IMG/VR virus record: IMGVR_UViG_3300042561_002100
Location: 96,001 to 160,000 of that record
From: a virus
DNA: 64,000 bases
Reading direction: 5' to 3' (one strand)
Made by a program: the position numbers and the translations under genes
In this document: piece after piece, positions 1 through 64,000 of the stretch
Position numbering within the stretch: position 1 is the stretch's first letter
Layout: each line of letters begins with the position of its first letter
The notes under the pieces: generated by a model
Seen by the model: the letters and a program-made list of their open reading frames with translations, nothing else
What the model was told of the DNA's origin: nothing
The model's database searches: none

Positions 1-147
1 CAATGAAAAAGCATCATCTTAAATTCAACGGAACTCCACATAGAGCTGATGTGGATGCCAATAATACTCTCAGATTCTTCTTTCATCTACTCAAAAGACA
101 ATCATTATTAGAAGAAACCGTTAATAATATGAAAACCCTGTCTTGAT

Positions 148-203
148 GGACACCTTTGAAACTGTCCAATAACACATCCAATTCTACCGATCCGTGCTAA
201 TCT
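148..203 (+). promoter_or_regulatory. Palindromic element (GGACA-N10-TGTCC) plus extended -10 (TG-C-TAATCT)
   Basis: Arms at 148-152 and 163-167; -10 hexamer at 198, upstream of the RNA ligase gene. Confidence 0.65.
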
Positions 204-224
204 AATTCTAGTTACCATTAAAAC

Positions 225-1574
225 ATGTCACTAAAAATTTCCGAAAAAGCAAATAAAAATTATCTCGCAAAAATCATCCGGCTTGATAATCTTCGTAAGC
301 ATCCAAATGCCGATCGTCTTCAGATCACAACTGTAGATGGTAACAATGTTATTACCGGACTAAATGCCCGTGAAGGAATGATGTATGTGTACTTTCCTCT
401 GGAGTGTGCCATCAATAAAGATTACTTGAAGTACAGTAATTCTTTTCAAGATAGTAATCTTAATAAAGATACCGAAGTGAAAGGTTATTTTCCTTCTACC
501 GGAAGAGTGAGAGCAACACGTCTTCGTGGTCAAAAGTCGGAAGGTTATGTTGTTCCAGTAAGTGATATTACTGAATGGCTTAAAAATGATCTTAATCTTT
601 CTTTTGAGATCACAGAAGATCATGTGAACACCGAGTTCAATATGATCTTTGATATTGAACTTTGTAAAAAGTATGTTGTTAAGTATGTGAGAGAGCAATC
701 TACACAAAAGAATCAGAAGAAAAAGGCGAAAGTCAGCCGTCTTGTTGATGAACAATTCCACTTCCATATTGATACACCTCAACTAAGAAAGTTTATTAGT
801 GAGGTTCATCCTGAGGATTATATTTCTATTACCAGAAAACTACATGGAACTTCCGCAGTGTTCAGTAAAGTTCTATGTGTGAAGCCACTTAATAGGCTTG
901 AAAAACTTCTGAAGTGGCTGGGTGTGAATATCGTAGATACTCATTATGATCTTGTCTATAGTAGCCGAAAAGTCGTGAAGAATGGTTATCTGGATCCTTC
1001 GGAAGCCAATTATAATCACTTCTACTCTAGTGATATTTGGGGCCAATGTGCTCGCAAGTATGATGCCTTTATGAAGAATGGAATTTCACTTTATGGTGAG
1101 ATTGTCGGTTATACTCCTGAAGGAGCCGAGATTCAGAAAGGTTATGATTACGGCTGTGATCCCAATACTTTTGATTTCTACGTCTATCGTGTAACAATTA
1201 CTTCTGTTTCGGGTGATGTCTATGAGATGTCACCTAGAGAGATGAAGACCTATTGTGATCGTTATGGTATCAAAACGGTTCCTGAGATCTATTATGGAAA
1301 GGCTAAGGATTTTTATGATCTTTCTGTAAATGATCACTGGCATCAGAACTTTCTTGAGAAACTCAGTGATGATTATCTTGAAAAAGACTGTGATCTTTGT
1401 CAAAATTCAGTACCCGATGAGGGAATCTGTCTTCGTGTAGATAAACCTCTTGATATTGAAATCTACAAATTGAAGTCCTTTGCTTTTCTTGAGCGAGAAA
1501 CTAAGATGTTAGATCGCGGTGAAGTTGACATGGAAACAGTAGAATCTGAAGAGGGTGCACCGAATGAAAGTTGA
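225..1574 (+). CDS. RNA ligase (DRB0094/Rnl2-like) with N-terminal OB-fold
   Basis: HPNADRL N-terminal motif, adenylation motif RKLHGTS, LYGEI, EGICLR, KLKS motif V. Confidence 0.85.
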   Translation: MSLKISEKANKNYLAKIIRLDNLRKHPNADRLQITTVDGNNVITGLNAREGMMYVYFPLECAINKDYLKYSNSFQDSNLNKDTEVKGYFPSTGRVRATRLRGQKSEGYVVPVSDITEWLKNDLNLSFEITEDHVNTEFNMIFDIELCKKYVVKYVREQSTQKNQKKKAKVSRLVDEQFHFHIDTPQLRKFISEVHPEDYISITRKLHGTSAVFSKVLCVKPLNRLEKLLKWLGVNIVDTHYDLVYSSRKVVKNGYLDPSEANYNHFYSSDIWGQCARKYDAFMKNGISLYGEIVGYTPEGAEIQKGYDYGCDPNTFDFYVYRVTITSVSGDVYEMSPREMKTYCDRYGIKTVPEIYYGKAKDFYDLSVNDHWHQNFLEKLSDDYLEKDCDLCQNSVPDEGICLRVDKPLDIEIYKLKSFAFLERETKMLDRGEVDMETVESEEGAPNES

Positions 1575-1791
1575 ATTGTGCCCAAAATGTTCATCCCGTG
1601 TTTGGAGAGATTCAGTGGATGTTGGAGTTGGAGTGATTCATGGTCCTTATGGATGTCCTCAATGTGGATGGTCTGAATCAAAAGAATATGATCTTAGCAA
1701 TGGACCTTCACCGGCTCAATTAGAAAATCCACAGCATAAGGTAGATCAATGGGGAACTCTTTATCCTAATGCCAATAAAAAACTTTTCTGA
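1555..1791 (+). CDS. Small Zn-ribbon hypothetical protein
   Basis: CPKC...CPQCGW. Confidence 0.55.
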   Translation: MHRMKVELCPKCSSRVWRDSVDVGVGVIHGPYGCPQCGWSESKEYDLSNGPSPAQLENPQHKVDQWGTLYPNANKKLF

Positions 1792-1802
1792 AATTTAAAC
1801 TA

Positions 1803-2039
1803 ATGAAACTCTATTGCGTAAAAATCACACGTTCAGCATATGTTTTAGCTGAAAATAAAAAAGAAGTCAACATACACATGTCTAATATTGAAAGATATGA
1901 AGAACCTGATACTGAAATTTATGAGACTCACTCTAATGACTTAGGATGGGATAAAGAATGTCTGGTCTATCATTCGAAATCATCAACAGATGATATTGAC
2001 CTGAGCGAAGCACTACAACTTGTGAACGGGGGCAAATGA
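1803..2039 (+). CDS. Hypothetical protein
   Basis: Tightly packed ORF in the operon. Confidence 0.55.
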   Translation: MKLYCVKITRSAYVLAENKKEVNIHMSNIERYEEPDTEIYETHSNDLGWDKECLVYHSKSSTDDIDLSEALQLVNGGK

Positions 2040-2043
2040 AATC

Positions 2044-2271
2044 ATGAGTGATTATCTTTCTATTCTATTAACATTTGTCAATTCTTTTGATCAATTAGTT
2101 AAGATTGCCGTAAGAGTACCCAACTCTAAATTAGATGAAGACTGTCTTCTCTATTATAACGAACCCGAAAACCGCGTCAAATATCTGGAGTTGATTCCAG
2201 AAGAACAAAGAACGGATCTACGTCTTGTTGAGATTCGTTTTTTGTCTGATATCGTTATCGTAAACTCTTAA
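2044..2271 (+). CDS. Hypothetical protein
   Basis: Tightly packed ORF in the operon. Confidence 0.55.
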   Translation: MSDYLSILLTFVNSFDQLVKIAVRVPNSKLDEDCLLYYNEPENRVKYLELIPEEQRTDLRLVEIRFLSDIVIVNS

Positions 2272-2280
2272 TTTTTCATC

Positions 2281-3699
2281 ATGAACAAAACTTCTTTCAC
2301 CGAAACCGAATTTCAAGTTCTTGAAAATTCCATTCTTATTGATACGGATGGATATAAATTTTCTCATCCTTACATGTTGATTCCTGGCACTACAAATGAG
2401 AGTGCATACATCGCACCTCGCGGTGGAGATTGGGAACAGATTGTGCATTTTGGGCCACAGATGTTCTTCAAAAAATATCTAACTCGTAAAATCACAAACG
2501 AGGAAGTGGATGTTGCTACTAAATTTGCATTCATGCAAGGTACCAGTTTCAACACTGAAGGTTATAAGTACATCGTAGATCAACATGGTGGCAAATTGCC
2601 AGTCAGAATCAAATCTCTACCAGAAGGAACCGTCGTTAATCCAAAAACAATCGTTGGTAATATTGAAGTTACGGATCCGAAGTGTGCCTGGCTAGTCAGT
2701 CCTTTGGAATCTCCTCTTCTTCGTGCATTTTGGTATCCTTCTACTGTTGCTACCCGATCGTTTAATGCAAAAAGAATTATTCAGCGTTATCTGATTAAAA
2801 CTGGAGATCCAAATCTTCTGGATTATAAGGTATCTGATTTTGGTCTAAGAGGTGTAAGTAGTAAAGAATCTGCCGGTATTGGTGGTGCCGCACACCTCTC
2901 TTCTTTTAGAATCACCGATAATAATACTGGTGCTCTTTGGGCAATGATGTACTATAATGAAGATGTTACGAATACCACTATTGATGCAACTCAACACTCT
3001 ATTTCTTGCCAATGGAAACAAGATAAAGAAGAAGATTATATTCGTCACATTATACGAGTTTGTGCCAACGAAGGTGGATTATTCGCCATGGTTGCCGACA
3101 CTTATAACGTTTATGATTTTTGTCATAAAGTTGGTGTTCTAAAAGAAGAGATTGAGATGGCGGATGCGACACTCATCATTCGTCCCGATAGTGGATTTCC
3201 ACCTGAAGTTGCACTTGGTTGTCTTAACATTTTGGAATCCTATTTTGGTTCTACTTCCAATGGCAAGGGCTATAAGGTTCTCAATACCGTTCGGATGATT
3301 TATGGTGACAGTATTGACTGTTCCATGATTGATCGTGTTCTTTATAAGCTTACCAGTAATGGATTTTCTGCCGATAACATGACTTTCGGATGGGGCCATA
3401 AGCTGCTTCAAGAAGCCGCCCGCGACGACCACCAGTACGCTCAGAAGACTTCTGCAATGGAGCGAGATGGTCAATGGATCGGCCAACAGAAAAAGCCCAT
3501 TACAGCGGCAGGAAAGGGTTCCCTAGAAGGACGATACTCTGTAGTTCAGAATGAAGACCGAACTTTCTCCAATATCAGAAACGATGACGATCGCATTATT
3601 TCTGGAGATCTACTATTGCCTCATTTTGAGAACGGTGAACTTTTGATTGATTATGATCTTTCTGAAGTTCGTGAAACCATTAACTCCTATTTGTTTTGA
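2281..3699 (+). CDS. nadV: Nicotinamide phosphoribosyltransferase (NAMPT), divergent
   Basis: TDGYKFSH, WYPSTVAT, DFGLRGVSS, AAHL, QHS, IRPDSG motifs. Confidence 0.88.
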   Translation: MNKTSFTETEFQVLENSILIDTDGYKFSHPYMLIPGTTNESAYIAPRGGDWEQIVHFGPQMFFKKYLTRKITNEEVDVATKFAFMQGTSFNTEGYKYIVDQHGGKLPVRIKSLPEGTVVNPKTIVGNIEVTDPKCAWLVSPLESPLLRAFWYPSTVATRSFNAKRIIQRYLIKTGDPNLLDYKVSDFGLRGVSSKESAGIGGAAHLSSFRITDNNTGALWAMMYYNEDVTNTTIDATQHSISCQWKQDKEEDYIRHIIRVCANEGGLFAMVADTYNVYDFCHKVGVLKEEIEMADATLIIRPDSGFPPEVALGCLNILESYFGSTSNGKGYKVLNTVRMIYGDSIDCSMIDRVLYKLTSNGFSADNMTFGWGHKLLQEAARDDHQYAQKTSAMERDGQWIGQQKKPITAAGKGSLEGRYSVVQNEDRTFSNIRNDDDRIISGDLLLPHFENGELLIDYDLSEVRETINSYLF

Positions 3700-3920
3700 A
3701 TATTATTTTTATGGAAGAAGAACAACCGGTTAAAAATTGTAGAACGTGTGCTCATGTAGTCCGTGCTTCTAATCCAAGACATGATTGTTGTTTATTGTGT
3801 GGCCATTATTGTATAACTCAGCGGAAGTATCCCAGTTCGCCATGTGACGAAAACCTGAGTGGCTGGACTCCTCGCCCACCGTCGTTGCTTCAGCGTATTC
3901 TGGGGAGGTTGTTTCCTTGA
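3696..3920 (+). CDS. Cys-rich hypothetical protein
   Basis: CRTCAH...CLLCG...PC; overlaps its neighbours by 4 nt. Confidence 0.5.
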   Translation: MNIIFMEEEQPVKNCRTCAHVVRASNPRHDCCLLCGHYCITQRKYPSSPCDENLSGWTPRPPSLLQRILGRLFP

Positions 3921-4153
3921 ACCTTCCATTCAATCCTCCAATGGGCAAAGTCAATCGCCGATTTGACGTTATGATGTCAACTGAGTTAGCACAAGATATG
4001 CAAAATCTTGTAGAAAAAACAGGTTTACTTCGGACTGAAATTTTTCGGGATGCTATGGCACTCTATAAAAAAGCGAAAGAAATCCAAATGACCGGAGGTA
4101 ATGTCATCATGCGCCAGGAAGACGGTACACTAAAAGAAATTATTGGATTCTGA
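3917..4153 (+). CDS. Ribbon-helix-helix (CopG-like) DNA-binding protein
   Basis: RFDVMMS strand followed by LAQDMQNLVEKTG and RTEIFRDAMALY helices. Confidence 0.6.
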   Translation: MNLPFNPPMGKVNRRFDVMMSTELAQDMQNLVEKTGLLRTEIFRDAMALYKKAKEIQMTGGNVIMRQEDGTLKEIIGF

Positions 4154-4419
4154 TATCCATTTCTAACATCACCAATCCACTGAACTGTAATGAACCACTT
4201 TATCTGCATCACAAGTAGCGGCGGCTACATCGGTCGTTTCGCTTGGTGTAACACCGGGTCGCCCATGTCGTATGCCACTGACGGATGGGGATGTGTCGCA
4301 TTCTTCCCTGTTACCATTCTTGGCACATGGGCTGGATCAATTTCGCTGGTTCGCAGGATGGTCACATGGCATTGAACCCACTAGCTTATTAACATTCACA
4401 TTTATTCGGAGATTTTATT

Positions 4420-4572
4420 ATGAAAACATTAGGCATTGCACTCGCTATCAATCTCTCATCTGTTGCTGCCGTAGTTTGCGCTTTGTTAGCTGCAATTCAT
4501 GGTGTAACGGGTTGGGGGTGGTTTTTATTCATTGCAGTGTTGGTTTCTAAGGATTATCGGAGTGAGGACTAA
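4420..4572 (+). CDS. Small membrane protein (50 aa, not in the ORF track)
   Basis: MKTLGIALAINLSSVAAVVCALLAAIHGVTGWGWFLFIAVLVSKDYRSED. Confidence 0.5.
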   Translation: MKTLGIALAINLSSVAAVVCALLAAIHGVTGWGWFLFIAVLVSKDYRSED

Positions 4573-4623
4573 AACTATTGCTTGTCATAACATCCATCAT
4601 TTACCCAATCCATTAAAATTCTC

Positions 4624-4872
4624 ATGAAAAACAAACTCCCGAATATTGAAAATCTTTCACGCTTTGAATTAGTGCAATTAGATAGCGAAATCAAAAAAAA
4701 CTTCTATCAGAAAAGAAGAAAGTTATTGAGTTTAGAGTTAGGATTGTGTCTAACACTGGTCGCTTCACTGATCACGATCTTAGTTTCGATAAAACTGCAG
4801 AATCACTTGTTGATACAATCACAGATTATTATGACCTTTACCCAGATGTATCTGTGGAGATTTTTGATATAA
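4624..4872 (+). CDS. Hypothetical membrane protein
   Basis: ORF with a hydrophobic C-terminal half. Confidence 0.5.
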   Translation: MKNKLPNIENLSRFELVQLDSEIKKNFYQKRRKLLSLELGLCLTLVASLITILVSIKLQNHLLIQSQIIMTFTQMYLWRFLI

Positions 4873-4879
4873 AAGAAGT

Positions 4880-4937
4880 GGACGCACCATAAACTGTCAC
4901 ATCACCCAACCATCTTCAAGCCAGGAAACACTAAGAT
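4880..4937 (+). promoter_or_regulatory. Palindromic element (GGACG-N10-TGTCA) plus -10 TAAGAT
   Basis: Right arm at 4895, -10 at 4932. Confidence 0.55.
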
Positions 4938-4959
4938 GATAGAGTCCCAACGAGTTCTA

Positions 4960-5184
4960 ATGAAACACTTAACATATCTAGGAAGAGGAGTCATTTCTAG
5001 TCTTAACTTCCACAAAGCACCATACGGTGCCCTTACACTATTCATATGGAATATTTTCTGGTTGATTATTATTGATAGTATAAGCGATTATGAAGTATAT
5101 GGAACAAAATTTGTAATAAGTTTAATGCTATTGATTTATCTCTTTCTATGTTATCTTAACGGTAAAGCTGAGCTAAAAGAGTGA
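4960..5184 (+). CDS. Hypothetical membrane protein
   Basis: Two hydrophobic segments; start moved to ATG 4960 because ATG 4936 overlaps the -10 box. Confidence 0.5.
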   Translation: MKHLTYLGRGVISSLNFHKAPYGALTLFIWNIFWLIIIDSISDYEVYGTKFVISLMLLIYLFLCYLNGKAELKE

Positions 5185-5191
5185 TCTTCAT

Positions 5192-5275
5192 CGGAGCATG
5201 GCGGAATTGGTAGACGCAACGCACTTAAAATGCGTAGGTCGTAAGACTGTGGGAGTTCAAGTCTCCCTGCTCCGA
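5192..5275 (+). tRNA. trnL: tRNA-Leu(UAA), intronless, CCA not encoded
   Basis: Acceptor CGGAGCA/TGCTCCG, D-loop GGAATTGGTAGAC, anticodon loop CTTAAAA, long variable arm, GTTCAAGTC T-loop. Confidence 0.95.
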
Positions 5276-5302
5276 TCTTCCTTCTAAATAATCCATCAAA
5301 TA

Positions 5303-5560
5303 ATGATGGATATTATGGAAGAACTAAGAATACTCTGCAAATGCTGTAACACCGAAATCGTAAAAACTGGTACTTGTGGATGTCCCAATATGGCATCAAT
5401 TCGTAACGATAGAATTTCTGCAGTTGACATGACTCAGATTGTTTTATTAACACCAATCAAATCTAAGACTTACAACAGCATCTTCTCTCCAACAGATCTG
5501 GCCGATCAAGAATCCAGAAGAAAGAGAAAAGTTCGTAAGCTAGAATTTGAAGTTCGCTAA
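5303..5560 (+). CDS. Conserved cyanophage hypothetical protein (Cys-containing)
   Basis: CKCC...CGCPN motif; preceded by CTAAATA at 5284-5290. Confidence 0.65.
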   Translation: MMDIMEELRILCKCCNTEIVKTGTCGCPNMASIRNDRISAVDMTQIVLLTPIKSKTYNSIFSPTDLADQESRRKRKVRKLEFEVR

Positions 5561-5577
5561 TCTCTTCACTCAAACTT

Positions 5578-5730
5578 ATGGACGACCGAATTAAACAAAA
5601 CTGGCAAAAAATTAAAGAGGCATTAGAAGCCTCAGGTAAAACAGATTGCCTCTTTTATCGCAGAGCGGTTTCTATTGTTAACACTGGTCATGATCCGTTT
5701 GAATCCGTTTTAAATAAAAATGAACCCTGA
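5578..5730 (+). CDS. Small cyanophage-type hypothetical protein (50 aa)
   Basis: MDDRIKQNWQKIKEALEASGKTDCLFYRRAV; resembles a small protein I recall from cyanomyoviruses. Confidence 0.6.
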   Translation: MDDRIKQNWQKIKEALEASGKTDCLFYRRAVSIVNTGHDPFESVLNKNEP

Positions 5731-5851
5731 AGAAATTGAAAAACCGATTGATAACAAGATTCGCCAACATGAGATCAGAGTTGGATGGATTAGTGGTGTT
5801 ATTGGCGCATTATTTACTTTTGGGGGTAATTCATGCTATCTGGTTGATTAA
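5720..5851 (+). CDS. Small cyanophage-type hypothetical protein (43 aa)
   Basis: IDNKIRQHEIRVGWISGVIG motif. Confidence 0.55.
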   Translation: MNPEEIEKPIDNKIRQHEIRVGWISGVIGALFTFGGNSCYLVD

Positions 5852-5854
5852 ACA

Positions 5855-6274
5855 ATGGATTCTTTGAATAATTCAGATATTATGGATATTTTTGATGATC
5901 CAAACACATCTCAAGAAACACTAAGAAAATTAGCGACTGATGAGAATTGGGAGGTTCGTTTGCGATTAGCAGGACATCCAAACACACCACCAGAAACTTT
6001 AGAACATCTAGCCGTAGATAAGTGTTACACTGTTCGTATGAATGTGGCACATAATCTAAGGACATCAACAAAAACACTAAAATTATTGGCGGAGGATAAA
6101 GATTTTCGTGTTCGTTGGGCAGTAGCACTAAACCGAAACACACCAATAAAAACACTAGAATTATTGGCGATGGATGAGGAGGCTGGTGTTCGTTATCGGG
6201 TAACAAATAACAAAATCTGCCCACATTATATCAAGAAGTTTCTTAAAATTCAAAAGCATCTGGCTAGATTATGA
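5855..6274 (+). CDS. HEAT/LRV-like 26-aa repeat protein, paralog 1 (4 repeats)
   Basis: xPNTPxxxLxxLAxDxxxxVRxxVAx repeats; cap PHYIKKFLKIQKHL. Confidence 0.9.
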   Translation: MDSLNNSDIMDIFDDPNTSQETLRKLATDENWEVRLRLAGHPNTPPETLEHLAVDKCYTVRMNVAHNLRTSTKTLKLLAEDKDFRVRWAVALNRNTPIKTLELLAMDEEAGVRYRVTNNKICPHYIKKFLKIQKHLARL

Positions 6275-6828
6275 GAAAAGTTAAACAAGCTAAAGATCCA
6301 TACACTTCAACCGAAATTCTAGAACAACTAGCGACCGATGAGGATTCTAGTGTTCGTTGGAATGTAGTACGTAATCCAAACACACCACCAGAAGCTCTAG
6401 AACAATTAGCGACTGACAAGAATCCTGGGGTTCGTTGGGAGGTAGCGAGAAATCCAAACACACCACCAGAAGCTCTAGAACAATTAGCGACTGACAAGAA
6501 TCCTGGGGTTCGTTGGGCAGTAGCACTACATCCAAACACCCCACCAACAACATTAGAACTTCTAGCGACCGATGATGATGATTATGTTCGTCAGGGAGTA
6601 GCACTACATCCAAACACCCCACCAAAAGCACTAGAAATTCTAGCGACCGATATGGATTATCGTGTTCGTTGGCGGGTAGCAAGATTACCAAATATACAAC
6701 CAAAATTATTAGAAATCTTAGCTACCGATGAGAATCCATATGTTCGTATATGGCTAGCACAAAATCCAAACACACCACGCTACATCAAAAAGTATCTTAA
6801 AATTCAAGAACAACTTCAAAAATTATGA
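6271..6828 (+). CDS. HEAT/LRV-like repeat protein, paralog 2 (6 repeats)
   Basis: Same repeat and cap; ATGA overlap with paralog 1. Confidence 0.9.
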   Translation: MRKVKQAKDPYTSTEILEQLATDEDSSVRWNVVRNPNTPPEALEQLATDKNPGVRWEVARNPNTPPEALEQLATDKNPGVRWAVALHPNTPPTTLELLATDDDDYVRQGVALHPNTPPKALEILATDMDYRVRWRVARLPNIQPKLLEILATDENPYVRIWLAQNPNTPRYIKKYLKIQEQLQKL

Positions 6829-6964
6829 CGACTTCCTTTGATGATAACGATCCACCACAGCTTAACTTTGATAAATTATACGAACGAATAAAACAACAAA
6901 GAATGGAAGAACTCTTTTCTGAGCCCTATGATGGTGATATGGAAGAAGAGGATTGAATTTATTC

Positions 6965-7037
6965 GCTCGTCTAGCCATCCGGTGAAGGCAACGAACTCAT
7001 AATTCGTAGGAGGTGGGTTCGATCCCCACGACGAGCA
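6965..7037 (+). tRNA. tRNA with CAU anticodon (elongator Met or lysidine-Ile2)
   Basis: Acceptor GCTCGTC/GACGAGC, anticodon stem ACGAA/TTCGT with loop CTCATAA, GTTCGATC T-loop; lacks the initiator GGG:CCC pairs. Confidence 0.9.
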
Positions 7038-7042
7038 TTGTG

Positions 7043-7099
7043 TGACAGTCAATAAACTGTACACAAATATCAACACTCTCAAGTGTTGTATGCTACTAT
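7043..7099 (+). promoter_or_regulatory. Palindromic element (TGACA-N10-TGTAC) plus extended -10 TG-C-TACTAT
   Basis: Right arm at 7058, -10 at 7094. Confidence 0.7.
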
Positions 7100-7156
7100 A
7101 AAAACGGTCAAAAGACCAATTGTTCCTTTATCTATTTTTTCTCATAATCGTTTAAA

Positions 7157-7384
7157 ATGACAAGAAAACCGTTTGATGGCAAGTTCAGTAAGGATATTCA
7201 TATTCTTACTCGTGCAACTAAAGGAGAAGTCTATCTCGGCGACTATCCCAAAATCATCAAAAAACTTAAACGTTATTTTACTGAGCAATATTCTGATATC
7301 CAATTCTATAATGAACCCGAATCCGATAATTTTTATTTATTGGATCTGATTCGGAATGAACTAGAAATTGATGTAGTGGTGTGA
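7157..7384 (+). CDS. Conserved cyanophage hypothetical protein
   Basis: First ORF after the promoter; recognisable small cyanophage ORF. Confidence 0.6.
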   Translation: MTRKPFDGKFSKDIHILTRATKGEVYLGDYPKIIKKLKRYFTEQYSDIQFYNEPESDNFYLLDLIRNELEIDVVV

Positions 7385-7387
7385 ATT

Positions 7388-7819
7388 ATGGATACCAATC
7401 TTTTTTGGAATCTGAGAGGTAATTATTCAGAACGTAAAGAAAAACTTTCTAAGATGTCTCGTGAGTATTTGGAAGCCTCTGTCTTAGATTCATGTTATAA
7501 TAACTTCATCACCAATATAGAGGAAAATAATACTACTGGCGTAAAGAGAATTCCTTATATTGGATGGTATTGGCGCCATGTAACATTTAGCGATTTTACC
7601 AATATCCGTATTGGAGATTGTGGTCAATTTGTTGGATTTATGGAGAGCAATAAGTGGGATCATCCAGAAAGATATCTTACCGAAGATGAGGGGTGTAGTA
7701 TTATTGCATTTATTGATAATGCAATGAGAATTCAAGAGGGAGCTAGTTCCGAGACAACTCTTGATATCGTTCTTCAAAATCTATGGGATTATATGCAAAC
7801 TTTGAAAATTGAAAGATGA
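7388..7819 (+). CDS. Hypothetical protein
   Basis: 143-aa ORF in the operon. Confidence 0.6.
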   Translation: MDTNLFWNLRGNYSERKEKLSKMSREYLEASVLDSCYNNFITNIEENNTTGVKRIPYIGWYWRHVTFSDFTNIRIGDCGQFVGFMESNKWDHPERYLTEDEGCSIIAFIDNAMRIQEGASSETTLDIVLQNLWDYMQTLKIER

Positions 7820-7998
7820 CTAATCTATTTGTAGGTGAATCCGATTTCCGAGAATGGTTGGAAGCTAATAATTTTTGGATTTATTCCTCATATAAAGATG
7901 ATCCATGGAATGAATGTAATTGGTATGCGTGTCGGCGGGTTGCCCCGGAAAGCCGAAGATGTGATTGTAATGATGAAAACCCGGATTACAATTGGTAA
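7816..7998 (+). CDS. Hypothetical protein
   Basis: ATGA-coupled ORF. Confidence 0.45.
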   Translation: MTNLFVGESDFREWLEANNFWIYSSYKDDPWNECNWYACRRVAPESRRCDCNDENPDYNW

Positions 7999-8320
7999 TC
8001 AGGCCATATCATTCCACCTATTTTACTAATTCTAGAACTGCTACATTTGAAATTATCGGGAAAACAAAAGGAATTTGGTATAATCTAACAGCTTATTCTA
8101 TCAATATTGATGATGTTCCTGAAAAAATAGACGAAGTTTCAGAATCACTTGCTCGCGCCTGGGAGGCTCTTGTTCTATGATACCAGAATTAATGATTCTT
8201 GGATTCCTATTGATTATTGCTTCTTTTTCTGGTAACGGAAGTAGTTCAATATCTTTTGAAAATAAAAATAAGCCAAAAGGGCCACCACTAAAATTTAAAA
8301 AAATCACAAAGGAAAAATAA

Positions 8321-8608
8321 ATGAGTAACACATTACATGTCTATGCACAGTCAGCACCACATGACAGTGTTTTTATCTGTGGAACTAAAGAATCACTAGA
8401 AAAACTAAGAGAAACATTAGATAATATTCTTACTGAAGATCTTAAGTTTGGTGCTTATGATGAGTTTACTAATGATGGCGAGGGATATAACGTACATATT
8501 GATTTGTTATCTGAAGAGAAAATGGAGCAGATGGCCGTTCCCTATAGTGATGAGATTTTCTGGAATAATGAATCCAATAAAACAAAAGTGTATCCTTGGT
8601 ATCTTTGA
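8321..8608 (+). CDS. Hypothetical protein
   Basis: 95-aa ORF preceded by a GGA-type RBS. Confidence 0.55.
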   Translation: MSNTLHVYAQSAPHDSVFICGTKESLEKLRETLDNILTEDLKFGAYDEFTNDGEGYNVHIDLLSEEKMEQMAVPYSDEIFWNNESNKTKVYPWYL

Positions 8609-8642
8609 ATAATAATCACCAACAAATAATGAATTTTGTATT

Positions 8643-8900
8643 ATGGATTACGGATTAACGCCATATTGTTTATCAAGAAATCCAAACACACCACCAAAAG
8701 CCCTAGAACAACTAGCGACCGATGAGTGGGGTCCTATTCGTTGTTGGGTAGCACTAAACCCAAACACTCCACCAACAACATTAAAACAACTAGCAACCGA
8801 TGAGGAATGGTATGTTCGTTGGGGTGTAGCACGAAATCCAAATACTCCACGCTATCTCAAGAAGTATCTTAAAATTCAAGAACATTTGGTGAGATTATGA
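8643..8900 (+). CDS. HEAT/LRV-like repeat protein, paralog 3 (2 repeats)
   Basis: Repeat plus cap PRYLKKYLKIQEHL. Confidence 0.85.
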   Translation: MDYGLTPYCLSRNPNTPPKALEQLATDEWGPIRCWVALNPNTPPTTLKQLATDEEWYVRWGVARNPNTPRYLKKYLKIQEHLVRL

Positions 8901-9454
8901 ACAAATTTGAACAAGCTAGAGATCCAAATACACCACAAGAAGAGTTAGAGCGTCTAGCTACTGATGATGAGTATCTGGTTCGTTGTGGTGTAGCACGAAA
9001 TCCATCCACACCAACAAAAGCCCTAGAACAACTAGCGACTGATAAGTGTGGTAATGCTCGTGAAGGAGTAGCAGATAATCCAAACACTCCACCAGAAATC
9101 CTAGAACAATTAGCGACCGATGAGGATTATTGGGTTCGTTGGAGAGTAGCACATAATCCAAACACACCACCAAAAGCCCTAGAACAACTAGCGACCGATG
9201 AGGATTCTAGTGTTCGTTATTGGGTAGCAGAAAATCCAAACACACCACCAAAAGCTCTAGAACAACTAGAGACCGATGAGAATTCTGATGTTCGTTGGAG
9301 TGTAGCAGATAATCCAAACACACCACCAAAAGCTCTAGAACAACTAGCGACCGATGAGAATTCTGATGTTCGTTGGAGTGTAGCAGATAATCCAAACACT
9401 CCACGCTATCTCAAAAAGTATCTTAAAATTCAAGAACATCTAGCTAAATTATGA
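8897..9454 (+). CDS. HEAT/LRV-like repeat protein, paralog 4 (6 repeats)
   Basis: MNKFEQARDPNTP N-cap, repeats, C-cap. Confidence 0.9.
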   Translation: MNKFEQARDPNTPQEELERLATDDEYLVRCGVARNPSTPTKALEQLATDKCGNAREGVADNPNTPPEILEQLATDEDYWVRWRVAHNPNTPPKALEQLATDEDSSVRYWVAENPNTPPKALEQLETDENSDVRWSVADNPNTPPKALEQLATDENSDVRWSVADNPNTPRYLKKYLKIQEHLAKL

Positions 9455-9771
9455 ACGCTATGGAAAAAGAAGAACAACTTCAAAGATTAGAATCTTATTT
9501 TGATCGTATTAAAAACACTCTTGAATTATGTGGCCCAAGTCAGGAGTTTATTGAAGAAGTAAGAGAACTTTTAGGATTTTCTCATGTAATAAGTGGAGTT
9601 GCTTGCTCAGAATGTGATGGATCCGGATATAAAGTCTATGGTTCTACTGCAGGATGGGCCGGAGGCATTGGTGGACAGACAATAACGACGAGTGTATGTG
9701 ATTGTTGCTGGGGAAGTGGAAGAAGTGATAAAAAATTCGGAGATTTAAGAAAACTTAGATCCATGTCTTAA
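9451..9771 (+). CDS. DnaJ-type zinc-finger protein
   Basis: CSECDGSG and CDCCWGSG (CxxCxGxG) motifs. Confidence 0.6.
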   Translation: MNAMEKEEQLQRLESYFDRIKNTLELCGPSQEFIEEVRELLGFSHVISGVACSECDGSGYKVYGSTAGWAGGIGGQTITTSVCDCCWGSGRSDKKFGDLRKLRSMS

Positions 9772-9782
9772 ATAGTTAAAAC

Positions 9783-10022
9783 GTGTATAATGGAAGAATG
9801 GACCGTTCAACTTTTTTACGCTACATAGGTAACATTTTTCTTATCGTTGGTTATTTCATTCTTCTTCATGTTGATATGACGGCTGGCCTTTTGATAAAAT
9901 GCATCGGTGGTTTCTTGACTGTTCCGTTTGCTGTTAAATACAAACTGTGGGATGTTGTCTTTATATGGGGCTTCTTCAGCTTTATTGAAATCGCCAAAAT
10001 TATTGAATTGCTTACTAAATGA
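9783..10022 (+). CDS. Small membrane protein
   Basis: Three hydrophobic segments. Confidence 0.6.
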   Translation: MYNGRMDRSTFLRYIGNIFLIVGYFILLHVDMTAGLLIKCIGGFLTVPFAVKYKLWDVVFIWGFFSFIEIAKIIELLTK

Positions 10023-10025
10023 ACT

Positions 10026-10823
10026 ATGTTAGCTAATAACTCAATAGGAAATCTCGGGAGACTCGGCAATCAAATGTTTCAATATGCTGCTCTTAGAGGA
10101 ATAGCGGTGGAACATAATTATGAGTATTGTCTTCCACCATTGAATTTCATTGCAACTCAAGATCCTAATTGTGCAACTAGCGATTGCACTATTTTTGATT
10201 GTTTTATGTTACCCGAAGCACCAAGACGACTGCTTTCTGGACCGATTCTAGAAGAATCTTCTTTTGAGTTTGACAATAATCTATGGAATTCGTGTCCTGA
10301 TAACGTTTCTCTTTATGGTTATTTTCAAAGCGAAAAATACTTTAACCATATAAAAGAGAACATAAGAAACTCTTTTCGGTTCAAAGAAACTTCTGAAATA
10401 TCTTATGCTTCTAGTTTCTTTAATGAGGAATTCAATAATACCTCAGTGATCTCCTTACACATTAGAAGAGGAGATTATCTTAAATACACTCATCATCCAA
10501 CTCTTCCGATGAGTTATTATGAAGACGCTCTTAGTCAGTTGCCTGATGTTCCAGTTTTTGTTTTTTCGGATGATGTGAATTGGTGTAAACAAGAAGTGTC
10601 ATTTCGTTCGGATAGATTTTATATTTCAGAATCTAACAGTACGGCAGTTGATCTTTATCTTCAATCCAGATGTAGTCATCATATTATTGCAAACAGTTCC
10701 TTTAGTTGGTGGGGAGCGTGGTTAGCTAAAAGTCAAAAAGTTATTGCACCGAAGCAATGGTTCGGACCACCACTAACACATAATACAAAAGATCTTTACT
10801 GTGAGGATTGGATTCAATGCTAA
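10026..10823 (+). CDS. GT11 alpha-1,2-fucosyltransferase
   Basis: GRLGNQMFQYA, GYFQSEKYF, LHIRRGDY, IIANSSFSWWGAWL. Confidence 0.92.
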   Translation: MLANNSIGNLGRLGNQMFQYAALRGIAVEHNYEYCLPPLNFIATQDPNCATSDCTIFDCFMLPEAPRRLLSGPILEESSFEFDNNLWNSCPDNVSLYGYFQSEKYFNHIKENIRNSFRFKETSEISYASSFFNEEFNNTSVISLHIRRGDYLKYTHHPTLPMSYYEDALSQLPDVPVFVFSDDVNWCKQEVSFRSDRFYISESNSTAVDLYLQSRCSHHIIANSSFSWWGAWLAKSQKVIAPKQWFGPPLTHNTKDLYCEDWIQC

Positions 10824-11434
10824 TTTCATTATCTGAAATGATAACAAAATATAATATGAATATTCGGGGTGTTATTCATATTGGCGCTCATTATGGCGAA
10901 GAGGTTCCCGAATACATTAAAAATGGAATTTCTGAACTTCATCTGTTTGAACCTCTGTCGGAAAACTATAAAATTTTAAGGAATAATCTCCAAGACCTAA
11001 AGATTAATTGGGCAACTTATCACTGTGCATTGGGAAATAAAAACGAAAGAGTTACAATGTTTGTTAGTGATAACCAACAACAAAGTAGCTCAATTCTTTC
11101 ACCGAAAGATCATCTAACACATCATCCAAATGTGAGATTTCCTACAACGGAAGAAGTTTTAGTCACTACTTTGGACTCTCAAGAAATTGAAAATTGTAAC
11201 TTCATTAATATGGATGTGCAGGGTTATGAGTTGGAAGTTCTTAAAGGTGCATCTAAAACTTTAGAACATGTTGAATATGTTTATTGTGAAGTCAATAGAG
11301 CCGAAGTTTATGAAAATAATGCTTTCGTAGAAGAGATTGATGAGTTCCTTTCTCAATACAATATGATCAGAGTGGAAACAGATTGGGCAGGAGAAATCTG
11401 GGGTGATGCACTTTATGTGAGAACCGAGAGATGA
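10808..11434 (+). CDS. FkbM-family methyltransferase
   Basis: IHIGAHYGEE, FEP, MDVQGYELEVLKGA. Confidence 0.9.
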   Translation: MDSMLISLSEMITKYNMNIRGVIHIGAHYGEEVPEYIKNGISELHLFEPLSENYKILRNNLQDLKINWATYHCALGNKNERVTMFVSDNQQQSSSILSPKDHLTHHPNVRFPTTEEVLVTTLDSQEIENCNFINMDVQGYELEVLKGASKTLEHVEYVYCEVNRAEVYENNAFVEEIDEFLSQYNMIRVETDWAGEIWGDALYVRTER

Positions 11435-12069
11435 AAACTTTAAATGATTATTTTGATGAGATTTATTGTATTAATCTTGATAGACGAGTAGATCGTTGGA
11501 AACAAGTAGAACAAGAGTTTATTAAACATTCAATAACAGTTAATCGTTATTCTGCTATTGATGGTCAAGAACTCAATATGGGATTATTTTCATATTCAAC
11601 AAACTTTGAGACTCCCGGACAATTAGCGTGTTTTATCTCACACTACAATATCATAAAAACTGCAAGATATAAAAATCTTTCTTCTGTTCTTATTCTTGAA
11701 GATGATGTCGTATTTTCTGAAAATTTTGATTCTCAATTAGAGCAGAAGATGCCAGATGTTCCCGAAAATTGGGATATGCTTTTCTTTGGTGCCAATCATA
11801 TTAGTGGTCCGATCCGAATCACAGATAATGTTTATAAGATGACAAGAGCTTATTCTGCACACTGTTATGCGATTAAGAATACGATGTTTGATATTCTTCT
11901 AGAACATCTTTGTCAATTCCGAGAACCTCTAGATGTCGTTTATGCTAATTTACAATCATCTATCAATTCTTATGTTCTTAATCCTCATTTAGTATGGCAG
12001 AATCCTGGATATTCTGATATCTGCGAACAGTCAGTAGATTATACACACGTTCATAAAATTTCATTTTGA
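11431..12069 (+). CDS. GT25 (LPS biosynthesis-type) glycosyltransferase
   Basis: CINLDRRVDRW, SAIDG, ACFISH, LILEDD. Confidence 0.85.
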   Translation: MKTLNDYFDEIYCINLDRRVDRWKQVEQEFIKHSITVNRYSAIDGQELNMGLFSYSTNFETPGQLACFISHYNIIKTARYKNLSSVLILEDDVVFSENFDSQLEQKMPDVPENWDMLFFGANHISGPIRITDNVYKMTRAYSAHCYAIKNTMFDILLEHLCQFREPLDVVYANLQSSINSYVLNPHLVWQNPGYSDICEQSVDYTHVHKISF

Positions 12070-12716
12070 CTATGTACGATAACGTAACACTCGTTTTAAC
12101 AAGTTGTGGAAGATTAGATCTTCTAGAACAAACTATCAATTCAATTAGTAAAGGTGTATTGTATAATATTCCAACAAAAATTATTGTAGACGATTCTACA
12201 GACCCCGAAGTTTATAAAAATATCAAAAAAGCTTCTTATTTAAGAGGATGGAAGAAAATTCTCAATAAAGAAAAATTGGGACAAGCTGCTTCTATTGACA
12301 GTGCTTATGCTTATGTCAAGACCGATTATGTCTTCCATTGCGAAGATGATTGGCATTTTGATGACTTTGATTTTGTTGGTCCATCATTGAGTATTCTGGA
12401 GAAATATGATAATCTGGTTCAAGTGACCTTCAGAAAAGATTCACCTCATCCTACACATGAAGAGATCTACGAAAAAGAGGAAAATCCTTTTAAGGTTCTG
12501 ATTCCAGGATATAATGGGTGGCCAGGATTTACTTATAATCCAAATATCTTTCGTTTTTCTGCATATAAAAAATTGGGTTCTTGTGCTGGAATGTCTGAAA
12601 AAGATGTTGGAATCTTTTATAAAGATAATCAACTTTATACTGCTGCACTTGAGACTCGTGTTGTCTCTCATCTTGGTGATGGCAGACACGTTTATGATAC
12701 AATTAGCGGAGTTTGA
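12066..12716 (+). CDS. GT-A fold glycosyltransferase (GT2-like)
   Basis: TSCGRLDLL, IVDDS, FHCEDDW, FTYNP. Confidence 0.75.
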   Translation: MTMYDNVTLVLTSCGRLDLLEQTINSISKGVLYNIPTKIIVDDSTDPEVYKNIKKASYLRGWKKILNKEKLGQAASIDSAYAYVKTDYVFHCEDDWHFDDFDFVGPSLSILEKYDNLVQVTFRKDSPHPTHEEIYEKEENPFKVLIPGYNGWPGFTYNPNIFRFSAYKKLGSCAGMSEKDVGIFYKDNQLYTAALETRVVSHLGDGRHVYDTISGV

Positions 12717-12719
12717 ATT

Positions 12720-13475
12720 ATGAAAAAGGTTGCAGCCTTGATGATGGTAAAAGATGAGATTGATATTATTGAACAAAATATTCACTATCTTTTAACTCAA
12801 AATCTTGATTTTGTGTGTGTCTATGATAACGGTTCAACCGATGGAACACGACAGAAGTTAGACGACTTAGCTTATTTTTATGAAGAGGAATTATTGGTAT
12901 TTGATGATCCAGAAACAGGATATTATCAATCAACGAAGATGAATAATTGGGCAAACGAACTCTTTCAAGATGATGTAGATGTTGTTATTCCTATTGATGC
13001 TGATGAGATTTGGTACTCAAAGAATCCAAATTATACTCTAGGTGAAATCATAAGAAATACTGATGCAGATATTTTTGTTGCAGATTCGGTGGATTATATT
13101 CCAACTGTTTTTGATGACTTTAATGAGAGAAATTTTATTCAAAGAATGAAACAACGAAAAGTCAATTCAAATTCTTTTTCAGCCGTTGCATTTAATTATA
13201 GTCCGGGATTTTATCTTGAAATGGGTAACCATGATGTGCATAATCATTCGGGAAAAAGAGTTCACGATAAAATTGGTATTCGGCATTATCAATATCGTAC
13301 TTTTGACCAATTTGCAAAAAAAGTTCGCAATGGAAAGAAAGCATATGATGCAACAACTCTTCCTGATTTTATGGGAAGCCACTGGAGAAAACTGGGTGCG
13401 ATGGATGATTCTGAACTCAGAAAATACTGGGTGGATTATTGTTCGGTAGAAACTGTTGAGGATCCAGTTGTATGA
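12720..13475 (+). CDS. GT2-like glycosyltransferase
   Basis: MVKDEIDII, YDNGSTDGT, IDADE, HYQYRT. Confidence 0.85.
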   Translation: MKKVAALMMVKDEIDIIEQNIHYLLTQNLDFVCVYDNGSTDGTRQKLDDLAYFYEEELLVFDDPETGYYQSTKMNNWANELFQDDVDVVIPIDADEIWYSKNPNYTLGEIIRNTDADIFVADSVDYIPTVFDDFNERNFIQRMKQRKVNSNSFSAVAFNYSPGFYLEMGNHDVHNHSGKRVHDKIGIRHYQYRTFDQFAKKVRNGKKAYDATTLPDFMGSHWRKLGAMDDSELRKYWVDYCSVETVEDPVV

Positions 13476-14173
13476 CTAGATTATCAATAGCTATTCCAAC
13501 ATATAATTATCATGGTAAAGGTGAACAGTTTCTTGACGATCTTCTAAGAACTATCCAGATACAAACTTTTAAGGATTTTGAGGTAGTTATATCAGACCAT
13601 AGCGAAGACGAAAATATCAAAAGCAAGGCAGAGGAGTATTCAGATTTTTTCTCCGTCAAATACCTTACAAACACTGAAAAGCGTGGTAACAGTCCTGCTA
13701 ACTTGAATCATGCAATTTCTCACTGCACTGGAGAAATTATCAAGCCTATGTTTCAAGATGATTTCTTTTATGATGATGAGGCATTAGCCAAGATTTATTA
13801 TAATCTAGCTGGAGATCGCAATAAATTCTGGCTTCTTAACGGAACTAATCATACGAGAGATAACGGCCACACATTTTTCTGGAATCTTTTTCCGAGATTT
13901 AATCCGAATCTTCTAACTGGAGTAAACACAATAAGTTCACCATCTGTTGTTGCATATAAGAGAGAAGTTGAAATTAAATTTGATGAAGATTTGGTTTACT
14001 TGATGGATATTGATTTTTATTATAATATGAGAGAAACTTATGGTGAACCAATTTATTATGATGATATCTTGGTAACAAATAGAATTCATCCTGATAGCAT
14101 CTCTAGCACATTAAAAAACAGAGATGAATTACTTCAAAAAGAATCCATTTATTGTAAAGAAAAATATGATTGA
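13472..14173 (+). CDS. GT2 glycosyltransferase
   Basis: IAIPTY, VVISDHS, MFQDD, LMDID. Confidence 0.85.
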   Translation: MTRLSIAIPTYNYHGKGEQFLDDLLRTIQIQTFKDFEVVISDHSEDENIKSKAEEYSDFFSVKYLTNTEKRGNSPANLNHAISHCTGEIIKPMFQDDFFYDDEALAKIYYNLAGDRNKFWLLNGTNHTRDNGHTFFWNLFPRFNPNLLTGVNTISSPSVVAYKREVEIKFDEDLVYLMDIDFYYNMRETYGEPIYYDDILVTNRIHPDSISSTLKNRDELLQKESIYCKEKYD

Positions 14174-14750
14174 TTTTATTGTACCTAGTATTGGGCGAGA
14201 AACAATTACTCGTTCATTAAATTCGTTGATCCAACAAACTGATTCAGATTGGAGATGTTTTGTTGGATTTGATGGTTTATCAAAAGATCAGATTGATTCC
14301 GATCTTCTGATTGATGATTCAAGAATTCACTATCTCTATTTGAAAGAAAAATTGGGAACCTCATCTTTTCATGGTAATGCTGGAAGAGTGAGAAATAAGA
14401 TTATTGAATCTATTGACACTCCATCTGAATGGATTGGATTTCTGGATGACGATGACTCTCTTTCATCATATTATGTTGAAATTTTAAAACGACAGATGAC
14501 ATTAGATGAATCAGATTGTTATGTGTTTCGTATGAATAATAATGGTGTAATTATTCCATCTTATGATATGAATGAACTGCGGCAGAATCATGTCGGTATT
14601 TCCTTTTGTCTTAAAAGTTCATTCTTGAGACAAAAAAATCTTCAATTCCAGAATGATAATGCCGAAGATTTTCTGTTTTTACAGAACATTAAAGAACAAG
14701 ATGGTGTTATTAACATTCTTCCTTATGTCGGTTATTTTGTGGGAATCTAA
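14124..14750 (+). CDS. GT2-like glycosyltransferase (start probably ATG near 14166)
   Basis: FIVPSIGR, FLDDDD, AEDF. Confidence 0.75.
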   Translation: MNYFKKNPFIVKKNMIDFIVPSIGRETITRSLNSLIQQTDSDWRCFVGFDGLSKDQIDSDLLIDDSRIHYLYLKEKLGTSSFHGNAGRVRNKIIESIDTPSEWIGFLDDDDSLSSYYVEILKRQMTLDESDCYVFRMNNNGVIIPSYDMNELRQNHVGISFCLKSSFLRQKNLQFQNDNAEDFLFLQNIKEQDGVINILPYVGYFVGI

Positions 14751-15538
14751 TGGACAGAAACAAAGCATCATATAAACTTCAGGGATTTGGTCCGGTTTAT
14801 TATATTAATCTTGATGATCAAGAAGATCGGAGAACTTTTATGGAAGCTCAGTTTAACTACTGGGAGATAAAAAACTATGAGAGAATTTCGGCCTTTGATG
14901 GTAGAAACAGTGATTTAAGTGAATATATTGTTGGAAAATATCCAGAAGGAATCACAACAGCGGAACTTGGTTGTACTCTTTCACATTTGAAAGCTATTAA
15001 ACATTGGTATGAGACTTCTACGAGTCCTTATGCTATTATTTGTGAAGATGATGGTCTTATTGACATTTCGAAATATTGGAATTTTACATGGCAAGAATTT
15101 ATCTCTAGAGTTCCTTATTGTTGGGATTGTCTGCAGCTGGCAATAATCTCAACGGGGAATATTTCGGTGAATATTCATAATCGCTTTGTCAACAGTTTTT
15201 CAACTGCGGTTTATTGTATTAACCGTCGTTATGCCGAAAAGTTGATTCATTTTCATTGTAGAGGTGATAAGTTCATCTTGGATCAAAATATTAAACCGAG
15301 AGCTGTTGCCGACGATTTAATCTATAATGGTGGTCTGACATTTTCAACACCTTTATTTCTTTATGAGTTGCGTCTTGGTAGTTCTATTCACGATGAACAT
15401 ATTGAGGTGTTTCATAAAAATTCTTATAATGGAGTTCTTGCTTTCTGGCAGAATGAAGGAAAGGAACTAACAGTAGATCAGATCACTAATTTTGATCCTT
15501 ACTTCAATAAGATCAGTAATCCAACTCCGACCGAGTGA
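14750..15538 (+). CDS. GT25-like glycosyltransferase (cyanophage type)
   Basis: YINLDDQEDRR, SAFDG, GCTLSH, ICEDD. Confidence 0.8.
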   Translation: MDRNKASYKLQGFGPVYYINLDDQEDRRTFMEAQFNYWEIKNYERISAFDGRNSDLSEYIVGKYPEGITTAELGCTLSHLKAIKHWYETSTSPYAIICEDDGLIDISKYWNFTWQEFISRVPYCWDCLQLAIISTGNISVNIHNRFVNSFSTAVYCINRRYAEKLIHFHCRGDKFILDQNIKPRAVADDLIYNGGLTFSTPLFLYELRLGSSIHDEHIEVFHKNSYNGVLAFWQNEGKELTVDQITNFDPYFNKISNPTPTE

Positions 15539-15587
15539 CAATTCGTAAACTGGACCGCTTGACAAACGGTTGTTCCTATGCTACGGT
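15536..15587 (+). promoter_or_regulatory. Palindromic element (TGACA-N10-TGGAC) plus sigma70-type promoter TTGACA-17-TACGGT
   Basis: -35 at 15559-15564, extended -10 at 15582; a late motif CTAAATA follows at 15612-15618. Confidence 0.7.
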
Positions 15588-15644
15588 GTACCCGAACCTC
15601 AAAAGTTCAAACTAAATACTTATTCGTAATGAATGAGTGAAATC

Positions 15645-15720
15645 TAAGAGCCGTGGATGTTGGCCTTCTGGGAAGTTGGCAGTGACACTTCATCTAACAC
15701 GGATGCCGAATTCTATTCAA
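15645..15720 (+). ncRNA. Candidate structured 5' leader of rlpA
   Basis: Nested pairings CCGTG/CACGG, GATG/CATC, GCC/GGC, CTTC/GAAG in a leader of about 130 nt. Confidence 0.45.
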
Positions 15721-15724
15721 ATTA

Positions 15725-16192
15725 ATGCTTTTTAACAAAACAATTTCAACTCTTCTTGCTTGTGGTATGGTTGGAGCCGCAACGATGACTCCCACAATTT
15801 CACAAGCAATTTCAGTATCTACCTACATCCCCGAGCAATACACTCAGGATTCTAAATGGGAGAAAAGATTTACACCACAACAACCAACTTATAAAGTTCC
15901 TCTCGCTAGTGTTTATTTTGGTCAAGCAAGTTGGTATGGTCCTGGATTTTATGGTAACCGAACTGCCAATGGTGAAGTGTATCGTCCAGGAAGAATGACA
16001 GCGGCACATAAATATCTGCCATTCGGAACTCGCGTAAGAGTAACTAACCGTTATAATGGTAGAAGTGCTATCGTTAGAATCAATGATCGTGGTCCCTATG
16101 TGGGTGGTCGTGTTATTGATCTTTCTGAAGCTGCAGCTAATGTTCTAGGTGTTGATGGTGTTGCATCTGTAAAACTGGAAGTGTTGGATTGA
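15725..16192 (+). CDS. rlpA: RlpA-like lytic transglycosylase (DPBB domain) with signal peptide
   Basis: GQASWYGPGFYGNRTANGE, TAAHKYLPFGTRVRVTN, INDRGPY, IDLS. Confidence 0.93.
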   Translation: MLFNKTISTLLACGMVGAATMTPTISQAISVSTYIPEQYTQDSKWEKRFTPQQPTYKVPLASVYFGQASWYGPGFYGNRTANGEVYRPGRMTAAHKYLPFGTRVRVTNRYNGRSAIVRINDRGPYVGGRVIDLSEAAANVLGVDGVASVKLEVLD

Positions 16193-16193
16193 G

Positions 16194-16649
16194 ATGTTTT
16201 ATCAAATAGAAGACGTAAAATTTATTGAACCTGATTATTATCAGGTCTTTACTGAAAACCGAAACAAATTTAATCAATTCAATGGTTATCGCAACAACTG
16301 CGCTAACACCGTAAAAACTTATCTTTCTCTTATTGGTCTGGATACATCAAAAGTGACTGCCTGGGCGGATACTGTTCGCAATCTTGGTCAAGTTCTTTAT
16401 GATCCAGATAAACTTCAAGAAGGTGATGTTGTTGCAATGGGCCGCCCCGGCAATACTTGGCATGTGGGAGTTTATTTGGGAGAAGGAAAGATTCTTCATC
16501 AATCTGCGATGAGAGGTTATGTTGTTGGAGCATTCAAAGATCTCAATGCCTTCATTCGTGATCGCCGAGGCTTTTATATCGTAAGACCTTATAATTCTTA
16601 TAATGACATCTTACAAGGTCAATTTTACTTATTTCCCCAACTAACATAA
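16194..16649 (+). CDS. NlpC/P60-family peptidoglycan hydrolase
   Basis: NNCA catalytic Cys, GDVV, HVGVYLGEGKILHQS. Confidence 0.75.
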   Translation: MFYQIEDVKFIEPDYYQVFTENRNKFNQFNGYRNNCANTVKTYLSLIGLDTSKVTAWADTVRNLGQVLYDPDKLQEGDVVAMGRPGNTWHVGVYLGEGKILHQSAMRGYVVGAFKDLNAFIRDRRGFYIVRPYNSYNDILQGQFYLFPQLT

Positions 16650-17144
16650 ATGAAAGAAGCAACATTATATACGATTAATACTACTAAAGTAATGATTGTT
16701 CGGGATGATTATGTCACAGTTTCTGGTTGTAATCCTGTAGATTTAACAAAATGTGCTAAAGTGGGCATTGGTGAATTTCTAATCGCTCCCATGTATTCTA
16801 AAATTGATTTGCCACTTTATAGAATTAACAGAGTAATACAACCCACACAACCATTCATTAACTCGTGTCCTAGTGATATCCCAAAAACTAAAGAATTTTT
16901 TATTGCAATTGAACCAGCTCTCGCCGAAATTTTAGAAGCACCTTATTCTAGTAAGATGTCCCGTATATCAAATGAGTTATTTAAAATTGAAGAGCAGTAC
17001 AAAAAATCCACTGAAGAATGTGAATTTTGGAAGAGTGAGTGTGAAAGAATTAAAACACAAGCACATGGAGAAATTGAAGCTCTTAAAAACCAATCACTTA
17101 AACAAAAACTCGTTTCTTTAGTGAGACAGATTTTCAATAAATAA
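16650..17144 (+). CDS. Hypothetical protein with C-terminal coiled coil
   Basis: 164-aa ORF. Confidence 0.6.
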   Translation: MKEATLYTINTTKVMIVRDDYVTVSGCNPVDLTKCAKVGIGEFLIAPMYSKIDLPLYRINRVIQPTQPFINSCPSDIPKTKEFFIAIEPALAEILEAPYSSKMSRISNELFKIEEQYKKSTEECEFWKSECERIKTQAHGEIEALKNQSLKQKLVSLVRQIFNK

Positions 17145-17156
17145 GAAAAACGCTTC

Positions 17157-17450
17157 TTGTTTATGATCGGCTTTATTACGAAGGATGGATATGCAGCAGT
17201 TCCTTATGGTAAACAATTAATGATAATTTTTAACAACGAACAGTTAGAAGTTGTTAAGACGATTAAACAAGCAGAGTTATTCATCAATAATCATAAAGCC
17301 GGTCCACAAACTGCCACACCAAAACTCAGAACACCTAAAAAATCTGCTATGGTAGACGCTACTGATATAAAAACTCAAAATGGAAAAGAAAAGAGTAGTA
17401 AAATTAAGACAAGCAAAAGCAACTCAAGACGAAGTAAAAAACTTGTGTGA
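17157..17450 (+). CDS. Conserved cyanophage hypothetical protein
   Basis: GFITKDGYAAVPYGKQLMII motif. Confidence 0.6.
   Translation: MFMIGFITKDGYAAVPYGKQLMIIFNNEQLEVVKTIKQAELFINNHKAGPQTATPKLRTPKKSAMVDATDIKTQNGKEKSSKIKTSKSNSRRSKKLV
17297..17353 (+). promoter_or_regulatory. Intragenic copy of the palindromic element (right arm AAACTGCCAC) plus TG-C-TATGGT
   Basis: Right arm at 17312, -10 at 17348 (36 nt), upstream of ATG 17380. Confidence 0.5.
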
Positions 17451-17733
17451 GTTCTTGAATATGATTGATGAAGTTCTACATTTAAGAACATACACGAGCG
17501 AAGACGAAGAAACAGAAAAAATTCCAACAAATGATAGATTCGTAGAACTTATTGAACAGTTTTGGTGTGGTGATCTTATTAATATAACAACTGGAATCAG
17601 TAATTCATGGAGAAGAATTGTCTTTGGATATGTGACACTTTTTGACAATGCATGTGATCCAAATTCTGAATTTCTAGAGTGGAGAGAAGACATCGCGGAA
17701 TTTCTTGAGAATAAAAATGACGATACCAATTGA
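17380..17733 (+). CDS. Hypothetical protein
   Basis: 117-aa ORF after the promoter. Confidence 0.55.
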   Translation: MEKKRVVKLRQAKATQDEVKNLCEFLNMIDEVLHLRTYTSEDEETEKIPTNDRFVELIEQFWCGDLINITTGISNSWRRIVFGYVTLFDNACDPNSEFLEWREDIAEFLENKNDDTN

Positions 17734-17920
17734 AGAATATCACGCTCTTTCTAATACCATGAGACTTCTTTATGAACTCGTTGATCCCAAAAAATCTCCT
17801 GATGTTCCTAAAAATATTAGAAACAAAGCTGCTCTTTGTCTGAGACATTTTCCAACACCGGTAAGACTTGACGAGATTTACCAATCCGAATCTTACAATA
17901 AAATTCCAAAGAGATACTAA
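17717..17920 (+). CDS. Conserved phage hypothetical protein
   Basis: MTIPIEEY...IRNKAALCLRHFP motif. Confidence 0.6.
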   Translation: MTIPIEEYHALSNTMRLLYELVDPKKSPDVPKNIRNKAALCLRHFPTPVRLDEIYQSESYNKIPKRY

Positions 17921-17921
17921 A

Positions 17922-18083
17922 ATGGAATTTCTTTTAGCAACAACTATTACCTGTGCTCATCTTAATGCCATTCTGATTCGTTTATATCGGAATTTGGATC
18001 TAACACCGATTCAGAAAATGGAAGTCGCTAAAGAATTAAAAAGCTACATCAAAATCTGTCCTATAGAAATCAAAAAAGACTGA
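17922..18083 (+). CDS. Small cyanophage hypothetical protein
   Basis: MEFLLATTITC...CP motif. Confidence 0.55.
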   Translation: MEFLLATTITCAHLNAILIRLYRNLDLTPIQKMEVAKELKSYIKICPIEIKKD

Positions 18084-18331
18084 TGAACTCACTCTACTAT
18101 TATGGCCTTCTGTCAGTATTCTGTGTTGTTGTCTATATGATGGTAGTAGATAAAAACGTGGCGGATTATATAGTTCTTATGTTTAAGCTTTTTCTTATTA
18201 ATGTTGAAAGATTAAAGTGGCTGATCATTCATCATCCTAAAAATCCTATTACGAGATGGTGGATGGATCGTAAGTTCAAAAAGTTTATCAAAGAGATGCA
18301 GGACACTTCACAAACTGGTCCATCTGAGTGA
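18083..18331 (+). CDS. Conserved cyanophage membrane protein
   Basis: N-terminal TM segment, HPKNPITRWWM. Confidence 0.6.
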   Translation: MNSLYYYGLLSVFCVVVYMMVVDKNVADYIVLMFKLFLINVERLKWLIIHHPKNPITRWWMDRKFKKFIKEMQDTSQTGPSE

Positions 18332-18357
18332 GTTCCGGATCTGTTCTGTGCTACTAT
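18301..18357 (+). promoter_or_regulatory. Palindromic element (GGACA-N10-TGGTC) plus TG-C-TACTAT
   Basis: Right arm at 18316, -10 at 18352. Confidence 0.7.
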
Positions 18358-18377
18358 GAACACAGTTGAGCAAAACC

Positions 18378-18977
18378 ATGACTGATAGTTTTGATATGAG
18401 CGGTCTTCTTGATCGCATCAATAAGATCAAAAAAGAAGGAGAAAAATCAACCGAATTTACTCTAGAATGCTTACAATGTCTTCTTGAACGCCACGATCTA
18501 AAATATTCTATTCATCTCGATTTTGAAGTTGTTGATGTTCCTTTTGTTATTCTAGAATCTCTAAGACAAGGAATTCTACCATCAAAAGAACAGATTTGTC
18601 TACTAGATGATGAAGTTCAATCTAACTTTATTGCCGAAATGATCTGGGTTTGTGGAATGAATACCATTTCTTATTATACCAGAGACATTCCACCAGATGA
18701 AGATGGAGAAACAGTTCTTGATCAGTTTTTGGTAATGTTGGAAGTTAGTGAAAGTCATTTTATTGGATGTTATTTAATCTCAGCCTTGACGCTTCTTATG
18801 GGAAATATTCCATCCATTGAGATGATTGAAACCATTACAGATAACTTCAACAACAACCCACAACATATAGCAAAAAGTCTAGAAATTTTCTATGAATTCA
18901 TCAGAGCGATTCACTCTCGATGGAAAGAAGATAAACTCAACTATGAATCATTCACACAAAATTTTAAAGAGGTATAA
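18378..18977 (+). CDS. Acidic hypothetical protein
   Basis: About 200-aa ORF following the promoter. Confidence 0.65.
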   Translation: MTDSFDMSGLLDRINKIKKEGEKSTEFTLECLQCLLERHDLKYSIHLDFEVVDVPFVILESLRQGILPSKEQICLLDDEVQSNFIAEMIWVCGMNTISYYTRDIPPDEDGETVLDQFLVMLEVSESHFIGCYLISALTLLMGNIPSIEMIETITDNFNNNPQHIAKSLEIFYEFIRAIHSRWKEDKLNYESFTQNFKEV

Positions 18978-18979
18978 AA

Positions 18980-19192
18980 ATGGCGCTATCAAATTCTGTT
19001 AATGAGAGTCTAGATGAGGCTCAATCACAACTTAAGAATGCATTGGCCTATGCTGCTCGTCAAGAAGCACCTTATGTAATGGTCGGTATCGCTAGAATTA
19101 TCCATGAAATTGATACGATTAAAAAGACAGATTCTGCGCATGAGCAACTTCAAAAATTTATTAATCAAATTAATCCTGACATTCAACTTTGA
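18980..19192 (+). CDS. Conserved cyanophage hypothetical protein
   Basis: MALSNSVNESLDEAQSQLKNALAYAARQE. Confidence 0.65.
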   Translation: MALSNSVNESLDEAQSQLKNALAYAARQEAPYVMVGIARIIHEIDTIKKTDSAHEQLQKFINQINPDIQL

Positions 19193-19614
19193 TTCTTTTT
19201 CTTCTACCTATCCGTATTCGTGAAGAGATGACACTAAATCCAAACACACCAACAAAAGCTCTAGAACAACTAGCGACCGATGAGGATTCTTGGGTTCGTT
19301 GTTGTGTAGCACTAAACCCAAACACACCACCAGAAGCTCTAGGACAATTAGCGACTGATGAAAATCCTAATGTTCGTTATTGGGTAGCAGAAAACCCAAA
19401 CACACCACCAGAAGCTCTAGGACAATTAGCGACTGATAAGAATCCTTATGTTCGTTATTGGGTAGCAGAAAACCCAAACACACCAATAAAAATCCTAGAA
19501 CAACTAGCTACCGATAAGGATTCTCTGGTTCGTCGTGGTGTTGTACAAAATCCAAACGCACCTCACTATCTCAAGAAGTATCTTAAAATTCAAGAACAAC
19601 TGGCGATGTTATGA
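19189..19614 (+). CDS. HEAT/LRV-like repeat protein, paralog 5 (4 repeats; start uncertain, TTG 19189 or ATG 19228)
   Basis: Repeats plus cap PHYLKKYLKIQEQL. Confidence 0.85.
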   Translation: MILFLLPIRIREEMTLNPNTPTKALEQLATDEDSWVRCCVALNPNTPPEALGQLATDENPNVRYWVAENPNTPPEALGQLATDKNPYVRYWVAENPNTPIKILEQLATDKDSLVRRGVVQNPNAPHYLKKYLKIQEQLAML

Positions 19615-20096
19615 ACAAATTTGAACAAGCTGGAGATCCAAACACTCAACCAAAAACCCTAGAACAACTAGCGACTGATGAGGAATATTTGGTTCGTTGT
19701 TGTGTAGCAAATAATCCAAACTCTTCACCCAAAACTCTAGAGCTTCTAGCGACCGATGAGGATTATCGTGTCCGTATTGTTGTAGCAGAAAATCTAAACA
19801 CTCCACTAGAAATCCTAGAACAACTGGCAACCGATGAGAATTCTGGTGTTCGTTATAATATAGCAAATAATCCAAACACACCACCAAAAGCCCTAGAACA
19901 ACTAGCGACCGATAGGTATTATGAGGTTCGTTGGAGGGTAGCATGTAATCAAAACATTCCACCAAAAGCTCTAGAACAACTAGCGACCGATGGGAATTGG
20001 GATGTTCGTTGTGAAGTAGCACTAAACCCAAACACACCACATTACATCAAAAAGTATATTAAAATTAAACAATACCTATCATGTCTACATTTTTAA
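19611..20096 (+). CDS. HEAT/LRV-like repeat protein, paralog 6 (5 repeats)
   Basis: MNKFEQAGDPNT N-cap, cap PHYIKKYIKIKQYL. Confidence 0.9.
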   Translation: MNKFEQAGDPNTQPKTLEQLATDEEYLVRCCVANNPNSSPKTLELLATDEDYRVRIVVAENLNTPLEILEQLATDENSGVRYNIANNPNTPPKALEQLATDRYYEVRWRVACNQNIPPKALEQLATDGNWDVRCEVALNPNTPHYIKKYIKIKQYLSCLHF

Positions 20097-20320
20097 TTTA
20101 TTCAAAACCCGGTTGTCCTTATTGTGTTAAAATTAAACAGGTAATGGACCTCAAGGAACTAAAACATGTTCTTTATACTCTAGATCAAGATTTCACTAAA
20201 GAAGAGTTTTACAATAAATTCGGCAATGGATCAACCTTCCCTCAGGTAGTCTATAATGATCAAAATCTCGGTGGTTGTGTTGACACGATCAAATATTTAA
20301 AAGAAAATAATATAATCTAA
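20081..20320 (+). CDS. grx: Glutaredoxin
   Basis: YSKPGCPYC, TFPQV, LGGCVD. Confidence 0.93.
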   Translation: MSTFLIYSKPGCPYCVKIKQVMDLKELKHVLYTLDQDFTKEEFYNKFGNGSTFPQVVYNDQNLGGCVDTIKYLKENNII

Positions 20321-20683
20321 ATGGATGAAATTTATTACGATCTCCAACAGGCAATTGATTTTGCTTTCGTACAAAATAAGTATGTACTAAATTCTTTTTC
20401 TTATTTGAAAGTCAAAGATGTAAGACGAGTTGATGCACAAGAATTGTTAAGATCATCTTTAGTGCAGGAACTATACTCCTATATCAATGATCTTAATCTT
20501 TATCTGAAGAATAGTCAAGATCCAGATGTTCTTTATGCAGAAGAAGCTTATGGTTTTCTTACCAAAGCCGATGCCAAAAGAATTTCTACTTATTTTGATA
20601 ACATTATAGAAGGAATAAAAAAGTACATTCAAGAGAGAAAAGGTGCAACAAAAAAACCAAAACCCAGAACCAAATCTAAATAA
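20321..20683 (+). CDS. Conserved cyanophage hypothetical protein
   Basis: EAYGFLTK motif; usual position after grx. Confidence 0.6.
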   Translation: MDEIYYDLQQAIDFAFVQNKYVLNSFSYLKVKDVRRVDAQELLRSSLVQELYSYINDLNLYLKNSQDPDVLYAEEAYGFLTKADAKRISTYFDNIIEGIKKYIQERKGATKKPKPRTKSK

Positions 20684-20833
20684 AGTTGACAGGGGTTTAG
20701 TTTTCATGCTCCAACCCAAGCAAAAGGAGGGCTCAATCTTTAGCTTAGTATGGTACAAGATGGTCGCTCTTTTCAACAAGGAATACCATCTTCGTTTTGA
20801 GTTTCAAGTTAAACCAAAAGGAGGATTAAACAA

Positions 20834-21076
20834 ATGATTACGTTCGCAATAATCACACTTAGTATTCTTGTTCTTGTTGCATTCTTGGGTATCGGCGTTA
20901 TCACAGGTTATCTTGTTCGCCAATATTTTGAAGAGAATAAACCAGTTTATGCTACACATCCCGAATTATGGGATAGAGAAACCGGAAGACTTATTGTAGA
21001 TTCAGAAATTCTGGCTATTAGAGTTGAAAACGAAAGCGGTGTTGAAATCGCTCCTGACGAATTAGAAGATGTTTGA
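20834..21076 (+). CDS. Membrane protein, cyanophage-conserved
   Basis: TM helix followed by THPELWD...EILAIRVE. Confidence 0.65.
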   Translation: MITFAIITLSILVLVAFLGIGVITGYLVRQYFEENKPVYATHPELWDRETGRLIVDSEILAIRVENESGVEIAPDELEDV

Positions 21077-21088
21077 AAATAAACAATT

Positions 21089-21652
21089 ATGACAACAGAA
21101 ACAACAACAAAACCAAAGACTACCAGAGCTAAACCGATTGAAAAGCTCTCATCTAATCCTTTCATGTTTGAGATTTTAGATCTGGTTATTAAGCAAAAAA
21201 CAAAAGCTAAAAAAATTGAAGTTTTAAATGAATATCGTTATGATGGAATGCTGATGATCTTTCTGTGGAATTATGTTCCAACACTGGAGTCCGCTCTGCC
21301 TCCTGGAGATGTTCCCTACTCAACACTGAAGGAGTTGGAGCTGGGTAACGACACGCTCTCAGAGACCGTCAGAAAGCAGATTGACGCGGATCAGATGGTG
21401 GACGCTCTAGGATCCAACATGAGAACCAGCATTCGTAGAGAGCATCAGATTTTTTACAACTTTCTTAAAGGTGGTAATCCAAGTCTGGCTAGTATCCGAA
21501 GAGAGACAATGTTTATCAATCTTCTAGAAGGTCTTCATCCGAGAGAAGCTGAAATTCTTATTCTTACAAAAGATAAGAGACTTACCGACAAGTATCCTAT
21601 TCCTTTTGAACTTCTTCGTGAAGCTTATCCTGATGTGAAGTGGGACCGATGA
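21089..21652 (+). CDS. Conserved T4-like phage hypothetical protein
   Basis: LPPGDVPY, RRETMFINLLEGLHPREAEIL. Confidence 0.75.
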   Translation: MTTETTTKPKTTRAKPIEKLSSNPFMFEILDLVIKQKTKAKKIEVLNEYRYDGMLMIFLWNYVPTLESALPPGDVPYSTLKELELGNDTLSETVRKQIDADQMVDALGSNMRTSIRREHQIFYNFLKGGNPSLASIRRETMFINLLEGLHPREAEILILTKDKRLTDKYPIPFELLREAYPDVKWDR

Positions 21653-21954
21653 TGTGGACTGAAGAAGAGAGAAAAAGTGTTCCTTCTCAATATAATTGTG
21701 AACTTCTTTTTCATAATGCCAATGATGATCAACTAAAGAATCCAGAGCTTCCGAGTGATGCCTATATTGTAGAGTATAATACAGATAGTGGTTCTTTTAT
21801 TGATCTTTGTAGATCTAGTAAAATGTCTAATATCTTTGATTTATATTATGATAAAGTGGGCAATAACATCCGCCGCATTGATTTTGGTTATGGGCGGATG
21901 AATCCAAGACTTTGGGGTAACCCAGTTCCAGAACAGAAGAAGAGAAAAAGATGA
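21649..21954 (+). CDS. Conserved cyanophage hypothetical protein
   Basis: LPSDAYIVEY, IFDLYYD, GRMNPRLWG. Confidence 0.65.
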   Translation: MMWTEEERKSVPSQYNCELLFHNANDDQLKNPELPSDAYIVEYNTDSGSFIDLCRSSKMSNIFDLYYDKVGNNIRRIDFGYGRMNPRLWGNPVPEQKKRKR

Positions 21955-22139
21955 GTGAAGGATTTAATAAACTAAGAGTTAATATTAACAAAGACGAGTT
22001 CAATAAGATTATCCGAAAATATAAAAACGCAAAACGTTATATGAAATCTGGAATTTTTGCTGTTAGAACGATGAACGGAACAGAAGAATATATTTCTGGT
22101 CTTCTCAAAGAAACCGACAATCCTTCACTAATGAATTAA
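21951..22139 (+). CDS. Hypothetical protein
   Basis: ATGA-coupled small ORF. Confidence 0.55.
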   Translation: MSEGFNKLRVNINKDEFNKIIRKYKNAKRYMKSGIFAVRTMNGTEEYISGLLKETDNPSLMN

Positions 22140-22466
22140 ATGGGTAAGCATTATCTACTGAATCTTTATGGTTGTGATCCACTTCTTCTTAATGATATGG
22201 ATTTTGTTGTTAAGATGTTGTCTGATGCAGCTTTATTTTGTAATGCGACTATATTAAATGTTGCATCGCATAAGTTTGAGCCTTGTGGTCTTACAGTAGT
22301 TTTAATGCTTGCCGAATCGCATATTAGTATGCATACATGGCCCGATAGACATACCGCAGCGTGTGATGTTTATACTTGTTCTAAGACCGATCCAAAGATT
22401 GGATGTGATTTTATTATTGAAAAACTTCGTCCAATTAAAAACGATTTGATCTTTATTCAGAGATAA
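22140..22466 (+). CDS. speD: S-adenosylmethionine decarboxylase proenzyme
   Basis: GKHYLLNLYGC, FEPCG, LAESHISMHTWP autocleavage site, CDVYTC. Confidence 0.93.
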   Translation: MGKHYLLNLYGCDPLLLNDMDFVVKMLSDAALFCNATILNVASHKFEPCGLTVVLMLAESHISMHTWPDRHTAACDVYTCSKTDPKIGCDFIIEKLRPIKNDLIFIQR

Positions 22467-22485
22467 CTTATTGAGCTATTTTATT

Positions 22486-23043
22486 ATGAACGAACTTGAC
22501 CAGGCTATAGATCCTAACACACCATCAACAATATTAGAACAACTAGCGACCGATGAGGATTGTGGTGTTCGTTGTTGTGTAGCACAAAATCCAAACACTT
22601 CATCAGAAATTCTAGAACAACTAGCAACTAATGATGAATGGTATGTTCGTTATTATGTATCATATAATCCAAACACATCACCGACAACATTAGAAGTTCT
22701 AGCGACAGATGAGGAATATTGGGTTCGTCGTGATGTAGCGTGTCATTCAAACACACCACCAACAACATTAGAACAACTAGCGACCGATGTGTATTCTAAT
22801 GTTCGTCATGGTGTAGCAGATAATCCAAATACTCCACCAAAAGTCTTAGAAATTCTAGCGACCGATGAGGAATATTGTGTTCGTTGGAGAGTAGCAGATA
22901 ATCCAAACACACCACCAAAAATCTTAGAACAACTAGCGACCGATGATGATTGGGATGTTCGTTGGAGGGTAGCAGGAAATCCAAACACACCACACTATAT
23001 CAAGAAGTATCTTAAAATTCAAGAACATTTGGCTAGATTATGA
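22486..23043 (+). CDS. HEAT/LRV-like repeat protein, paralog 7 (6 repeats)
   Basis: MNELDQAIDPNTP N-cap, cap PHYIKKYLKIQEHL. Confidence 0.9.
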   Translation: MNELDQAIDPNTPSTILEQLATDEDCGVRCCVAQNPNTSSEILEQLATNDEWYVRYYVSYNPNTSPTTLEVLATDEEYWVRRDVACHSNTPPTTLEQLATDVYSNVRHGVADNPNTPPKVLEILATDEEYCVRWRVADNPNTPPKILEQLATDDDWDVRWRVAGNPNTPHYIKKYLKIQEHLARL

Positions 23044-23300
23044 ACAAAAAGAAACTAATACTTCATCTTAATAGTATTCAAAATCTTATTGATACCATAA
23101 GACTTGAATTAGAAGAGGAAGAAAATGTTATTGATTCTCAACCAAATAATACCATAAGTATTCCAGATTTTATTAGATCCGCTAATGTTGATTTAGAAGA
23201 TGATGTTCAATATGCAGAAGAATCTGATGACGGACCACCAATACTGTTGAATAGTAAGGCTGAGCGGGATTTTTATGAAAGATTTAGATTAGGAGATTGA
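23040..23300 (+). CDS. Acidic hypothetical protein
   Basis: Coupled to the paralog 7 stop codon. Confidence 0.6.
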   Translation: MNKKKLILHLNSIQNLIDTIRLELEEEENVIDSQPNNTISIPDFIRSANVDLEDDVQYAEESDDGPPILLNSKAERDFYERFRLGD

Positions 23301-23351
23301 TTGAGATATTATATTTGTGTTTTATGAAACTTGACTGTATAATAAATTATT

Positions 23352-23645
23352 ATGATCAAATCGTATCTTGACCAACAACAGAATAATTGGAGAGAATATT
23401 GTAATAATTTTCTTTTAGCCGAAAATCCAAACACTTCACCTGAAATCCTAGAACAACTAGCGTCTGATGAGAGTTTTTATGTTCGTCGCTGTGTAGCGAG
23501 TCATCCAAACACACCACCAAAAGTCCTAGAACAACTAGCGACCGATGAGGAATATTATGTTCGTTGGAGTGTAGCACTAAATCCAAACACACCACGCTAT
23601 CTCAAAAAATATCTTAAAATTCAAGAACATCTAAAAACATTATAA
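23352..23645 (+). CDS. HEAT/LRV-like repeat protein, paralog 8 (2 repeats)
   Basis: Repeats plus cap PRYLKKYLKIQEHL; TATAAT at 23338. Confidence 0.85.
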   Translation: MIKSYLDQQQNNWREYCNNFLLAENPNTSPEILEQLASDESFYVRRCVASHPNTPPKVLEQLATDEEYYVRWSVALNPNTPRYLKKYLKIQEHLKTL

Positions 23646-23670
23646 ACACATCAATCAGGAGAACGTATCA

Positions 23671-24423
23671 ATGATCGGTAAACTACTAGAATCTATTAAT
23701 AAGCTTCTGCCAAAAAAACAAAATAGCAAAAGTGATCCAGAATTACCAAAAGTAAAACTCGTCTCCATTACTCGGGGTGTTGGAGATCTTATGAATACTA
23801 GCGCCCAGGAAGTTATTTCATATATTGCCAGAGTGAGTAATCCAAATAATCAACTCAATTTTGATACAGCAGAGGGTCTTATTCGTTATTGTATTAAAAA
23901 CAAACATGTGAGCATTTTTGAACATGCTTATATGACTCTTGAGATTAATACAACGAGAGCTATTGCAGCTCAGATTTTAAGACATAGAAGTTTCACATTT
24001 CAGGAATATAGTTTACGGTATATGGACATAACCGCTCTTTCCGATAATCCATTAATTCCTGAACTAAGACGACAAGATAATAAGAATCGGCAAAATTCTA
24101 TTGATGATTTTTCCGAAGATGAGCAATTAAAAATGCAAAAAGAGATTCAGCAGTATTTTGATACTGGTATGAAGCTTTATGAAAAATTACTCTCAAACGG
24201 TGTCGCAAAAGAGTGTGCAAGATTTATTCTGCCATTATCAACTCCAACAAGAATTTATATGACGGGTAACGTAAGATCCTGGATAACTTATATTGCTCTT
24301 AGAGAAAAAAATGGAACTCAGAAGGAACATAAGGACATCGCCAAGGCATGTAAAGAAATCTTTGCGGAGCAGTTTCCAACCTGTTATGAGGCTCTCGGAG
24401 GAGACGAAGAATGGGCTATCTAG
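23671..24423 (+). CDS. thyX: Flavin-dependent thymidylate synthase
   Basis: ARVSNP, HVSIFEH, RHRSFTFQEYSLRY, ECARFILP. Confidence 0.95.
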   Translation: MIGKLLESINKLLPKKQNSKSDPELPKVKLVSITRGVGDLMNTSAQEVISYIARVSNPNNQLNFDTAEGLIRYCIKNKHVSIFEHAYMTLEINTTRAIAAQILRHRSFTFQEYSLRYMDITALSDNPLIPELRRQDNKNRQNSIDDFSEDEQLKMQKEIQQYFDTGMKLYEKLLSNGVAKECARFILPLSTPTRIYMTGNVRSWITYIALREKNGTQKEHKDIAKACKEIFAEQFPTCYEALGGDEEWAI

Positions 24424-25343
24424 AATACTTACAACAATACCGTGAAAAATATCATTTAGATGATATCTTCAATCACGATAATAGCGCCGATGAAGAACAA
24501 GTAACGGAGTATATTGGGGAATTATGTGGATGGTCTGGCGAATTCCTTTGTTTGTGGTATGGCGAACATAGGGACAAATATTACAAAAGTGGAAGGTCGT
24601 TTCCGGCCAATATCTATAGGTTTATTGTAAAAAATAGTGTATTAGAAAATACTCTTAAAAAACCGAAGGACATTGATTATCTTACCAGATTCTTAGTAAC
24701 AACATTAGATCATCCTGATTGTCTTATTTTAGATTCAATCGCAAAAGAGAATAATCCATTAATAAACAAAAACATCTCACGCCACAAGAATACATCTAGC
24801 GACACTTTATTGTATCTTGCATCTTATAGTTTCCTTGGATTTAATATTTTTAATAATAAAAATTCAAATGATGATGTTTTATTGGAAGTAACTAATACCA
24901 TATTGCGCGATTTAAGCAATAAAATTTACGAGGATATAATTCCAGAAAATGGGGACTGGGGAATTGATCAAGATATAGAAAGTTACATTAGAGAATATAA
25001 GCCCGGATTTCACTTCGTTCGTCATAGAACCTTAGATAAAATGGAATGGGTCGCCCAGCATTTTAAAATCACCGAAAGTATTTGTAATAAAATTATTTCG
25101 GCAGATCAGGAAACACTAAAAACTTTAGAATGGTATCACATTTTTTATGCTATGGGTCGGAATCCTTTTACACCAGAAACAATTTTAGAAATACTTTCTG
25201 AACGGAAACCCTTGACTACATTTAAACCCTCAAGCCTAATCGGCGTTCTTGAAAATCCCAATGCACCCGAGCATATATTAGAAAAACATTTAGATCATTA
25301 CCCCAATATAAAACATTGGAGATATGTTAATTTCGGAAAATAA
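24411..25343 (+). CDS. Protein with degenerate LRV-like repeats
   Basis: RHKNTSSDTLLYLAS, RNPFTPETILEILS, ENPNAPEHIL. Confidence 0.6.
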   Translation: MGYLEYLQQYREKYHLDDIFNHDNSADEEQVTEYIGELCGWSGEFLCLWYGEHRDKYYKSGRSFPANIYRFIVKNSVLENTLKKPKDIDYLTRFLVTTLDHPDCLILDSIAKENNPLINKNISRHKNTSSDTLLYLASYSFLGFNIFNNKNSNDDVLLEVTNTILRDLSNKIYEDIIPENGDWGIDQDIESYIREYKPGFHFVRHRTLDKMEWVAQHFKITESICNKIISADQETLKTLEWYHIFYAMGRNPFTPETILEILSERKPLTTFKPSSLIGVLENPNAPEHILEKHLDHYPNIKHWRYVNFGK

Positions 25344-25429
25344 TCTTCCTTCTTTCGCATAGATAGTTCATAATAACAAAGGAAATGAAGAATGGACAAT
25401 CTAAATAACGTCACATATTATTAAATCTT

Positions 25430-25672
25430 ATGGCAATTTATCCTATTAAAAATAAAGAAACAGGTGAAACAAAAGTGATTGAAATGAGTGTTCATGAGAT
25501 CACACAATGGTACAAGAACAATCCTCAATGGCAACGAGATTGGTCACAAGGATGTGCGACACCAGCCGAAGTTGGAGAATGGCGAGACAAACTCGCTAAG
25601 GCACATCCTAGTTGGAATGAAGTTTTAGGCAAAGTCAGTAAGGCACCAAATTCAAAAGTAAAAAAGATCTAA
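25430..25672 (+). CDS. Conserved cyanophage hypothetical protein
   Basis: MAIYPIKNKETGE; preceded by CTAAATA at 25401-25407. Confidence 0.7.
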   Translation: MAIYPIKNKETGETKVIEMSVHEITQWYKNNPQWQRDWSQGCATPAEVGEWRDKLAKAHPSWNEVLGKVSKAPNSKVKKI

Positions 25673-25677
25673 TCTCT

Positions 25678-26430
25678 ATGGCAAGAAAAAGAAAGAGTTC
25701 ACAACAAGTCGGCATTAGTACAGCATATAAGAATAGAAGAAAACCCCAACAAATCACACTGGATCAGATGGTTGAATTGCAGCCATTGACCGATAATCAA
25801 GAAAAACTTTTTGACTCTTACGATAAAGGTAAATGTATTGTCGCTCATGGCGCCGCCGGTACAGGAAAGAGTCTTATTACCATCTATAAGGCTCTTGAAG
25901 AAGTATTGGATCCATCAACACCTTACGAAAAAGTTATTATTGTTCGCTCTATTGTTCCAACAAGAGATATTGGCTTTCTTAAGGGTTCTATTGAAGATAA
26001 GCAATCAGAATACGAAAAGCCATACAAGTACATGATTAAAAAGCTTTTCAATCTGAATTCCGATGAAGAATATGAGCTTCTTTATGCTAATCTAAAAGCA
26101 CAAAAGTCATTCTATTTCATGTCAACAAGCTTCATTCGCGGAATGACTTTTGATGATTGTATTATTATTGTGGATGAATTCCAAAATCTTTCTGGTCATG
26201 AACTTGATTCAATAATCACTCGTATTGGAGAAAACTCCAAGATTATGTTCTGTGGTGATGTCACACAATCTGATTTGATTAAAACAAATGATAGAAATGG
26301 TATTATTGATTTTATGAAGATTTTGAGAGAGATGCCATCGGTTGATATTATTGAATTTCAACTAGAAGATGTTGTGCGCTCTGGATTTGTTAAGGAATAT
26401 CTCACTGTTAAATATAGTCTTAATTTATGA
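25678..26430 (+). CDS. phoH: PhoH-family ATPase
   Basis: GAAGTGKS, GFLKGS, SFIRGMT, DEFQN, CGDVTQSDL. Confidence 0.95.
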   Translation: MARKRKSSQQVGISTAYKNRRKPQQITLDQMVELQPLTDNQEKLFDSYDKGKCIVAHGAAGTGKSLITIYKALEEVLDPSTPYEKVIIVRSIVPTRDIGFLKGSIEDKQSEYEKPYKYMIKKLFNLNSDEEYELLYANLKAQKSFYFMSTSFIRGMTFDDCIIIVDEFQNLSGHELDSIITRIGENSKIMFCGDVTQSDLIKTNDRNGIIDFMKILREMPSVDIIEFQLEDVVRSGFVKEYLTVKYSLNL

Positions 26431-26526
26431 TAAGTGAAAACCCAAAGTGTATTAAATCTTGAAATCTTATGTATATTATCAGCTACTTCTCAATGTGACT
26501 GATAATTATTCCACCTCAAAACCCAC

Positions 26527-26555
26527 TTGACAAAACCGGCTTCCTGTGCTAGGCT
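26527..26555 (+). promoter_or_regulatory. Sigma70-type promoter TTGACA-17-TAGGCT
   Basis: Canonical -35 and extended -10. Confidence 0.55.
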
Positions 26556-26578
26556 GGAAGCCGTTTCAAAAAGACCTC

Positions 26579-26872
26579 ATGGACAATCCAGCATACCAAA
26601 AGAGATATCATTTCGACGTGTTAGATCTCGATTGTGAAATATCTTTGTTACCCGATGAACTAGGAGTAGAAATTAGCATTGAACATGATTATATGCTAGC
26701 CGATAATGCCTATATGATAAAAAAAGATAAGTGGGGATGGGAAGGTGGTCTCATTGCTGATGAAAAAGATATTAAATATTCTGACTCCATTTTAAAATAT
26801 CTTAATGAGAATGGAACACCTTTTGATGATGTTATTTTGCAAGCTAGAAAAGAGTTAATATTAAATGAATAA
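26579..26872 (+). CDS. Hypothetical protein
   Basis: ATG 26579 downstream of the promoter. Confidence 0.55.
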   Translation: MDNPAYQKRYHFDVLDLDCEISLLPDELGVEISIEHDYMLADNAYMIKKDKWGWEGGLIADEKDIKYSDSILKYLNENGTPFDDVILQARKELILNE

Positions 26873-27031
26873 TTCAATACCTCTCTGAAAGATAATGAAA
26901 GTTCCACTAACACCACTGATGAAGAAACTTCTTCAAGATAAAGAAGCGAGTGAACAACTCCAACAAGCTCTAATAGATCACAATAAAACAATAACAGTTG
27001 ACGGTAAAACATATAAATTAGAATCTATTTA

Positions 27032-28048
27032 ATGGAAAGAAAAATATTCAACCACAATCCAATAACACTACCAAAATTAAAACAGGTTAACGTTCCGGGA
27101 CTTCGTTATTACACAACAGAAAGTAGTAAAAACAAGTTCGTCTCAATTACGTCTATCATTTCTCATAACACAAAACATAAATTCGTCAAATGGCGAAAAG
27201 ATGTTGGAGAAAAAGAGGCAAATAGAGTCACTAATCGTTCAACACTAAGAGGAACCAAAACCCACTCGCTTATTGAGGCATATGTTGGAAATGAAGAACA
27301 ACCTCTTTTAGAAAGCATCTTTAAACCAGAAGAAGACGAAAAAATTGAAAGGCTTCTTAATCCTTACGATAGAATCTGCGCTCTGAATAATAAGCTGGTC
27401 ATAGAGATCTTTAAAAATAGCGAAAATCTATTGAGAGTTAAAATCTCAGGAAACAATAAATCAGCTAATCTTTTTCTAGATCTCATCTACGACCAATTCG
27501 GTGAGATTCTTTTTGAGCCTGGTACCAATCCAGATGGCTACAATAAACACATTTTAGTTCAGGCCGAGTATCAAAATTTTATTGATTTTTCTCTTGAATC
27601 TATTGATGGTGCTACACTCTATCCCGAGACAGTAGAATCTTATAAAAATCTGCCTTTTAGGCTCTTTGATAATCTTAGACCGGAACTCAATAAAATTGAT
27701 AACGTTCTGGGTATTGAGATTCCTCTTTATAGTGAATACTTTGGAATCGCTGGAACTTCTGACTGTATTGCGGAATATAATGGAATTCTGAGTATCATTG
27801 ACTATAAGACTTCCGATTATATCAAACGTAAAGAATGGATTCTAGATTATTTTGTACAGGCTGTTGCTTATCGCTACATGTTAAAGGAGCGAACGGGATT
27901 AGATGCACAGCAACTTGTTATTTTTATGGCTGCGGAAAACGGAGAGATCAAGCCTTTTATTGAGACCGATTTCACTCCTTATTCTAAGAAACTTGTTCAA
28001 TATATCAATAATTACAAAAATGAAAAAATCAAAGAAGTTGAATCTTGA
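27032..28048 (+). CDS. RecB/Cas4-like PD-(D/E)xK exonuclease with an internal insertion
   Basis: SITSII, RGTKTH, GIAGTSDCIAEYNG, IIDYKTS, YFVQAVAY. Confidence 0.85.
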   Translation: MERKIFNHNPITLPKLKQVNVPGLRYYTTESSKNKFVSITSIISHNTKHKFVKWRKDVGEKEANRVTNRSTLRGTKTHSLIEAYVGNEEQPLLESIFKPEEDEKIERLLNPYDRICALNNKLVIEIFKNSENLLRVKISGNNKSANLFLDLIYDQFGEILFEPGTNPDGYNKHILVQAEYQNFIDFSLESIDGATLYPETVESYKNLPFRLFDNLRPELNKIDNVLGIEIPLYSEYFGIAGTSDCIAEYNGILSIIDYKTSDYIKRKEWILDYFVQAVAYRYMLKERTGLDAQQLVIFMAAENGEIKPFIETDFTPYSKKLVQYINNYKNEKIKEVES

Positions 28049-28301
28049 TCAGGAACTAGAGAAAGAGTACAATAAGAAGTTCATCTCACAAGAAAAGTTT
28101 GCAGAACAGATTGAACAATATTGTCATGACAATGGTTATGAGAATTACATTTCTGCAATAGCCGATTATTGTGAGCTTAATAATATTGATATTGATTCTG
28201 TTCCCAAGCTAATATCAAAACAATTCAAACAAAAGATTCAACATCAGGCAACGAAACTGAATTTTCTAAAGATTAAACCTCTACCAGAATTACCAATTTG
28301 A
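28020..28301 (+). CDS. gp33: Late-promoter transcription co-activator
   Basis: YISAIADYCELNNIDIDSVPKLISK...ATKLNFLK. Confidence 0.85.
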   Translation: MKKSKKLNLDQELEKEYNKKFISQEKFAEQIEQYCHDNGYENYISAIADYCELNNIDIDSVPKLISKQFKQKIQHQATKLNFLKIKPLPELPI

Positions 28302-28894
28302 AGCCGACACCATATGAATGTTACACAATATATCTTGCCTTAAAACAACATTTCTCCAATGAGAATTACGACTTCTTTCAATACAATGGAAAAGTCAGAA
28401 CATCAATAAAAACTTATAACAAAAGAAACGACCGATATTTTTTTGAGAAACTGAGCAGAAAATACGACAAACAAGAAATCATTGAGTATTTTGCTGCATC
28501 ATTTATTATGGCTCCAGATCCGGGAAACTTATGGATCGGAGATTTAAGAACAAAAGGTGAAGAAAATTATAATACCTGGAAAGCTAACACATCATCGCTC
28601 GCTTATAGATTCAATGAAGAGATAAAAAGTCTTACAGAATCAAAACATCTATATGAGTGTGTGAAGTTTATTGACAATAAACATCCGCAGATTATCAAAG
28701 CTTTTCTGAGAAACGAAGTGTCATTAGAGACTTTGTTTATACTTGAAGATATTCTACATTTTATGAAAAGTTCCGATTATGATCCGATTCTAAAATTGAT
28801 TGAATTTAAGATCAAAAAATATCGTCCGTTCTTTGAATATAACAAACCATATTTCATAGAACAGATGAAGACCATATGCTTTCAGACGAGTTAG
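28298..28894 (+). CDS. gp59: Helicase loader
   Basis: YLALKQHF, YDFFQYNGK, YFFEKLSRKY. Confidence 0.88.
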   Translation: MKPTPYECYTIYLALKQHFSNENYDFFQYNGKVRTSIKTYNKRNDRYFFEKLSRKYDKQEIIEYFAASFIMAPDPGNLWIGDLRTKGEENYNTWKANTSSLAYRFNEEIKSLTESKHLYECVKFIDNKHPQIIKAFLRNEVSLETLFILEDILHFMKSSDYDPILKLIEFKIKKYRPFFEYNKPYFIEQMKTICFQTS

Positions 28895-29460
28895 TAGAAG
28901 AGATAGAAAGACGAGTAAGAGATCATCATAAACTGTACGATTTAAGTGTAAAAGGTGAATATTGGGAAGAGATTTTAGCGAAGTCAATAATTGTAACCGG
29001 AGGACAATCAGATTGGCTAGCGGAAAGAACACACACAATCGGTAAAGATCAGATCTGCAGTTGGGGATCTTACGAGAACAAAAGAATATCAAACAAAAGC
29101 GGAGTCTATACGATTTCCTCAAATACATTAAAAATCAATGGTTCAAGAAGCACCACTTATTCAACATTAGAAGATAAGATCGCTTATTTTTCAGATAAAA
29201 AAGAAGACTTCTATTTTTGCCTTGCCACATCAACACTCAAGAAAGATTTAAATTATTATCTATTTTGTTTTGAGACAAATATTCTTGATTATAAAAAAGC
29301 TGATTGGCAAGAGCATTACAATGATAAAAAAGAGCTTATGGGTTGGAAGTGTACAACACCAATCTACAATGCCTGGATTAAACGTAATATGTCAGATCAA
29401 TTATGGACACACATAAAATTGGATGTCGCTAATATTAAACCCACATGCATAACACGATAA
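28876..29460 (+). CDS. Putative restriction-endonuclease-like protein
   Basis: GEYWEEIL...D...ISNKSG resembles a PD-(D/E)xK-type core; overlaps the methyltransferase gene. Confidence 0.4.
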   Translation: MLSDELVEEIERRVRDHHKLYDLSVKGEYWEEILAKSIIVTGGQSDWLAERTHTIGKDQICSWGSYENKRISNKSGVYTISSNTLKINGSRSTTYSTLEDKIAYFSDKKEDFYFCLATSTLKKDLNYYLFCFETNILDYKKADWQEHYNDKKELMGWKCTTPIYNAWIKRNMSDQLWTHIKLDVANIKPTCITR

Positions 29461-30203
29461 GATTATTCCACGGTGATTGTCTAGATTTATTACCTCAGAT
29501 AGAAGATAATTCGGTTGATATGGTGATGTGTGATCTGCCTTATGAGAAAACCATCTTATCCTGGGATTCCATTATTGATCTGAATAGATTATGGCCGGAA
29601 TACAACAGAATCTGTAAGCTCAATGCAGCCATGGTCTTTACCGCAGTACAGCCATTCACTTCATTATTAGTTCAATCCAATGTTGCTAATTTTCGTTATG
29701 AATGGATCTGGGAAAAACCACAAGGAACCAATCCTCTCAATAAGGATTCCATGCCTTTGAGATCACATGAAAATATTTTGGTCTTTTATCGCAAACCACC
29801 TATCTACAATCCACAGATGGAAAAGGGTAGTCCCTACAAGGGTTTCAGCTCACAGAAATCCAAAATCGGGGAAGTCTATGGTTCAGCCAAAAGTATGCAC
29901 CGAGACAATGAAGAAGGCACAAGATATCCAAAAACCGTTCTTAAATTTAAGCAAGAAAAAGGATTACATCCAACTCAGAAACCAGTTTCTTTGATGGAAT
30001 ATCTAATTAGAACCTACACCAATGAAAATGCTGTTATTCTAGATAATACAATGGGAAGTGGAACAACTGGAGATGCAAGTCTTAGAAGTGGTAGAAACTT
30101 TATAGGAATGGAGAAAGAACTAGAATACTATAATATTGCAGAAAAGAGACTTAAAGAGCAATCCATAAGATCCCAGATGAATATTATGGATCTTTTAACC
30201 TAA
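29445..30203 (+). CDS. Beta-class amino (N4C/N6A) DNA methyltransferase
   Basis: GDCL, DLPY (motif IV), HPTQKP, DNTMGSGTTG (motif I). Confidence 0.92.
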   Translation: MHNTIRLFHGDCLDLLPQIEDNSVDMVMCDLPYEKTILSWDSIIDLNRLWPEYNRICKLNAAMVFTAVQPFTSLLVQSNVANFRYEWIWEKPQGTNPLNKDSMPLRSHENILVFYRKPPIYNPQMEKGSPYKGFSSQKSKIGEVYGSAKSMHRDNEEGTRYPKTVLKFKQEKGLHPTQKPVSLMEYLIRTYTNENAVILDNTMGSGTTGDASLRSGRNFIGMEKELEYYNIAEKRLKEQSIRSQMNIMDLLT

Positions 30204-30220
30204 TAACATCACAAAAAATT

Positions 30221-30835
30221 ATGCGAGAATTTACACCAAATCAGGCAATTGTTGATCCTGAAACACACGAAAAAGTAGTTAAACTATTTGATAAGATTAA
30301 AGAAGAGGCAGAAAAATCCAAGTGGGTATGGGAAGATGTTCCACCAGAGGAAGAAGAATATATTGAATCATATAATATTAGTTTTGATTTTGATGCATCA
30401 GCAATTTTAGCGAAAGAAATTAAAGATCGGGAAAATCTAACACCATGGAAAACTGAGATAATAAAACATGAGAATTCTGTGAGAACATATTATGGGCAAT
30501 TTAAAACAGAAGAAAGTTATAAAAATTATCTAAGTGAATGTGAAAAATATACTAAAGAAATTGAGCCCTATATTTTTGGTTATTGTGGTGCTGCGCATGG
30601 AATCTATAAAAACAAGTTATTAGAATTTCAGACGCTCAAATTTAAATCTTTTGATAATCTGATTACACATCTTAAAAAATTAACTGAAGATAAAAATATC
30701 ATTCTATTACGCTTTCGGTATTCATATTTTGAGATTGAAACTATTCTTGATGATAAACTCAACATTAAGGATAATATTGAATTAGAAAAACCAGAATATT
30801 ACTTCATTATCAGATTCGCTCTTGTAGACAAGTAA
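30221..30835 (+). CDS. Hypothetical protein
   Basis: 204-aa ORF. Confidence 0.6.
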   Translation: MREFTPNQAIVDPETHEKVVKLFDKIKEEAEKSKWVWEDVPPEEEEYIESYNISFDFDASAILAKEIKDRENLTPWKTEIIKHENSVRTYYGQFKTEESYKNYLSECEKYTKEIEPYIFGYCGAAHGIYKNKLLEFQTLKFKSFDNLITHLKKLTEDKNIILLRFRYSYFEIETILDDKLNIKDNIELEKPEYYFIIRFALVDK

Positions 30836-30924
30836 AATTTTGTGATCTGGATACACTAATAAATAAATATGGGTTGGTAAACCCACCAAAGAAGCTTCCG
30901 GTTTAACGCTATCTAAAAACAAAA

Positions 30925-31854
30925 ATGAAAGATTTTAAGCAACTAAAGAAAGCATCTTCTCTTGGTACTCTAACTGAGAAACTGATTAAAGATGCACAAA
31001 CAATGAATAGTTCACTGAAAGATGAACGTATCTTCAATGTAGAACGAGATAAATCCGGTCTAGGTTATGCCGTTGTGCGATTTATGCCAGCTCCTCCCAA
31101 TGAAGAAGCTGCTTTCGTGAAACTGTATAATCACGGCTTCAAGGGTAACAGTCGCTGGTTTGTTGAAAACTGTCCGACTACTCTCGGACAAGATTGTCAT
31201 GTATGTTTCGAAAATTCTTTACTCTATAACTCCGGTGTAGACGCCAATAAGAAAATCGCATCTAGTCGTAAGCGTAAACTGAGCTATTACAGTAATGTTT
31301 ACATCGTTAAAAATCCTTCTAATCCTGCACTAGAAGGAACCGTAATGCTCTATCGTTATGGTAAAAAAATTTATGATAAAGTGATGTCGGCACTAAAGCC
31401 AGAATTTGAAGACGAAACTCCAGTAGATCCCTTTGATCTTTGGGGTGGTGCAAACTTCAAAATCAAAGTGAAGACGGTAAAAGAATCTTCTGGTGAATCA
31501 TATCCAAATTACGATGATAGTTCGTTTGAATCTCCTGCACCACTTCTGGGCGGTGATGATGCAAAACTAGAAGCTGTTTGGAAACAATGTTATTCTCTAT
31601 CGGATCTTATTTCCGCTGATAAATTCCGTTCTTATGATGATCTTCGGACTCGCTTCAATCGGGTAACTGGATCAACTTCGGAAGCTTCTGTTCAACGACA
31701 AGAGGCTGAACTGGAAGAGGTAGCTCAGGCAGTGAATGATGATAACATTATGGAAGAACTTGAGGCTCATTATAAGCGCCAAACTTCTAGCTCTGAAGAC
31801 TCACTCTTTGATGATCCACTCAAAGCCTTTGAAGAACTGAATGATGACGACTAA
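30925..31854 (+). CDS. gp32: Single-stranded DNA-binding protein
   Basis: GYAVVRFMPAP, ENCPTTLGQDC, RKRKLSYYSN, YGKKIYDK, FDLWGGANF, acidic tail; ATAAATA at 30863. Confidence 0.95.
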   Translation: MKDFKQLKKASSLGTLTEKLIKDAQTMNSSLKDERIFNVERDKSGLGYAVVRFMPAPPNEEAAFVKLYNHGFKGNSRWFVENCPTTLGQDCHVCFENSLLYNSGVDANKKIASSRKRKLSYYSNVYIVKNPSNPALEGTVMLYRYGKKIYDKVMSALKPEFEDETPVDPFDLWGGANFKIKVKTVKESSGESYPNYDDSSFESPAPLLGGDDAKLEAVWKQCYSLSDLISADKFRSYDDLRTRFNRVTGSTSEASVQRQEAELEEVAQAVNDDNIMEELEAHYKRQTSSSEDSLFDDPLKAFEELNDDD

Positions 31855-32849
31855 TTGTAAAGTCTAATATTATCTCCCTTCTTTAGGGTACGGCTCTCAT
31901 ATTGAGAGCTTTTTTTATACCTCATAATATTCTCAATGTCATCAAAAAGAATACTCAGATAAGCTGGTTTAATAATATAAATCTCTCTTTTCTTGTCTTC
32001 CTTGTTCATCTCGTATTCATAATTTGTCACTCCAGTAACGAAACTAGATTTCGGTGTGTGGACCGTATAACCTAAACCATCATCATAAAACTCGTAATAA
32101 TAAGAATTAGCAGTAAAGGTGCTATTCTCACTTAAGGTAAAATGAACTTCTTCTACTCTAGGATCCGCTAAAATCGGTTCAGAATTAGCTGGAACTTCAT
32201 TCAGAATAAATTCAAATGACGTGACTAAATTATCAGTTTCTTCTAAAATATTACTAATAAAAAATTGACCATTATATTCTCTGTCTGATATATTGAATAG
32301 TGTTATTTGAGTTCCCACCTCTAATCCAACAATACCATTAACAAGTTCAATTGATCCGGTAGTTCCACTACTTGTTAAGGTATTAATCTTTGCATTAACA
32401 ACTTCAATAAAATTGCCATTGGTTTTCCATGTTGGTGATAATCTGATACCACCTTTCAGCATTGTTATTCCTACTGAGTTTTGAATCTCTTCGGTTTCAT
32501 AGTGATGAATTCCAGAATAAAGATTATCATAAGATCCATATTTTTGTAGCATCACTTGATCAAAAACATTAGAAGGTAACGGCCATTCATCTTGAACATT
32601 CAGAATATTATTAGACAGAAAAACAACCCAATCTAATGTTGGATCATCGTAGAATTTATGTGCTACTTGATCAGCACGTTCATCTCCTTCAATTGAATAT
32701 TTCTCAAAATAAGCGAGATTATTGAAGATGCTAGATGTAATCTGTCCACGACGAAAGAAATTCTTGACTATGGTGTAATCAGAAATCTTTGAATCTGGAA
32801 GAAGACTGACGTAATTAAAGTCAGAAACGTAACTGAAGTAGTGTGCCAT
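31851..32849 (-). CDS. gp53: Baseplate wedge subunit
   Basis: ERADQVAHKFYDDPTLDWVV, IHHYET, NEDKKREIYIIKP. Confidence 0.85.
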   Translation of the reverse strand: MAHYFSYVSDFNYVSLLPDSKISDYTIVKNFFRRGQITSSIFNNLAYFEKYSIEGDERADQVAHKFYDDPTLDWVVFLSNNILNVQDEWPLPSNVFDQVMLQKYGSYDNLYSGIHHYETEEIQNSVGITMLKGGIRLSPTWKTNGNFIEVVNAKINTLTSSGTTGSIELVNGIVGLEVGTQITLFNISDREYNGQFFISNILEETDNLVTSFEFILNEVPANSEPILADPRVEEVHFTLSENSTFTANSYYYEFYDDGLGYTVHTPKSSFVTGVTNYEYEMNKEDKKREIYIIKPAYLSILFDDIENIMRYKKSSQYESRTLKKGDNIRLYN

Positions 32850-33844
32850 TAGTATCCAATCGGATGATCGTCTTCATCATAATCACTCGCATAAACAGGA
32901 AGAATTTCTTGGAATGTCATATTAACATTATATGCAACCATCGTGCCGTCTTTATATGTCATGTAAGAATTATTGGGAGTATAATCAACCGTACAATTTT
33001 GCAATGCGCAGGTTTTTACTTTCCCGATGCCAATGTGTGTCTTACTGCTACCCATCAAATACTTAATACCAAAGACGTAAGGTGATTTAATGAATAAGCT
33101 ATTCTCTTGAACTCTTGGTGCCATTCCTTGCTTAAAGAATCTTATGATTTTCTTGACTTCATCAGCTTCATCTTGATCTCTAGGTGATAATTTAAAGTTG
33201 AACGTAAATGGTCGCAATGATGGAGTGTTAAAGAGTAACTCTAAATTTGGATTAAGAATCTTACCTGTTGCTCTTGTGAATAATCCTTGTACACTAATAA
33301 TCTGCTCAACTAATGCGAGTCTACCAAGATCACCAATAGATTCATCTGTTAATAAACTTGTCATGGCATCTATTGACTTATCCATTTGGAGTCCTTCGCC
33401 GCCCTTCATTGCATTATATGATAGATTGGCAACTCTTCTTTGAATATCGTTTAACTGACCTCCATCTGCCCAGGTAACCGCATTGGTATCCTGGATTTTA
33501 TCCTGAATTGGAAGAAATACTCTTTCTACACTATTACCTCCCATTTTTAGAGCACTATTGACATAAAATTCCGATTCCTTCATTGCATTTTTTACTTGAG
33601 GAAAAGGAGTATCAATGTTCAAATTTTCTGCCGGACCAACTCTAGGCGCTTCTAATTTATCGCTTTTTAGTTTATATTCTTTGATGCTAAATTCTATTCT
33701 ATCTTGCCCTTCAACCACATCGTCATTTTTCATGTTAGTGGGATACATCAGGTAGGACTTGTTTCCACCTTTACCTGATTTTTTTACATTTCTGTTTAAC
33801 GAACCACCCAATGTCTCTAATCTGGCGGTTGAAATGATGGGCAT
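32849..33844 (-). CDS. gp48: Baseplate tail-tube cap
   Basis: NPNLELLFNTPSLRPFTFNFKLSP, FIKSP, VDYTPN; late motif on the minus strand at 33856-33862. Confidence 0.85.
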   Translation of the reverse strand: MPIISTARLETLGGSLNRNVKKSGKGGNKSYLMYPTNMKNDDVVEGQDRIEFSIKEYKLKSDKLEAPRVGPAENLNIDTPFPQVKNAMKESEFYVNSALKMGGNSVERVFLPIQDKIQDTNAVTWADGGQLNDIQRRVANLSYNAMKGGEGLQMDKSIDAMTSLLTDESIGDLGRLALVEQIISVQGLFTRATGKILNPNLELLFNTPSLRPFTFNFKLSPRDQDEADEVKKIIRFFKQGMAPRVQENSLFIKSPYVFGIKYLMGSSKTHIGIGKVKTCALQNCTVDYTPNNSYMTYKDGTMVAYNVNMTFQEILPVYASDYDEDDHPIGY

Positions 33845-33858
33845 TGTTTTTATTATAT

Positions 33859-34419
33859 TTAGAGCTTAATTGGATAGAATGTTTGTATTCTTAAAACATC
33901 TTCCAACTCCCACTCCTTTATTTCATAAAAACGAGACTGAAAACCACTATAATTGTAATTTCTATACATGCTCTCAATGTACTGTGGTGCATACTTCCAA
34001 TGTAGATTCACACCTAAAACCTTGAATGCGCTCTTATCTATAATAATAGAAACAGGATAAAGATCAAAATACTTACCTTTTGTTTTTGCCCAATACTTAA
34101 AAGTATAATATTTACCCAGTTCCAATGATTCTTCTTGTCTTCCTAGATTTTGTAATGTCTCCACTAGCTTATCCCAATAAAAATTAGGACTCTTTCCTGG
34201 TGGCAATGAATCCGCTAACTCTTTTATGCTATAGAGCTGCTGTCTTTCACGAATTCTTCTTTCTTTATCGGTAGTTGATTGAACAATAGAAACAGGTTTC
34301 TTTTCTTCTTTCTCTAATGCTAATCTTTTCGCTCTACTAATAAGACCACCAAATTGGATATTCGTTTCAATCCATTTAAGAATCCATTGAGTTGAGCGAG
34401 AGATTATGTTCTTGAACAT
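33859..34419 (-). CDS. gp2: DNA end protector-like protein
   Basis: YTFKYWAKTK...FDLYP...GVNLHW; position between gp48 and gp4. Confidence 0.6.
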   Translation of the reverse strand: MFKNIISRSTQWILKWIETNIQFGGLISRAKRLALEKEEKKPVSIVQSTTDKERRIRERQQLYSIKELADSLPPGKSPNFYWDKLVETLQNLGRQEESLELGKYYTFKYWAKTKGKYFDLYPVSIIIDKSAFKVLGVNLHWKYAPQYIESMYRNYNYSGFQSRFYEIKEWELEDVLRIQTFYPIKL

Positions 34420-34423
34420 CAGC

Positions 34424-34870
34424 TTACTTAATTCCTAAATCGCTTTCTGTTAGAATAATAAATTCCATTCCATTTCTATCACAAAACTCTTCAGCAAACT
34501 TCCATTTTGATGTGTTTTTCTGATAGGTCTTACACTCATTGATATAAGTTCTGGTTTTCTTTCTTCCTTCTTTTGGTGGTTGAGTTTGACGATAGGGTTT
34601 TACTTCCGCAAGATATTTCTTAGTTTGACCATCTTTATTGACAATTTCCATATAGACATCTGGAAAGTATCTGCGGGTTTTCATTGACGATTCGTCCCAA
34701 TACTTAATAGCAAACGGTTCACTAGACCATTTTAGAACACTACTTGTATTATCGCAGAATTGAAACAGATGTCTTTCCCAAGAAGAACGAAAGACAATTT
34801 CATTAAGATCTCCAATATACTTATCTGGATTTATTGGATGATAAAAGTTCTGTACCCAATTAGTAGCCAC
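34424..34870 (-). CDS. gp4: Head completion nuclease
   Basis: NPDKYIGD, RSSWE, WSSE, RYFPD, EVKP, KW. Confidence 0.92.
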   Translation of the reverse strand: MATNWVQNFYHPINPDKYIGDLNEIVFRSSWERHLFQFCDNTSSVLKWSSEPFAIKYWDESSMKTRRYFPDVYMEIVNKDGQTKKYLAEVKPYRQTQPPKEGRKKTRTYINECKTYQKNTSKWKFAEEFCDRNGMEFIILTESDLGIK

Positions 34871-34901
34871 TAAATATACTTTAGACTCTTTTTATATTTA
34901 G
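34870..34901. promoter_or_regulatory. Pair of oppositely oriented T4-type late promoters (CTAAATA on each strand)
   Basis: Inverted repeat CTAAATATA...TATATTTAG between the divergent gp4 and tail-tube genes. Confidence 0.75.
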
Positions 34902-34908
34902 CGGAACG

Positions 34909-35619
34909 TTGTATAAACCCAAACCACCAACAATAGCACAATTAAAAAGTAAGATTCTTCGTCCGGCAACGACATCTAATTTTCAATGTTGGTTTCCGCC
35001 ACCAGCACAAGTTAGAAACTGGATCTCCGATAAGAATAAAGCGGGTATTGATATTAATTTCAACGATGAGACTTTTGAACTCATTAGTCTTAATTGTACT
35101 GAAGCTAGTCTTCCGGGTTCAACATTTGCAACAAATGAAATCACCGATGATTATACTGGTGTAACAGAAAGACATGCCTATCGTAGACAATATGACGATA
35201 GAAGCGACTTTACTTTTCAGGTGGATAACTCCGTTGATAATGCACAGAATAGTCCGAATTATAGAGTTTTATTGTTCTTTGAATTATGGATGGAATATAT
35301 TGCAGATGAACAAAAATCTTTAGGTCTTGAGGATCCGAATTATTTTTATAGAGTAAATTTCCCTTCTTCTTATCAGGCACCATATATTATCTTAAACAAG
35401 TTTGAAAAAGATTATAGAGGAAATTACTTACAATATAAGTTTTTACAAGCCTTTCCGATTGCGATAAACAGCATTCCAGTTTCTTACGATTCAACTCAAT
35501 TATTGCAATGTACAGTGTCTTTTGCCTATACTCGCTATGTTATCAATACACTACCTCTTTCGGGATTACCGATTCCAAATAATCCGGCTCCACAAAATCC
35601 TCTCACACCAACCACATAA
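34909..35619 (+). CDS. Tail-tube initiator / gp19-gp54-like protein
   Basis: CTEASLPG, YRRQYD, FQVD, AFPIAIN, VSFAY. Confidence 0.7.
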   Translation: MYKPKPPTIAQLKSKILRPATTSNFQCWFPPPAQVRNWISDKNKAGIDINFNDETFELISLNCTEASLPGSTFATNEITDDYTGVTERHAYRRQYDDRSDFTFQVDNSVDNAQNSPNYRVLLFFELWMEYIADEQKSLGLEDPNYFYRVNFPSSYQAPYIILNKFEKDYRGNYLQYKFLQAFPIAINSIPVSYDSTQLLQCTVSFAYTRYVINTLPLSGLPIPNNPAPQNPLTPTT

Positions 35620-35648
35620 ATAAAAGCAAAACATATTATTTTTGATTC

Positions 35649-36416
35649 ATGTCTGTTCTACCTCGTCCAGTTTATCCTACCTATGAGATTGTTATTCCGT
35701 CTCTCAAAAAGAAAGTAAAGTTTCGGCCTTATAGAGCTGTAGAAGAAAAAGTTCTTGCAATCGCAATGGAGAGCGAAAACATCTCCGAGATTACTACTGC
35801 GATTAAGATGATTCTTGAAAATTGCATTCAAGCTAAAGATGTTGATGTAGAAAGACTTGCAACTTTTGACATTGAATATCTTTTTCTTAATATTCGGGCA
35901 AAGGCATCTGGGGAGGTTATTGAACTTCAGGTTCTTTATCCTGGTGAAGAAGATCTCTATGTTCCTGTTAAGGTCAATATTGATGAGATTAAAATACAGG
36001 AAACTAAAGGTCACACCAATATTATTAAACTTGATGATGATATGACGATGATTATGAAGTATCCAACCTTTGACTTCTTCATTAAAGAGCAATTTGAGAT
36101 GCCAGAAGATGCGGATACCGAAGATAAAATGAAGAAAGGTTATGATCTTATTGCTTCTTGTGTTGATAAGATCTGTAAAGGTGAAGATGTATGGTTAGCG
36201 GAAGATGTCGGAAGAGAAGAAGTTATTTCCTTTCTAGATGATCTTCTCACAAAACAGTTTGAAAAAGTTGAGGAGTTTCTTAATACCATGCCGCAACTAA
36301 AACATACAATTAAGATTCAACATCCAACTCGTACTGTTATTGATCCAAAAACCAAAAAAGAAGTTCCAGAAGAAGCAGAAATTACACTGAATGGGTTAGT
36401 TGATTTTTTTATCTAG
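35649..36416 (+). CDS. gp26: Baseplate hub subunit
   Basis: PTYEIVIPS, FRPY, EEKVL, FDIEYLFLNIRAKASGE, MKYP; ATAAATA at 35616. Confidence 0.9.
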   Translation: MSVLPRPVYPTYEIVIPSLKKKVKFRPYRAVEEKVLAIAMESENISEITTAIKMILENCIQAKDVDVERLATFDIEYLFLNIRAKASGEVIELQVLYPGEEDLYVPVKVNIDEIKIQETKGHTNIIKLDDDMTMIMKYPTFDFFIKEQFEMPEDADTEDKMKKGYDLIASCVDKICKGEDVWLAEDVGREEVISFLDDLLTKQFEKVEEFLNTMPQLKHTIKIQHPTRTVIDPKTKKEVPEEAEITLNGLVDFFI

Positions 36417-36418
36417 GA

Positions 36419-36610
36419 ATGTCGCACACCAATCTTGAGGTGTATTATCGGCGAATGTTTGCATTAGTTCAATATCATAAATGGAATCCCGAATGGCTAG
36501 ATAATATACTACCATGGGAATTTGATGCATATGTTGAAATGTTAAAAATGCATCTAGAGGAAGAAAAAGTCAAACAGCAACAACAACAACAAAGTCAAAA
36601 TAGGGTCTAA
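36419..36610 (+). CDS. gp51: Baseplate hub assembly catalyst
   Basis: YYRRMFALVQYHKW...PWEFDAYV. Confidence 0.85.
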   Translation: MSHTNLEVYYRRMFALVQYHKWNPEWLDNILPWEFDAYVEMLKMHLEEEKVKQQQQQQSQNRV

Positions 36611-36636
36611 ATATTCTGTAGTATCCATAAGCCATA

Positions 36637-39339
36637 ATGCCGGCAACAAGAGTACGCCGCCCTAAAATAGAGGATCTTAAATTAACAGCAGTTCAGTTAG
36701 CGAAAGCGCAAGATTTTGTAGAAGATCTTGGAATTGGTGTTAAGGATTCTCTATATTATTATGCGATCTTATGGTGTAAAAATCACGAAAAGTCAAACGG
36801 TGATTTTCTAACAGACAATCAAAGAAAAAAGTTTGATGACGACGTAAGCAAAAATAGACGAAGTGCTCTCACGCTTAAGATTTTAGGTGAGATTAGCTTA
36901 TTACAAGAATCGGATAAAGATGATAAAGATCGGCTACAAAATAATACTTCCGCAACCAATCAACAATTAAGATCCAATACAACTCGTTTAAGACGACAGA
37001 AAACAAAGCCGATAAACAAACCACCTGTTCTAAAAATCACTATTGATAAGAGTGAAGTAGAAAAAGGTGAAAGTTATACCGTAAGCTGGAAGTCTGAAAA
37101 TGCAATAGCTGTTTCTAGATCTGTTGGATTTTATCCAAAGATTCCAGACGTTGAACTGAGTGGATCTAGAACTTTTGTTGCAGATAGAATTGGTAGTAAG
37201 ACTTTTGCTATCACAGTAAGATCAGCATCCGGTAGAGGAGTATTATCCACAGCAAAAATTCAAATTGTTGAGACAAAAACATTACCCGATCAACAAGCGG
37301 CTCCAGCATCATCGCAACCAAGAATAAAAACCGCAAGATTAACAAGATCCACATCTTCTCAAGGACCAACACAAGTTTTTGTTGATATTAATGATTCACT
37401 CACAAATATTATTAAGATTCTTGATGCACAGAATAAGTTTCTTCTAAAAATAGGTAAGAAAAAGACCCAAGAAGATGAGAATGAGAATCGTAAAAAAAGA
37501 GAATCTCTGTTAAAAAAATCTAAAAGATTCAGAAAACAGGTAATGAAAAAAGCCATGGCTCCTGTTAAGAATCTTCTTGAGAGAATATGGAAATTCATAT
37601 ATCTTACTTTTCTAGGAAGAGTTTTTACTGAATTTATAAAATGGGCAAGTGATCCAAGTAATGCAGGAAAAATAAAATCTATTAGTAGATTTTTTAAAGA
37701 CTTTTGGGTTTGGATTGCTGGTGCGGCAACAATATTCTTTACTCCACTGTATGGATTTATTAGGGGTACATTGAAGACACTCAACTTTTTCCGTAAAGTA
37801 TTAATAAAAGCTCCAATAAGAAATTTATTATTTAATCCTACGGTTTTAGCTATAGCTGGAATAACGGGATTGGCAGTTGCGGCCAATGAAGTAACAGGAC
37901 AACGAAAAGCAGCAAAGCTTCAGACAGAGAGAGCTGCCAAAGTTCAAGCCGGAAAGGCAATTGATGTTCCTGGCATTGATATTATTAACGAAAAGTATAA
38001 AACACCTGGAATTGGTGGAAGAACTGAAAGAGGTTTCCTAAAAGGTGCATCTACTGGTGGAATCGTAACACCTAGCACCGGAATAACAGTAAAGGGTGCT
38101 GGTGTTGATACTCAATTAGTTCCAATTCAAGATGGTGGTTCTGTTGTCTTACAAAAAGGAGAAGCGATTCTTCAAAAAGGTGCGAGAGAACGAATGATCT
38201 CTTCAACCGGAATTGATCCTCTTATGTTCAATATTGGAGCTAATGCTAATAGACCAAGAACAATCGGATCCAAGTTGACCACAATGAGTACAGGTGGAAT
38301 TGTTGGAGGTAAATTAGATCTCATAAAACCACAAGCTAGATCTATTCTTGACAGACTTATTAAAGGTGGTCTAACACCAACAGCCGCCGCTGGTGTTGTT
38401 TCTAATATCGGTGTTGAAAGTGCTTACACTTATGATCCAAATACTCATCAACATAGAGGTGGTCCTGGTAGAGGATTAGTTCAATGGGAAAAGGGCGGAA
38501 GATTTGATACTGATCCAATGAATCTTACATCTTTTGCTAAAAGTAGAGGAAAACCATGGAATGATTTGAATACTCAAGTTGATTTTATTCTACATGAACT
38601 AAACAATCATCCTGAATATAGTTTAGTAAAAGATAAAATCAATAAGGCTAAAAATATAGGAGAAGCAACCAAAATCTTTTTGAATGATTATGAAAAAGCC
38701 GGCACCCCTCATATTGAAAATAGATTAGCTGTCGGTAATCAATTGATGAAAAGTGGTTGGTTAAATCCACCAAAACAAAAAACAAAATCTCAGTTTCCCG
38801 ATATACTGAGAATGCTCACAGGACAGCCTAGAGCGGTTTCGGCTGCGGAATCCCCCAAACCAAGCCGGGCATCAACCAAACCAAAACCGATGCCGAAACC
38901 CCAACCCCCGCAACGGTCTTGGTGGGATCCTAGACGCCTTATGGGGTTGAAAAAGGGTGGTCTGATAAGAGCGAGTCATCCGACTGCTGGAAGTAATCCA
39001 GATGATAAACATTTAGCACTTTTGAAAGCAGGTGAGTATGTTATTCCTAGACTTACTGTTCAACGAGTCGGATTAAACTTCTTTGATAATCTTGTTGCAA
39101 AAACCGACGAGAATTCAAATGCAGCTAGAATGTTACCGATTCCAAAAGATGATAGTATTCTTCCACCATCACCAAGAATGGGTAATATGGGTGGATTTAT
39201 AACACTTCCACCGATGGCACATAACATGATGGATGATAAAACAAATTCTCCTGTGACAAGTGTTCCGAGTTTTGGTGTTATTGCACCGATGGGAACTGGT
39301 GTTCGTCAGATGCTCGCTGAAATTTACGGTATTGGTTAA
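36637..39339 (+). CDS. Large tail/baseplate protein with a phage tail lysozyme domain
   Basis: AAAGVVSNIGVES...GRGLVQWE...QVDF; basic N-terminus; CTAAATA at 36607. Confidence 0.75.
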   Translation: MPATRVRRPKIEDLKLTAVQLAKAQDFVEDLGIGVKDSLYYYAILWCKNHEKSNGDFLTDNQRKKFDDDVSKNRRSALTLKILGEISLLQESDKDDKDRLQNNTSATNQQLRSNTTRLRRQKTKPINKPPVLKITIDKSEVEKGESYTVSWKSENAIAVSRSVGFYPKIPDVELSGSRTFVADRIGSKTFAITVRSASGRGVLSTAKIQIVETKTLPDQQAAPASSQPRIKTARLTRSTSSQGPTQVFVDINDSLTNIIKILDAQNKFLLKIGKKKTQEDENENRKKRESLLKKSKRFRKQVMKKAMAPVKNLLERIWKFIYLTFLGRVFTEFIKWASDPSNAGKIKSISRFFKDFWVWIAGAATIFFTPLYGFIRGTLKTLNFFRKVLIKAPIRNLLFNPTVLAIAGITGLAVAANEVTGQRKAAKLQTERAAKVQAGKAIDVPGIDIINEKYKTPGIGGRTERGFLKGASTGGIVTPSTGITVKGAGVDTQLVPIQDGGSVVLQKGEAILQKGARERMISSTGIDPLMFNIGANANRPRTIGSKLTTMSTGGIVGGKLDLIKPQARSILDRLIKGGLTPTAAAGVVSNIGVESAYTYDPNTHQHRGGPGRGLVQWEKGGRFDTDPMNLTSFAKSRGKPWNDLNTQVDFILHELNNHPEYSLVKDKINKAKNIGEATKIFLNDYEKAGTPHIENRLAVGNQLMKSGWLNPPKQKTKSQFPDILRMLTGQPRAVSAAESPKPSRASTKPKPMPKPQPPQRSWWDPRRLMGLKKGGLIRASHPTAGSNPDDKHLALLKAGEYVIPRLTVQRVGLNFFDNLVAKTDENSNAARMLPIPKDDSILPPSPRMGNMGGFITLPPMAHNMMDDKTNSPVTSVPSFGVIAPMGTGVRQMLAEIYGIG

Positions 39340-42170
39340 TGGATCCACAATCAAAAAATCGTTCATTAACTGATAAGGCACTTGTTCTTAAGATTCGTAA
39401 AAAAGTCTTAACGATGGAGAAGGTATTAAAAAATAGTATCGGGGCACAACTTCTTAATCAAAAGAATGATGATAAACAAAAGAAGAAAAGTAAAAAATTA
39501 TCAGACGATAAAGATAAGAAAAAAAGAAGAAAACAGACGCTCTTTGAGAAGGTAAGAAATAAAGCTGCTGTTAAGACCGGAATTTTTGATGGATTAACAA
39601 ACTTTTTTGTTAATAGTCTTTTAGGTTTTGTTTTTACTAAGATCATACCATTTCTTCCAAGATTAACTGGAATTCTTGGAGCATTGAAACCTGCTGGTGA
39701 TTTTCTCGCACTTATCGCCAGACTTTTCATGGGTGCAATTGGTGGATTTATTGAGACTGGTTATAAGGTTCATGATCAATTAAAGGGTAAGCATGAGGCA
39801 ATTAAAAAGATTCCAATTAAACAAGAATTTAACTCTTTTCAGCAAGCATTAACTAATACTCTTAGTGATGTTACTGATGTTGTTTATAAAATTGCTGGTC
39901 AAGATACACCTAAAACTGCAACATCAAAAACACAACAGAAGCCAATAAAAGGTGCTGCAACTGGTGGAACAATAGGACCAACCAGAGGAAACATTCCAGT
40001 TTATAAATCTCCAACAAGAGAGCTAAAATCAACAAGACAAACAAGAGTTCCAAGAAAGCAAAGTATTCCTGAAACAAATATCGGTAAAGATGTTGGTGGT
40101 GAAGCAAAAGTTCGGAGATTTTATGGAAGTCCCAAAATCGGACTTGGTGGCATTCTCGGTATTTTTAGACCAAAAGGAACACCTTCAAGAAAAACACCAG
40201 TTGATAGTATCTCCAATGTCTCCAAGACCTTGAGAAGAAGAAATCAACTATTTGGTGATATTGCAAGTGTTGGTTCCGATCTCGCTTTAGGTCAAAAACC
40301 AAGTAAGACTGTTTATAAAAACACTGCTAAAGATGTTATTGAATTAGCGAGATTTATTGCAGAACGACAGGAGCAAAAACAAAAAGATTCAATTTTTGCA
40401 ATGGCTTATGGTGGTGTTATTCCTTCTAGAGCATCAGAAGTTGCATCCAGAAATAATCTGGTTGAAATGGTTTCTGTTATTATTGAAAGATCTGTTGAAG
40501 AAAGAGTTAATAAGGCAATTGGTGATTTTAGGCAACCCATTGGCCGAGATGAAATGCTTGAAAAGAATAGACAAAAAGGTGGCGGTGTATCTGGACCAGA
40601 TTATGGTACATCTGAAGGTGTGAGTGGTATTTCTGGGGGAACTTATGGTGGCTATAATCCCAGAGGCGGTTTAGAAAAACAGATCTACGAATATCTAACC
40701 AAAGATAAGAAGATGAGTGATATTCAAGCTCTCGGTCTTATGGCTAATATTTCAAGAGAGAGTAGTTTTATTCCAAATAACAGAGAACCTGGCGGAACTG
40801 GTATCGGATTATTCCAATGGTCTCATGGAAGACGAGTACCATTTATGAGAGCGGTTCCTGACTGGGAAACAAATTGGAAGGCGCAGATTGATTATGCACT
40901 AAATGAGCCACAATCTCTATCGGGAGTAAGACCCGGCTCCTATTCCACTAAAAGTTTTGCTTCTGCACAAGAAGCTGCAGATTGGTGGATGGCTGAATGG
41001 GAAAGACCCGCTGATAAAATTTCTGGTTCCAGAAAACATTCAGGATATTTAAGAGATATTCCTAGAGGACCACAAGGTAGTGCTATGTTTAGAGCACCCG
41101 AGTTTTCTTCTAGTGAAGTAGAATCTAAATCAACAGGATTTAGAAGTGGTCTTAAAACTGGCCCAGAAGGTAGAATTGGTGCAGGAACTGGATATCACGT
41201 TGATGCGAGATTTGTTACTGGTCTATCATTAAAGGATAAAATCGCAATGATGGATTCTATGGCATCTGCTCATGCAGCGGAAGGTTATGTTATGGAATTC
41301 TCTGGTGTTGGTGTTAGTAATCTAAGATGGAATCCTAATGCAAGTCAAAAAGAAAAAGAGGAATTAGCAAAGAGGGTGTTAGTTTCACACCATTCTGCTA
41401 GAGCAGGCTATGAGCCATTCGATTATTTTATTGTTAAACAAAATGTTAAAAATAGATTTGTTGGTGGATCTGATCTGTCTGTTTCTGGTATTGCAGGAGC
41501 TAACATAATGGCACCAAAAATATCAGGTGGAACTTTTGAATATCAAGCAGAACCCGGTGGCTATGGCAGATTTCTTGTTATTCGTGATAAGAATGGGAAT
41601 TTAGTGATGAAAATAGGTCATGGTGATTTGGGTTTACCTTCTCCAAGAGAATTAGGAAAAAGATTTAATATGGATGAATTGCGGGAGTCTGATAGTGGAT
41701 TGGTTATTAAGAATGGCAAACAAGGTGTGATGGTTGATGGCAAATTTAAACCAAAAAAATGGACAAATGAAGAAAAACTTAAATTTGAGCAAACTTCTAA
41801 TACTCCAAAGAAAGATAACAAAAAATCCAACACCAAACAAAATATTAAGACTACCACCAAAACAATTAATAATCGCTCCCGAAAAATTCCAAAAACCAAT
41901 AAACCTGCAGCTAAACCAAATGCTCTTCAAAGCACCTGGAGTAATATAAAAAGTGGATTCAAAAAATTAACAGGATTGAAGCGAGGTGGATTCATCGGTA
42001 ATTACTCAAGTGTTCCATCTGGCTATGCTTCTTATGAAAATTATGGAGGTTCGGTTATTGTTGCAATTCAACCTGTTATGATACAAAAAGAAGTGGCGAT
42101 TGATAACACTATTCCGATACCATTTCCAATGCCTTCTAGTGTAAATAATGTATCCAACTTTAGAGGATAA
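39339..42170 (+). CDS. Large tail/baseplate protein with a phage tail lysozyme domain and a possible degenerate M23-like region
   Basis: ALGLMANISRESSF...GIGLFQWS...QIDY; GGYGRFLVI...GHG. Confidence 0.72.
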   Translation: MDPQSKNRSLTDKALVLKIRKKVLTMEKVLKNSIGAQLLNQKNDDKQKKKSKKLSDDKDKKKRRKQTLFEKVRNKAAVKTGIFDGLTNFFVNSLLGFVFTKIIPFLPRLTGILGALKPAGDFLALIARLFMGAIGGFIETGYKVHDQLKGKHEAIKKIPIKQEFNSFQQALTNTLSDVTDVVYKIAGQDTPKTATSKTQQKPIKGAATGGTIGPTRGNIPVYKSPTRELKSTRQTRVPRKQSIPETNIGKDVGGEAKVRRFYGSPKIGLGGILGIFRPKGTPSRKTPVDSISNVSKTLRRRNQLFGDIASVGSDLALGQKPSKTVYKNTAKDVIELARFIAERQEQKQKDSIFAMAYGGVIPSRASEVASRNNLVEMVSVIIERSVEERVNKAIGDFRQPIGRDEMLEKNRQKGGGVSGPDYGTSEGVSGISGGTYGGYNPRGGLEKQIYEYLTKDKKMSDIQALGLMANISRESSFIPNNREPGGTGIGLFQWSHGRRVPFMRAVPDWETNWKAQIDYALNEPQSLSGVRPGSYSTKSFASAQEAADWWMAEWERPADKISGSRKHSGYLRDIPRGPQGSAMFRAPEFSSSEVESKSTGFRSGLKTGPEGRIGAGTGYHVDARFVTGLSLKDKIAMMDSMASAHAAEGYVMEFSGVGVSNLRWNPNASQKEKEELAKRVLVSHHSARAGYEPFDYFIVKQNVKNRFVGGSDLSVSGIAGANIMAPKISGGTFEYQAEPGGYGRFLVIRDKNGNLVMKIGHGDLGLPSPRELGKRFNMDELRESDSGLVIKNGKQGVMVDGKFKPKKWTNEEKLKFEQTSNTPKKDNKKSNTKQNIKTTTKTINNRSRKIPKTNKPAAKPNALQSTWSNIKSGFKKLTGLKRGGFIGNYSSVPSGYASYENYGGSVIVAIQPVMIQKEVAIDNTIPIPFPMPSSVNNVSNFRG

Positions 42171-43501
42171 TGACACTTAATCTTAATGCTGCGGTGAGTT
42201 CTTCGCAGTTAAAACAATTCACATTATACTCTAATAACAACAGAGATGTTGATATTACTGGTGGTTTTATTGAGATGTGTTTTTATCAAAGTTGTCTTGA
42301 TTATAGTGTAAGAGTAACAGCCATTATTGGTGATACTGGTTATCGTCTAGAAAACAACTCTTCTGGTATGTTTGAAAGAGATGATCTTAATCTAACGGCG
42401 GGAGAAAAAGCAACAATTCTTGCGGAAGATGGTTATGGTAATAAACTCTCATTTTTAGACGATTATCATCTAAGACTTCAACAAGTAAGAGATATAGATG
42501 AACATACAGGTAAAGCCGTATTCACTTTAGATTTTTATTCTAAAGAATGTATTGATAATGAATTGGTTGATTGTAGAGTCACCAAAAGATATAACGGTAG
42601 AATTTCTGATTCAGTTTCTTCTATTTTAAGTGAAACTCTTAAGACACCAAAAAAGCTTTATATTGATGAGACGATTAATAAGTTTAACTTTCTTGGTAAT
42701 ATAGAAAAACCATTCTATAAAATTCCTTGGCTCGCATCTAAATCGGTTCCTAATCTACCAGAATCCATCGGGAAATACGCCGGTTATTTTTTCTATGAGA
42801 CACCAGATGACGGTCATGGTAATGGAGGTTATCATTTCAAATCTATTGATAAATTTTTCTCACAGACACCCAAAAAGAAACTGATTTTCAATAATACACC
42901 ATTTCTTCCTTCCGGATATGATGAGAAGATTCTTGCATATTCAATCAATAGCTCGGTCAATTTGGATAATACTCTTAGAATGGGTTCACTCACAAAACCG
43001 ATTCTTAAAAGTTTCAATCCATTCACTCAAGAGTACAAAGAGGAAACAACTTTTAGTGATGTTGAGAGAATGAATGAGAATTATATGGGTGGTACAAATA
43101 TGCCACAAATTGCTCAGGATTTAGATCTTTGGAATAAATCAACCAAAATTTATAACAGATGGAAGCCGATCGGTATTCTTCCAACTGGTAGTACGCTTGA
43201 AAAACAATTAGAAGAGATTGAAGCCGCAGATTGGGATATTGAGTCTATTGAAAGGCAGGCAAAGGCGAGATACAATAATCTCTTCAACACCCGCCTAAAT
43301 ATTACCATTCCGGGTGATTTCTCTATTCAAGCTGGTAACATCTTAACATGTGACTTTCCAGAAATATCAGGCAAGGCATCAAAGATTGTCAGTAATAAGA
43401 AGAGTGGAAATTATCTGGTTATTGATGTGGCTCACAGAATAACAAAAATGAATTGTTTCACATCAATAAATCTAGTAAGAGAATCAATCTACAAGACATA
43501 A
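42170..43501 (+). CDS. Putative baseplate hub/tail protein (gp27-like)
   Basis: Position before gp5; GYFFYET, FKSID, ITIPGD, SGNYLV. Confidence 0.6.
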   Translation: MTLNLNAAVSSSQLKQFTLYSNNNRDVDITGGFIEMCFYQSCLDYSVRVTAIIGDTGYRLENNSSGMFERDDLNLTAGEKATILAEDGYGNKLSFLDDYHLRLQQVRDIDEHTGKAVFTLDFYSKECIDNELVDCRVTKRYNGRISDSVSSILSETLKTPKKLYIDETINKFNFLGNIEKPFYKIPWLASKSVPNLPESIGKYAGYFFYETPDDGHGNGGYHFKSIDKFFSQTPKKKLIFNNTPFLPSGYDEKILAYSINSSVNLDNTLRMGSLTKPILKSFNPFTQEYKEETTFSDVERMNENYMGGTNMPQIAQDLDLWNKSTKIYNRWKPIGILPTGSTLEKQLEEIEAADWDIESIERQAKARYNNLFNTRLNITIPGDFSIQAGNILTCDFPEISGKASKIVSNKKSGNYLVIDVAHRITKMNCFTSINLVRESIYKT

Positions 43502-43505
43502 ATTT

Positions 43506-43715
43506 ATGAATAGTATTACCGAACACATTAGATCAAATCAAAAAGAACTTGATAATCCGGGTCTTAGTCCACAAAGACGCAGACATGTTTCTCAAGAATT
43601 AGACTTTCTTGAACGTTATCAAAGAAATCATCCCGATTCCGATAAAGATCCATCGGCTCTAGAGCTTTATTGTGATGAAAATCCCAATGCATTAGAATGT
43701 AGAATTCATGAGTGA
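43506..43715 (+). CDS. cp12: Phage-type CP12 (Calvin-cycle inhibitor)
   Basis: SPQRRRH...DPSALELYCDENPNALECRI; C-terminal Cys pair. Confidence 0.85.
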   Translation: MNSITEHIRSNQKELDNPGLSPQRRRHVSQELDFLERYQRNHPDSDKDPSALELYCDENPNALECRIHE

Positions 43716-45870
43716 AACTCCTGGAGTTAATGCTACTTATTGGTGGGTGGGACAGGTTGTTGATGAGAAGAACTGGCAAAAATCTCAAACCGGTTTACTT
43801 CATCGTCCGACCGATACTAAAGGTGAAACGTTTTCTTATAAAGTGAGAATCGTAGGTCGGCACACTCCAGAAACTCCAAGTATTGATCTCCCAACGGCTT
43901 CTGTTGCCTTACCTGTAACCGCTGGCGGAGGATTGGCGGGATCTGTTCAAACACCAAACATAAGACAGGGTTCTTATGTTGTTGGGTTTTATCGTGATGG
44001 TAAAGACGGCAATGAGCCTTTTATTGCATTTGTTCTTCCGGTAAATCCAAAAACGAGTCTGTTTCCAGAAGAACCAGAAAAAGGATTTATCGCAAGAAGT
44101 GCGTTCACGAATAAACCAATTCCAACGGGAAATATCGGCGCGGAAAATAAACCCACCGAAAGCATTGATCCAAATCTATACACAACAGCCGATAGAGATC
44201 GTTATGTTGATGGAAGAAGATCCTTTTATCTTCCAAAAACAAAGGCATGTGAAGGTCCATCGGGTCCGTTAAAGGGAATTCAAAAATCTATTGGTGATGC
44301 AATATCAATAACAAATCTTATTAAATCTGGTGTATTAGGAAGTGCGTCTGATCTTTCTGGATTATTAGATAATCAATTATCCTCAATTCAAAATCGTACA
44401 ACGGGATTGGTGAAGACTCTTATTGATTCAATGAGAACTTCGGTTATGAATAAAATCAATAAGGAATTCAGCGAAAAGTTAGATCAATTTAATCCTCAAG
44501 AGAGAATCAAATACAGTAAAGAATTTGAGAGTGCTAACGATATTGTATTTTGTTTATTTCAAAAGATTCTAAATCGTCTACCCAATATTATTAAAGATCT
44601 TTTTGATAGTGTTATTGATAAGTACGTCAATGCACCTCTTTGTGCTGCGGAAAATTTTCTAGCTGAAATACTATCAAAGGTCTTTGGTGAATTATCTGAC
44701 GGTATTAGTGGAATTCTTGCATTTTCGGGAATAGGTGATGTCACCAATCAGATCTATTCTGGTTTATCAATTTTTGTTGGAGTTTTAGAGTTTCTCACCT
44801 GTGAAGATGATATAAATTGTGAGATGAATGAGCAATGGAGTATTTTTAGTGGACCCAAAAAGGCTCTTGAAAATCTAGGCTCAGATATTGATAAAAGAAT
44901 TGCTGGTATCACTTCATCTATCACAAACAATGAAAATAATTCGTCTTGTAGTACATCTCAAGTACCTTGTGGTCCACCAACCGTTAGATTCTTAAGTTCT
45001 TCGGGTTCAGGAGCATCAGCTAATCCCATCGTGAGTTTCACTGGATCTATTATCGGATTTGATATTATTACTGGTGGAAGTGGATACACATCACCACCAA
45101 CAATTGAGATTGTTGATAAATGTGGTAATGGTTCTGGTGCCATGGGAGTTGCAATTATGAGAAAAGATAATTCGTCTGTTATTGATAATGTCGTAATGAT
45201 TGATAGTGGCGCTGGTTATTTGCAATATCCAGACGGAAGTACCGGAGGAGAAGGATTTATATTCTCAAATCCAAATGATACGATTATTTTCAATGAAACT
45301 TCAGGATATTCTGTCTATGGTCCAGGAACTGTTGTTGATGTACTGGAAAATGATTTAATTTATTTTAAGACTTTTGCTAATACCACAGTTTATAATTCCA
45401 GCGGAAATGTTTTACAAGACATAATTGGAAAAGGTCCGACAGTTCCAGTGACAATAAACTATAATGGAACTCTCACAACTTCGGTATCAGATGATATAAT
45501 CTCAAATCGTGGTGATTTTCCTTCTTCTGATAACTCTTATCCAGTTGTTCTCACTATTGATGATATAGCTGTCACTAATTCTGGATCTAATTATGTTAAT
45601 GGTGATGAAGTAGTATTAGCTCCGTCTAATGGCGCTGAAATTTCAATCTCCTTTGATAACAATGGATCTATTAAAAATGTGGTTGTTAACAATGGAGGAA
45701 TAGGCTTTACAGAAGTTCCAAAAATATCAATTAAAACAAAAACCGGATTCAATGCAAATCTTATTCCTGTGTTTAAGGTTCTAAGAGTTGGTGATAGTAA
45801 AGAAGATATTATACCACCAAATACACCTATCGTGAATGTTATTGATTGTGTGGGGGTTGTAGAGAAATGA
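43708..45870 (+). CDS. gp5: Baseplate hub/spike protein (N-terminal OB fold)
   Basis: WWVGQV, KVRIVG, VVGFYRDG; C-terminal beta-rich repeats. Confidence 0.8.
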   Translation: MSETPGVNATYWWVGQVVDEKNWQKSQTGLLHRPTDTKGETFSYKVRIVGRHTPETPSIDLPTASVALPVTAGGGLAGSVQTPNIRQGSYVVGFYRDGKDGNEPFIAFVLPVNPKTSLFPEEPEKGFIARSAFTNKPIPTGNIGAENKPTESIDPNLYTTADRDRYVDGRRSFYLPKTKACEGPSGPLKGIQKSIGDAISITNLIKSGVLGSASDLSGLLDNQLSSIQNRTTGLVKTLIDSMRTSVMNKINKEFSEKLDQFNPQERIKYSKEFESANDIVFCLFQKILNRLPNIIKDLFDSVIDKYVNAPLCAAENFLAEILSKVFGELSDGISGILAFSGIGDVTNQIYSGLSIFVGVLEFLTCEDDINCEMNEQWSIFSGPKKALENLGSDIDKRIAGITSSITNNENNSSCSTSQVPCGPPTVRFLSSSGSGASANPIVSFTGSIIGFDIITGGSGYTSPPTIEIVDKCGNGSGAMGVAIMRKDNSSVIDNVVMIDSGAGYLQYPDGSTGGEGFIFSNPNDTIIFNETSGYSVYGPGTVVDVLENDLIYFKTFANTTVYNSSGNVLQDIIGKGPTVPVTINYNGTLTTSVSDDIISNRGDFPSSDNSYPVVLTIDDIAVTNSGSNYVNGDEVVLAPSNGAEISISFDNNGSIKNVVVNNGGIGFTEVPKISIKTKTGFNANLIPVFKVLRVGDSKEDIIPPNTPIVNVIDCVGVVEK

Positions 45871-46523
45871 TTGATCTATCACATTTAAAAATTAATGAGA
45901 CTGGACCAAAGACGAATCCTGAAGCTATCGCTTATGGTAATAAAGATGGTAAGATTCATTTTGGTTATATGTACACCGCTAATCTTGATGCAACAGCGGC
46001 AAGTGCATTAGCCGGAGTTCATATACAGGGATTCCATTCACTCCATTATATGAGTTTGATGAAGAATGGACCAATGAAAGGTTCTACTATTAATCGTTGC
46101 CCTGGACCTTATCAGATTGTTTGTGCATCTGAACATGCAGGAGTCGTCGGTGAAACTGATGGAACCGGTTATTTTCTGTTTGTTGAAAACGGAGATGTTG
46201 TTATAAGAGCCCCAAACGGACGAGTAAGAATTTCCGGTCAAGATGTTGACATAAGAGCGGAAGGGTCAGACACTTCAAGAGGCACAATCAATCTGGATTC
46301 AAATCAAGCCGTTAATATAAAAACCGGAAGCTTTGATGTAAAGGCCGATCTTGGTATGAAACTCTTCACTCCAAAGAGCATAGATATAGTAGCGAACACT
46401 TCTTTGGGCCTGATCAGTAATTTCGTTAATGGTCTCACCGCAGCATCTTCAACGAGACCAGCTAAAGGAGTTCCAATATCAGCTTCTACTAAAAAGTTCA
46501 AAAATTCTCAAAGTTATAATTAA
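45867..46523 (+). CDS. gp5 C-terminal-like baseplate protein
   Basis: ENGDVVIRAPNGRVRISGQDVDIRA beta-helix-like repeats. Confidence 0.6.
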   Translation: MIDLSHLKINETGPKTNPEAIAYGNKDGKIHFGYMYTANLDATAASALAGVHIQGFHSLHYMSLMKNGPMKGSTINRCPGPYQIVCASEHAGVVGETDGTGYFLFVENGDVVIRAPNGRVRISGQDVDIRAEGSDTSRGTINLDSNQAVNIKTGSFDVKADLGMKLFTPKSIDIVANTSLGLISNFVNGLTAASSTRPAKGVPISASTKKFKNSQSYN

Positions 46524-46525
46524 GT

Positions 46526-47320
46526 ATGGCATTTTCACAAGACGATGTATGTGTATCTCATCAATTAGTTGTTGGTGATGGTTTTCCTGATTTTTTGGGT
46601 GTCGGCGAAGAAAAGATAAGAGGATCGGCCTATGTTGAAGGTCCGATGGTTATTGGTGATCCTGATATTTTTTCAAATGTTTCTGCAACACTTATCGTTG
46701 GTCCCAATATTAACGTAGACTCGGAACCATCTTTTGTTGGTGGTAATGGTATTTGTGGTAATAATTATAGTCCATATTCACTAGCGGTTTCCGGTGATGC
46801 TGTTATTTTTGATAATCTCAGTGTTAATGGTAGAGTGGATGTTGGTACTCATCTTGTCGCTCAAGGAGAAGTGATTTCTAGATGCGGTAAACATGTTCTT
46901 TCGGCTAAGAAGAATTTTGATATTGAACATCCATCAAAACCCGGTTGGAGATTAAGACACACCTGCCCCGAAGCACCATCTAATGATGTTTATATTAGAG
47001 GAACACTTAAAAATTCAAATGAAATCTTATTACCAAAATACTGGAAAGATTTTGTTGATATTGAATCAATAACAGTCAATATCACACCAATTAAAACCCT
47101 TCAAAATATTACAGTAAAAGATATAACAGAAGAAAGAATTCTTTTGCTTTCCAATTTTTCAATGCCTATTCATTGTTTTTATCATGTCTTTGCTGAAAGA
47201 AAAGATGGTGAAAAATTGATTCCAGAATATAGTGGTGATAGTCCAGCCGATTATCCCGGTAATAATAACGAATATTCAATTTCGGGTTATCACTACGACG
47301 TAAAAAATAATCATGGTTGA
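46526..47320 (+). CDS. Structural protein with an intramolecular-chaperone-like C-terminal domain
   Basis: KNFDIEHPSKPGWRLRHTCPEAP...YIRG. Confidence 0.7.
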   Translation: MAFSQDDVCVSHQLVVGDGFPDFLGVGEEKIRGSAYVEGPMVIGDPDIFSNVSATLIVGPNINVDSEPSFVGGNGICGNNYSPYSLAVSGDAVIFDNLSVNGRVDVGTHLVAQGEVISRCGKHVLSAKKNFDIEHPSKPGWRLRHTCPEAPSNDVYIRGTLKNSNEILLPKYWKDFVDIESITVNITPIKTLQNITVKDITEERILLLSNFSMPIHCFYHVFAERKDGEKLIPEYSGDSPADYPGNNNEYSISGYHYDVKNNHG

Positions 47321-48077
47321 AACTACAAATAATATTCTAATCACTAGAGAATATGGCGAAAAGGATTGTTCTGATCCGGTTATAACAGGAATTCCATCAA
47401 ATCGTTTTGATTTTGTGTTGAAGCCATATAATGCCGATTTAGAAGATATATCTTCAGAATTAAATATTGATCCTCCTTGTGATCTTTGGTATTATTATAA
47501 CATGAAGGTGGGTTCACTAAAGGCATTAGAAGATGTTAATGTTGATGGAGAAGTTACTGCCGTTGGTGAAGTGTCATCCAATAATGGAATTCATGTTCTG
47601 TCAAATAAGAAAAATTTACCCTTTGATATGCCTCATCCTAATAAAAAAGGATGGAGATTAAGGCATGTTTGTATTGAAGGTCCCGAAATCGCTGTTTATT
47701 GTAGAGGTGAAATAAATGAAACCGGAATTATTGATTTGCCTTCTTTCTGGGACGGTTTGGTAAATCTTGATGATATGACCATAAATATCACACCTATTGG
47801 TCATTGGCAAGAATTATTCGTTGAACATATCAATAAAAATAAAAAACAAGTCATCATTAAAAATAATAACGGTACCAAAATTCGGGCAAATTATCATATT
47901 GTTGCAAGAAGATTAGATGATGATCTTATTGTAGAATATCAAGGTGAAAATTATACAGATTATCCAAAAGGAAATGAAGGATATTCTTTTAATTATGAAC
48001 ATTCTTATGTTGAAAATTTAATCAAAGAACAAATTAAGAGAGAAATAAAAAATGCAAGTAACAAGAGAAGTCAGTGA
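47313..48077 (+). CDS. Structural protein with an intramolecular-chaperone-like domain
   Basis: PFDMPHPNKKGWRLRHVCIEGPE...YCRG. Confidence 0.7.
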   Translation: MVETTNNILITREYGEKDCSDPVITGIPSNRFDFVLKPYNADLEDISSELNIDPPCDLWYYYNMKVGSLKALEDVNVDGEVTAVGEVSSNNGIHVLSNKKNLPFDMPHPNKKGWRLRHVCIEGPEIAVYCRGEINETGIIDLPSFWDGLVNLDDMTINITPIGHWQELFVEHINKNKKQVIIKNNNGTKIRANYHIVARRLDDDLIVEYQGENYTDYPKGNEGYSFNYEHSYVENLIKEQIKREIKNASNKRSQ

Positions 48078-48207
48078 CGATCTTATCGCACTACAAGAAG
48101 ATATCGCGGCTCATTTCTGTGAAGATAACTTTCCTATGAGTGGTGAATTGTATTGGACTTTAGTTGAATCTATTGCCACTGCAAAGCTATCGGAAATTAC
48201 ATCTTGA
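48052..48207 (+). CDS. Small cyanophage hypothetical protein (51 aa)
   Basis: LQEDIAAHFC...SGELYW. Confidence 0.55.
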   Translation: MQVTREVSDDLIALQEDIAAHFCEDNFPMSGELYWTLVESIATAKLSEITS

Positions 48208-48262
48208 CCACTTTACGAACTGTCACTAGGTAACTCCAAAATCCATCAGGATGTGTTAAGAT
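48206..48262 (+). promoter_or_regulatory. Palindromic element (GACCA-N10-TGTCA) plus TG-T-TAAGAT
   Basis: Right arm at 48221, -10 at 48257. Confidence 0.65.
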
Positions 48263-48286
48263 TGATTCATCTTCGTATTTGAAGTA

Positions 48287-48484
48287 ATGAAAATCTCAAA
48301 AACAAATATTCAAGCTCAATATAATGAACTATTAGATCAAGGTCTAGAGGATTGGGAAGCTAGAACTACAATTATCAATGATATGATTTCATTGGAACCC
48401 ACATCAGAACATTTTGTGGGAAATCCTGGAGATTCTGAATATTATTTCACAATCCAAACCATTTGGAATCTATGTAATCTATGA
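48287..48484 (+). CDS. Hypothetical protein
   Basis: First ORF after the promoter. Confidence 0.5.
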   Translation: MKISKTNIQAQYNELLDQGLEDWEARTTIINDMISLEPTSEHFVGNPGDSEYYFTIQTIWNLCNL

Positions 48485-48690
48485 GACCCGAAACTCGTGA
48501 AGCTATGGAGAATCTCTTTGGTGCAAAATGGAATGTACCAAAAGCGGCGGATTATTGTAATCTCACCAACAAAGAGTGTAAAATTGTCTTTAATGAATAT
48601 TGTCGCCTAAATCCTCCAACATATGTTCAAGAAAGTTCTTTTGATCTACTTGTGTTATCTCATTCTGATGATGTGAAAGATGAATCTTGA
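48481..48690 (+). CDS. Conserved cyanophage hypothetical protein
   Basis: MRPETREAMENLFGAKWNVPKAA. Confidence 0.65.
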   Translation: MRPETREAMENLFGAKWNVPKAADYCNLTNKECKIVFNEYCRLNPPTYVQESSFDLLVLSHSDDVKDES

Positions 48691-49381
48691 TAATAAAAGC
48701 GATATCATACATGATGACATTGAAAGTCTTTCATTGGATGATAGAATTAATCTGGCATATAATCCAAACACCCCACCAACAACATTAGATCAACTAGCTA
48801 CTAATGAGCATTATTGGGTTCGTTATTGGGTAGCACAACATCCAAACACACCACCAAAAGCCCTAGAACAACTAGCGACCGATGAGGAATATTATGGTAT
48901 TCGTCGTGAAGTAGCACAAAACCGAAACACACCACCAAAAGTCCTAGAACAACTAGCGACCGATGAGGAATATTATGGTATTCGTCGTGAAGTAGCACAA
49001 AACCGAAACACACCACCAAAAGTCCTAGAACAACTAGCGACCGATGAGGATCTTTATGTTCGTTATTGGGTAGCACAACATCCAAACACACCACCAAAAG
49101 CCCTAGAACAACTAGCGACCGATGAGGATTCTAGTGTTCGTTGTTGGGTAGCAGAAAATCCAAACACTCCACCAAAAGCTCTAGAACAACTAGCGACCGA
49201 TGAGGATTCTGGTGTTCGTTGGAGTGTAGCACATAATCCAAACACACCACCAAAAGCTCTAGAACAACTAGCGACCGATGAGGATTCTAGTGTTCGTTAT
49301 AGGGTAGCACTAAATCCAAACACTCCCCACTACATCAAAAAGTATATTAAAATTCAGGAGCACCTAAAAACATTTGACTAA
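48680..49381 (+). CDS. HEAT/LRV-like repeat protein, paralog 9 (7 repeats, two of 27 aa)
   Basis: Repeats plus cap PHYIKKYIKIQEHL. Confidence 0.9.
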   Translation: MNLDNKSDIIHDDIESLSLDDRINLAYNPNTPPTTLDQLATNEHYWVRYWVAQHPNTPPKALEQLATDEEYYGIRREVAQNRNTPPKVLEQLATDEEYYGIRREVAQNRNTPPKVLEQLATDEDLYVRYWVAQHPNTPPKALEQLATDEDSSVRCWVAENPNTPPKALEQLATDEDSGVRWSVAHNPNTPPKALEQLATDEDSSVRYRVALNPNTPHYIKKYIKIQEHLKTFD

Positions 49382-49502
49382 AATTGTTTTAGATATCTTT
49401 CTCACACTCACTGTTTTCTGTATTGCATCTTATCTTATCACAATAGACTGACCGAGTGATTGATGACTCTAAATAATAAAACAGGAATTGTTTTAGAAGA
49501 CA

Positions 49503-52500
49503 ATGAGTCTAAATCGGCTAGAAAATTTTTTAAGAACAGCAAAAGGAACAGTAATATACGTTAATGTTGACGGTCTAGATGCCACCGATAGCATTGAGAA
49601 TACTGGTACATCATTAGCTAGACCTTTTAAAACACCTCAACGAGCAATTATTGAAGCCGTTAGATATAGCTACATTTCAGGTACCAATAACGACCTTTAC
49701 GGTAATACAACAATTATTGTCTTTCCTGGACAATATGATATAGACGATAGACCTGGAGTTCTAGTAAAGAACGATGGGTCTTTGTTATTGAGAAGCAGTC
49801 AATCAACAACTCTTACTGAATGGAAAACTAATACTAATTTCAATCTTTACGATTCTGCTAATCAATTATACAAACTCAATTCAGTTTATGGTGGAGTTAT
49901 CGTTCCAAGAGGAACGACAATTTGGTGTTACGATTCAAGAAAGACAGTATTTCGTCCACTTTATGTTCCTAGTCCAACCAATAATAACATAGAAAGAAGT
50001 TGTGTATTTCGTAGAAGTGCTGGATCTGTTTTAGAAAATCTAGCATTTAGAGATGCAGATCCTAACGGATTCTGCTATAAAGATTATACTGTCACTAAGT
50101 TCTCTCCAAATTTTTCACATCATAAACTTGATTGTTATCAAGATGTTGATGGTGTTAATAATGTGATCATTCAAGATAATTTTCTCAATGTAACAACGTC
50201 TAGAACCGATCTAGAAATGTATTATGAGAAAATTTCACTTGTTTATGGTTTATCATCTGGTAGAGAAATTCAAGATGCAATTTATTCTACCACGATTTCT
50301 GTTGATATTCAACCTGTTATTGATGAGTTTCGGATTATTAGTTCAACTGGAAAAGAAGTTGGAATTACATCTATTCGGGCTGGTGATGGAGTTACTCCAA
50401 ATAATACAATTACGGTTACTTTAGAAGAACCAACGGAAGATCTGAATATTGATACACCAATTCAAATAAGTGGTGTTGGTGTTGCAGGTTATGATGGACA
50501 AAATATTGTTTCCTCTGTTATTAGTTCTTCTCAGATCCAATATAGATCATCCATTACACCGAGTAATGCATTACCGTCTTCTGTGGGTGCATCACTTAAT
50601 ATCATCGTAGATAGCATCACTTCCGATTCACCACTGATTAAAAATAATACTCTCAGAAGTGTCTATGGAATGTGTGGCTATTATGGAAATGGTGATAACG
50701 TTTCAGGCTTTAAGAGTTTTATTGTTGACCAATTTGAAGGAATAAGCCTACAAAAAGATGACAATGCCTTCGTCAAATATGATTATAGTAGTGGAACTTA
50801 TAAAGACTCAACTGCTATCACAAATCTTCATAGTGATCCAGATGCTCGTTATAAACCCGATTATGAGCATTACTTTTTACGAATTGCTAATGACACTTCC
50901 GCCGATGTTAATTCATGTAGTGCAACAGGATTTGCTCAACAATACTCAGTGAATTCTGGATCTGAGATTAATATGAATGCATCAAGATCCAAATATGGAG
51001 CAAAGGCATTAGTTGCAGAAGGATTTAAAAAACAAGCGTATTCATATGATGATAATGGTTATCTTGTGGGAGTAGTTCCACCAAAGTTCGTTTCATCAGA
51101 AACAACCAATTTTTATTTTGGTTCTTTTGATGTTGGTCTTACTACTTCCGTTGGTAATAGTGCAAGACTTTATATCGCAAATGAAAAGAATTTTTATGCT
51201 CCTCCTGAACATAATCTTTTTGGTTATAATATTGGTGCTAAAAGGGGTGAAATTATTAAAGTGGAATTATCCAATAATACCACAGTTGGAATTTATACCG
51301 CAAGTGTTCTGATTCCTTCAACTAATTTAACATCGGAAAAAGTTTACTATGTTCCAAGAATCAATAACAACACAGAAAATTCTATCTTTAATAATGCGAT
51401 TGATTTAACATCTTCTCATAATCTTATTACGGGCGAAAAGATTAGAGTTTTTTCTGAAAATGGTCATCTTCCCGATGGATTGACCTCAAATAAAGTTGGT
51501 TACGCGATCACAACAGGATTACTTTCAACTAAAGTCAAAGTCGCCGAGACTTATAATGATGCGCTTGCAAATGTTCCATTAAATATAAACAGAAAAGGTG
51601 GAAATCTTACTGTTGTCAGTAGAGTGGCGGATAAAAAGCCGGGTGAAATCGGACATCCAATTCAATGGGATTCTGGTAATGCTAATTGGTATATTGGTGT
51701 AAATACAAACAATTCAATTTATAACCAATTAAATTCTCTTGGTACTTCGGTTTTAGGTAATTATACGCCTTCATTTTATGTTGAACGTGTTGTTGATACT
51801 AGATCTGATGATGAGAAGATCTTTAAATTTAGATATATTATTCCGTCAAATACTACGGAATCAAGCAGACTACCATTAAAATCCTTCATTCTTCAAGAGT
51901 CTAATGATGTGGTATTGGATTCGGTTGAAATGGGCAAGTATTTTTCTTCTACTGTATCAACTCTTATTTCACCCGAAGAGCTAAGAAACTCTCACTATAT
52001 TTCAGATGTGACTTGGAGTTCAAACGTTGCGACATTAAAAACCGAACTTCCATCAGATGTTACTATTGGTTCTAAGATTGAACTTGTTAATTTTATTGGT
52101 GGAGTTCATACTGTTTCTTCTGTTATCAATAACAAAAAATTTACTATTCCATTATCAACAAATCCTGGAGCATTCAATAAAGACACGACAACCAGAAATC
52201 AAAATCTACCATACTTTAAAAAATTAGAAACTACTAATACTTATAAAATTCATGAGGTCAAAGAACTTCAAGAATACATTTATAATAAACAAGATGGTGT
52301 TTATGATTTAACTGTAATTAATACATCAAATTCCCCAACAGTATCACCATTCACCGATCTTAAGTTCCCCCAACCAATAAAAAATCTTTATCCAATAAGT
52401 GATGTTGATAATCTAGAATCGGATCCTAAAGCCACAGCTTCTTTCGCGCTTCCAGATAAAATCGGACAGGTTATTGTAAATAATGAATCATTCTCATTAA

Positions 52501-53939
52501 CTAAAGAAACTCGCAATAAACTAGCAGAAGACTTCCAATATGGAATAAAGGTTTCAAATATCGTTTCTAACTTAGCGGGGATTGCTCATACTTTCACCAC
52601 TGAAGTATCTCACAACTTTAGAGGAATTACTAACTTTAGTATTCTGAATGTTGGTAGTAATTATGTTCCAGGAACTTATTATGGTGCTGATGTTATTGCT
52701 AGTAGTGGAAGTGGAAGAAATGCCAACGTCAGACTAACCGTTAGTGGTGCAGGTACGGTCAGTGATCTGGAGATAATGGATTCAGGTTGTGCTTATTGTG
52801 TTGGTGATATTGCGACTCTTATTCCTTCTGCTGGTATCGGAACCACTACAGGTTTCACTCCTGCCACTATTCTTGTTACGAATGTTGTTGATAATATAAA
52901 CGATACTCTTTATCTTGTAGATAATCTTATTCCTTTTAGAATAACTGTTATTGAGGATCACAATAAAATTCAAGTTGCTTCTCCTACTGTTGCTGTGGGA
53001 CTTAATACATCTTATTGTTTATCTGCAGGAAAAGCGGTTCTAATTAATAATTTTTCTTATAATGCTTCTTCTGGTATTGCAACAGCAACGTGTGCGATTG
53101 CTCATGGTAACACTTTAGATGAAACAATTAGATTAGGAGGATTTGATAGTGATTATTTCAATAAAGAAGCTGTCGTTATTGACACTCCTACAGTACAATC
53201 TCTGGTTGTTAATATTGGTAAAGATGGAGTATCCTTACCAACTACTGGTACTCGTTATATCTATCCAACAATAACAGCTAATAACAACAAGCCTTATTAT
53301 TCTTATGCAGGAATAACAACAAACATTAGTAGTGCACTAACTTCTGAATCAAATGTAGACGTTTTGACGATTGATAATGCAGTGAATGCTGGATTGAATA
53401 TTGGTGATTTTATAAAAGTCAATGATGAAATTTTTAGAGTTAAATCCGACATCACATCAAATAATGTCTCTGTTTTTCGGGCACAAATGGGAACTGTTAG
53501 ACAAACTCATTCGGTTAATTCTGTAGTCAAAAAAATCAAAATAGTTCCAATTGAACTTAGAAAGAGTTCTACGATTAATACCACTTCTCATATTTTTGAA
53601 TCTGTTGGATTTGGGCCAGGTAACTATTCAACCTCAATTCCAGATAGAGTAAATAAAACACTAACTGAGGAAGAAAAATCTATCGCACAGTATCATATGA
53701 TTAATGGTGGAACTGTTACTCAAGATATTCCTGAAGTTAATAATTTAATTCCAGAATATTATACTGATACTCCTTATATTACCCTTCAAGGAAGATCAAT
53801 CGGAGTAGGAACAACAACACCCTCTAGTGGAAATTATGGTGATATTATTTACAGTGTAAATCCTAAGAGCGGGAATTATGTTGGATGGACTTATACAATT
53901 GAAAATAAATGGAAAGGATTCGGCATAATTGGATCTTAA
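49503..53939 (+). CDS. Large virion structural/fibre protein
   Basis: MSLNRLENFL, PFKT..RAIIEA, PRG, beta-rich repeats; CTAAATA at 49469. Confidence 0.75.
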   Translation: MSLNRLENFLRTAKGTVIYVNVDGLDATDSIENTGTSLARPFKTPQRAIIEAVRYSYISGTNNDLYGNTTIIVFPGQYDIDDRPGVLVKNDGSLLLRSSQSTTLTEWKTNTNFNLYDSANQLYKLNSVYGGVIVPRGTTIWCYDSRKTVFRPLYVPSPTNNNIERSCVFRRSAGSVLENLAFRDADPNGFCYKDYTVTKFSPNFSHHKLDCYQDVDGVNNVIIQDNFLNVTTSRTDLEMYYEKISLVYGLSSGREIQDAIYSTTISVDIQPVIDEFRIISSTGKEVGITSIRAGDGVTPNNTITVTLEEPTEDLNIDTPIQISGVGVAGYDGQNIVSSVISSSQIQYRSSITPSNALPSSVGASLNIIVDSITSDSPLIKNNTLRSVYGMCGYYGNGDNVSGFKSFIVDQFEGISLQKDDNAFVKYDYSSGTYKDSTAITNLHSDPDARYKPDYEHYFLRIANDTSADVNSCSATGFAQQYSVNSGSEINMNASRSKYGAKALVAEGFKKQAYSYDDNGYLVGVVPPKFVSSETTNFYFGSFDVGLTTSVGNSARLYIANEKNFYAPPEHNLFGYNIGAKRGEIIKVELSNNTTVGIYTASVLIPSTNLTSEKVYYVPRINNNTENSIFNNAIDLTSSHNLITGEKIRVFSENGHLPDGLTSNKVGYAITTGLLSTKVKVAETYNDALANVPLNINRKGGNLTVVSRVADKKPGEIGHPIQWDSGNANWYIGVNTNNSIYNQLNSLGTSVLGNYTPSFYVERVVDTRSDDEKIFKFRYIIPSNTTESSRLPLKSFILQESNDVVLDSVEMGKYFSSTVSTLISPEELRNSHYISDVTWSSNVATLKTELPSDVTIGSKIELVNFIGGVHTVSSVINNKKFTIPLSTNPGAFNKDTTTRNQNLPYFKKLETTNTYKIHEVKELQEYIYNKQDGVYDLTVINTSNSPTVSPFTDLKFPQPIKNLYPISDVDNLESDPKATASFALPDKIGQVIVNNESFSLTKETRNKLAEDFQYGIKVSNIVSNLAGIAHTFTTEVSHNFRGITNFSILNVGSNYVPGTYYGADVIASSGSGRNANVRLTVSGAGTVSDLEIMDSGCAYCVGDIATLIPSAGIGTTTGFTPATILVTNVVDNINDTLYLVDNLIPFRITVIEDHNKIQVASPTVAVGLNTSYCLSAGKAVLINNFSYNASSGIATATCAIAHGNTLDETIRLGGFDSDYFNKEAVVIDTPTVQSLVVNIGKDGVSLPTTGTRYIYPTITANNNKPYYSYAGITTNISSALTSESNVDVLTIDNAVNAGLNIGDFIKVNDEIFRVKSDITSNNVSVFRAQMGTVRQTHSVNSVVKKIKIVPIELRKSSTINTTSHIFESVGFGPGNYSTSIPDRVNKTLTEEEKSIAQYHMINGGTVTQDIPEVNNLIPEYYTDTPYITLQGRSIGVGTTTPSSGNYGDIIYSVNPKSGNYVGWTYTIENKWKGFGIIGS

Positions 53940-53979
53940 GGCTAAATATTAAAAAGAGTGGAAAAGCGGAAACTCTACA

Positions 53980-55173
53980 ATGCCAAATAAGAATTTTATA
54001 GTAAAGAACGGAATTGAGGTTGATGGTAATCTCATTTTCGCGGATCCTGATACTAATAAAGTAGGAATAAAAACATCCACGCCAACTGTAGAACTAGATG
54101 TAAGCGGTGATATTAGATCTAATAACTTAACGGTTAGCGATGTATTATCTCTTTATGGTAACATCGCAATTAATGGTGAGTTAGGCGAAGTTGGTTCCTT
54201 TCTTTCTGTAACAGGATCGGGTGTTACTTGGAGTCCTATTCCGGGATTAAGAACGGTTGCATCCATTGTCGCAGCTCCAGGGCAAACATTAATTAATGCT
54301 GTTTATAATCCTTCAACTGGAGTTGATGTTTTCGTTGATGGAGTTAGACTAACGTCAACAGATTATACCGCGAATACTGGAACCGAAATTGTATTAGCTG
54401 TTTCTCTTTTTGGTGGGGAGCGAGTAGATATTATTGCATATTCTGTTTTTGGTACAGATGGTCCGGGAATCACTATTGAAAATAATTCAACACAAGTTGG
54501 TTTATCTAATGTCATAAGTACCATCAATTTTGTTGGATTTAGTAGTATTTCTTTATCTGAAGATGGATTTGGTATAACGCTTGAAAATTCACCCGAAAAT
54601 TATTATAATTTGGGTGTGAAAAATGAAATAAGATTTTATGAAAATACATTAAGTTGCCCCGATTATATTTCTCTCAAGGCACCCGGTATATTAACATCCA
54701 CATCTTCTTATCAGCTGCCTGATAATTATCCGGTGGGAAATGAATATTATTTGTCTTCAAGTTCTGTTGGTATTATGACTTGGAAACAAAAAACGGACAC
54801 AACGATTATACCATTAACATCCGAGACCAAAATTTTGGAGGTGAGCACATTAACAACTATACCATATTGGCCAGAAAATACATTTTTGTCATCGCAACCA
54901 ATATGGATGGTAAATACGGCAGCTACCGGCTCTGAAATTATTTTTGATATTAGAATTAATAATTCGTCTATCTTTTCAGTATTACCAACTATAGATCAGG
55001 TTGAAAACAGTAGTGCTACTGCTGCTATTCCATCTTCATTTTCAACTTCTTTTGTTAATAATAACAAAATGATTTCAATTGGATCCACTGTCACCTTCCA
55101 TTGTGTTGGTATCGGAAGCACATATGCCGGTAGTGGAGCAAAGGTAAATATTTATAGTTTTAGTAGTCAATAA
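53980..55173 (+). CDS. Tail fibre-like structural protein
   Basis: KNFIVKNGIEV, VGIKT, VFVDGVRL; CTAAATA at 53942. Confidence 0.7.
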   Translation: MPNKNFIVKNGIEVDGNLIFADPDTNKVGIKTSTPTVELDVSGDIRSNNLTVSDVLSLYGNIAINGELGEVGSFLSVTGSGVTWSPIPGLRTVASIVAAPGQTLINAVYNPSTGVDVFVDGVRLTSTDYTANTGTEIVLAVSLFGGERVDIIAYSVFGTDGPGITIENNSTQVGLSNVISTINFVGFSSISLSEDGFGITLENSPENYYNLGVKNEIRFYENTLSCPDYISLKAPGILTSTSSYQLPDNYPVGNEYYLSSSSVGIMTWKQKTDTTIIPLTSETKILEVSTLTTIPYWPENTFLSSQPIWMVNTAATGSEIIFDIRINNSSIFSVLPTIDQVENSSATAAIPSSFSTSFVNNNKMISIGSTVTFHCVGIGSTYAGSGAKVNIYSFSSQ

Positions 55174-55207
55174 ATAGAAATTAAAGTTTACAATGGGGAT
55201 AATTTAG

Positions 55208-56632
55208 ATGGGTATTCGTTATTGGGGATCTAATATATCAGAGCCCTTTTCTACATTATGGGTAAGTCGTCTTACTACAGCGACACGATCACCACAGGCT
55301 AATGGTGGCGGAAAAGGTTCAATTGTGGCTGGTAACGGTGGTAGTTCATTTGAAGTATTTTGGTTTGAAGCTGTAGGAGGAACAGCTGTTAGGGTAGCAG
55401 TCGTAAAACGTGATATTAAAGGTTTTATAACTTGGTCGCGTTGGACTTCTGCAGAATTTGGAGATACCGTAACAAGTCGCGATAATTATGACCCGCAAGT
55501 ATTGCCATTATCTGATGGTGGTTGTGTTGTATTTTGCAAGGGTGTTGCTAGTGGTACGACAATATCAGCATGGCGGTTAGATGCAAGTGGCAATCAAACA
55601 TGGCGACAAGATTATACAGGTAGTTTAATTGGTGCCGTTAGGGTTGCATTAAATGGTTCTGAAATTATAGTTTTAACAGCTGCTAGTGTATTGCTTCCCG
55701 GTAATTTTTCACGTTGGCAGCCAGCAGTATTAAGACTTGCGGTTAGTAATGGTGCAGTATTGGGCTGCAATGCGTATCGTATTGATAGTTCAGTTAGCAA
55801 TATTACGCCAAATAGCAGGGATGATCTTTTTGCCTTATCCTCTGGTTCGGTTATGTTAAAAGTTAGTGATGCTTACTTTCTTGAAACCAATGCTGCTGGC
55901 ACAAGTGTAACCAATAGCGTTATTTTTTCTGGATCTGATTCTGGTGGTACTATGTTTGGTCCTGCTGCGTTATTGCCTAGCGGTGGCTACTTGTGTCGTG
56001 ATGATGATCAAACACTTGTCAAGTTAGATTCTAGTTTCAATATTACAGATAGATATAAACACTCTAATGCGATGCAAACTGGTGGTAAATTCTGGGGGCT
56101 TCAAACACTTGCATTGGCAGTAAATACTTCTGGTGAAGGTTGGGCATTATCATATGGTTTTGGTTCTGGTGAGTTTTTAGGCATTGGTTTCAAAATAGTA
56201 AAATTTACATCTAATGGTGCAACACCATCGGTTTATAATGAGGTCGCCTATGGTTCAAATATCGGTGGACCACAGCTAACGGTGGGATGCGACATTGATC
56301 TAATCAATGAATATGGTTTTACTCGTGTTATTGGTTCTATTAGTCAAAGTGCCAGCTGTCGTATTACCACATTGGGTTTCAACTTAAATCAACCGACAAG
56401 CACTGCTAGTAATACAACACCGGCGGCTACATTAGATACCGGATCATGTAGTAATACGATGAGTGTAAGGGGATGGGATGCTGTAACTTATTCCACTGTC
56501 ACACCAGATACAATAACTAGAACAACTGTAACGACCACTGTTACGGCTATTACAATCACCGACGCAACGGGTTCTATCAACTTGGTAGACGCTTCTAGTA
56601 CACTCACCTGGTCTCGTTCTGAATTAATATGA
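55208..56632 (+). CDS. Putative receptor-binding / beta-propeller-like protein
   Basis: Gly/Ser/Thr/Trp-rich; lies between fibre genes; ATAAATA at 55170. Confidence 0.5.
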   Translation: MGIRYWGSNISEPFSTLWVSRLTTATRSPQANGGGKGSIVAGNGGSSFEVFWFEAVGGTAVRVAVVKRDIKGFITWSRWTSAEFGDTVTSRDNYDPQVLPLSDGGCVVFCKGVASGTTISAWRLDASGNQTWRQDYTGSLIGAVRVALNGSEIIVLTAASVLLPGNFSRWQPAVLRLAVSNGAVLGCNAYRIDSSVSNITPNSRDDLFALSSGSVMLKVSDAYFLETNAAGTSVTNSVIFSGSDSGGTMFGPAALLPSGGYLCRDDDQTLVKLDSSFNITDRYKHSNAMQTGGKFWGLQTLALAVNTSGEGWALSYGFGSGEFLGIGFKIVKFTSNGATPSVYNEVAYGSNIGGPQLTVGCDIDLINEYGFTRVIGSISQSASCRITTLGFNLNQPTSTASNTTPAATLDTGSCSNTMSVRGWDAVTYSTVTPDTITRTTVTTTVTAITITDATGSINLVDASSTLTWSRSELI

Positions 56633-56683
56633 TAACTCTCATAAATAGACATATTAATATGTCTCATAACATTCTAACAGCCG

Positions 56684-58408
56684 ATGCAATATTCTAATAG
56701 AGAACTTTCACAATTTGCCTATTTTTTGAAGGTAAATGATACTAATCAAAAAATTGCAATAACTACAACAGCGACACCTTTTGTTGGAATCGGCTCAACT
56801 AATCCAACAGAAAAATTAGATGTTTATGGTAATATTAAAGCGAGTGGTATTGTTAGTGCTATGGCTTTTTATGGTGATGGTTCAACATTAAATAATGTTA
56901 CTGCTGTGGTGAATGGTTATTTTGTTTCAACTGTTGCTGGAATATGGACTGGATCTAATGTTGGAATCGGAACCAGCACATTTGATCACAAATTAAATGT
57001 TGGTGGAAATGTTTCAGCGAATAGATTTATATCATATGCTCCACAGGGAACTGCACCATTTCAAGTATTCTCTAATACGGTTGTATCTAATCTTAATGCG
57101 ACATTTTTAAACGGTAGATCCGCGCCGAGTGGTAATATAGTTGGTACTGGTGATTCACAGACCTTAACAAATAAGACACTAATAAATCCCATTATATCAG
57201 CAGTTAATAATGGTAATGCAATTTTAACAATTCCCACAACTTCAGGTATTCTTGTTCATACGAATGCTTCCGGTATTTTAACAAGTGGTCTTTATTCTTC
57301 AGGTAGTATTAATAATATTCATATAGCCGTTGGTGCGGGTATTTCTTATAGTAAATTAAACTTAACGAATACTATTAATAATTCTGATATTGCTGTTGGT
57401 GCAGCTATCAGTTATTCAAAACTTAGTCTCAGTAATACAATTCGTTCATCTGATATTGATCCTAATAACAAAATTCAAAACGGAAAATTAGTAAATAGCA
57501 CAATTTCTGGTGTTTCACTTGGAAGTAATCTTAATCCGTTGGAAGCTGGAAATTATCTAAATGGTGATAATTATGATGGTTCTTCCCAAATTACTTTTGA
57601 TGTTGATGCGAGCACTGATAATGTTGGAGGAACACTTGTAGCAAGAGATAGTGAAGGTGATATTACTGGTAATAATTTACACTTAAAAAATATATTTGGA
57701 ACTGGGGATTTACAACTTACTACTGATGGTGAAGACTATAGTTCATATCTTCTTTCTGGCGTACCACCACCAGATTCAATTGGTGCGAAGATTAAATATG
57801 TTGTTGATCAAGAGGGTAGCATTTTTGTTAATGGTGGCCCCGATGGGGTTTGGGTTTTTCATAATGTTGCCAGAACCGCCAATAGAACCATATCATTTGC
57901 TTTGGCCAATGAATCTTTAAGTGGTTATGATACATTTTTTAGAATGTATCGGAATCAATCAAACGGTTCAAAGAATGTTGAATGTCCAACACCGGGAACT
58001 ATTTTTACAGTTAATGGAACCAAAAACTTTAAAATCACACATCCACTAGATGATAAAAAGTTCTTAACGCATGTATCAATTGAAGGACCCAGAGCAGATC
58101 TAATTTATAGAGGGTTAGTGAAATTAAATAATGGTTCGGCTATTATTAATCTTGATAATGAATATAATCTAACACCGGGAACTTTTGATGCTCTATGTAG
58201 GAATCCTCAGGTGTGGATTTCTAATATTGATGGTTGGGCGCAATGTAGAGGAAAAGTTGATAATGGAGTATTGATTATTGAAGCCATGAATAATAAGACA
58301 AATGAGAATGTAAATTGGATGGTTGTTGCAGAAAGACAAGATGTCGCAATGTATAATCCGGGTAGTGACGAGAACGGTAGACCGATTTTGGAGGAAGATA
58401 AATCATAA
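56684..58408 (+). CDS. Tail fibre protein with a C-terminal chaperone-like domain
   Basis: VGIGSTNP repeats, QTLTNKTL, KNFKITHP...LTHVSIEGP; ATAAATA at 56641. Confidence 0.75.
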   Translation: MQYSNRELSQFAYFLKVNDTNQKIAITTTATPFVGIGSTNPTEKLDVYGNIKASGIVSAMAFYGDGSTLNNVTAVVNGYFVSTVAGIWTGSNVGIGTSTFDHKLNVGGNVSANRFISYAPQGTAPFQVFSNTVVSNLNATFLNGRSAPSGNIVGTGDSQTLTNKTLINPIISAVNNGNAILTIPTTSGILVHTNASGILTSGLYSSGSINNIHIAVGAGISYSKLNLTNTINNSDIAVGAAISYSKLSLSNTIRSSDIDPNNKIQNGKLVNSTISGVSLGSNLNPLEAGNYLNGDNYDGSSQITFDVDASTDNVGGTLVARDSEGDITGNNLHLKNIFGTGDLQLTTDGEDYSSYLLSGVPPPDSIGAKIKYVVDQEGSIFVNGGPDGVWVFHNVARTANRTISFALANESLSGYDTFFRMYRNQSNGSKNVECPTPGTIFTVNGTKNFKITHPLDDKKFLTHVSIEGPRADLIYRGLVKLNNGSAIINLDNEYNLTPGTFDALCRNPQVWISNIDGWAQCRGKVDNGVLIIEAMNNKTNENVNWMVVAERQDVAMYNPGSDENGRPILEEDKS

Positions 58409-58442
58409 TACCATATGTACTTCTATTTGTCAAGGTCTTGTA

Positions 58443-58500
58443 TGACGATCAACAAAGTGGCATAATACCCATTGACATTTTAAGGAATCTGCTGTAGGAT
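58443..58500 (+). promoter_or_regulatory. Palindromic element (TGACG-N10-TGGCA) plus TTGACA-17-TAGGAT
   Basis: Right arm at 58458, -35 at 58472, -10 at 58495. Confidence 0.7.
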
Positions 58501-58548
58501 CAGCCTTGTCACCGATGATGAACATCTTGTATTTACTAATTACTACTA

Positions 58549-58755
58549 ATGAATAAGATACTAACAATCACTAATGGTACTGAATCAATTGATATTGAGT
58601 GTACTACTAAAATCAGAACAAGAGTCAGTGAAGAATGTTTTATTGCAATGAAGAATACAACATCTATTGATGTCAATAATATTATTCTACATGTACTTTT
58701 AGATGAAACTCAAATTATTATGGAAGAACGTAACAAATGGACATTATGCAAGTAA
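58549..58755 (+). CDS. Hypothetical protein
   Basis: First ORF after the promoter. Confidence 0.5.
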   Translation: MNKILTITNGTESIDIECTTKIRTRVSEECFIAMKNTTSIDVNNIILHVLLDETQIIMEERNKWTLCK

Positions 58756-58976
58756 TTCAAGATTGGTATAACATTCTTCAAGATATTCGGAGTAATTATC
58801 AGTTCTTTCTTGATATTAATTCTGGATGGTTAGAAATGGAATTCAAACATCTTTATGGTGATAATCCTACAGAAAAAGATTATTGGAATTGGATGTTGCG
58901 TAATGCTGAAACAGTCTATGTGTCTAATGATTTTTATGAACTACTTCTAAATGAGAACAATAATAGCCGGAAGTAG
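58737..58976 (+). CDS. Hypothetical protein
   Basis: 79-aa ORF. Confidence 0.5.
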   Translation: MDIMQVIQDWYNILQDIRSNYQFFLDINSGWLEMEFKHLYGDNPTEKDYWNWMLRNAETVYVSNDFYELLLNENNNSRK

Positions 58977-59304
58977 AACCGCCACTGATATTAAAGATCT
59001 TATTGACGCAGTAGCTAAATGTGGATGGAAAATAACAACAATTGTTTCCGGTAAAGCTAGAGGAGCCGATCATTTGGGTGAATTATGGGCAAATTATCAT
59101 AATATTCCAATAGATGAATATCCTGCTGATTGGAAAAAGTATGGTAGATCTGCCGGACCAAGACGCAATATTGAAATGGCTGAAAATGCGGATGCTCTTA
59201 TTGCTCTTTGGAATGGAGAAAGCAGAGGAACCAAACATATGATAGAAGCAGCAAAGAAAAAGAACCTAAAAGTTTATGTTCATATTATAGAGTGTGTCGG
59301 TTAA
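58951..59304 (+). CDS. SLOG-superfamily protein (DUF2493/YspA-like)
   Basis: IIAGSR, IVSGKARGAD, ADWKKYGRSAGPRRN, LWNGESRGT. Confidence 0.85.
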   Translation: MRTIIAGSRTATDIKDLIDAVAKCGWKITTIVSGKARGADHLGELWANYHNIPIDEYPADWKKYGRSAGPRRNIEMAENADALIALWNGESRGTKHMIEAAKKKNLKVYVHIIECVG

Positions 59305-59350
59305 GAGACTGGCACACTCTTTTTACGTCTAGCTGAGCTTCTGTTATTAT
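59295..59350 (+). promoter_or_regulatory. Palindromic element (TGTCG-N10-TGGCA) plus TG-T-TATTAT
   Basis: Right arm at 59310, -10 at 59345. Confidence 0.6.
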
Positions 59351-59382
59351 TGTTTTGTTAGTCATCCAATGATGTTGGATTT

Positions 59383-59784
59383 ATGAACAAACTTGAACAA
59401 GCTAGAGATCCAAACACACCACCAAAAGCCCTAGAACAACTAGCGACTGATGAGCATTATGGTGTTCGTTGGTTTGTAGCAGAAAATCCAAACACACCAA
59501 TAAAAACTCTAGAACAATTAGCGACCGATAAGGATTCTTCGGTTCGTCGTGGTGTAGCATATAATCCAAACACTCCACCAAAAGCCTTAGAACAACTAGC
59601 GACCGATGAGGATCTTTATGTTCGTTGGTGGGTAGCACTAAATCCAAACACACCACCAACAATATTAGAAATTCTAGCGTCCGATGTTGCTTATTGTATT
59701 CGTGAAGGAGTAGCAGAAAACCCAAACACACCACACTATATCAAAAAGTATCTTAAAATTCAAAAACAACTCCAAAAACTATGA
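59383..59784 (+). CDS. HEAT/LRV-like repeat protein, paralog 10 (4 repeats)
   Basis: MNKLEQARDPNTP N-cap; cap PHYIKKYLKIQKQL. Confidence 0.9.
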   Translation: MNKLEQARDPNTPPKALEQLATDEHYGVRWFVAENPNTPIKTLEQLATDKDSSVRRGVAYNPNTPPKALEQLATDEDLYVRWWVALNPNTPPTILEILASDVAYCIREGVAENPNTPHYIKKYLKIQKQLQKL

Positions 59785-61052
59785 AACTCTTGACCGACTT
59801 TCAACCAAGGCAATCTCAGAAAGAGGTTGTTGATATTATGAGTGAGCATAACAAACTCAGAATTATCGCACCTACTTCTGCAGGCAAGAGCTTTATGATC
59901 TTCTTGGATATCTTCAATAAGATGCAAACACAAGAAGATTCACTTTTTGTTATTGTTTCATCCAGAATTCTTTTACTCCAACAACTTTCTTCTGAGTATT
60001 CTAAACTTATCGGTAATACTCACATTGTTCATATGCATTCTGGAGATAGTAATAATCGTAAGATCACTGATTATCTGGAGTTCGCTTATTGGTGTGAGAA
60101 AGTCAAAGGACCAAAGGTTGTCTTTGTCACTTATCACTCATTGAAGAAGATTGTTAAATCCGAAGTAGAAATTGATGCGATTTATCTTGATGAGTGTCAT
60201 AATGGTGCAAAGAAACACTTTTTTGAATATGTTAAAGGTGCTGAAGTCATCTCCAAATCTCTTTATAGCTTCACTGCAACTCCTCGTTATCATGAGGATC
60301 CCAAAAAGAATGGTAATAACAATGTAGAAGTTTATGGTAGCGAAGTCTATAATATTAACGCGGTAGAACTCATTAAAAATGGTTCAATTCTTCCACCTAA
60401 GATTTCACCACTTCGTATTCCAGATGTACGTGAAAGAAAGAAAGATGTCCATGAAAGAGATTATTATACGTTGATGGATTGTCTTCTCAATGAAGATAAT
60501 ACCGATAGAGTTCTTATTACTTGTCCTTCAACAAGATCTTTGATGGATCTTCTGTGTTTGACTGATTTTGTGCAAGATCTTAACAATAATGGATATGACC
60601 TATTTCATATCACATCAAAGTATGGTGCATTCCATAATAAAACAAAACTTAAGAGAACCGAGTTTCTCAAAAGAATTGAAGATTATGGAAAAGAAGATAA
60701 AAAATTTGTGATTCTTCATTATAGTATTCTAACAGAAGGGTGGAGCAATAATTCCATTCAATCTTCTATTTTTATGCGACCTCAGAGTATGGGTGCAACG
60801 GTACAGAATGTTGGTCGTACTTTACGATTGGGTCATACAGATATTGAGAGAATCAATAATGGTGAATTGATTCCTGGAGATTATGACAATTATGAGAAAC
60901 CATATGGTAATGTTATTGTTCCTGTTTATGAGAACACTGGTTCAAATATTCAAGAACAAGTAGAGTATGTTATTGATGAAGTGTTTGAGCGAGGTAATTA
61001 TGTGTTTGATGTTATTACATCACCAAAAGAAAAAGAGAAAGAGGTGGCATGA
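59781..61052 (+). CDS. SF2 (DExH-box) helicase
   Basis: APTSAGKS, LDECH, TATP, ILTEGW, QNVGRTLR. Confidence 0.85.
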   Translation: MKLLTDFQPRQSQKEVVDIMSEHNKLRIIAPTSAGKSFMIFLDIFNKMQTQEDSLFVIVSSRILLLQQLSSEYSKLIGNTHIVHMHSGDSNNRKITDYLEFAYWCEKVKGPKVVFVTYHSLKKIVKSEVEIDAIYLDECHNGAKKHFFEYVKGAEVISKSLYSFTATPRYHEDPKKNGNNNVEVYGSEVYNINAVELIKNGSILPPKISPLRIPDVRERKKDVHERDYYTLMDCLLNEDNTDRVLITCPSTRSLMDLLCLTDFVQDLNNNGYDLFHITSKYGAFHNKTKLKRTEFLKRIEDYGKEDKKFVILHYSILTEGWSNNSIQSSIFMRPQSMGATVQNVGRTLRLGHTDIERINNGELIPGDYDNYEKPYGNVIVPVYENTGSNIQEQVEYVIDEVFERGNYVFDVITSPKEKEKEVA

Positions 61053-61708
61053 TGGTAGAATCTAGAAATGTTTATGATCGTTGTGATCTAGCAAATAATC
61101 CAAACACACCAACAGAAATCCTAGAACAACTAGCGACCGATGAGAAATGGTATGTTCGTTGTCGAGTAGCAGAAAACCCAAACACACCACCAAAAGTTCT
61201 AGAACTACTAGCGACCGATGAGGATTCTAGTGTTCGTTATTGTGTAGCAATACATCCAAACACACCACCAAAAGTTCTAGAACTACTAGCGACCGATGAG
61301 GATTCTAGTGTTCGTTATTGTGTAGCAATACATCCAAACACACCACCAAAAGCCCTAGAACTACTAGCGACCGATAATGCGCCTTCTGTTCGTTATAATG
61401 TAGCAGAAAATCCAAACACTCCACCAAAAGTCCTAGTACAATTTACGACCGATGCGCATTGGAATGTTCGTTGTGGAGTAGCAGAAAATCCAAACACACC
61501 ACCAAAAGCACTAGAATTACTAGCTACCAATGGGAGTTCTAATGTTCGTTGGATAGTAGCACAAAATCCAAATACACCAATAAAAACGCTAGAAGTTCTA
61601 GCATCCGATAAGGATTATTATGTTCGTTATTGGGTATCAACTAACCCAAACACTCCACACTACATCAAAAAGTATATTAAAATTCAAGACCACCTAAAAA
61701 CATTATGA
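61049..61708 (+). CDS. HEAT/LRV-like repeat protein, paralog 11 (7 repeats)
   Basis: Repeats plus cap PHYIKKYIKIQDHL. Confidence 0.9.
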   Translation: MMVESRNVYDRCDLANNPNTPTEILEQLATDEKWYVRCRVAENPNTPPKVLELLATDEDSSVRYCVAIHPNTPPKVLELLATDEDSSVRYCVAIHPNTPPKALELLATDNAPSVRYNVAENPNTPPKVLVQFTTDAHWNVRCGVAENPNTPPKALELLATNGSSNVRWIVAQNPNTPIKTLEVLASDKDYYVRYWVSTNPNTPHYIKKYIKIQDHLKTL

Positions 61709-62109
61709 ACAAACTTGAACAAGCTAGAGATCCTAACACTCCACCAGAGATCCTAGAACAACTAGCTACCGATGAAGATTCTTGTGTTCGTTCTAGGGTA
61801 GCAAGACATCCTAACACTCTACCAACAACATTAGAACTTTTAGCTACTGATAATGATTATTGGGTTCTTTGGGATGTAACAGAACATCCAAACACACCAC
61901 CAAAAGTTCTAGAACAACTAGCGACCGATTATCGATATTGGGTTCGTTGGAACGTAGCAGAAAATCCAAACACTCCACCAAAAGTTCTAGAACAACTGGC
62001 AACTGATGAGAGTTATAGAGTTCGTTATTACGTGGCAGGAAATCCAAACACACCCCGCTACATCAAAAAGTATCTTAAAATTCAAGAGCAGCTTAGGTCA
62101 CTTCCATAA
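61705..62109 (+). CDS. HEAT/LRV-like repeat protein, paralog 12 (4 repeats)
   Basis: MNKLEQARDPNTP N-cap; cap PRYIKKYLKIQEQL. Confidence 0.9.
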   Translation: MNKLEQARDPNTPPEILEQLATDEDSCVRSRVARHPNTLPTTLELLATDNDYWVLWDVTEHPNTPPKVLEQLATDYRYWVRWNVAENPNTPPKVLEQLATDESYRVRYYVAGNPNTPRYIKKYLKIQEQLRSLP

Positions 62110-62153
62110 CTGTCACAATAACCACGGATAACACCATAGAAATCTGCTATAGT
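62096..62153 (+). promoter_or_regulatory. Palindromic element (GGTCA-N10-TGTCA) plus TG-C-TATAGT
   Basis: Right arm at 62111, -10 at 62148. Confidence 0.7.
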
Positions 62154-62175
62154 TTGTGATAATTACAAATTTCTC

Positions 62176-62919
62176 ATGTCCAACTATGTTTTTATTGGAG
62201 ACGTACATTCACAATACTCTAATTTTTCTGCTGCTATTCGGTGGGTCCAGGAGAATGTAGAGGATTATCACATCATTCAAGGTGGTGATCTTTTTGATTC
62301 ACGTACACAAGAATCCGATTCATTGGGTGTCTATAATCTAGTTCGCTCTCTTGGAGATAAAATCACGGTTCTTCATTCCAATCATCATCTTAAACTTTAT
62401 AAGTATCTTACTCAAGATAATAACAATATGCAAAATCTTGAGTCACTTATGAGAACGGTGAATGATTTTGGATTTGATACTAACGAAGAACTTAGAGATG
62501 AAGTGACAAAATGGCTGTCATCTCTTTCGTATGGAGTCGCAATTAAGGATAATGATGGTCTTGAGTATAGAGCATGTCATGCTTATTGGTTCTCACGTCT
62601 TTATGTGTCACATGATTATAAAGGAATTTATAAGATCTTTGATGTATCTTCTAAGGCAAAGGGTCAGATGCTTTATGGTATCTCTCGTCGTGGAGTAGAT
62701 GGTAATTCTGAACAAATTTTATGGTGGAATTCAACTGAACATAGGCAACACGAAACTTTCGTAAGAGTTGCTTTTCATTATCATACTGTTTCAATTGATC
62801 TTCAAAATCGTTATCTGATTCTGGATGGATCTTGTGGTGATGATAATGGAACTTTAATTGCTTATGATGTGAACAATAAGCAATGTGTAGGTTTTCAAAG
62901 TGGCACAAGACTTTTCTAA
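62176..62919 (+). CDS. Calcineurin-like metallophosphoesterase
   Basis: IGDVHS, GDLFDSR, SNHH, CHA, FHYH, LDGSC. Confidence 0.8.
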   Translation: MSNYVFIGDVHSQYSNFSAAIRWVQENVEDYHIIQGGDLFDSRTQESDSLGVYNLVRSLGDKITVLHSNHHLKLYKYLTQDNNNMQNLESLMRTVNDFGFDTNEELRDEVTKWLSSLSYGVAIKDNDGLEYRACHAYWFSRLYVSHDYKGIYKIFDVSSKAKGQMLYGISRRGVDGNSEQILWWNSTEHRQHETFVRVAFHYHTVSIDLQNRYLILDGSCGDDNGTLIAYDVNNKQCVGFQSGTRLF

Positions 62920-62942
62920 ACACTTTCTAAACATGTTATGGT
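62886..62942 (+). promoter_or_regulatory. Palindromic element (right arm AAGTGGCAC) plus TG-T-TATGGT
   Basis: Right arm at 62901, -10 at 62937. Confidence 0.55.
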
Positions 62943-62963
62943 ACTTGAAAATTGGAGAACTCA

Positions 62964-63116
62964 ATGGCTCTTGACAAATTTTTGACTCAACTTCTTCTTG
63001 ATTTGGAAGATCTTGAGAATGACATTAAATATGATCTTCCAGGTGAAAGTGTTCCTGCATCTAAGCTCAGAGACATTATTGAAAACGTGGAAGATTATCA
63101 AGAAAATGAGGTATAA
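62964..63116 (+). CDS. Small acidic hypothetical protein (50 aa)
   Basis: MALDKFLTQLLLDLEDLEND; follows the promoter and an RBS. Confidence 0.5.
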   Translation: MALDKFLTQLLLDLEDLENDIKYDLPGESVPASKLRDIIENVEDYQENEV

Positions 63117-63258
63117 AGTTATCTTTTTTAAACCCAAAAAGAAGAGAGGCTTCTTTTCTAGACAAGAAGCCACATTCTTTGATATTGAATCTGCATTCTT
63201 CTATCAAACAAAGATGGAACAACTAGGTTCAAAAGATTTCAAAATCATTCCAATTTGA
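63106..63258 (+). CDS. Small cyanophage hypothetical protein
   Basis: MRYKVIFFKPKKKRGFFSRQEATF. Confidence 0.55.
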   Translation: MRYKVIFFKPKKKRGFFSRQEATFFDIESAFFYQTKMEQLGSKDFKIIPI

Positions 63259-63715
63259 TGAGGCTTTAACAATGACTCAAACTCTAATCCGAACCGAAAT
63301 GCCCCGAATTGTTGATGTTGAGCCTTATTTTGATAATAATTTTTGGTGGGCTCACATTAGATACAGTGATGGTGGTGAGGATGTTCATGGACCTTTTGAT
63401 TCTAAAGAAAAAGCTGAAGGAGTTATCTTTTGATGACTTTGAAAGTTCATTATATCAGATCTCCGACGAGCAAGGATTTCTTTCTCCCGATCAGATGTTG
63501 ATCATGGGAGTTAAAGTTCATGTTCATTTATTCGTTTCTGATTTTTTAGATCTATTCATTTACTCAAGACTCAAACTATGAAACTCAAACCGCTTTATCC
63601 CGAACCGAAAACCGAAGAGTCATCCTCAGAAGAACGAATTATGGATTTGCTTTTAGAAGACGATGACGAACAGGAATATCCTGAATATGATGACGTTCCA
63701 CCCGCAATCTGAATC

Positions 63716-63985
63716 ATGTCTGACATTCTTGAAATCATTCGTGTTGAAATTGATTATCAACCAAAGACCTCTACTCTATGGATGAGAGTTCAGGCGCTTG
63801 TTGATAACATGGTTCTGGTTCATCATCAGACTCTATATGATCCAGAAGAATATGAACCCGCTGTATGTGTAACGGAACTGACTCTTGATGATTATGAACC
63901 AGATCTAGTTCTTAACAACGAGAATGTTGCTGAGATTTTGGAGGAATCTGGATGTACCTGGACCCTTTACGAAGGTGACACTTGA
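63716..63985 (+). CDS. Conserved cyanophage hypothetical protein
   Basis: VQALVDNMVLVHHQTLYDPEEYEPAVC. Confidence 0.6.
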   Translation: MSDILEIIRVEIDYQPKTSTLWMRVQALVDNMVLVHHQTLYDPEEYEPAVCVTELTLDDYEPDLVLNNENVAEILEESGCTWTLYEGDT

Positions 63986-63995
63986 AGAACTGCCA
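63976..63995 (+). promoter_or_regulatory. Palindromic element (TGACA-N10-TGCCA); its -10 lies beyond the window
   Basis: GTGACACTT-GAAG-AACTGCCAC, a near-perfect palindrome. Confidence 0.6.
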
Positions 63996-64000
63996 CATAA

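What the first reader, a model, noticed from the sequence alone, without database searches (positions are those of the whole stretch)
5855..62109. Dispersed 12-member family of 26-aa HEAT/LRV-like repeat genes (57 repeats, about 9% of the window)
Seen in sequence: genes at 5855, 6271, 8643, 8897, 19189, 19611, 22486, 23352, 48680, 59383, 61049 and 61705 share the repeat NPNTPPKALEQLATDExxxVRxxVAx. They carry 4, 6, 2, 6, 4, 5, 6, 2, 7, 4, 7 and 4 copies (about 5.7 kb in total). They lie among early, metabolic and structural-adjacent loci, all on the + strand. Established: T4-like phages are compact and rarely carry large paralog families; short HEAT-like alpha-solenoids are protein-binding scaffolds. 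Inference: this is a phage-encoded repertoire of modular binders, possibly for host takeover or for blocking multiple defence proteins. It is the best candidate here for an undescribed system.
Basis: partly seen in the sequence, partly recalled or inferred. Interest (0 to 1): 0.92.

Follow-up and report, generated by a model that had tools for sequence, protein, structure and literature searches.

The report
Hypervariable repeat-protein gene family in phage
A large uncultured lake phage related to T4-like cyanophages spends about 9% of this stretch on a fast-evolving family of small helical-repeat proteins with a fixed scaffold and a variable surface, which looks like a natural library of binding proteins whose targets are still unknown.

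Summary
Twelve + strand genes carry 57 copies of a 26-residue repeat (5,727 bp, 8.9% of the window). All match Pfam LRV (PF01816) strongly.

The family is larger than reported. The 179.5-kb viral record holds 24 such genes. A near-identical relative shows the full genome is about 240 kb, with roughly 35-40 of them.

AlphaFold gives a confident capped alpha-solenoid (pLDDT 97), closest to 1LRV and to artificial alphaRep binders.

Framework codons are homogenised down to synonymous sites. Six positions per repeat (17, 18, 19, 22, 23, 26) are hypervariable, with dN/dS about 2.4 against 0.44 for the framework.

Against a relative whose other proteins are 96% identical, syntenic family genes are only 50-87% identical. 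They also differ by whole repeats and whole genes. A more distant relative has its own homogenised framework and caps, which indicates concerted evolution.

No reverse transcriptase was found in the held record, so diversity comes from ordinary mutation and recombination.

The closest cultured phage (Synechococcus phage B23) has none. Unrelated uncultured phages have comparable expansions, one reaching 14% of its genome.

Binding function and any anti-defence role remain inference; nothing here tests them. The host is unproven and the habitat is lake water.

The scan has noted similar LRV families on other phage DNA. I found no paper describing them.

The parts
5855..6274 (+). LRV gene, 139 aa, 4 repeats (one degenerate) plus C-cap; first of a stop/start-overlapping pair (ATGA)
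6271..6828 (+). LRV gene, 185 aa, N-cap MRKVKQAK, 6 repeats plus C-cap; repeats 2 and 3 are a recent duplicate, identical over most of the 78-nt unit and differing at the 3' end, around the codons for positions 23 and 26
8643..8900 (+). LRV gene, 85 aa, 2 repeats plus C-cap; first of a pair
8897..9454 (+). LRV gene, 185 aa, N-cap MNKFEQAR, 6 repeats plus C-cap; modelled by AlphaFold2 (pLDDT 97.3)
19189..19614 (+). LRV gene, about 141 aa (TTG start uncertain), 4 repeats plus C-cap; first of a pair
19611..20096 (+). LRV gene, 161 aa, N-cap MNKFEQAG, 5 repeats plus C-cap; shares a 108-bp exact tract with a paralog about 65 kb away
22486..23043 (+). LRV gene, 185 aa, N-cap MNELDQAI, 6 repeats plus C-cap; ATTATGAAC at both ends
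23352..23645 (+). LRV gene, 97 aa, 2 repeats plus C-cap; directly upstream of thyX
48680..49381 (+). LRV gene, 233 aa, 7 repeats (two 27-aa units from a recent 81-bp duplication) plus C-cap; directly upstream of the 1,478-aa tail fibre gene; replaced by three genes with 11 repeats in relative G001
59383..59784 (+). LRV gene, 133 aa, N-cap MNKLEQAR, 4 repeats plus C-cap; its stop overlaps the start of the helicase gene
61049..61708 (+). LRV gene, 219 aa, 7 repeats plus C-cap; its start overlaps the helicase stop; first of a pair; 5 repeats in G001
61705..62109 (+). LRV gene, 134 aa, N-cap MNKLEQAR, 4 repeats plus C-cap; 87% identical to its G001 counterpart, with the last repeat and cap swapped

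Best explanation
This is a lineage-specific, rapidly diversifying multigene family of small, capped LRV-type alpha-solenoid proteins. Each gene encodes a short N-cap, 2-7 copies of a 26-residue two-helix repeat, and a 15-residue C-cap helix.

Shown here:
- The scaffold residues and even their synonymous codons are kept uniform across paralogs.
- Six positions per repeat (17, 18, 19, 22, 23, 26), which lie before and along the second helix, are hypervariable and rich in Tyr, Trp, Cys, Arg, Ser and Gly.
- The repertoire changes by point substitution, by repeat duplication or loss, and by in-register gain or loss of whole genes. One case looks like a swap of a repeat plus cap between paralogs.
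- No reverse transcriptase gene was found in the held record.

Inferred:
- That the hypervariable positions line one face of the second helix (from their i, i+3/4, i+7 spacing).
- That gene-level gain and loss uses the shared cap/start junction TTATGAAC.
- That the proteins are soluble intracellular binders, made together with early or middle and tail-adjacent genes.
- That their variable face recognises variable proteins of the host or of rival phages, most plausibly components of host defence or takeover targets.
- That the arms race with these targets drives the diversification.
For: Family and fold: Pfam LRV E 1e-15 to 1e-56. The AF2 model has pLDDT 97.3 with alternating 7- and 9-residue helices and a cap helix. 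The top PDB fold match is 1LRV (E 1e-6), and alphaRep binders align at TM 0.68-0.75.

Hypervariability: positional entropy is 2.5-3.5 bits at positions 17-19, 22, 23 and 26, against 0.4 bits or less at nine core framework positions and under 1.7 bits at the rest. There are 88 distinct six-residue combinations in 94 repeats.

Homogenised framework: the same amino acid uses different fixed codons at different positions, for example V20 GTT 86/88 against V24 GTA 84/90, and A13 GCG 67/89 against A25 GCA 80/84.

Selection: Nei-Gojobori dN/dS is 2.4 at hypervariable codons and 0.44 at framework codons.

Turnover: in relative G001, other proteins have a median 95.9% identity (n=56), while syntenic LRV genes are 50-87% identical. 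Residues differ at 62% of variable positions against 15% of framework positions (Fisher p 3e-31). There are also whole-repeat and whole-gene differences.

Concerted evolution: G002 has its own uniform framework codons and caps.

Other points: no RT was found. Overlapping stops and starts link members to each other and to a helicase gene. Net charge ranges from -15 to +8, which fits diverse targets.
Against: No binding partner, no expression data and no phenotype exist; the function is inferred from architecture and evolutionary pattern only. dN/dS between paralogous repeats is distorted by gene conversion and saturation. 'Syntenic' genes may not be true orthologues. Repeat numbers come from short-read metagenome assemblies, and Logan contigs break at these loci, so some copy-number differences could be assembly error. 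Members near tail fibre genes leave a virion-linked role open. The residues at variable positions are mostly one mutational step from TAT or TGT, so part of their composition may reflect mutation history and not selection for binding.
Confidence: 0.5

Rival explanations
1. The proteins are virion-associated. They could be accessory parts of the tail fibre or baseplate apparatus, or proteins packed into the head and injected. Their variable face would then serve host recognition or act at the first moment of infection.
For: Four of the 12 genes sit beside tail genes: 48680 lies directly upstream of the 1,478-aa tail fibre gene, and 59383, 61049 and 61705 lie just downstream of the tail fibre-like gene at 56684-58408. 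The only other genes that diverge as fast between G000 and G001 include two genes of the tail-fibre region, 63-71% identical. An earlier scan note on another T4-like phage (e1-5352739) proposed head packaging for LRV genes.
Against: Most members lie in regions of small accessory genes, tRNAs and metabolic genes, far from structural genes. There is no shared N-terminal leader of the T4 capsid-targeting type; the N-termini of solo or first-of-pair genes are unrelated to each other. There are no signal peptides or fibre-like domains. Some 35-40 interchangeable small proteins are hard to place in a virion.
Confidence: 0.15
2. The family is a selfish or near-neutral expansion. The 78-bp unit and the cap junction recombine easily in a recombination-proficient T4-like phage, so copies spread and are homogenised with little or no benefit to the phage.
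For: Framework DNA is homogenised and paralogs share exact tracts of up to 108 bp. In-register gain and loss occurs at the TTATGAAC junctions. Copy number differs between close relatives.
Against: All 24 genes in the record keep open frames, with no stops inside any repeat match. Variation is position-specific and non-synonymous, while the framework is under purifying selection at dN/dS 0.44. Unrelated phage lineages keep 10-14% of their genomes in such genes. Phage genomes are under strong size constraint.
Confidence: 0.12
3. The family is diversified by a dedicated mutagenic machine, such as a diversity-generating retroelement, and not by ordinary mutation and recombination.
For: Variation is sharply confined to a few codons, mostly at first and second codon positions. 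This superficially resembles DGR variable regions.
Against: No reverse transcriptase (PF00078) was found in the 179.5-kb record. Variation is spread over about 100 repeats in 24 genes, not one variable region paired with a template repeat. Mosaic swaps and repeat indels point to homologous recombination. The record is about 83% complete, and relative G001, which fills the missing part, was not searched for RT.
Confidence: 0.03
4. The proteins act in phage-phage competition or as mimics of host LRV-containing sensors, for example as decoys for NLR-like STAND proteins that use LRV repeats as their sensor arm. In this reading they are not direct inhibitors of defence enzymes.
For: Among hits that carry an organism name, the closest long cellular LRV proteins come mostly from filamentous cyanobacteria. 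One metagenomic protein (P0233) carries precomputed Pfam hits to NACHT and LRV. Lake samples hold several related phage variants.
Against: This rests on a single fusion protein of unknown origin. There is no sequence match to any PADLOC defence protein beyond a spurious one. No test of mimicry was possible.
Confidence: 0.1

Closest known systems
Leucine-rich repeat variant (LRV) protein of Azotobacter vinelandii (PDB 1LRV; Pfam PF01816)
   Same: The repeat motif is the same (P-x-x-L-x-x-L-x-x-D-x-D-x-x-VR-x-x-VA). Pfam matches are far above threshold, the phmmer E-value to 1lrv_A is 3e-9, and it is the top fold match.
   Different: The repeat here is 26 residues, not 24 (two extra loop residues). 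The proteins are 85-233 aa with no extra domain of their own (by my recollection, 1LRV carries an N-terminal Fe-S cluster domain). They have dedicated N- and C-caps, occur in 24 or more copies per genome, and are encoded by a phage. The function of 1LRV itself is unknown.
alphaRep artificial binders and their natural Mth187-type HEAT-like repeat parents (PDB 3LTJ, 3LTM, 4JW2; PMC3754942)
   Same: Both are rigid two-helix repeat solenoids with caps, TM 0.68-0.75. In alphaRep the randomised positions are 18, 19, 22, 23, 26 and 30, around a V-R dipeptide, and they form the target-binding concave face (PMC3754942). The natural hypervariable positions here are 17, 18, 19, 22, 23 and 26, around V20-R21.
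   Different: alphaRep repeats are 31 residues and man-made, and there is no sequence match at E 0.01 or better. That the two registers are equivalent is my inference from the shared DxxVRxxAA-type motif, not a residue-level superposition.
Poxvirus ankyrin-repeat/PRANC multigene families and giant-virus repeat-protein expansions (from established knowledge)
   Same: These are virus-encoded multigene families of helical-repeat binders with a variable repeat part and a constant C-terminal module. They are linked to host range and show lineage-specific expansion and loss.
   Different: They belong to eukaryotic viruses, use a different repeat fold, and the constant module is an F-box-like adaptor with a known partner. 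Here the constant C-cap has no known partner and may only cap the solenoid.
Diversity-generating retroelement targets of phages (for example Bordetella phage BPP-1 Mtd; from established knowledge)
   Same: Both are phage-encoded proteins with variation focused on a few surface codons of a stable scaffold.
   Different: No reverse transcriptase was found here. The scaffold is not a C-type lectin fold. Diversity is stored in many germline paralogs and reshuffled by recombination.

Membership tests
Pfam LRV (PF01816) repeat family | HMM match above the curated gathering score | tested here: met
   57-185 bits against a cut-off of 21.6 for the four members tested. The whole record has 75 repeat matches.
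Pfam LRV (PF01816) repeat family | Tandem 24-26-residue units folding into alternating short helices in a solenoid like 1LRV | tested here: met
   The AF2 model has pLDDT 97.3 with 7- and 9-residue helices alternating. Foldseek's top hit is 1lrv at E 1e-6.
Azotobacter LRV protein architecture (1LRV) | N-terminal Fe-S cluster domain fused to the repeats | tested here: not met
   The proteins are 85-233 aa and consist only of caps and repeats. That 1LRV has such a domain is from memory, not from a tool result.
PBS-lyase HEAT-like repeat proteins (CpcE/F, NblB; PF03130) | Match to the HEAT_PBS profile | tested here: not met
   PF03130 is not among the Pfam hits at E 0.1 or better; only LRV, LRV_2, HEAT, HEAT_2 and HEAT_EZ appear.
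Diversity-generating retroelement system | Reverse transcriptase gene and a template repeat | tested here: not met
   There is no PF00078 match in the 179.5-kb record. The record is about 83% complete, and G001 was not searched for RT.
MoxR AAA+/VWA systems with LRV arrays (earlier scan notes e1-4099747, e1-5466934) | A MoxR-type AAA_3 ATPase in the same genome | tested here: not met
   There is no PF07726 match in the record.
T4-type internal head proteins | A shared N-terminal capsid-targeting leader | tested here: not met
   N-termini of solo and first-of-pair genes are unrelated. The shared MNK(F/L)EQA start of second genes runs straight into the first repeat as an N-cap helix.
Known anti-phage defence proteins (PADLOC-DB) | Profile match | tested here: not met
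   Of five members scanned, the only hit is one marginal match with no significant stretch.
Kyanoviridae-like T4-type cyanophage (genome context) | T4-type core genes whose best matches are in cyanophages | tested here: met
   gp32, gp59, gp53 and a gp5-like hub are present. The tail protein is 54% identical to Synechococcus phage B23. All 419 records that match the helicase are cyanophages or marine viruses. The host itself is not testable with these tools.

The most novel reading that the evidence does not exclude
Large uncultured phages carry a germline 'binder library'. This would be dozens of capped LRV solenoid genes whose variable faces are continually reshuffled by the phage's own recombination system. 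The homogenised framework would serve as the recombination substrate. The lineage-specific constant caps would couple whatever is bound to a common phage or host partner. It would be an anticipatory counter-defence or host-takeover repertoire, analogous in logic to antigen-receptor or antigenic-variation cassettes, evolved independently in several phage lineages.
Probability: 0.25. Interest if true: 0.9.

Novelty: new variant of a known kind. Interest (0 to 1): 0.78.

Why it matters
If these proteins are binders, this is a very large natural repertoire of recognition modules for a bacteriophage. It takes about 9% of this genome stretch and up to 14% of another phage's genome. It evolves as fast as tail fibre genes, yet it is absent from cultured cyanophages and from every paper I could search. 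It would point to an unstudied layer of the phage-host arms race in lakes and, through the Prevotella-linked contigs, possibly in guts. It would also supply ready-made, very stable scaffold sequences with naturally validated variable positions for binder engineering. The family makes a concrete question testable: what do phages need dozens of different binding surfaces for?

Tried and rejected
- The sigma-70 promoter and terminator scan over 5000-24000 found no more sites than shuffled sequence, so it says nothing about timing.
- Expression: no RNA holder was listed among the public runs.
- Laying lake-metagenome contigs on 43001-63000 showed exact cover of the unique genes. Contigs broke at the LRV genes, with piled-up cross-mapping from paralogs. 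The variants listed there cannot be assigned to a locus, so no population inference was drawn.
- Complex prediction: I tested the last repeat plus C-cap of first-of-pair genes against the N-cap plus two repeats of second-of-pair genes. The verdict was 'weak support', score 0.53 with best control 0.01. That mark was reached by 58 of 80 solved complexes and 2 of 110 mismatched pairs. At 0.60 or under it was reached by only 7 of those 80 and by both mismatches that passed. The runs agree in 100% of contacts and the partner pLDDT is 86. I do not use this result, because both pieces were cut at repeat boundaries and may simply re-stack as one solenoid.
- One search of four further viral records was wasted by an over-strict E-value. 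Only its first-look candidate counts (6 to 229) were seen.
- A DNA-mimic idea was dropped because net charge ranges from -15 to +8.
- A PBS-lyase role was dropped for lack of a HEAT_PBS match.
- The megablast search of 20 kb of the window against GenBank phages found nothing.
- Literature searches for LRV or PF01816 with phage terms returned only plant LRR or NOD2 papers.


Full report
**1. Observation**

The twelve genes are present at the stated coordinates, all on the + strand. A profile built from 70 canonical repeats finds 4, 6, 2, 6, 4, 5, 6, 2, 7, 4, 7 and 4 full repeats, 57 in total. The genes add up to 5,727 bp, or 8.9% of the window. Tandem Repeats Finder reports 78-bp arrays at these loci, though it lists no separate array for the degenerate gene at 5855.

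Every gene ends with the same cap, NPNTPxY(I/L)KKY(L/I)KIQxxLxxL. Seven genes begin with a shared N-cap, M(N/R)(K/E)x(E/K/D)QAxDP(N/Y)T. These are the second genes of the four pairs plus 22486 and 59383, and related forms occur outside the window.

Four pairs overlap stop and start in ATGA. So do the junctions between the gene at 59383, the helicase gene at 59781-61052, and the gene at 61049.

**2. Extent and genome**

The window is bases 96001-160000 of a 179,526-bp IMG/VR record. The record holds 24 family genes and about 101 repeats. Four of them lie on the minus strand at 48.8-50.8 kb.

A second record, G001 (125 kb), is collinear with the end and the start of this record and adds about 60 kb between them. 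The real genome is therefore about 240 kb. G001 has about 25 family genes, roughly 14 of them in the part this record lacks. The full genome type should therefore carry roughly 35-40.

The window holds T4-type genes:
- RNA ligase and NAMPT
- thyX, phoH, gp59, a DNA methylase, gp32 and gp53
- a gp5-like hub, tail and tail fibre genes, and a helicase
- a block of eight glycosyl- and methyltransferase genes

The best matches of a tail protein are Synechococcus phages B23 and B3 at 54% identity; B23 is classified in Kyanoviridae. All 419 records that match the helicase are cyanophages or marine viruses, the best being S-SRM01 at 40%.

No psbA was found, but B23 has none either. Public runs that hold the DNA are lake-water metagenomes. 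So this is a T4-like phage of the cyanophage gene pool from lakes, and its host is unproven.

**3. What the proteins are**

The four members scanned (6271, 8643, 48680, 61049) match Pfam LRV (PF01816) at E 1e-15 to 1e-56. Weaker overlapping matches go to LRV_2 and HEAT models, and none goes to HEAT_PBS.

AlphaFold2 models the 185-aa member at 8897 with pLDDT 97.3. The model shows an N-cap helix, six units of a 7-residue and a 9-residue helix, and a 15-residue C-cap helix.

The best solved-structure match is 1LRV (E 1e-6, 29% identity). PP2A A-subunit HEAT repeats and artificial alphaRep binders follow, the latter at TM 0.68-0.75. By sequence only 1LRV is found, and the alignment shows that the repeat here has two extra loop residues.

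**4. Pattern of variation**

Across 94 canonical repeats, scaffold positions are 81-99% conserved: P2, N3, T4, P5, L9, E10, L12, A13, T14, D15, V20, R21, V24 and A25. Positions 17, 18, 19, 22, 23 and 26 have 2.5-3.5 bits of entropy and are rich in Y, W, C, R, S and G.

Positions 18-26 lie in the second helix. The spacing 19, 22/23, 26 places them along one face of that helix, with V20, V24 and A25 on the other side. This placement is inferred from the spacing, not measured on the model.

There are 88 different six-residue combinations among the 94 repeats.

The scaffold DNA is uniform even at silent sites, and this is not codon bias. The same amino acid uses different fixed codons at different repeat positions:

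| Residue pair | First position | Second position |
|---|---|---|
| Val | V20 GTT 86/88 | V24 GTA 84/90 |
| Ala | A13 GCG 67/89 | A25 GCA 80/84 |
| Asn | N1 AAT 56/68 | N3 AAC 80/89 |

Nei-Gojobori estimates over all repeat pairs:

| Codon class | dN | dS | dN/dS |
|---|---|---|---|
| Hypervariable | 0.99 | 0.41 | 2.4 |
| Framework | 0.12 | 0.28 | 0.44 |

One recent duplication in gene 6271 gives a small-scale example. Its two units are identical over most of their 78 nt and differ only at the 3' end, around the codons for positions 23 and 26.

**5. Turnover between relatives**

In G001, 56 reciprocal-best non-family proteins have a median 95.9% identity (interquartile range 92-98%). The few fast ones include two genes of the tail-fibre region at 63-71%.

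Family genes at the same loci are only 50-87% identical. Within aligned repeats, 62% of residues differ at variable positions against 15% at scaffold positions (Fisher p 3e-31).

Four kinds of structural change are seen:
- Loss or gain of two repeats in gene 61049.
- One gene with 7 repeats at 48680 against three genes with 11 repeats in G001.
- Presence or absence of a whole 558-bp gene just outside the window.
- An apparent swap of the last repeat plus cap in gene 61705, to a cap variant that other G001 paralogs also carry.

Paralogs 65 kb apart share exact tracts of up to 108 bp, against a median of 27 bp. Genes begin and end in the same TTATGAAC-type junction, which I infer allows in-register gain and loss.

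**6. Concerted evolution and wider distribution**

G002, whose tail protein is 83% identical, has 23 family genes in 100 kb. Its repeat framework is uniform but different, including silent changes:

| Position | This phage | G002 |
|---|---|---|
| L9 | CTA | TTA |
| L12 | CTA | CTG |
| A13 | GCG | GCT |
| V24 | GTA | GTT |

G002 also has its own caps, MSNY(D/E)LA... at the start and ...NPNTPQYIxTYLKIKxFLNYYE at the end. Other viral contigs carry further cap types.

G003-G005 lack a match to this phage's tail protein, and G007 shares their cap type. Each of these records carries 61-82 Pfam repeat hits or more. G007 (177 kb, rated complete) has 27 such genes with at least 179 repeats, which is 14% of its genome. 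The same cap type occurs on a contig binned as Prevotella.

About 50 IMG/VR contigs hold relatives. The nearest ESM Atlas clusters are 93-100% viral.

By contrast, 50,697 GenBank phage records give one hit, a Moorella phage, and B23 gives none.

Long LRV proteins of 600-1,900 aa that carry organism names come mostly from filamentous cyanobacteria. One metagenomic protein carries precomputed Pfam hits to both NACHT and LRV.

**7. Mechanism**

Shown here:
- A capped solenoid scaffold with hypervariable positions along its second helix.
- Purifying selection on the scaffold and an excess of amino-acid change at the variable positions.
- Diversification by substitution, unit duplication or loss, and gene gain or loss, with one apparent paralog-to-paralog swap.
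- No reverse transcriptase and no MoxR-type ATPase in the held record.

Inferred:
- That the variable face binds proteins. This rests on analogy with alphaRep, whose randomised positions 18, 19, 22, 23, 26 and 30 form the binding face (PMC3754942).
- That the targets are variable host or rival-phage proteins.

The wide range of net charge, -15 to +8, fits many different targets. Whether the constant caps only seal the solenoid or also dock to a partner is open.

**8. Caveats**

- All genomes are short-read metagenome assemblies, and public contigs break at these loci. The collinearity of two separate records argues against gross error. The short exact tracts between paralogs (108 bp at most, against what I assume to be ~150-bp reads) point the same way. 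Repeat counts in perfect internal duplications may still be too low.
- dN/dS among recombining paralogs is only indicative.
- No expression evidence exists.

**9. Novelty**

The fold family is known. The phenomenon I could not find in any paper: dozens of hypervariable, concertedly evolving LRV genes per phage genome, recurring in several uncultured phage lineages. The scan itself has noted similar families on other phage DNA.

I rate it a new variant of a known kind, namely virus-encoded repeat-protein multigene families and focused-diversity binders. Interest is high because of the scale of the family and because its purpose can now be tested.

Noticed in passing
window 10026-15538: Eight contiguous + strand genes encode glycosyltransferases (GT11, GT25 x2, GT2 x4) and an FkbM-type methyltransferase. 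This is a sizeable sugar-modification block, flanked by LRV genes.
   Followed up: partly
window 5191-5277 and 6965-7037: tRNA-Leu(TAA) and tRNA-Met(CAT) lie among the first LRV genes.
   Followed up: no
window 5880-6224(-), 6264-6539(-), 6347-6703(-), 8958-9404(-): Long antisense ORFs (60-118 aa) run through the LRV arrays. They are most likely by-products of a repeat unit that lacks stops in those frames, not genes.
   Followed up: no
window 55208-58408: Two genes of the tail-fibre region (474 and 574 aa) are only 71% and 63% identical to their G001 counterparts, against a proteome median of 96%. They are likely host-range determinants evolving at a rate like that of the LRV genes.
   Followed up: partly
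G000 172133-172585 (outside the window); G001 39712, 47368, 58683, 83882; P0002, P0003, P0017: This is a sub-family with its own N-terminal domain (MQISLEELKEIFDK...) and a different conserved tail (...QxxALKxLIxxSQDxxLKxL) around 3-5 LRV repeats. Between G000 and G001 the ends are almost unchanged while the repeat surface positions differ.
   Followed up: partly
whole record G000 versus G001 (L020-L026): IMG/VR labels the record 'provirus'. It is in fact a linear fragment of a roughly 240-kb T4-like phage genome, and G001 bridges its two ends with about 60 kb of extra sequence.
   Followed up: yes
L005 10016-12235: A related viral contig carries a 739-aa member with 17 repeats. This shows that array length in the family can go far beyond the 2-7 repeats seen here.
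   Followed up: no
L027, L028 (contig CAKQCV010000001.1, 196 kb, labelled uncultured Prevotella MAG) and G003-G005, G007: A second, unrelated LRV gene family has caps ending ...EALKERKEKSKxxIER and fills tandem arrays of 200-600-aa genes. In G007 it takes 14% of a 177-kb genome. The 'Prevotella' contig may itself be a phage.
   Followed up: partly
P0233 (metagenomic protein, 1,106 aa): Precomputed Pfam hits on this protein include Trypsin_2, NACHT and LRV. This suggests that LRV repeats can serve as the sensor arm of a STAND or NLR-like protein.
   Followed up: no
window 21089-21652: A DUF6433 protein (E 3.5e-32) lies between LRV loci; its function is unknown.
   Followed up: no

What the first reader, a model, noticed from the sequence alone, without database searches (positions are those of the whole stretch)
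8897..9454. Variation is confined to a few repeat positions, as in an engineered binder library
Seen in sequence: across all paralogs the framework (NPNTP, L, LA, D, VR, VA) is nearly fixed. Positions 17-19, 22, 23 and 26 vary freely and are rich in Y, W, R, C, S, G, N and D (e.g. EYLVRCG, DYWVRWR, DSSVRYW, NSDVRWS, EWYVRYY, HYGVRWF). Established: designed alphaRep (HEAT-like) and DARPin binders randomise one helical face with similar aromatic/Arg-rich residues. Inference: these positions form a concave binding surface under diversifying selection, so each paralog may have its own target, or the repeats may read a polymer in a code-like way.
Basis: partly seen in the sequence, partly recalled or inferred. 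Interest (0 to 1): 0.8.

Follow-up and report, generated by a model that had tools for sequence, protein, structure and literature searches.

The report
Phage family of hypervariable solenoid binders
A T4-like phage from lake water carries 24 small genes built from one 26-residue helical repeat whose scaffold is kept uniform while six residues on one helix face change fast, which suggests a natural set of binding proteins whose targets are unknown.

Summary
Gene 8897-9454 encodes a 185-aa Pfam LRV (PF01816) protein with an N-cap, six 26-aa repeats and a C-cap. The window holds 12 paralogs with 57 repeats. The whole 179.5-kb T4-like phage record holds 24 paralogs with 100 repeats.

- **Where the variation sits:** Positions 17, 18, 19, 22, 23 and 26 have 2.6-3.4 bits of entropy and framework positions under 0.7. 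The six sites carry 49% of pairwise amino-acid differences. Positions 8, 11 and 16 form a second tier.
- **Structure:** The AlphaFold model (pLDDT 97.8) puts positions 18-26 in helix B. The variable sites lie on one helical face, opposite V20/R21/V24/A25. They match the randomised positions of alphaRep, which were themselves taken from natural HEAT-like repeats.
- **Selection:** Variable-site pN is 4.7 times neighbouring framework pS and 2.1 times its own pS. Each phage lineage uses its own framework codons, which indicates concerted evolution. Whole repeats are also duplicated and exchanged between paralogs.
- **Alternatives:** No reverse transcriptase was found. A polymer code is unlikely because 335 of 359 six-residue words are unique.

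The targets are unknown, and concavity is inferred by homology. First-reader notes on an overlapping window of this genome record the same family. A follow-up on another phage reports an LRV solenoid.

The parts
8897..9454 (+). Focal gene: 185-aa LRV-repeat protein with an N-cap, six 26-aa repeats and a C-cap helix
   Evidence: ORF. Pfam LRV PF01816 at E 2e-44, 147 bits against a 21.6-bit cut-off. AlphaFold pLDDT 97.8, 14 alternating helices.
8921..9388 (+). Six tandem 78-bp repeat units starting at 8921, 8999, 9077, 9155, 9233 and 9311. Variable codons are 17-19, 22, 23 and 26 of each unit.
   Evidence: Units placed with a position-specific score matrix. NPxTP motif starts. Within-gene differences per position.
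9389..9454 (+). Conserved C-cap (NPNTP-R/H-Y-I/L-KKY-I/L-KIQE..L). Its stop overlaps the ATG of the next gene (TTATGA).
   Evidence: Tail present in nearly all 24 paralogs. Predicted helix 170-184.
8643..8900 (+). Upstream tandem paralog, 85 aa with 2 repeats. Its stop overlaps the focal gene's start.
   Evidence: (LRV E 1.3e-15).
5855..6274 (+). LRV paralog (4 repeats)
6271..6828 (+). LRV paralog (6 repeats)
19189..19614 (+). LRV paralog (4 repeats). The start is uncertain: TTG at 19189 or ATG at 19228.
19611..20096 (+). LRV paralog (5 repeats)
22486..23043 (+). LRV paralog (6 repeats)
23352..23645 (+). LRV paralog (2 repeats)
48680..49381 (+). LRV paralog (7 repeats, two of them 27-aa variants duplicated exactly)
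59383..59784 (+). LRV paralog (4 repeats)
61049..61708 (+). LRV paralog (7 repeats)
61705..62109 (+). LRV paralog (4 repeats)
   Evidence: Identical copy on contig L003.

Best explanation
The gene belongs to a phage multigene family of small alpha-solenoid proteins of the LRV type, a short relative of HEAT-like repeats. There are 24 genes and 100 repeats, covering 6.2% of a T4-like lake-water phage genome.

Each 26-residue repeat is a helix A - loop - helix B hairpin. The invariant residues (NPNTP turn, L9, L12, A13, D15, V20, R21, V24, A25) build the core and the turns. Position 17 (helix N-cap) and positions 18, 19, 22, 23 and 26 (one face of helix B) line up from repeat to repeat into a continuous solvent-exposed stripe.

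I infer that this stripe is a protein-binding surface. Each paralog would then bind a different partner, most likely a host protein or a defence protein, during infection.

Diversity arises in three ways:
1. Point substitutions at the six codons, favoured by selection.
2. Duplication and loss of whole 78-bp units.
3. Exchange of units and caps between paralogs by homologous recombination through the uniform scaffold DNA.

The same recombination keeps the scaffold homogeneous within each phage lineage.

What is shown: the fold class, the location of the variable sites on one helical face, faster amino-acid change at those sites, concerted evolution, and unit shuffling. What is inferred: that the face binds ligands, that it is the concave face, and what the ligands are.
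For: **Family and fold**
- Pfam LRV at E 2e-44, and HEAT at E 3.6e-10.
- By sequence, 1LRV is the only solved match.
- By Foldseek, 1LRV is the top hit. alphaRep binders score TM 0.70-0.76, and PP2A-A HEAT repeats also match.

**Position of the variable sites**
- Helix B spans positions 18-26 in the model.
- The variable sites coincide with the alphaRep library positions that form its binding face (PMC3754942). The position-specific biases for proline at 18 and small residues at 23 also match.

**Selection**
- Take unit pairs that are identical or differ by at most 1 nt in codons 1-13. In these, the interleaved framework codons have pS 0.10, while the variable codons have pN 0.44-0.46 and pS 0.21.
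- Bootstrap ratios are 4.7 (3.2-8.0) and 2.06 (1.45-2.96).
- Trp, Cys and Tyr are enriched about 4- to 19-fold over genome usage. Enrichment of Trp, Tyr and Arg at interface hot spots is established knowledge.

**Concerted evolution**
- Framework codons are lineage-specific and often not the genome's preferred ones. Examples are CGT for R21 and GAG for E16, against 58% AGA and 75% GAA genome-wide.
- Given the same amino acid, two units share the codon with probability 0.72 within a lineage and 0.41 between lineages. Identity at the variable sites stays at 0.15 and 0.12.

**Turnover between relatives**
- Flanking DNA is 91-98% identical to contig L019, while the LRV genes are 73-86% identical with indels. 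One 120-aa gene in L019 stands in place of the 8643 + 8897 pair.
- In orthologs, some units are conserved exactly and others are replaced. The same cassettes recur in different paralogs.

**Use of LRV repeats for recognition elsewhere**
- A metagenomic protein has Trypsin_2 + NACHT + C-terminal LRV repeats, which is the sensor position of NLR-like proteins.

**Distribution**
- Five related phage records each carry 23-44 LRV matches. Three of them are 100% complete genomes of 110-145 kb.
Against: - No ligand, no expression data and no interface are known.
- I had no model coordinates. Exposure is deduced from helical periodicity, and concavity only from homology.
- The pN and pS values are uncorrected Nei-Gojobori proportions on non-independent, recombining sequences.
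- Strong preference for T-ending codons (82-86% genome-wide) can depress pS and inflate the ratio of 2.1.
- Diversity at each variable codon stays close, in codon space, to a few codons (TGT, TAT, TGG, GAT). Part of the 'binder-like' palette may therefore reflect mutational neighbourhood rather than selection for those residues.
- Many units keep their variable residues unchanged between orthologs. Change is therefore episodic and partly by cassette replacement, not steady point mutation.
Confidence: 0.6

Rival explanations
1. The proteins are inert or generic scaffolds, for example structural spacers or chaperone-like solenoids. The six positions vary only because exposed residues are free to drift.
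For: Exposed positions of any solenoid are its least constrained. The same positions are also the most variable in giant cyanobacterial LRV proteins. No partner is known.
Against: Relaxed constraint cannot raise pN above pS, yet the ratios are 2.06 and 4.7 and both confidence intervals exclude 1. The residue palette is far from what an AT-rich genome would drift to: W and C are 0.9% genome-wide but 9-18% at these sites. The other exposed face, on helix A (K7, E10, Q11, T14), is nearly fixed in this lineage, so exposure alone does not produce variation.
Confidence: 0.12
2. Diversity is produced by a dedicated mechanism, either a diversity-generating retroelement or programmed cassette switching, rather than by ordinary mutation, recombination and selection.
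For: Variation is sharply localised within a uniform scaffold. Units and caps are exchanged between paralogs. Contig L003 joins two distant paralogs through a shared unit.
Against: There is no reverse transcriptase (PF00078) in the 179.5-kb record, which is 83% complete. Variation involves all four bases and differs by codon position, with no adenine-specific pattern. The unique part of the gene (8860-9087, first two repeats) is identical in contigs from three lake-water runs, one from 2020 and two from 2024. That argues against ongoing hypermutation.
Confidence: 0.05
3. The repeats read a linear polymer (nucleic acid, or an extended peptide) one unit per repeat, with the variable residues acting as a recognition code, as in TALE, PPR, PUF or armadillo proteins.
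For: The architecture is modular, with a few specificity positions per repeat. JGI auto-annotation calls some homologs AlkC-like, a DNA-binding HEAT-like glycosylase.
Against: 335 of 359 six-residue words are unique, and the commonest word occurs three times. Arrays have only 2-7 units. Most products are acidic or neutral: 20 of 24 have pI 4.5-6.7 and the focal protein has net charge -13. AlkC matches the family profile only at E 0.7. Modular peptide reading in the armadillo manner is not excluded.
Confidence: 0.07
4. The variable faces mediate pairing among the paralogs themselves, for example the two products of each translationally coupled tandem pair. They would then co-evolve with each other rather than with host targets.
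For: Twelve of the 24 genes form six overlapping pairs joined by an ATGA stop/start overlap, and five more sit in two larger overlapping clusters. alphaRep A3 and its binder interact through their variable faces (PMC3754942).
Against: Pair composition is not conserved. In L019 a single gene replaces the pair. Solo paralogs also exist at 48680 and 59383.
Confidence: 0.1

Closest known systems
Pfam LRV (PF01816), leucine-rich repeat variant; the only solved member is Azotobacter vinelandii 1LRV
   Same: The HMM matches far above its cut-off. 1LRV is the only sequence hit and the top fold hit among solved structures. The motif P..L..L..D....VR..VA is shared.
   Different: The repeat is 26 residues with an NPNTP turn, against 24 in 1LRV, so two residues per repeat are gapped. 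The proteins are small, 72-233 aa, with dedicated N- and C-caps. They occur as 24 paralogs in a phage. No function has been assigned to 1LRV either (from my own knowledge).
alphaRep artificial binders and the natural HEAT-like repeats they were derived from (PMC3754942)
   Same: Two-helix solenoid with TM 0.70-0.76 to alphaRep structures. The same variable positions (18, 19, 22, 23, 26) flank the fixed V-R and A-A/V-A pairs. The biases for Pro at 18 and small residues at 23 are the same. In alphaRep these positions form the binding face.
   Different: The repeat is 26 aa, not 31, and there is no position-30 equivalent. The natural palette here is rich in Cys and Trp, whereas the library excludes Cys. 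That V20/R21 and A24/A25 of the alphaRep motif align with V20/R21/V24/A25 here is from my memory of the motif plus the matching biases. I did not check it with a residue-level alignment.
Expanded repeat-protein families of large eukaryotic viruses (poxvirus and giant-virus ankyrin families with a C-terminal PRANC/F-box); established knowledge
   Same: Many paralogs per genome, a solenoid binding scaffold with variable surfaces, a conserved C-terminal element, and rapid gain, loss and recombination between relatives.
   Different: The fold (LRV versus ankyrin) and the host domain (bacteria) differ. The conserved tail here is an 18-residue cap helix with no known adaptor function.
TALE repeats (near-identical repeats with hypervariable residues 12 and 13)
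   Same: The scaffold is homogenised at the DNA level, diversity is kept at a few codons per repeat, and repeats are shuffled by recombination.
   Different: There is no small recurrent alphabet. Arrays are short and the proteins acidic. There is no evidence of nucleic-acid binding.
Giant LRV-repeat proteins of filamentous cyanobacteria (Calothrix, Tolypothrix, Rivularia, Aerosakkonema and others), the closest named cellular relatives
   Same: They have the same 26-aa NPNTP-type unit and are 35-42% identical to the focal protein. Positions 16-19, 22 and 26 are the most variable there too.
   Different: They are 600-1900 aa, mostly with no named product. Helix A is also variable, and there is no Y/W/C/R enrichment: position 23 is mostly Ala, and 18, 19 and 22 are ordinary mixed residues.

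Membership tests
Pfam LRV (PF01816) | Whole-protein score above the curated gathering cut-off | tested here: met
   147.4 bits against 21.6, six matched stretches. 75 matches across the genome.
Pfam LRV (PF01816) | Solenoid of short helix-helix hairpins as in 1LRV | tested here: met
   AlphaFold model has 14 alternating helices of 7 and 9 residues, pLDDT 97.8. Foldseek top hit is 1LRV at E 1.2e-6, TMq 0.66. This is a prediction, not an experimental structure.
HEAT-like / alphaRep-type repeats | D....VR..[AV]A motif at the start of helix B, with variable positions 18, 19, 22, 23 and 26 on one face | tested here: met
   Pfam HEAT at 39.6 bits against 23.5. Entropy profile. alphaRep positions and biases. 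PP2A-A repeats align on the D....VR..VA motif.
HEAT-like / alphaRep-type repeats | Repeat length of about 31 (alphaRep) or 37-47 (canonical HEAT) residues | tested here: not met
   The unit is 26 residues, with two 27-residue variants.
HEAT-like / alphaRep-type repeats | Variable face is the concave surface | not testable with these tools
Inferred only from homology.
Diversity-generating retroelement target | Reverse transcriptase and a template repeat nearby | tested here: not met
   No PF00078 match in the record, which is 83% complete.
Diversity-generating retroelement target | Variation restricted to template adenines | tested here: not met
   All four bases vary, and the free base differs from codon to codon.
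Code-reading repeat proteins (TALE, PPR, PUF) | Small recurrent alphabet of specificity residues | tested here: not met
   335 distinct six-residue words among 359 units, with a maximum count of 3.
Code-reading repeat proteins (TALE, PPR, PUF) | Long arrays and a basic binding surface | tested here: not met
   2-7 units per gene. pI is 4.5-6.7 in 20 of 24 products.
Known phage protein families (PHROGs) and defence or anti-defence models (PADLOC) | Match to an existing family | tested here: not met
   No PHROG for the focal protein, and one weak hit (phrog_20647, unknown function) for a paralog. Only a spurious 20-bit PADLOC hit. Of 50,697 phage records, one (Moorella phage MTATph1) matches, at 31% identity.

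The most novel reading that the evidence does not exclude
Some uncultured phage lineages, including this T4-like one, maintain a germline repertoire of binders. It consists of one minimal 26-residue scaffold kept uniform by recombination, and a six-residue paratope per repeat kept diverse by selection and reshuffled between two dozen genes. The phage would then carry a standing library of inhibitors or adaptors against variable host defence or surface-remodelling proteins. Functionally this would be a non-DGR, recombination-based counterpart of an immune repertoire in a virus of bacteria.
Probability: 0.2. Interest if true: 0.85.

Novelty: new variant of a known kind. Interest (0 to 1): 0.6.

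Why it matters
Expanded repeat-protein families are well known in poxviruses, giant viruses and intracellular bacteria, where they act as host-manipulation tools. They are hardly described in phages. This LRV family is absent from PHROGs and is matched, distantly, in only one of 50,697 deposited phage genomes. It nevertheless takes up 6% of this genome, and each of five related uncultured phage records also carries 23-44 LRV matches.

If the products are binders, finding their targets would reveal which host functions a freshwater T4-like phage needs to hit in many variants. It would also give the LRV domain a first functional handle. That domain has had a structure since 1997 but, to my knowledge, no assigned function.

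For protein engineers, this is a natural 26-residue two-helix scaffold, shorter than alphaRep. Its tolerated and variable positions have already been mapped by evolution.

Tried and rejected
- **Population-level variation:** Only Logan contigs were available, not reads. Contigs from all paralogs and from other phages pile onto the repeats, at depth 80-330 against 5-7 in the flanks, and assemblies break inside the genes. The listed 'other letters' in 9110-9410 therefore cannot be read as polymorphism. Only the unique stretch 8860-9087 was usable.
- **RNA evidence:** No RNA holder was listed, so nothing can be said about expression.
- **Complex prediction for the tandem pair 8643 + 8897:** No support (score 0.15, mark 0.32). 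This is not evidence either way.
- **Promoter scan of 5500-10100:** 13 sigma-70-like sites against 16.1 expected by chance, which is uninformative.
- **Literature:** I found no paper on LRV repeats in phages and no accessible description of 1LRV geometry.
- **Scan of reference prokaryote genomes:** It used exact peptide patterns and gave only three loci, in a Prevotella MAG and a Klebsiella MAG contig. This is no help for host assignment.
- **First nearest-neighbour dN/dS:** It conditioned on framework similarity and so biased framework pS downwards. I replaced it with the split-half design.
- **Solvent accessibility:** It could not be computed because the model file was not placed in the script box.
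- **Cyanophage assignment:** Not established. There is no psbA in the record. There is only 66-73% nucleotide similarity of the glycosyltransferase block to Synechococcus and Prochlorococcus phages, and the closest named cellular LRV proteins are cyanobacterial.

Full report
**What is there**

The ORF at 8897-9454 (+) encodes 185 aa. Pfam assigns it to LRV (PF01816) at E 2e-44. Weaker overlapping hits are LRV_2, HEAT and HEAT_2.

The protein has three parts:
- an 8-residue N-terminal cap;
- six 26-residue units starting at 8921, 8999, 9077, 9155, 9233 and 9311;
- a C-terminal cap that begins with one more NPNTP turn.

Its stop overlaps the ATG of the next gene, and its own ATG overlaps the stop of an 85-aa two-repeat paralog at 8643-8900.

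The window holds 12 such genes with exactly 57 units. The window is bases 96001-160000 of a 179,526-bp IMG/VR virus record. That record holds 24 such genes and 100 units, which is 6.2% of its DNA.

The record is from a T4-like phage. It has a Gp23 capsid gene at E 2.5e-138, together with baseplate, tail, RNA ligase and NAMPT genes. The same sequence is held by lake-water metagenomes. No psbA was found, and the host is unknown.

**The observation**

Entropy per repeat position separates three classes.

In the 57 window units:
- Positions 17, 18, 19, 22, 23 and 26 have 2.6-3.3 bits.
- Positions 8, 11 and 16 have 1.6-2.1 bits.
- The framework positions 3, 4, 9, 12, 13, 15, 20, 21 and 24 have 0-0.4 bits.

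The order is the same in 98 genome units and in 359 distinct units from this and related phage contigs.

The six positions are 23% of the unit and carry 49% of all pairwise amino-acid differences. Variation is therefore concentrated there but not confined there.

The residue palette is as described. In the 359 units, position 22 is Y 78, W 64, C 61 and R 37, and position 23 is G 62, R 49, W 39, A 37 and C 32. Genome-wide, W and C are each 0.9% and Y is 4.6%.

At the codon level the variation is structured:
- Position 17 is mostly NAT.
- Position 18 is mostly TNT or TGG.
- Position 22 is mostly TAT, TGG, TGT or CGT.
- Position 23 is mostly NGN.
- Position 26 is mostly NNA.

Most of the palette lies within one or two base changes of TGT, TAT, TGG and GAT. 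Cys is the single-step bridge between Tyr, Trp and Arg codons. I suggest this explains its odd abundance, but that is inference.

**Structure**

AlphaFold2 was run with a 44-row alignment. It gives pLDDT 97.8 and pTM 0.90, with alternating helices of 7 and 9 residues.

In repeat numbering, helix A is positions 6-12 and helix B is positions 18-26. On a helical wheel:
- Positions 18, 19, 22, 23 and 26 fall within a 140-degree arc.
- V20, R21, V24 and A25 fall within the opposite 200-340-degree arc.
- Position 17, mostly D, N or S, is the N-cap.

The variable sites are therefore on one face of one helix and repeat along the solenoid as a stripe.

Foldseek ranks 1LRV first. alphaRep binders follow at TM 0.70-0.76, along with the PP2A A-subunit HEAT repeats. 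A family profile aligns the D....VR..VA motif with PP2A-A repeats.

The alphaRep library paper states the following (PMC3754942):
- The randomised positions are 18, 19, 22, 23, 26 and 30.
- They were chosen from natural HEAT-like repeats.
- Proline is commonest at 18 and absent from 22 to 30.
- Small residues are frequent at 23.
- These positions lie on the concave binding face.

Here proline is found 28 times at position 18, and 0, 1 and 0 times at positions 22, 23 and 26. Small residues peak at 23, in 118 of 359 units. The correspondence is therefore one of homology, not coincidence.

It also means that the resemblance to an engineered library is partly circular, because the library was copied from nature.

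**Selection and concerted evolution**

A first nearest-neighbour analysis was biased by conditioning on framework similarity, so I used a split-half design instead. I selected unit pairs that are identical or differ by at most 1 nt in codons 1-13. In those pairs I measured only codons 14-26.

Results for the 212 pairs with at most 1 nt difference:
- The interleaved framework codons (14-16, 20, 21, 24, 25) have pS 0.10.
- The variable codons have pN 0.46 and pS 0.22.
- Bootstrapping over units gives variable pN over framework pS of 4.7 (95% CI 3.2-8.0).
- Variable pN over variable pS is 2.06 (CI 1.45-2.96).

Framework codons are 'frozen' and often not the genome's preferred ones. R21 is CGT against 58% AGA genome-wide, and E16 is GAG against 75% GAA.

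Each phage lineage has its own set of framework codons:

| Lineage | L9 | L12 | A13 | V24 |
|---|---|---|---|---|
| G000 clade | CTA | CTA | GCG | GTA |
| L004 | TTA | CTG | GCT | GTT |
| L006 | CTA | CTT | GCC | GTT |
| L015-18 | CTT | CTT | GCA | GTT |

L006 also uses CGC for R21.

Given the same amino acid, two units share the codon with probability 0.72 within a lineage and 0.41 between lineages. Identity at the variable sites is 0.15 and 0.12. That is the signature of concerted evolution of the scaffold, with diversity held at six codons that sit one or two codons away from homogenised ones. Gene conversion cannot skip them, so selection must be keeping them different.

Caveats:
- The distances are uncorrected proportions.
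- The pairs are not independent.
- The sequences recombine.
- T-ending codon bias lowers pS.

**Turnover between related phages**

Against contig L019, flanking DNA is mostly 91-98% identical in 250-bp windows. The LRV genes fall to 73-86% with large gaps. One 120-aa gene occupies the place of the 8643 + 8897 pair.

Ortholog alignments are mosaics. Some units are conserved exactly, variable residues included. Others differ only at the variable sites: for example D17H, Y22C, C23G and I26R in one unit of the 50409 gene against L009, where flanks are 95% identical. Still others are replaced by cassettes that occur in different paralogs.

Exact tandem unit duplications occur in several genes. Diversity therefore comes from point change at the six codons, unit duplication and loss, and inter-paralog exchange.

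There is no reverse transcriptase in the record. The unique first two repeats of the focal gene are identical in contigs from three lake-water runs, one from 2020 and two from 2024. Nothing therefore points to a hypermutation device.

**Function**

There is no direct evidence of function. The arguments for a binding role are:
- the fold class, since HEAT-like solenoids are binding scaffolds;
- the homologous face being the binding face of alphaRep;
- the aromatic, Arg and Cys enrichment;
- faster amino-acid change together with an almost fixed opposite face (K7, E10, Q11, T14);
- one metagenomic protein with LRV repeats in the C-terminal sensor position of a Trypsin_2-NACHT protein.

A polymer code is unlikely:
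- 335 of 359 six-residue words are unique.
- Arrays have 2-7 units.
- Most products are acidic, and the focal protein has net charge -13 and pI 4.6.

Giant LRV proteins of filamentous cyanobacteria, the closest named relatives, vary at the same positions. They lack the Y/W/C/R palette, and helix A varies in them too. The sharp contrast seen here is therefore specific to the phage lineages.

**Novelty**

- The family has no PHROG.
- Only one distant match exists in 50,697 deposited phage genomes.
- I found no paper linking LRV repeats to phages.
- Five related IMG/VR phage records each carry 23-44 LRV matches, and three of them are complete genomes.
- The kind of system, an expanded viral solenoid family with variable surfaces, is known from ankyrin families of large eukaryotic viruses.
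- The pattern of variable positions is known from HEAT-like repeats.

I therefore class this as a new variant of a known kind.

First-reader notes on an overlapping window of this genome describe the same family (e1-5820192, e1-5820195). A follow-up on another T4-like phage reports a 19-unit LRV solenoid inside an Alt-like ADP-ribosyltransferase (e1-3539263). I did not check that report.

Noticed in passing
L003:4911-5528, against genome 50409-50792 (-) and window 61010-61708 (+): The 8.9-kb IMG/VR contig L003 carries a hybrid LRV gene. Its 5' part and upstream flank match the minus-strand paralog at genome 50.4 kb (96% identity). Its 3' part and downstream flank match window 61200-64003 (99.5% identity). 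The two are joined inside a unit that both paralogs share. This is either a roughly 107-kb inversion between inverted paralogs or an assembly chimera.
   Followed up: partly
window 9451-9771 (+): The 106-aa gene that overlaps the focal gene's stop has two CxxCxGxG motifs of the DnaJ zinc-finger type. It has no Pfam or PHROG match.
   Followed up: partly
window 6271, 6825, 8897, 9451, 19611, 23040, 59781, 61705: Most paralogs end in TTATGA. The embedded ATG starts the next gene, whether that gene is another paralog (MNK...) or is unrelated. This suggests translational coupling, and a shared junction at which whole genes could be swapped.
   Followed up: partly
window 48839-49000: Two 27-residue variant units, with one extra residue before the VR motif (YYGIRRE), are exact tandem copies inside the 48680 gene.
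   Followed up: no
L005:4992-7235: A related phage contig encodes a 747-aa protein made almost entirely of LRV units, directly after a 99-aa paralog. Short and long forms therefore coexist in the clade.
   Followed up: no
P0233 (metagenomic protein, 1106 aa): Its architecture is Trypsin_2 + NACHT + C-terminal LRV repeats, an NLR-like layout in which LRV repeats take the sensor position.
   Followed up: partly
window 10026-12069: A block of glycosyltransferase family 11, FkbM methyltransferase and glycosyltransferase family 25 genes lies just downstream. It is the only part of 8000-12000 with nucleotide similarity (66-73%) to Synechococcus and Prochlorococcus myoviruses.
   Followed up: no
genome 49370-49939 (-), outside the window: One paralog has a 52-residue insert without the repeat motif (it contains KICWQALKISDTQ) in place of two units. 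The insert is conserved exactly in the ortholog on L009.
   Followed up: no
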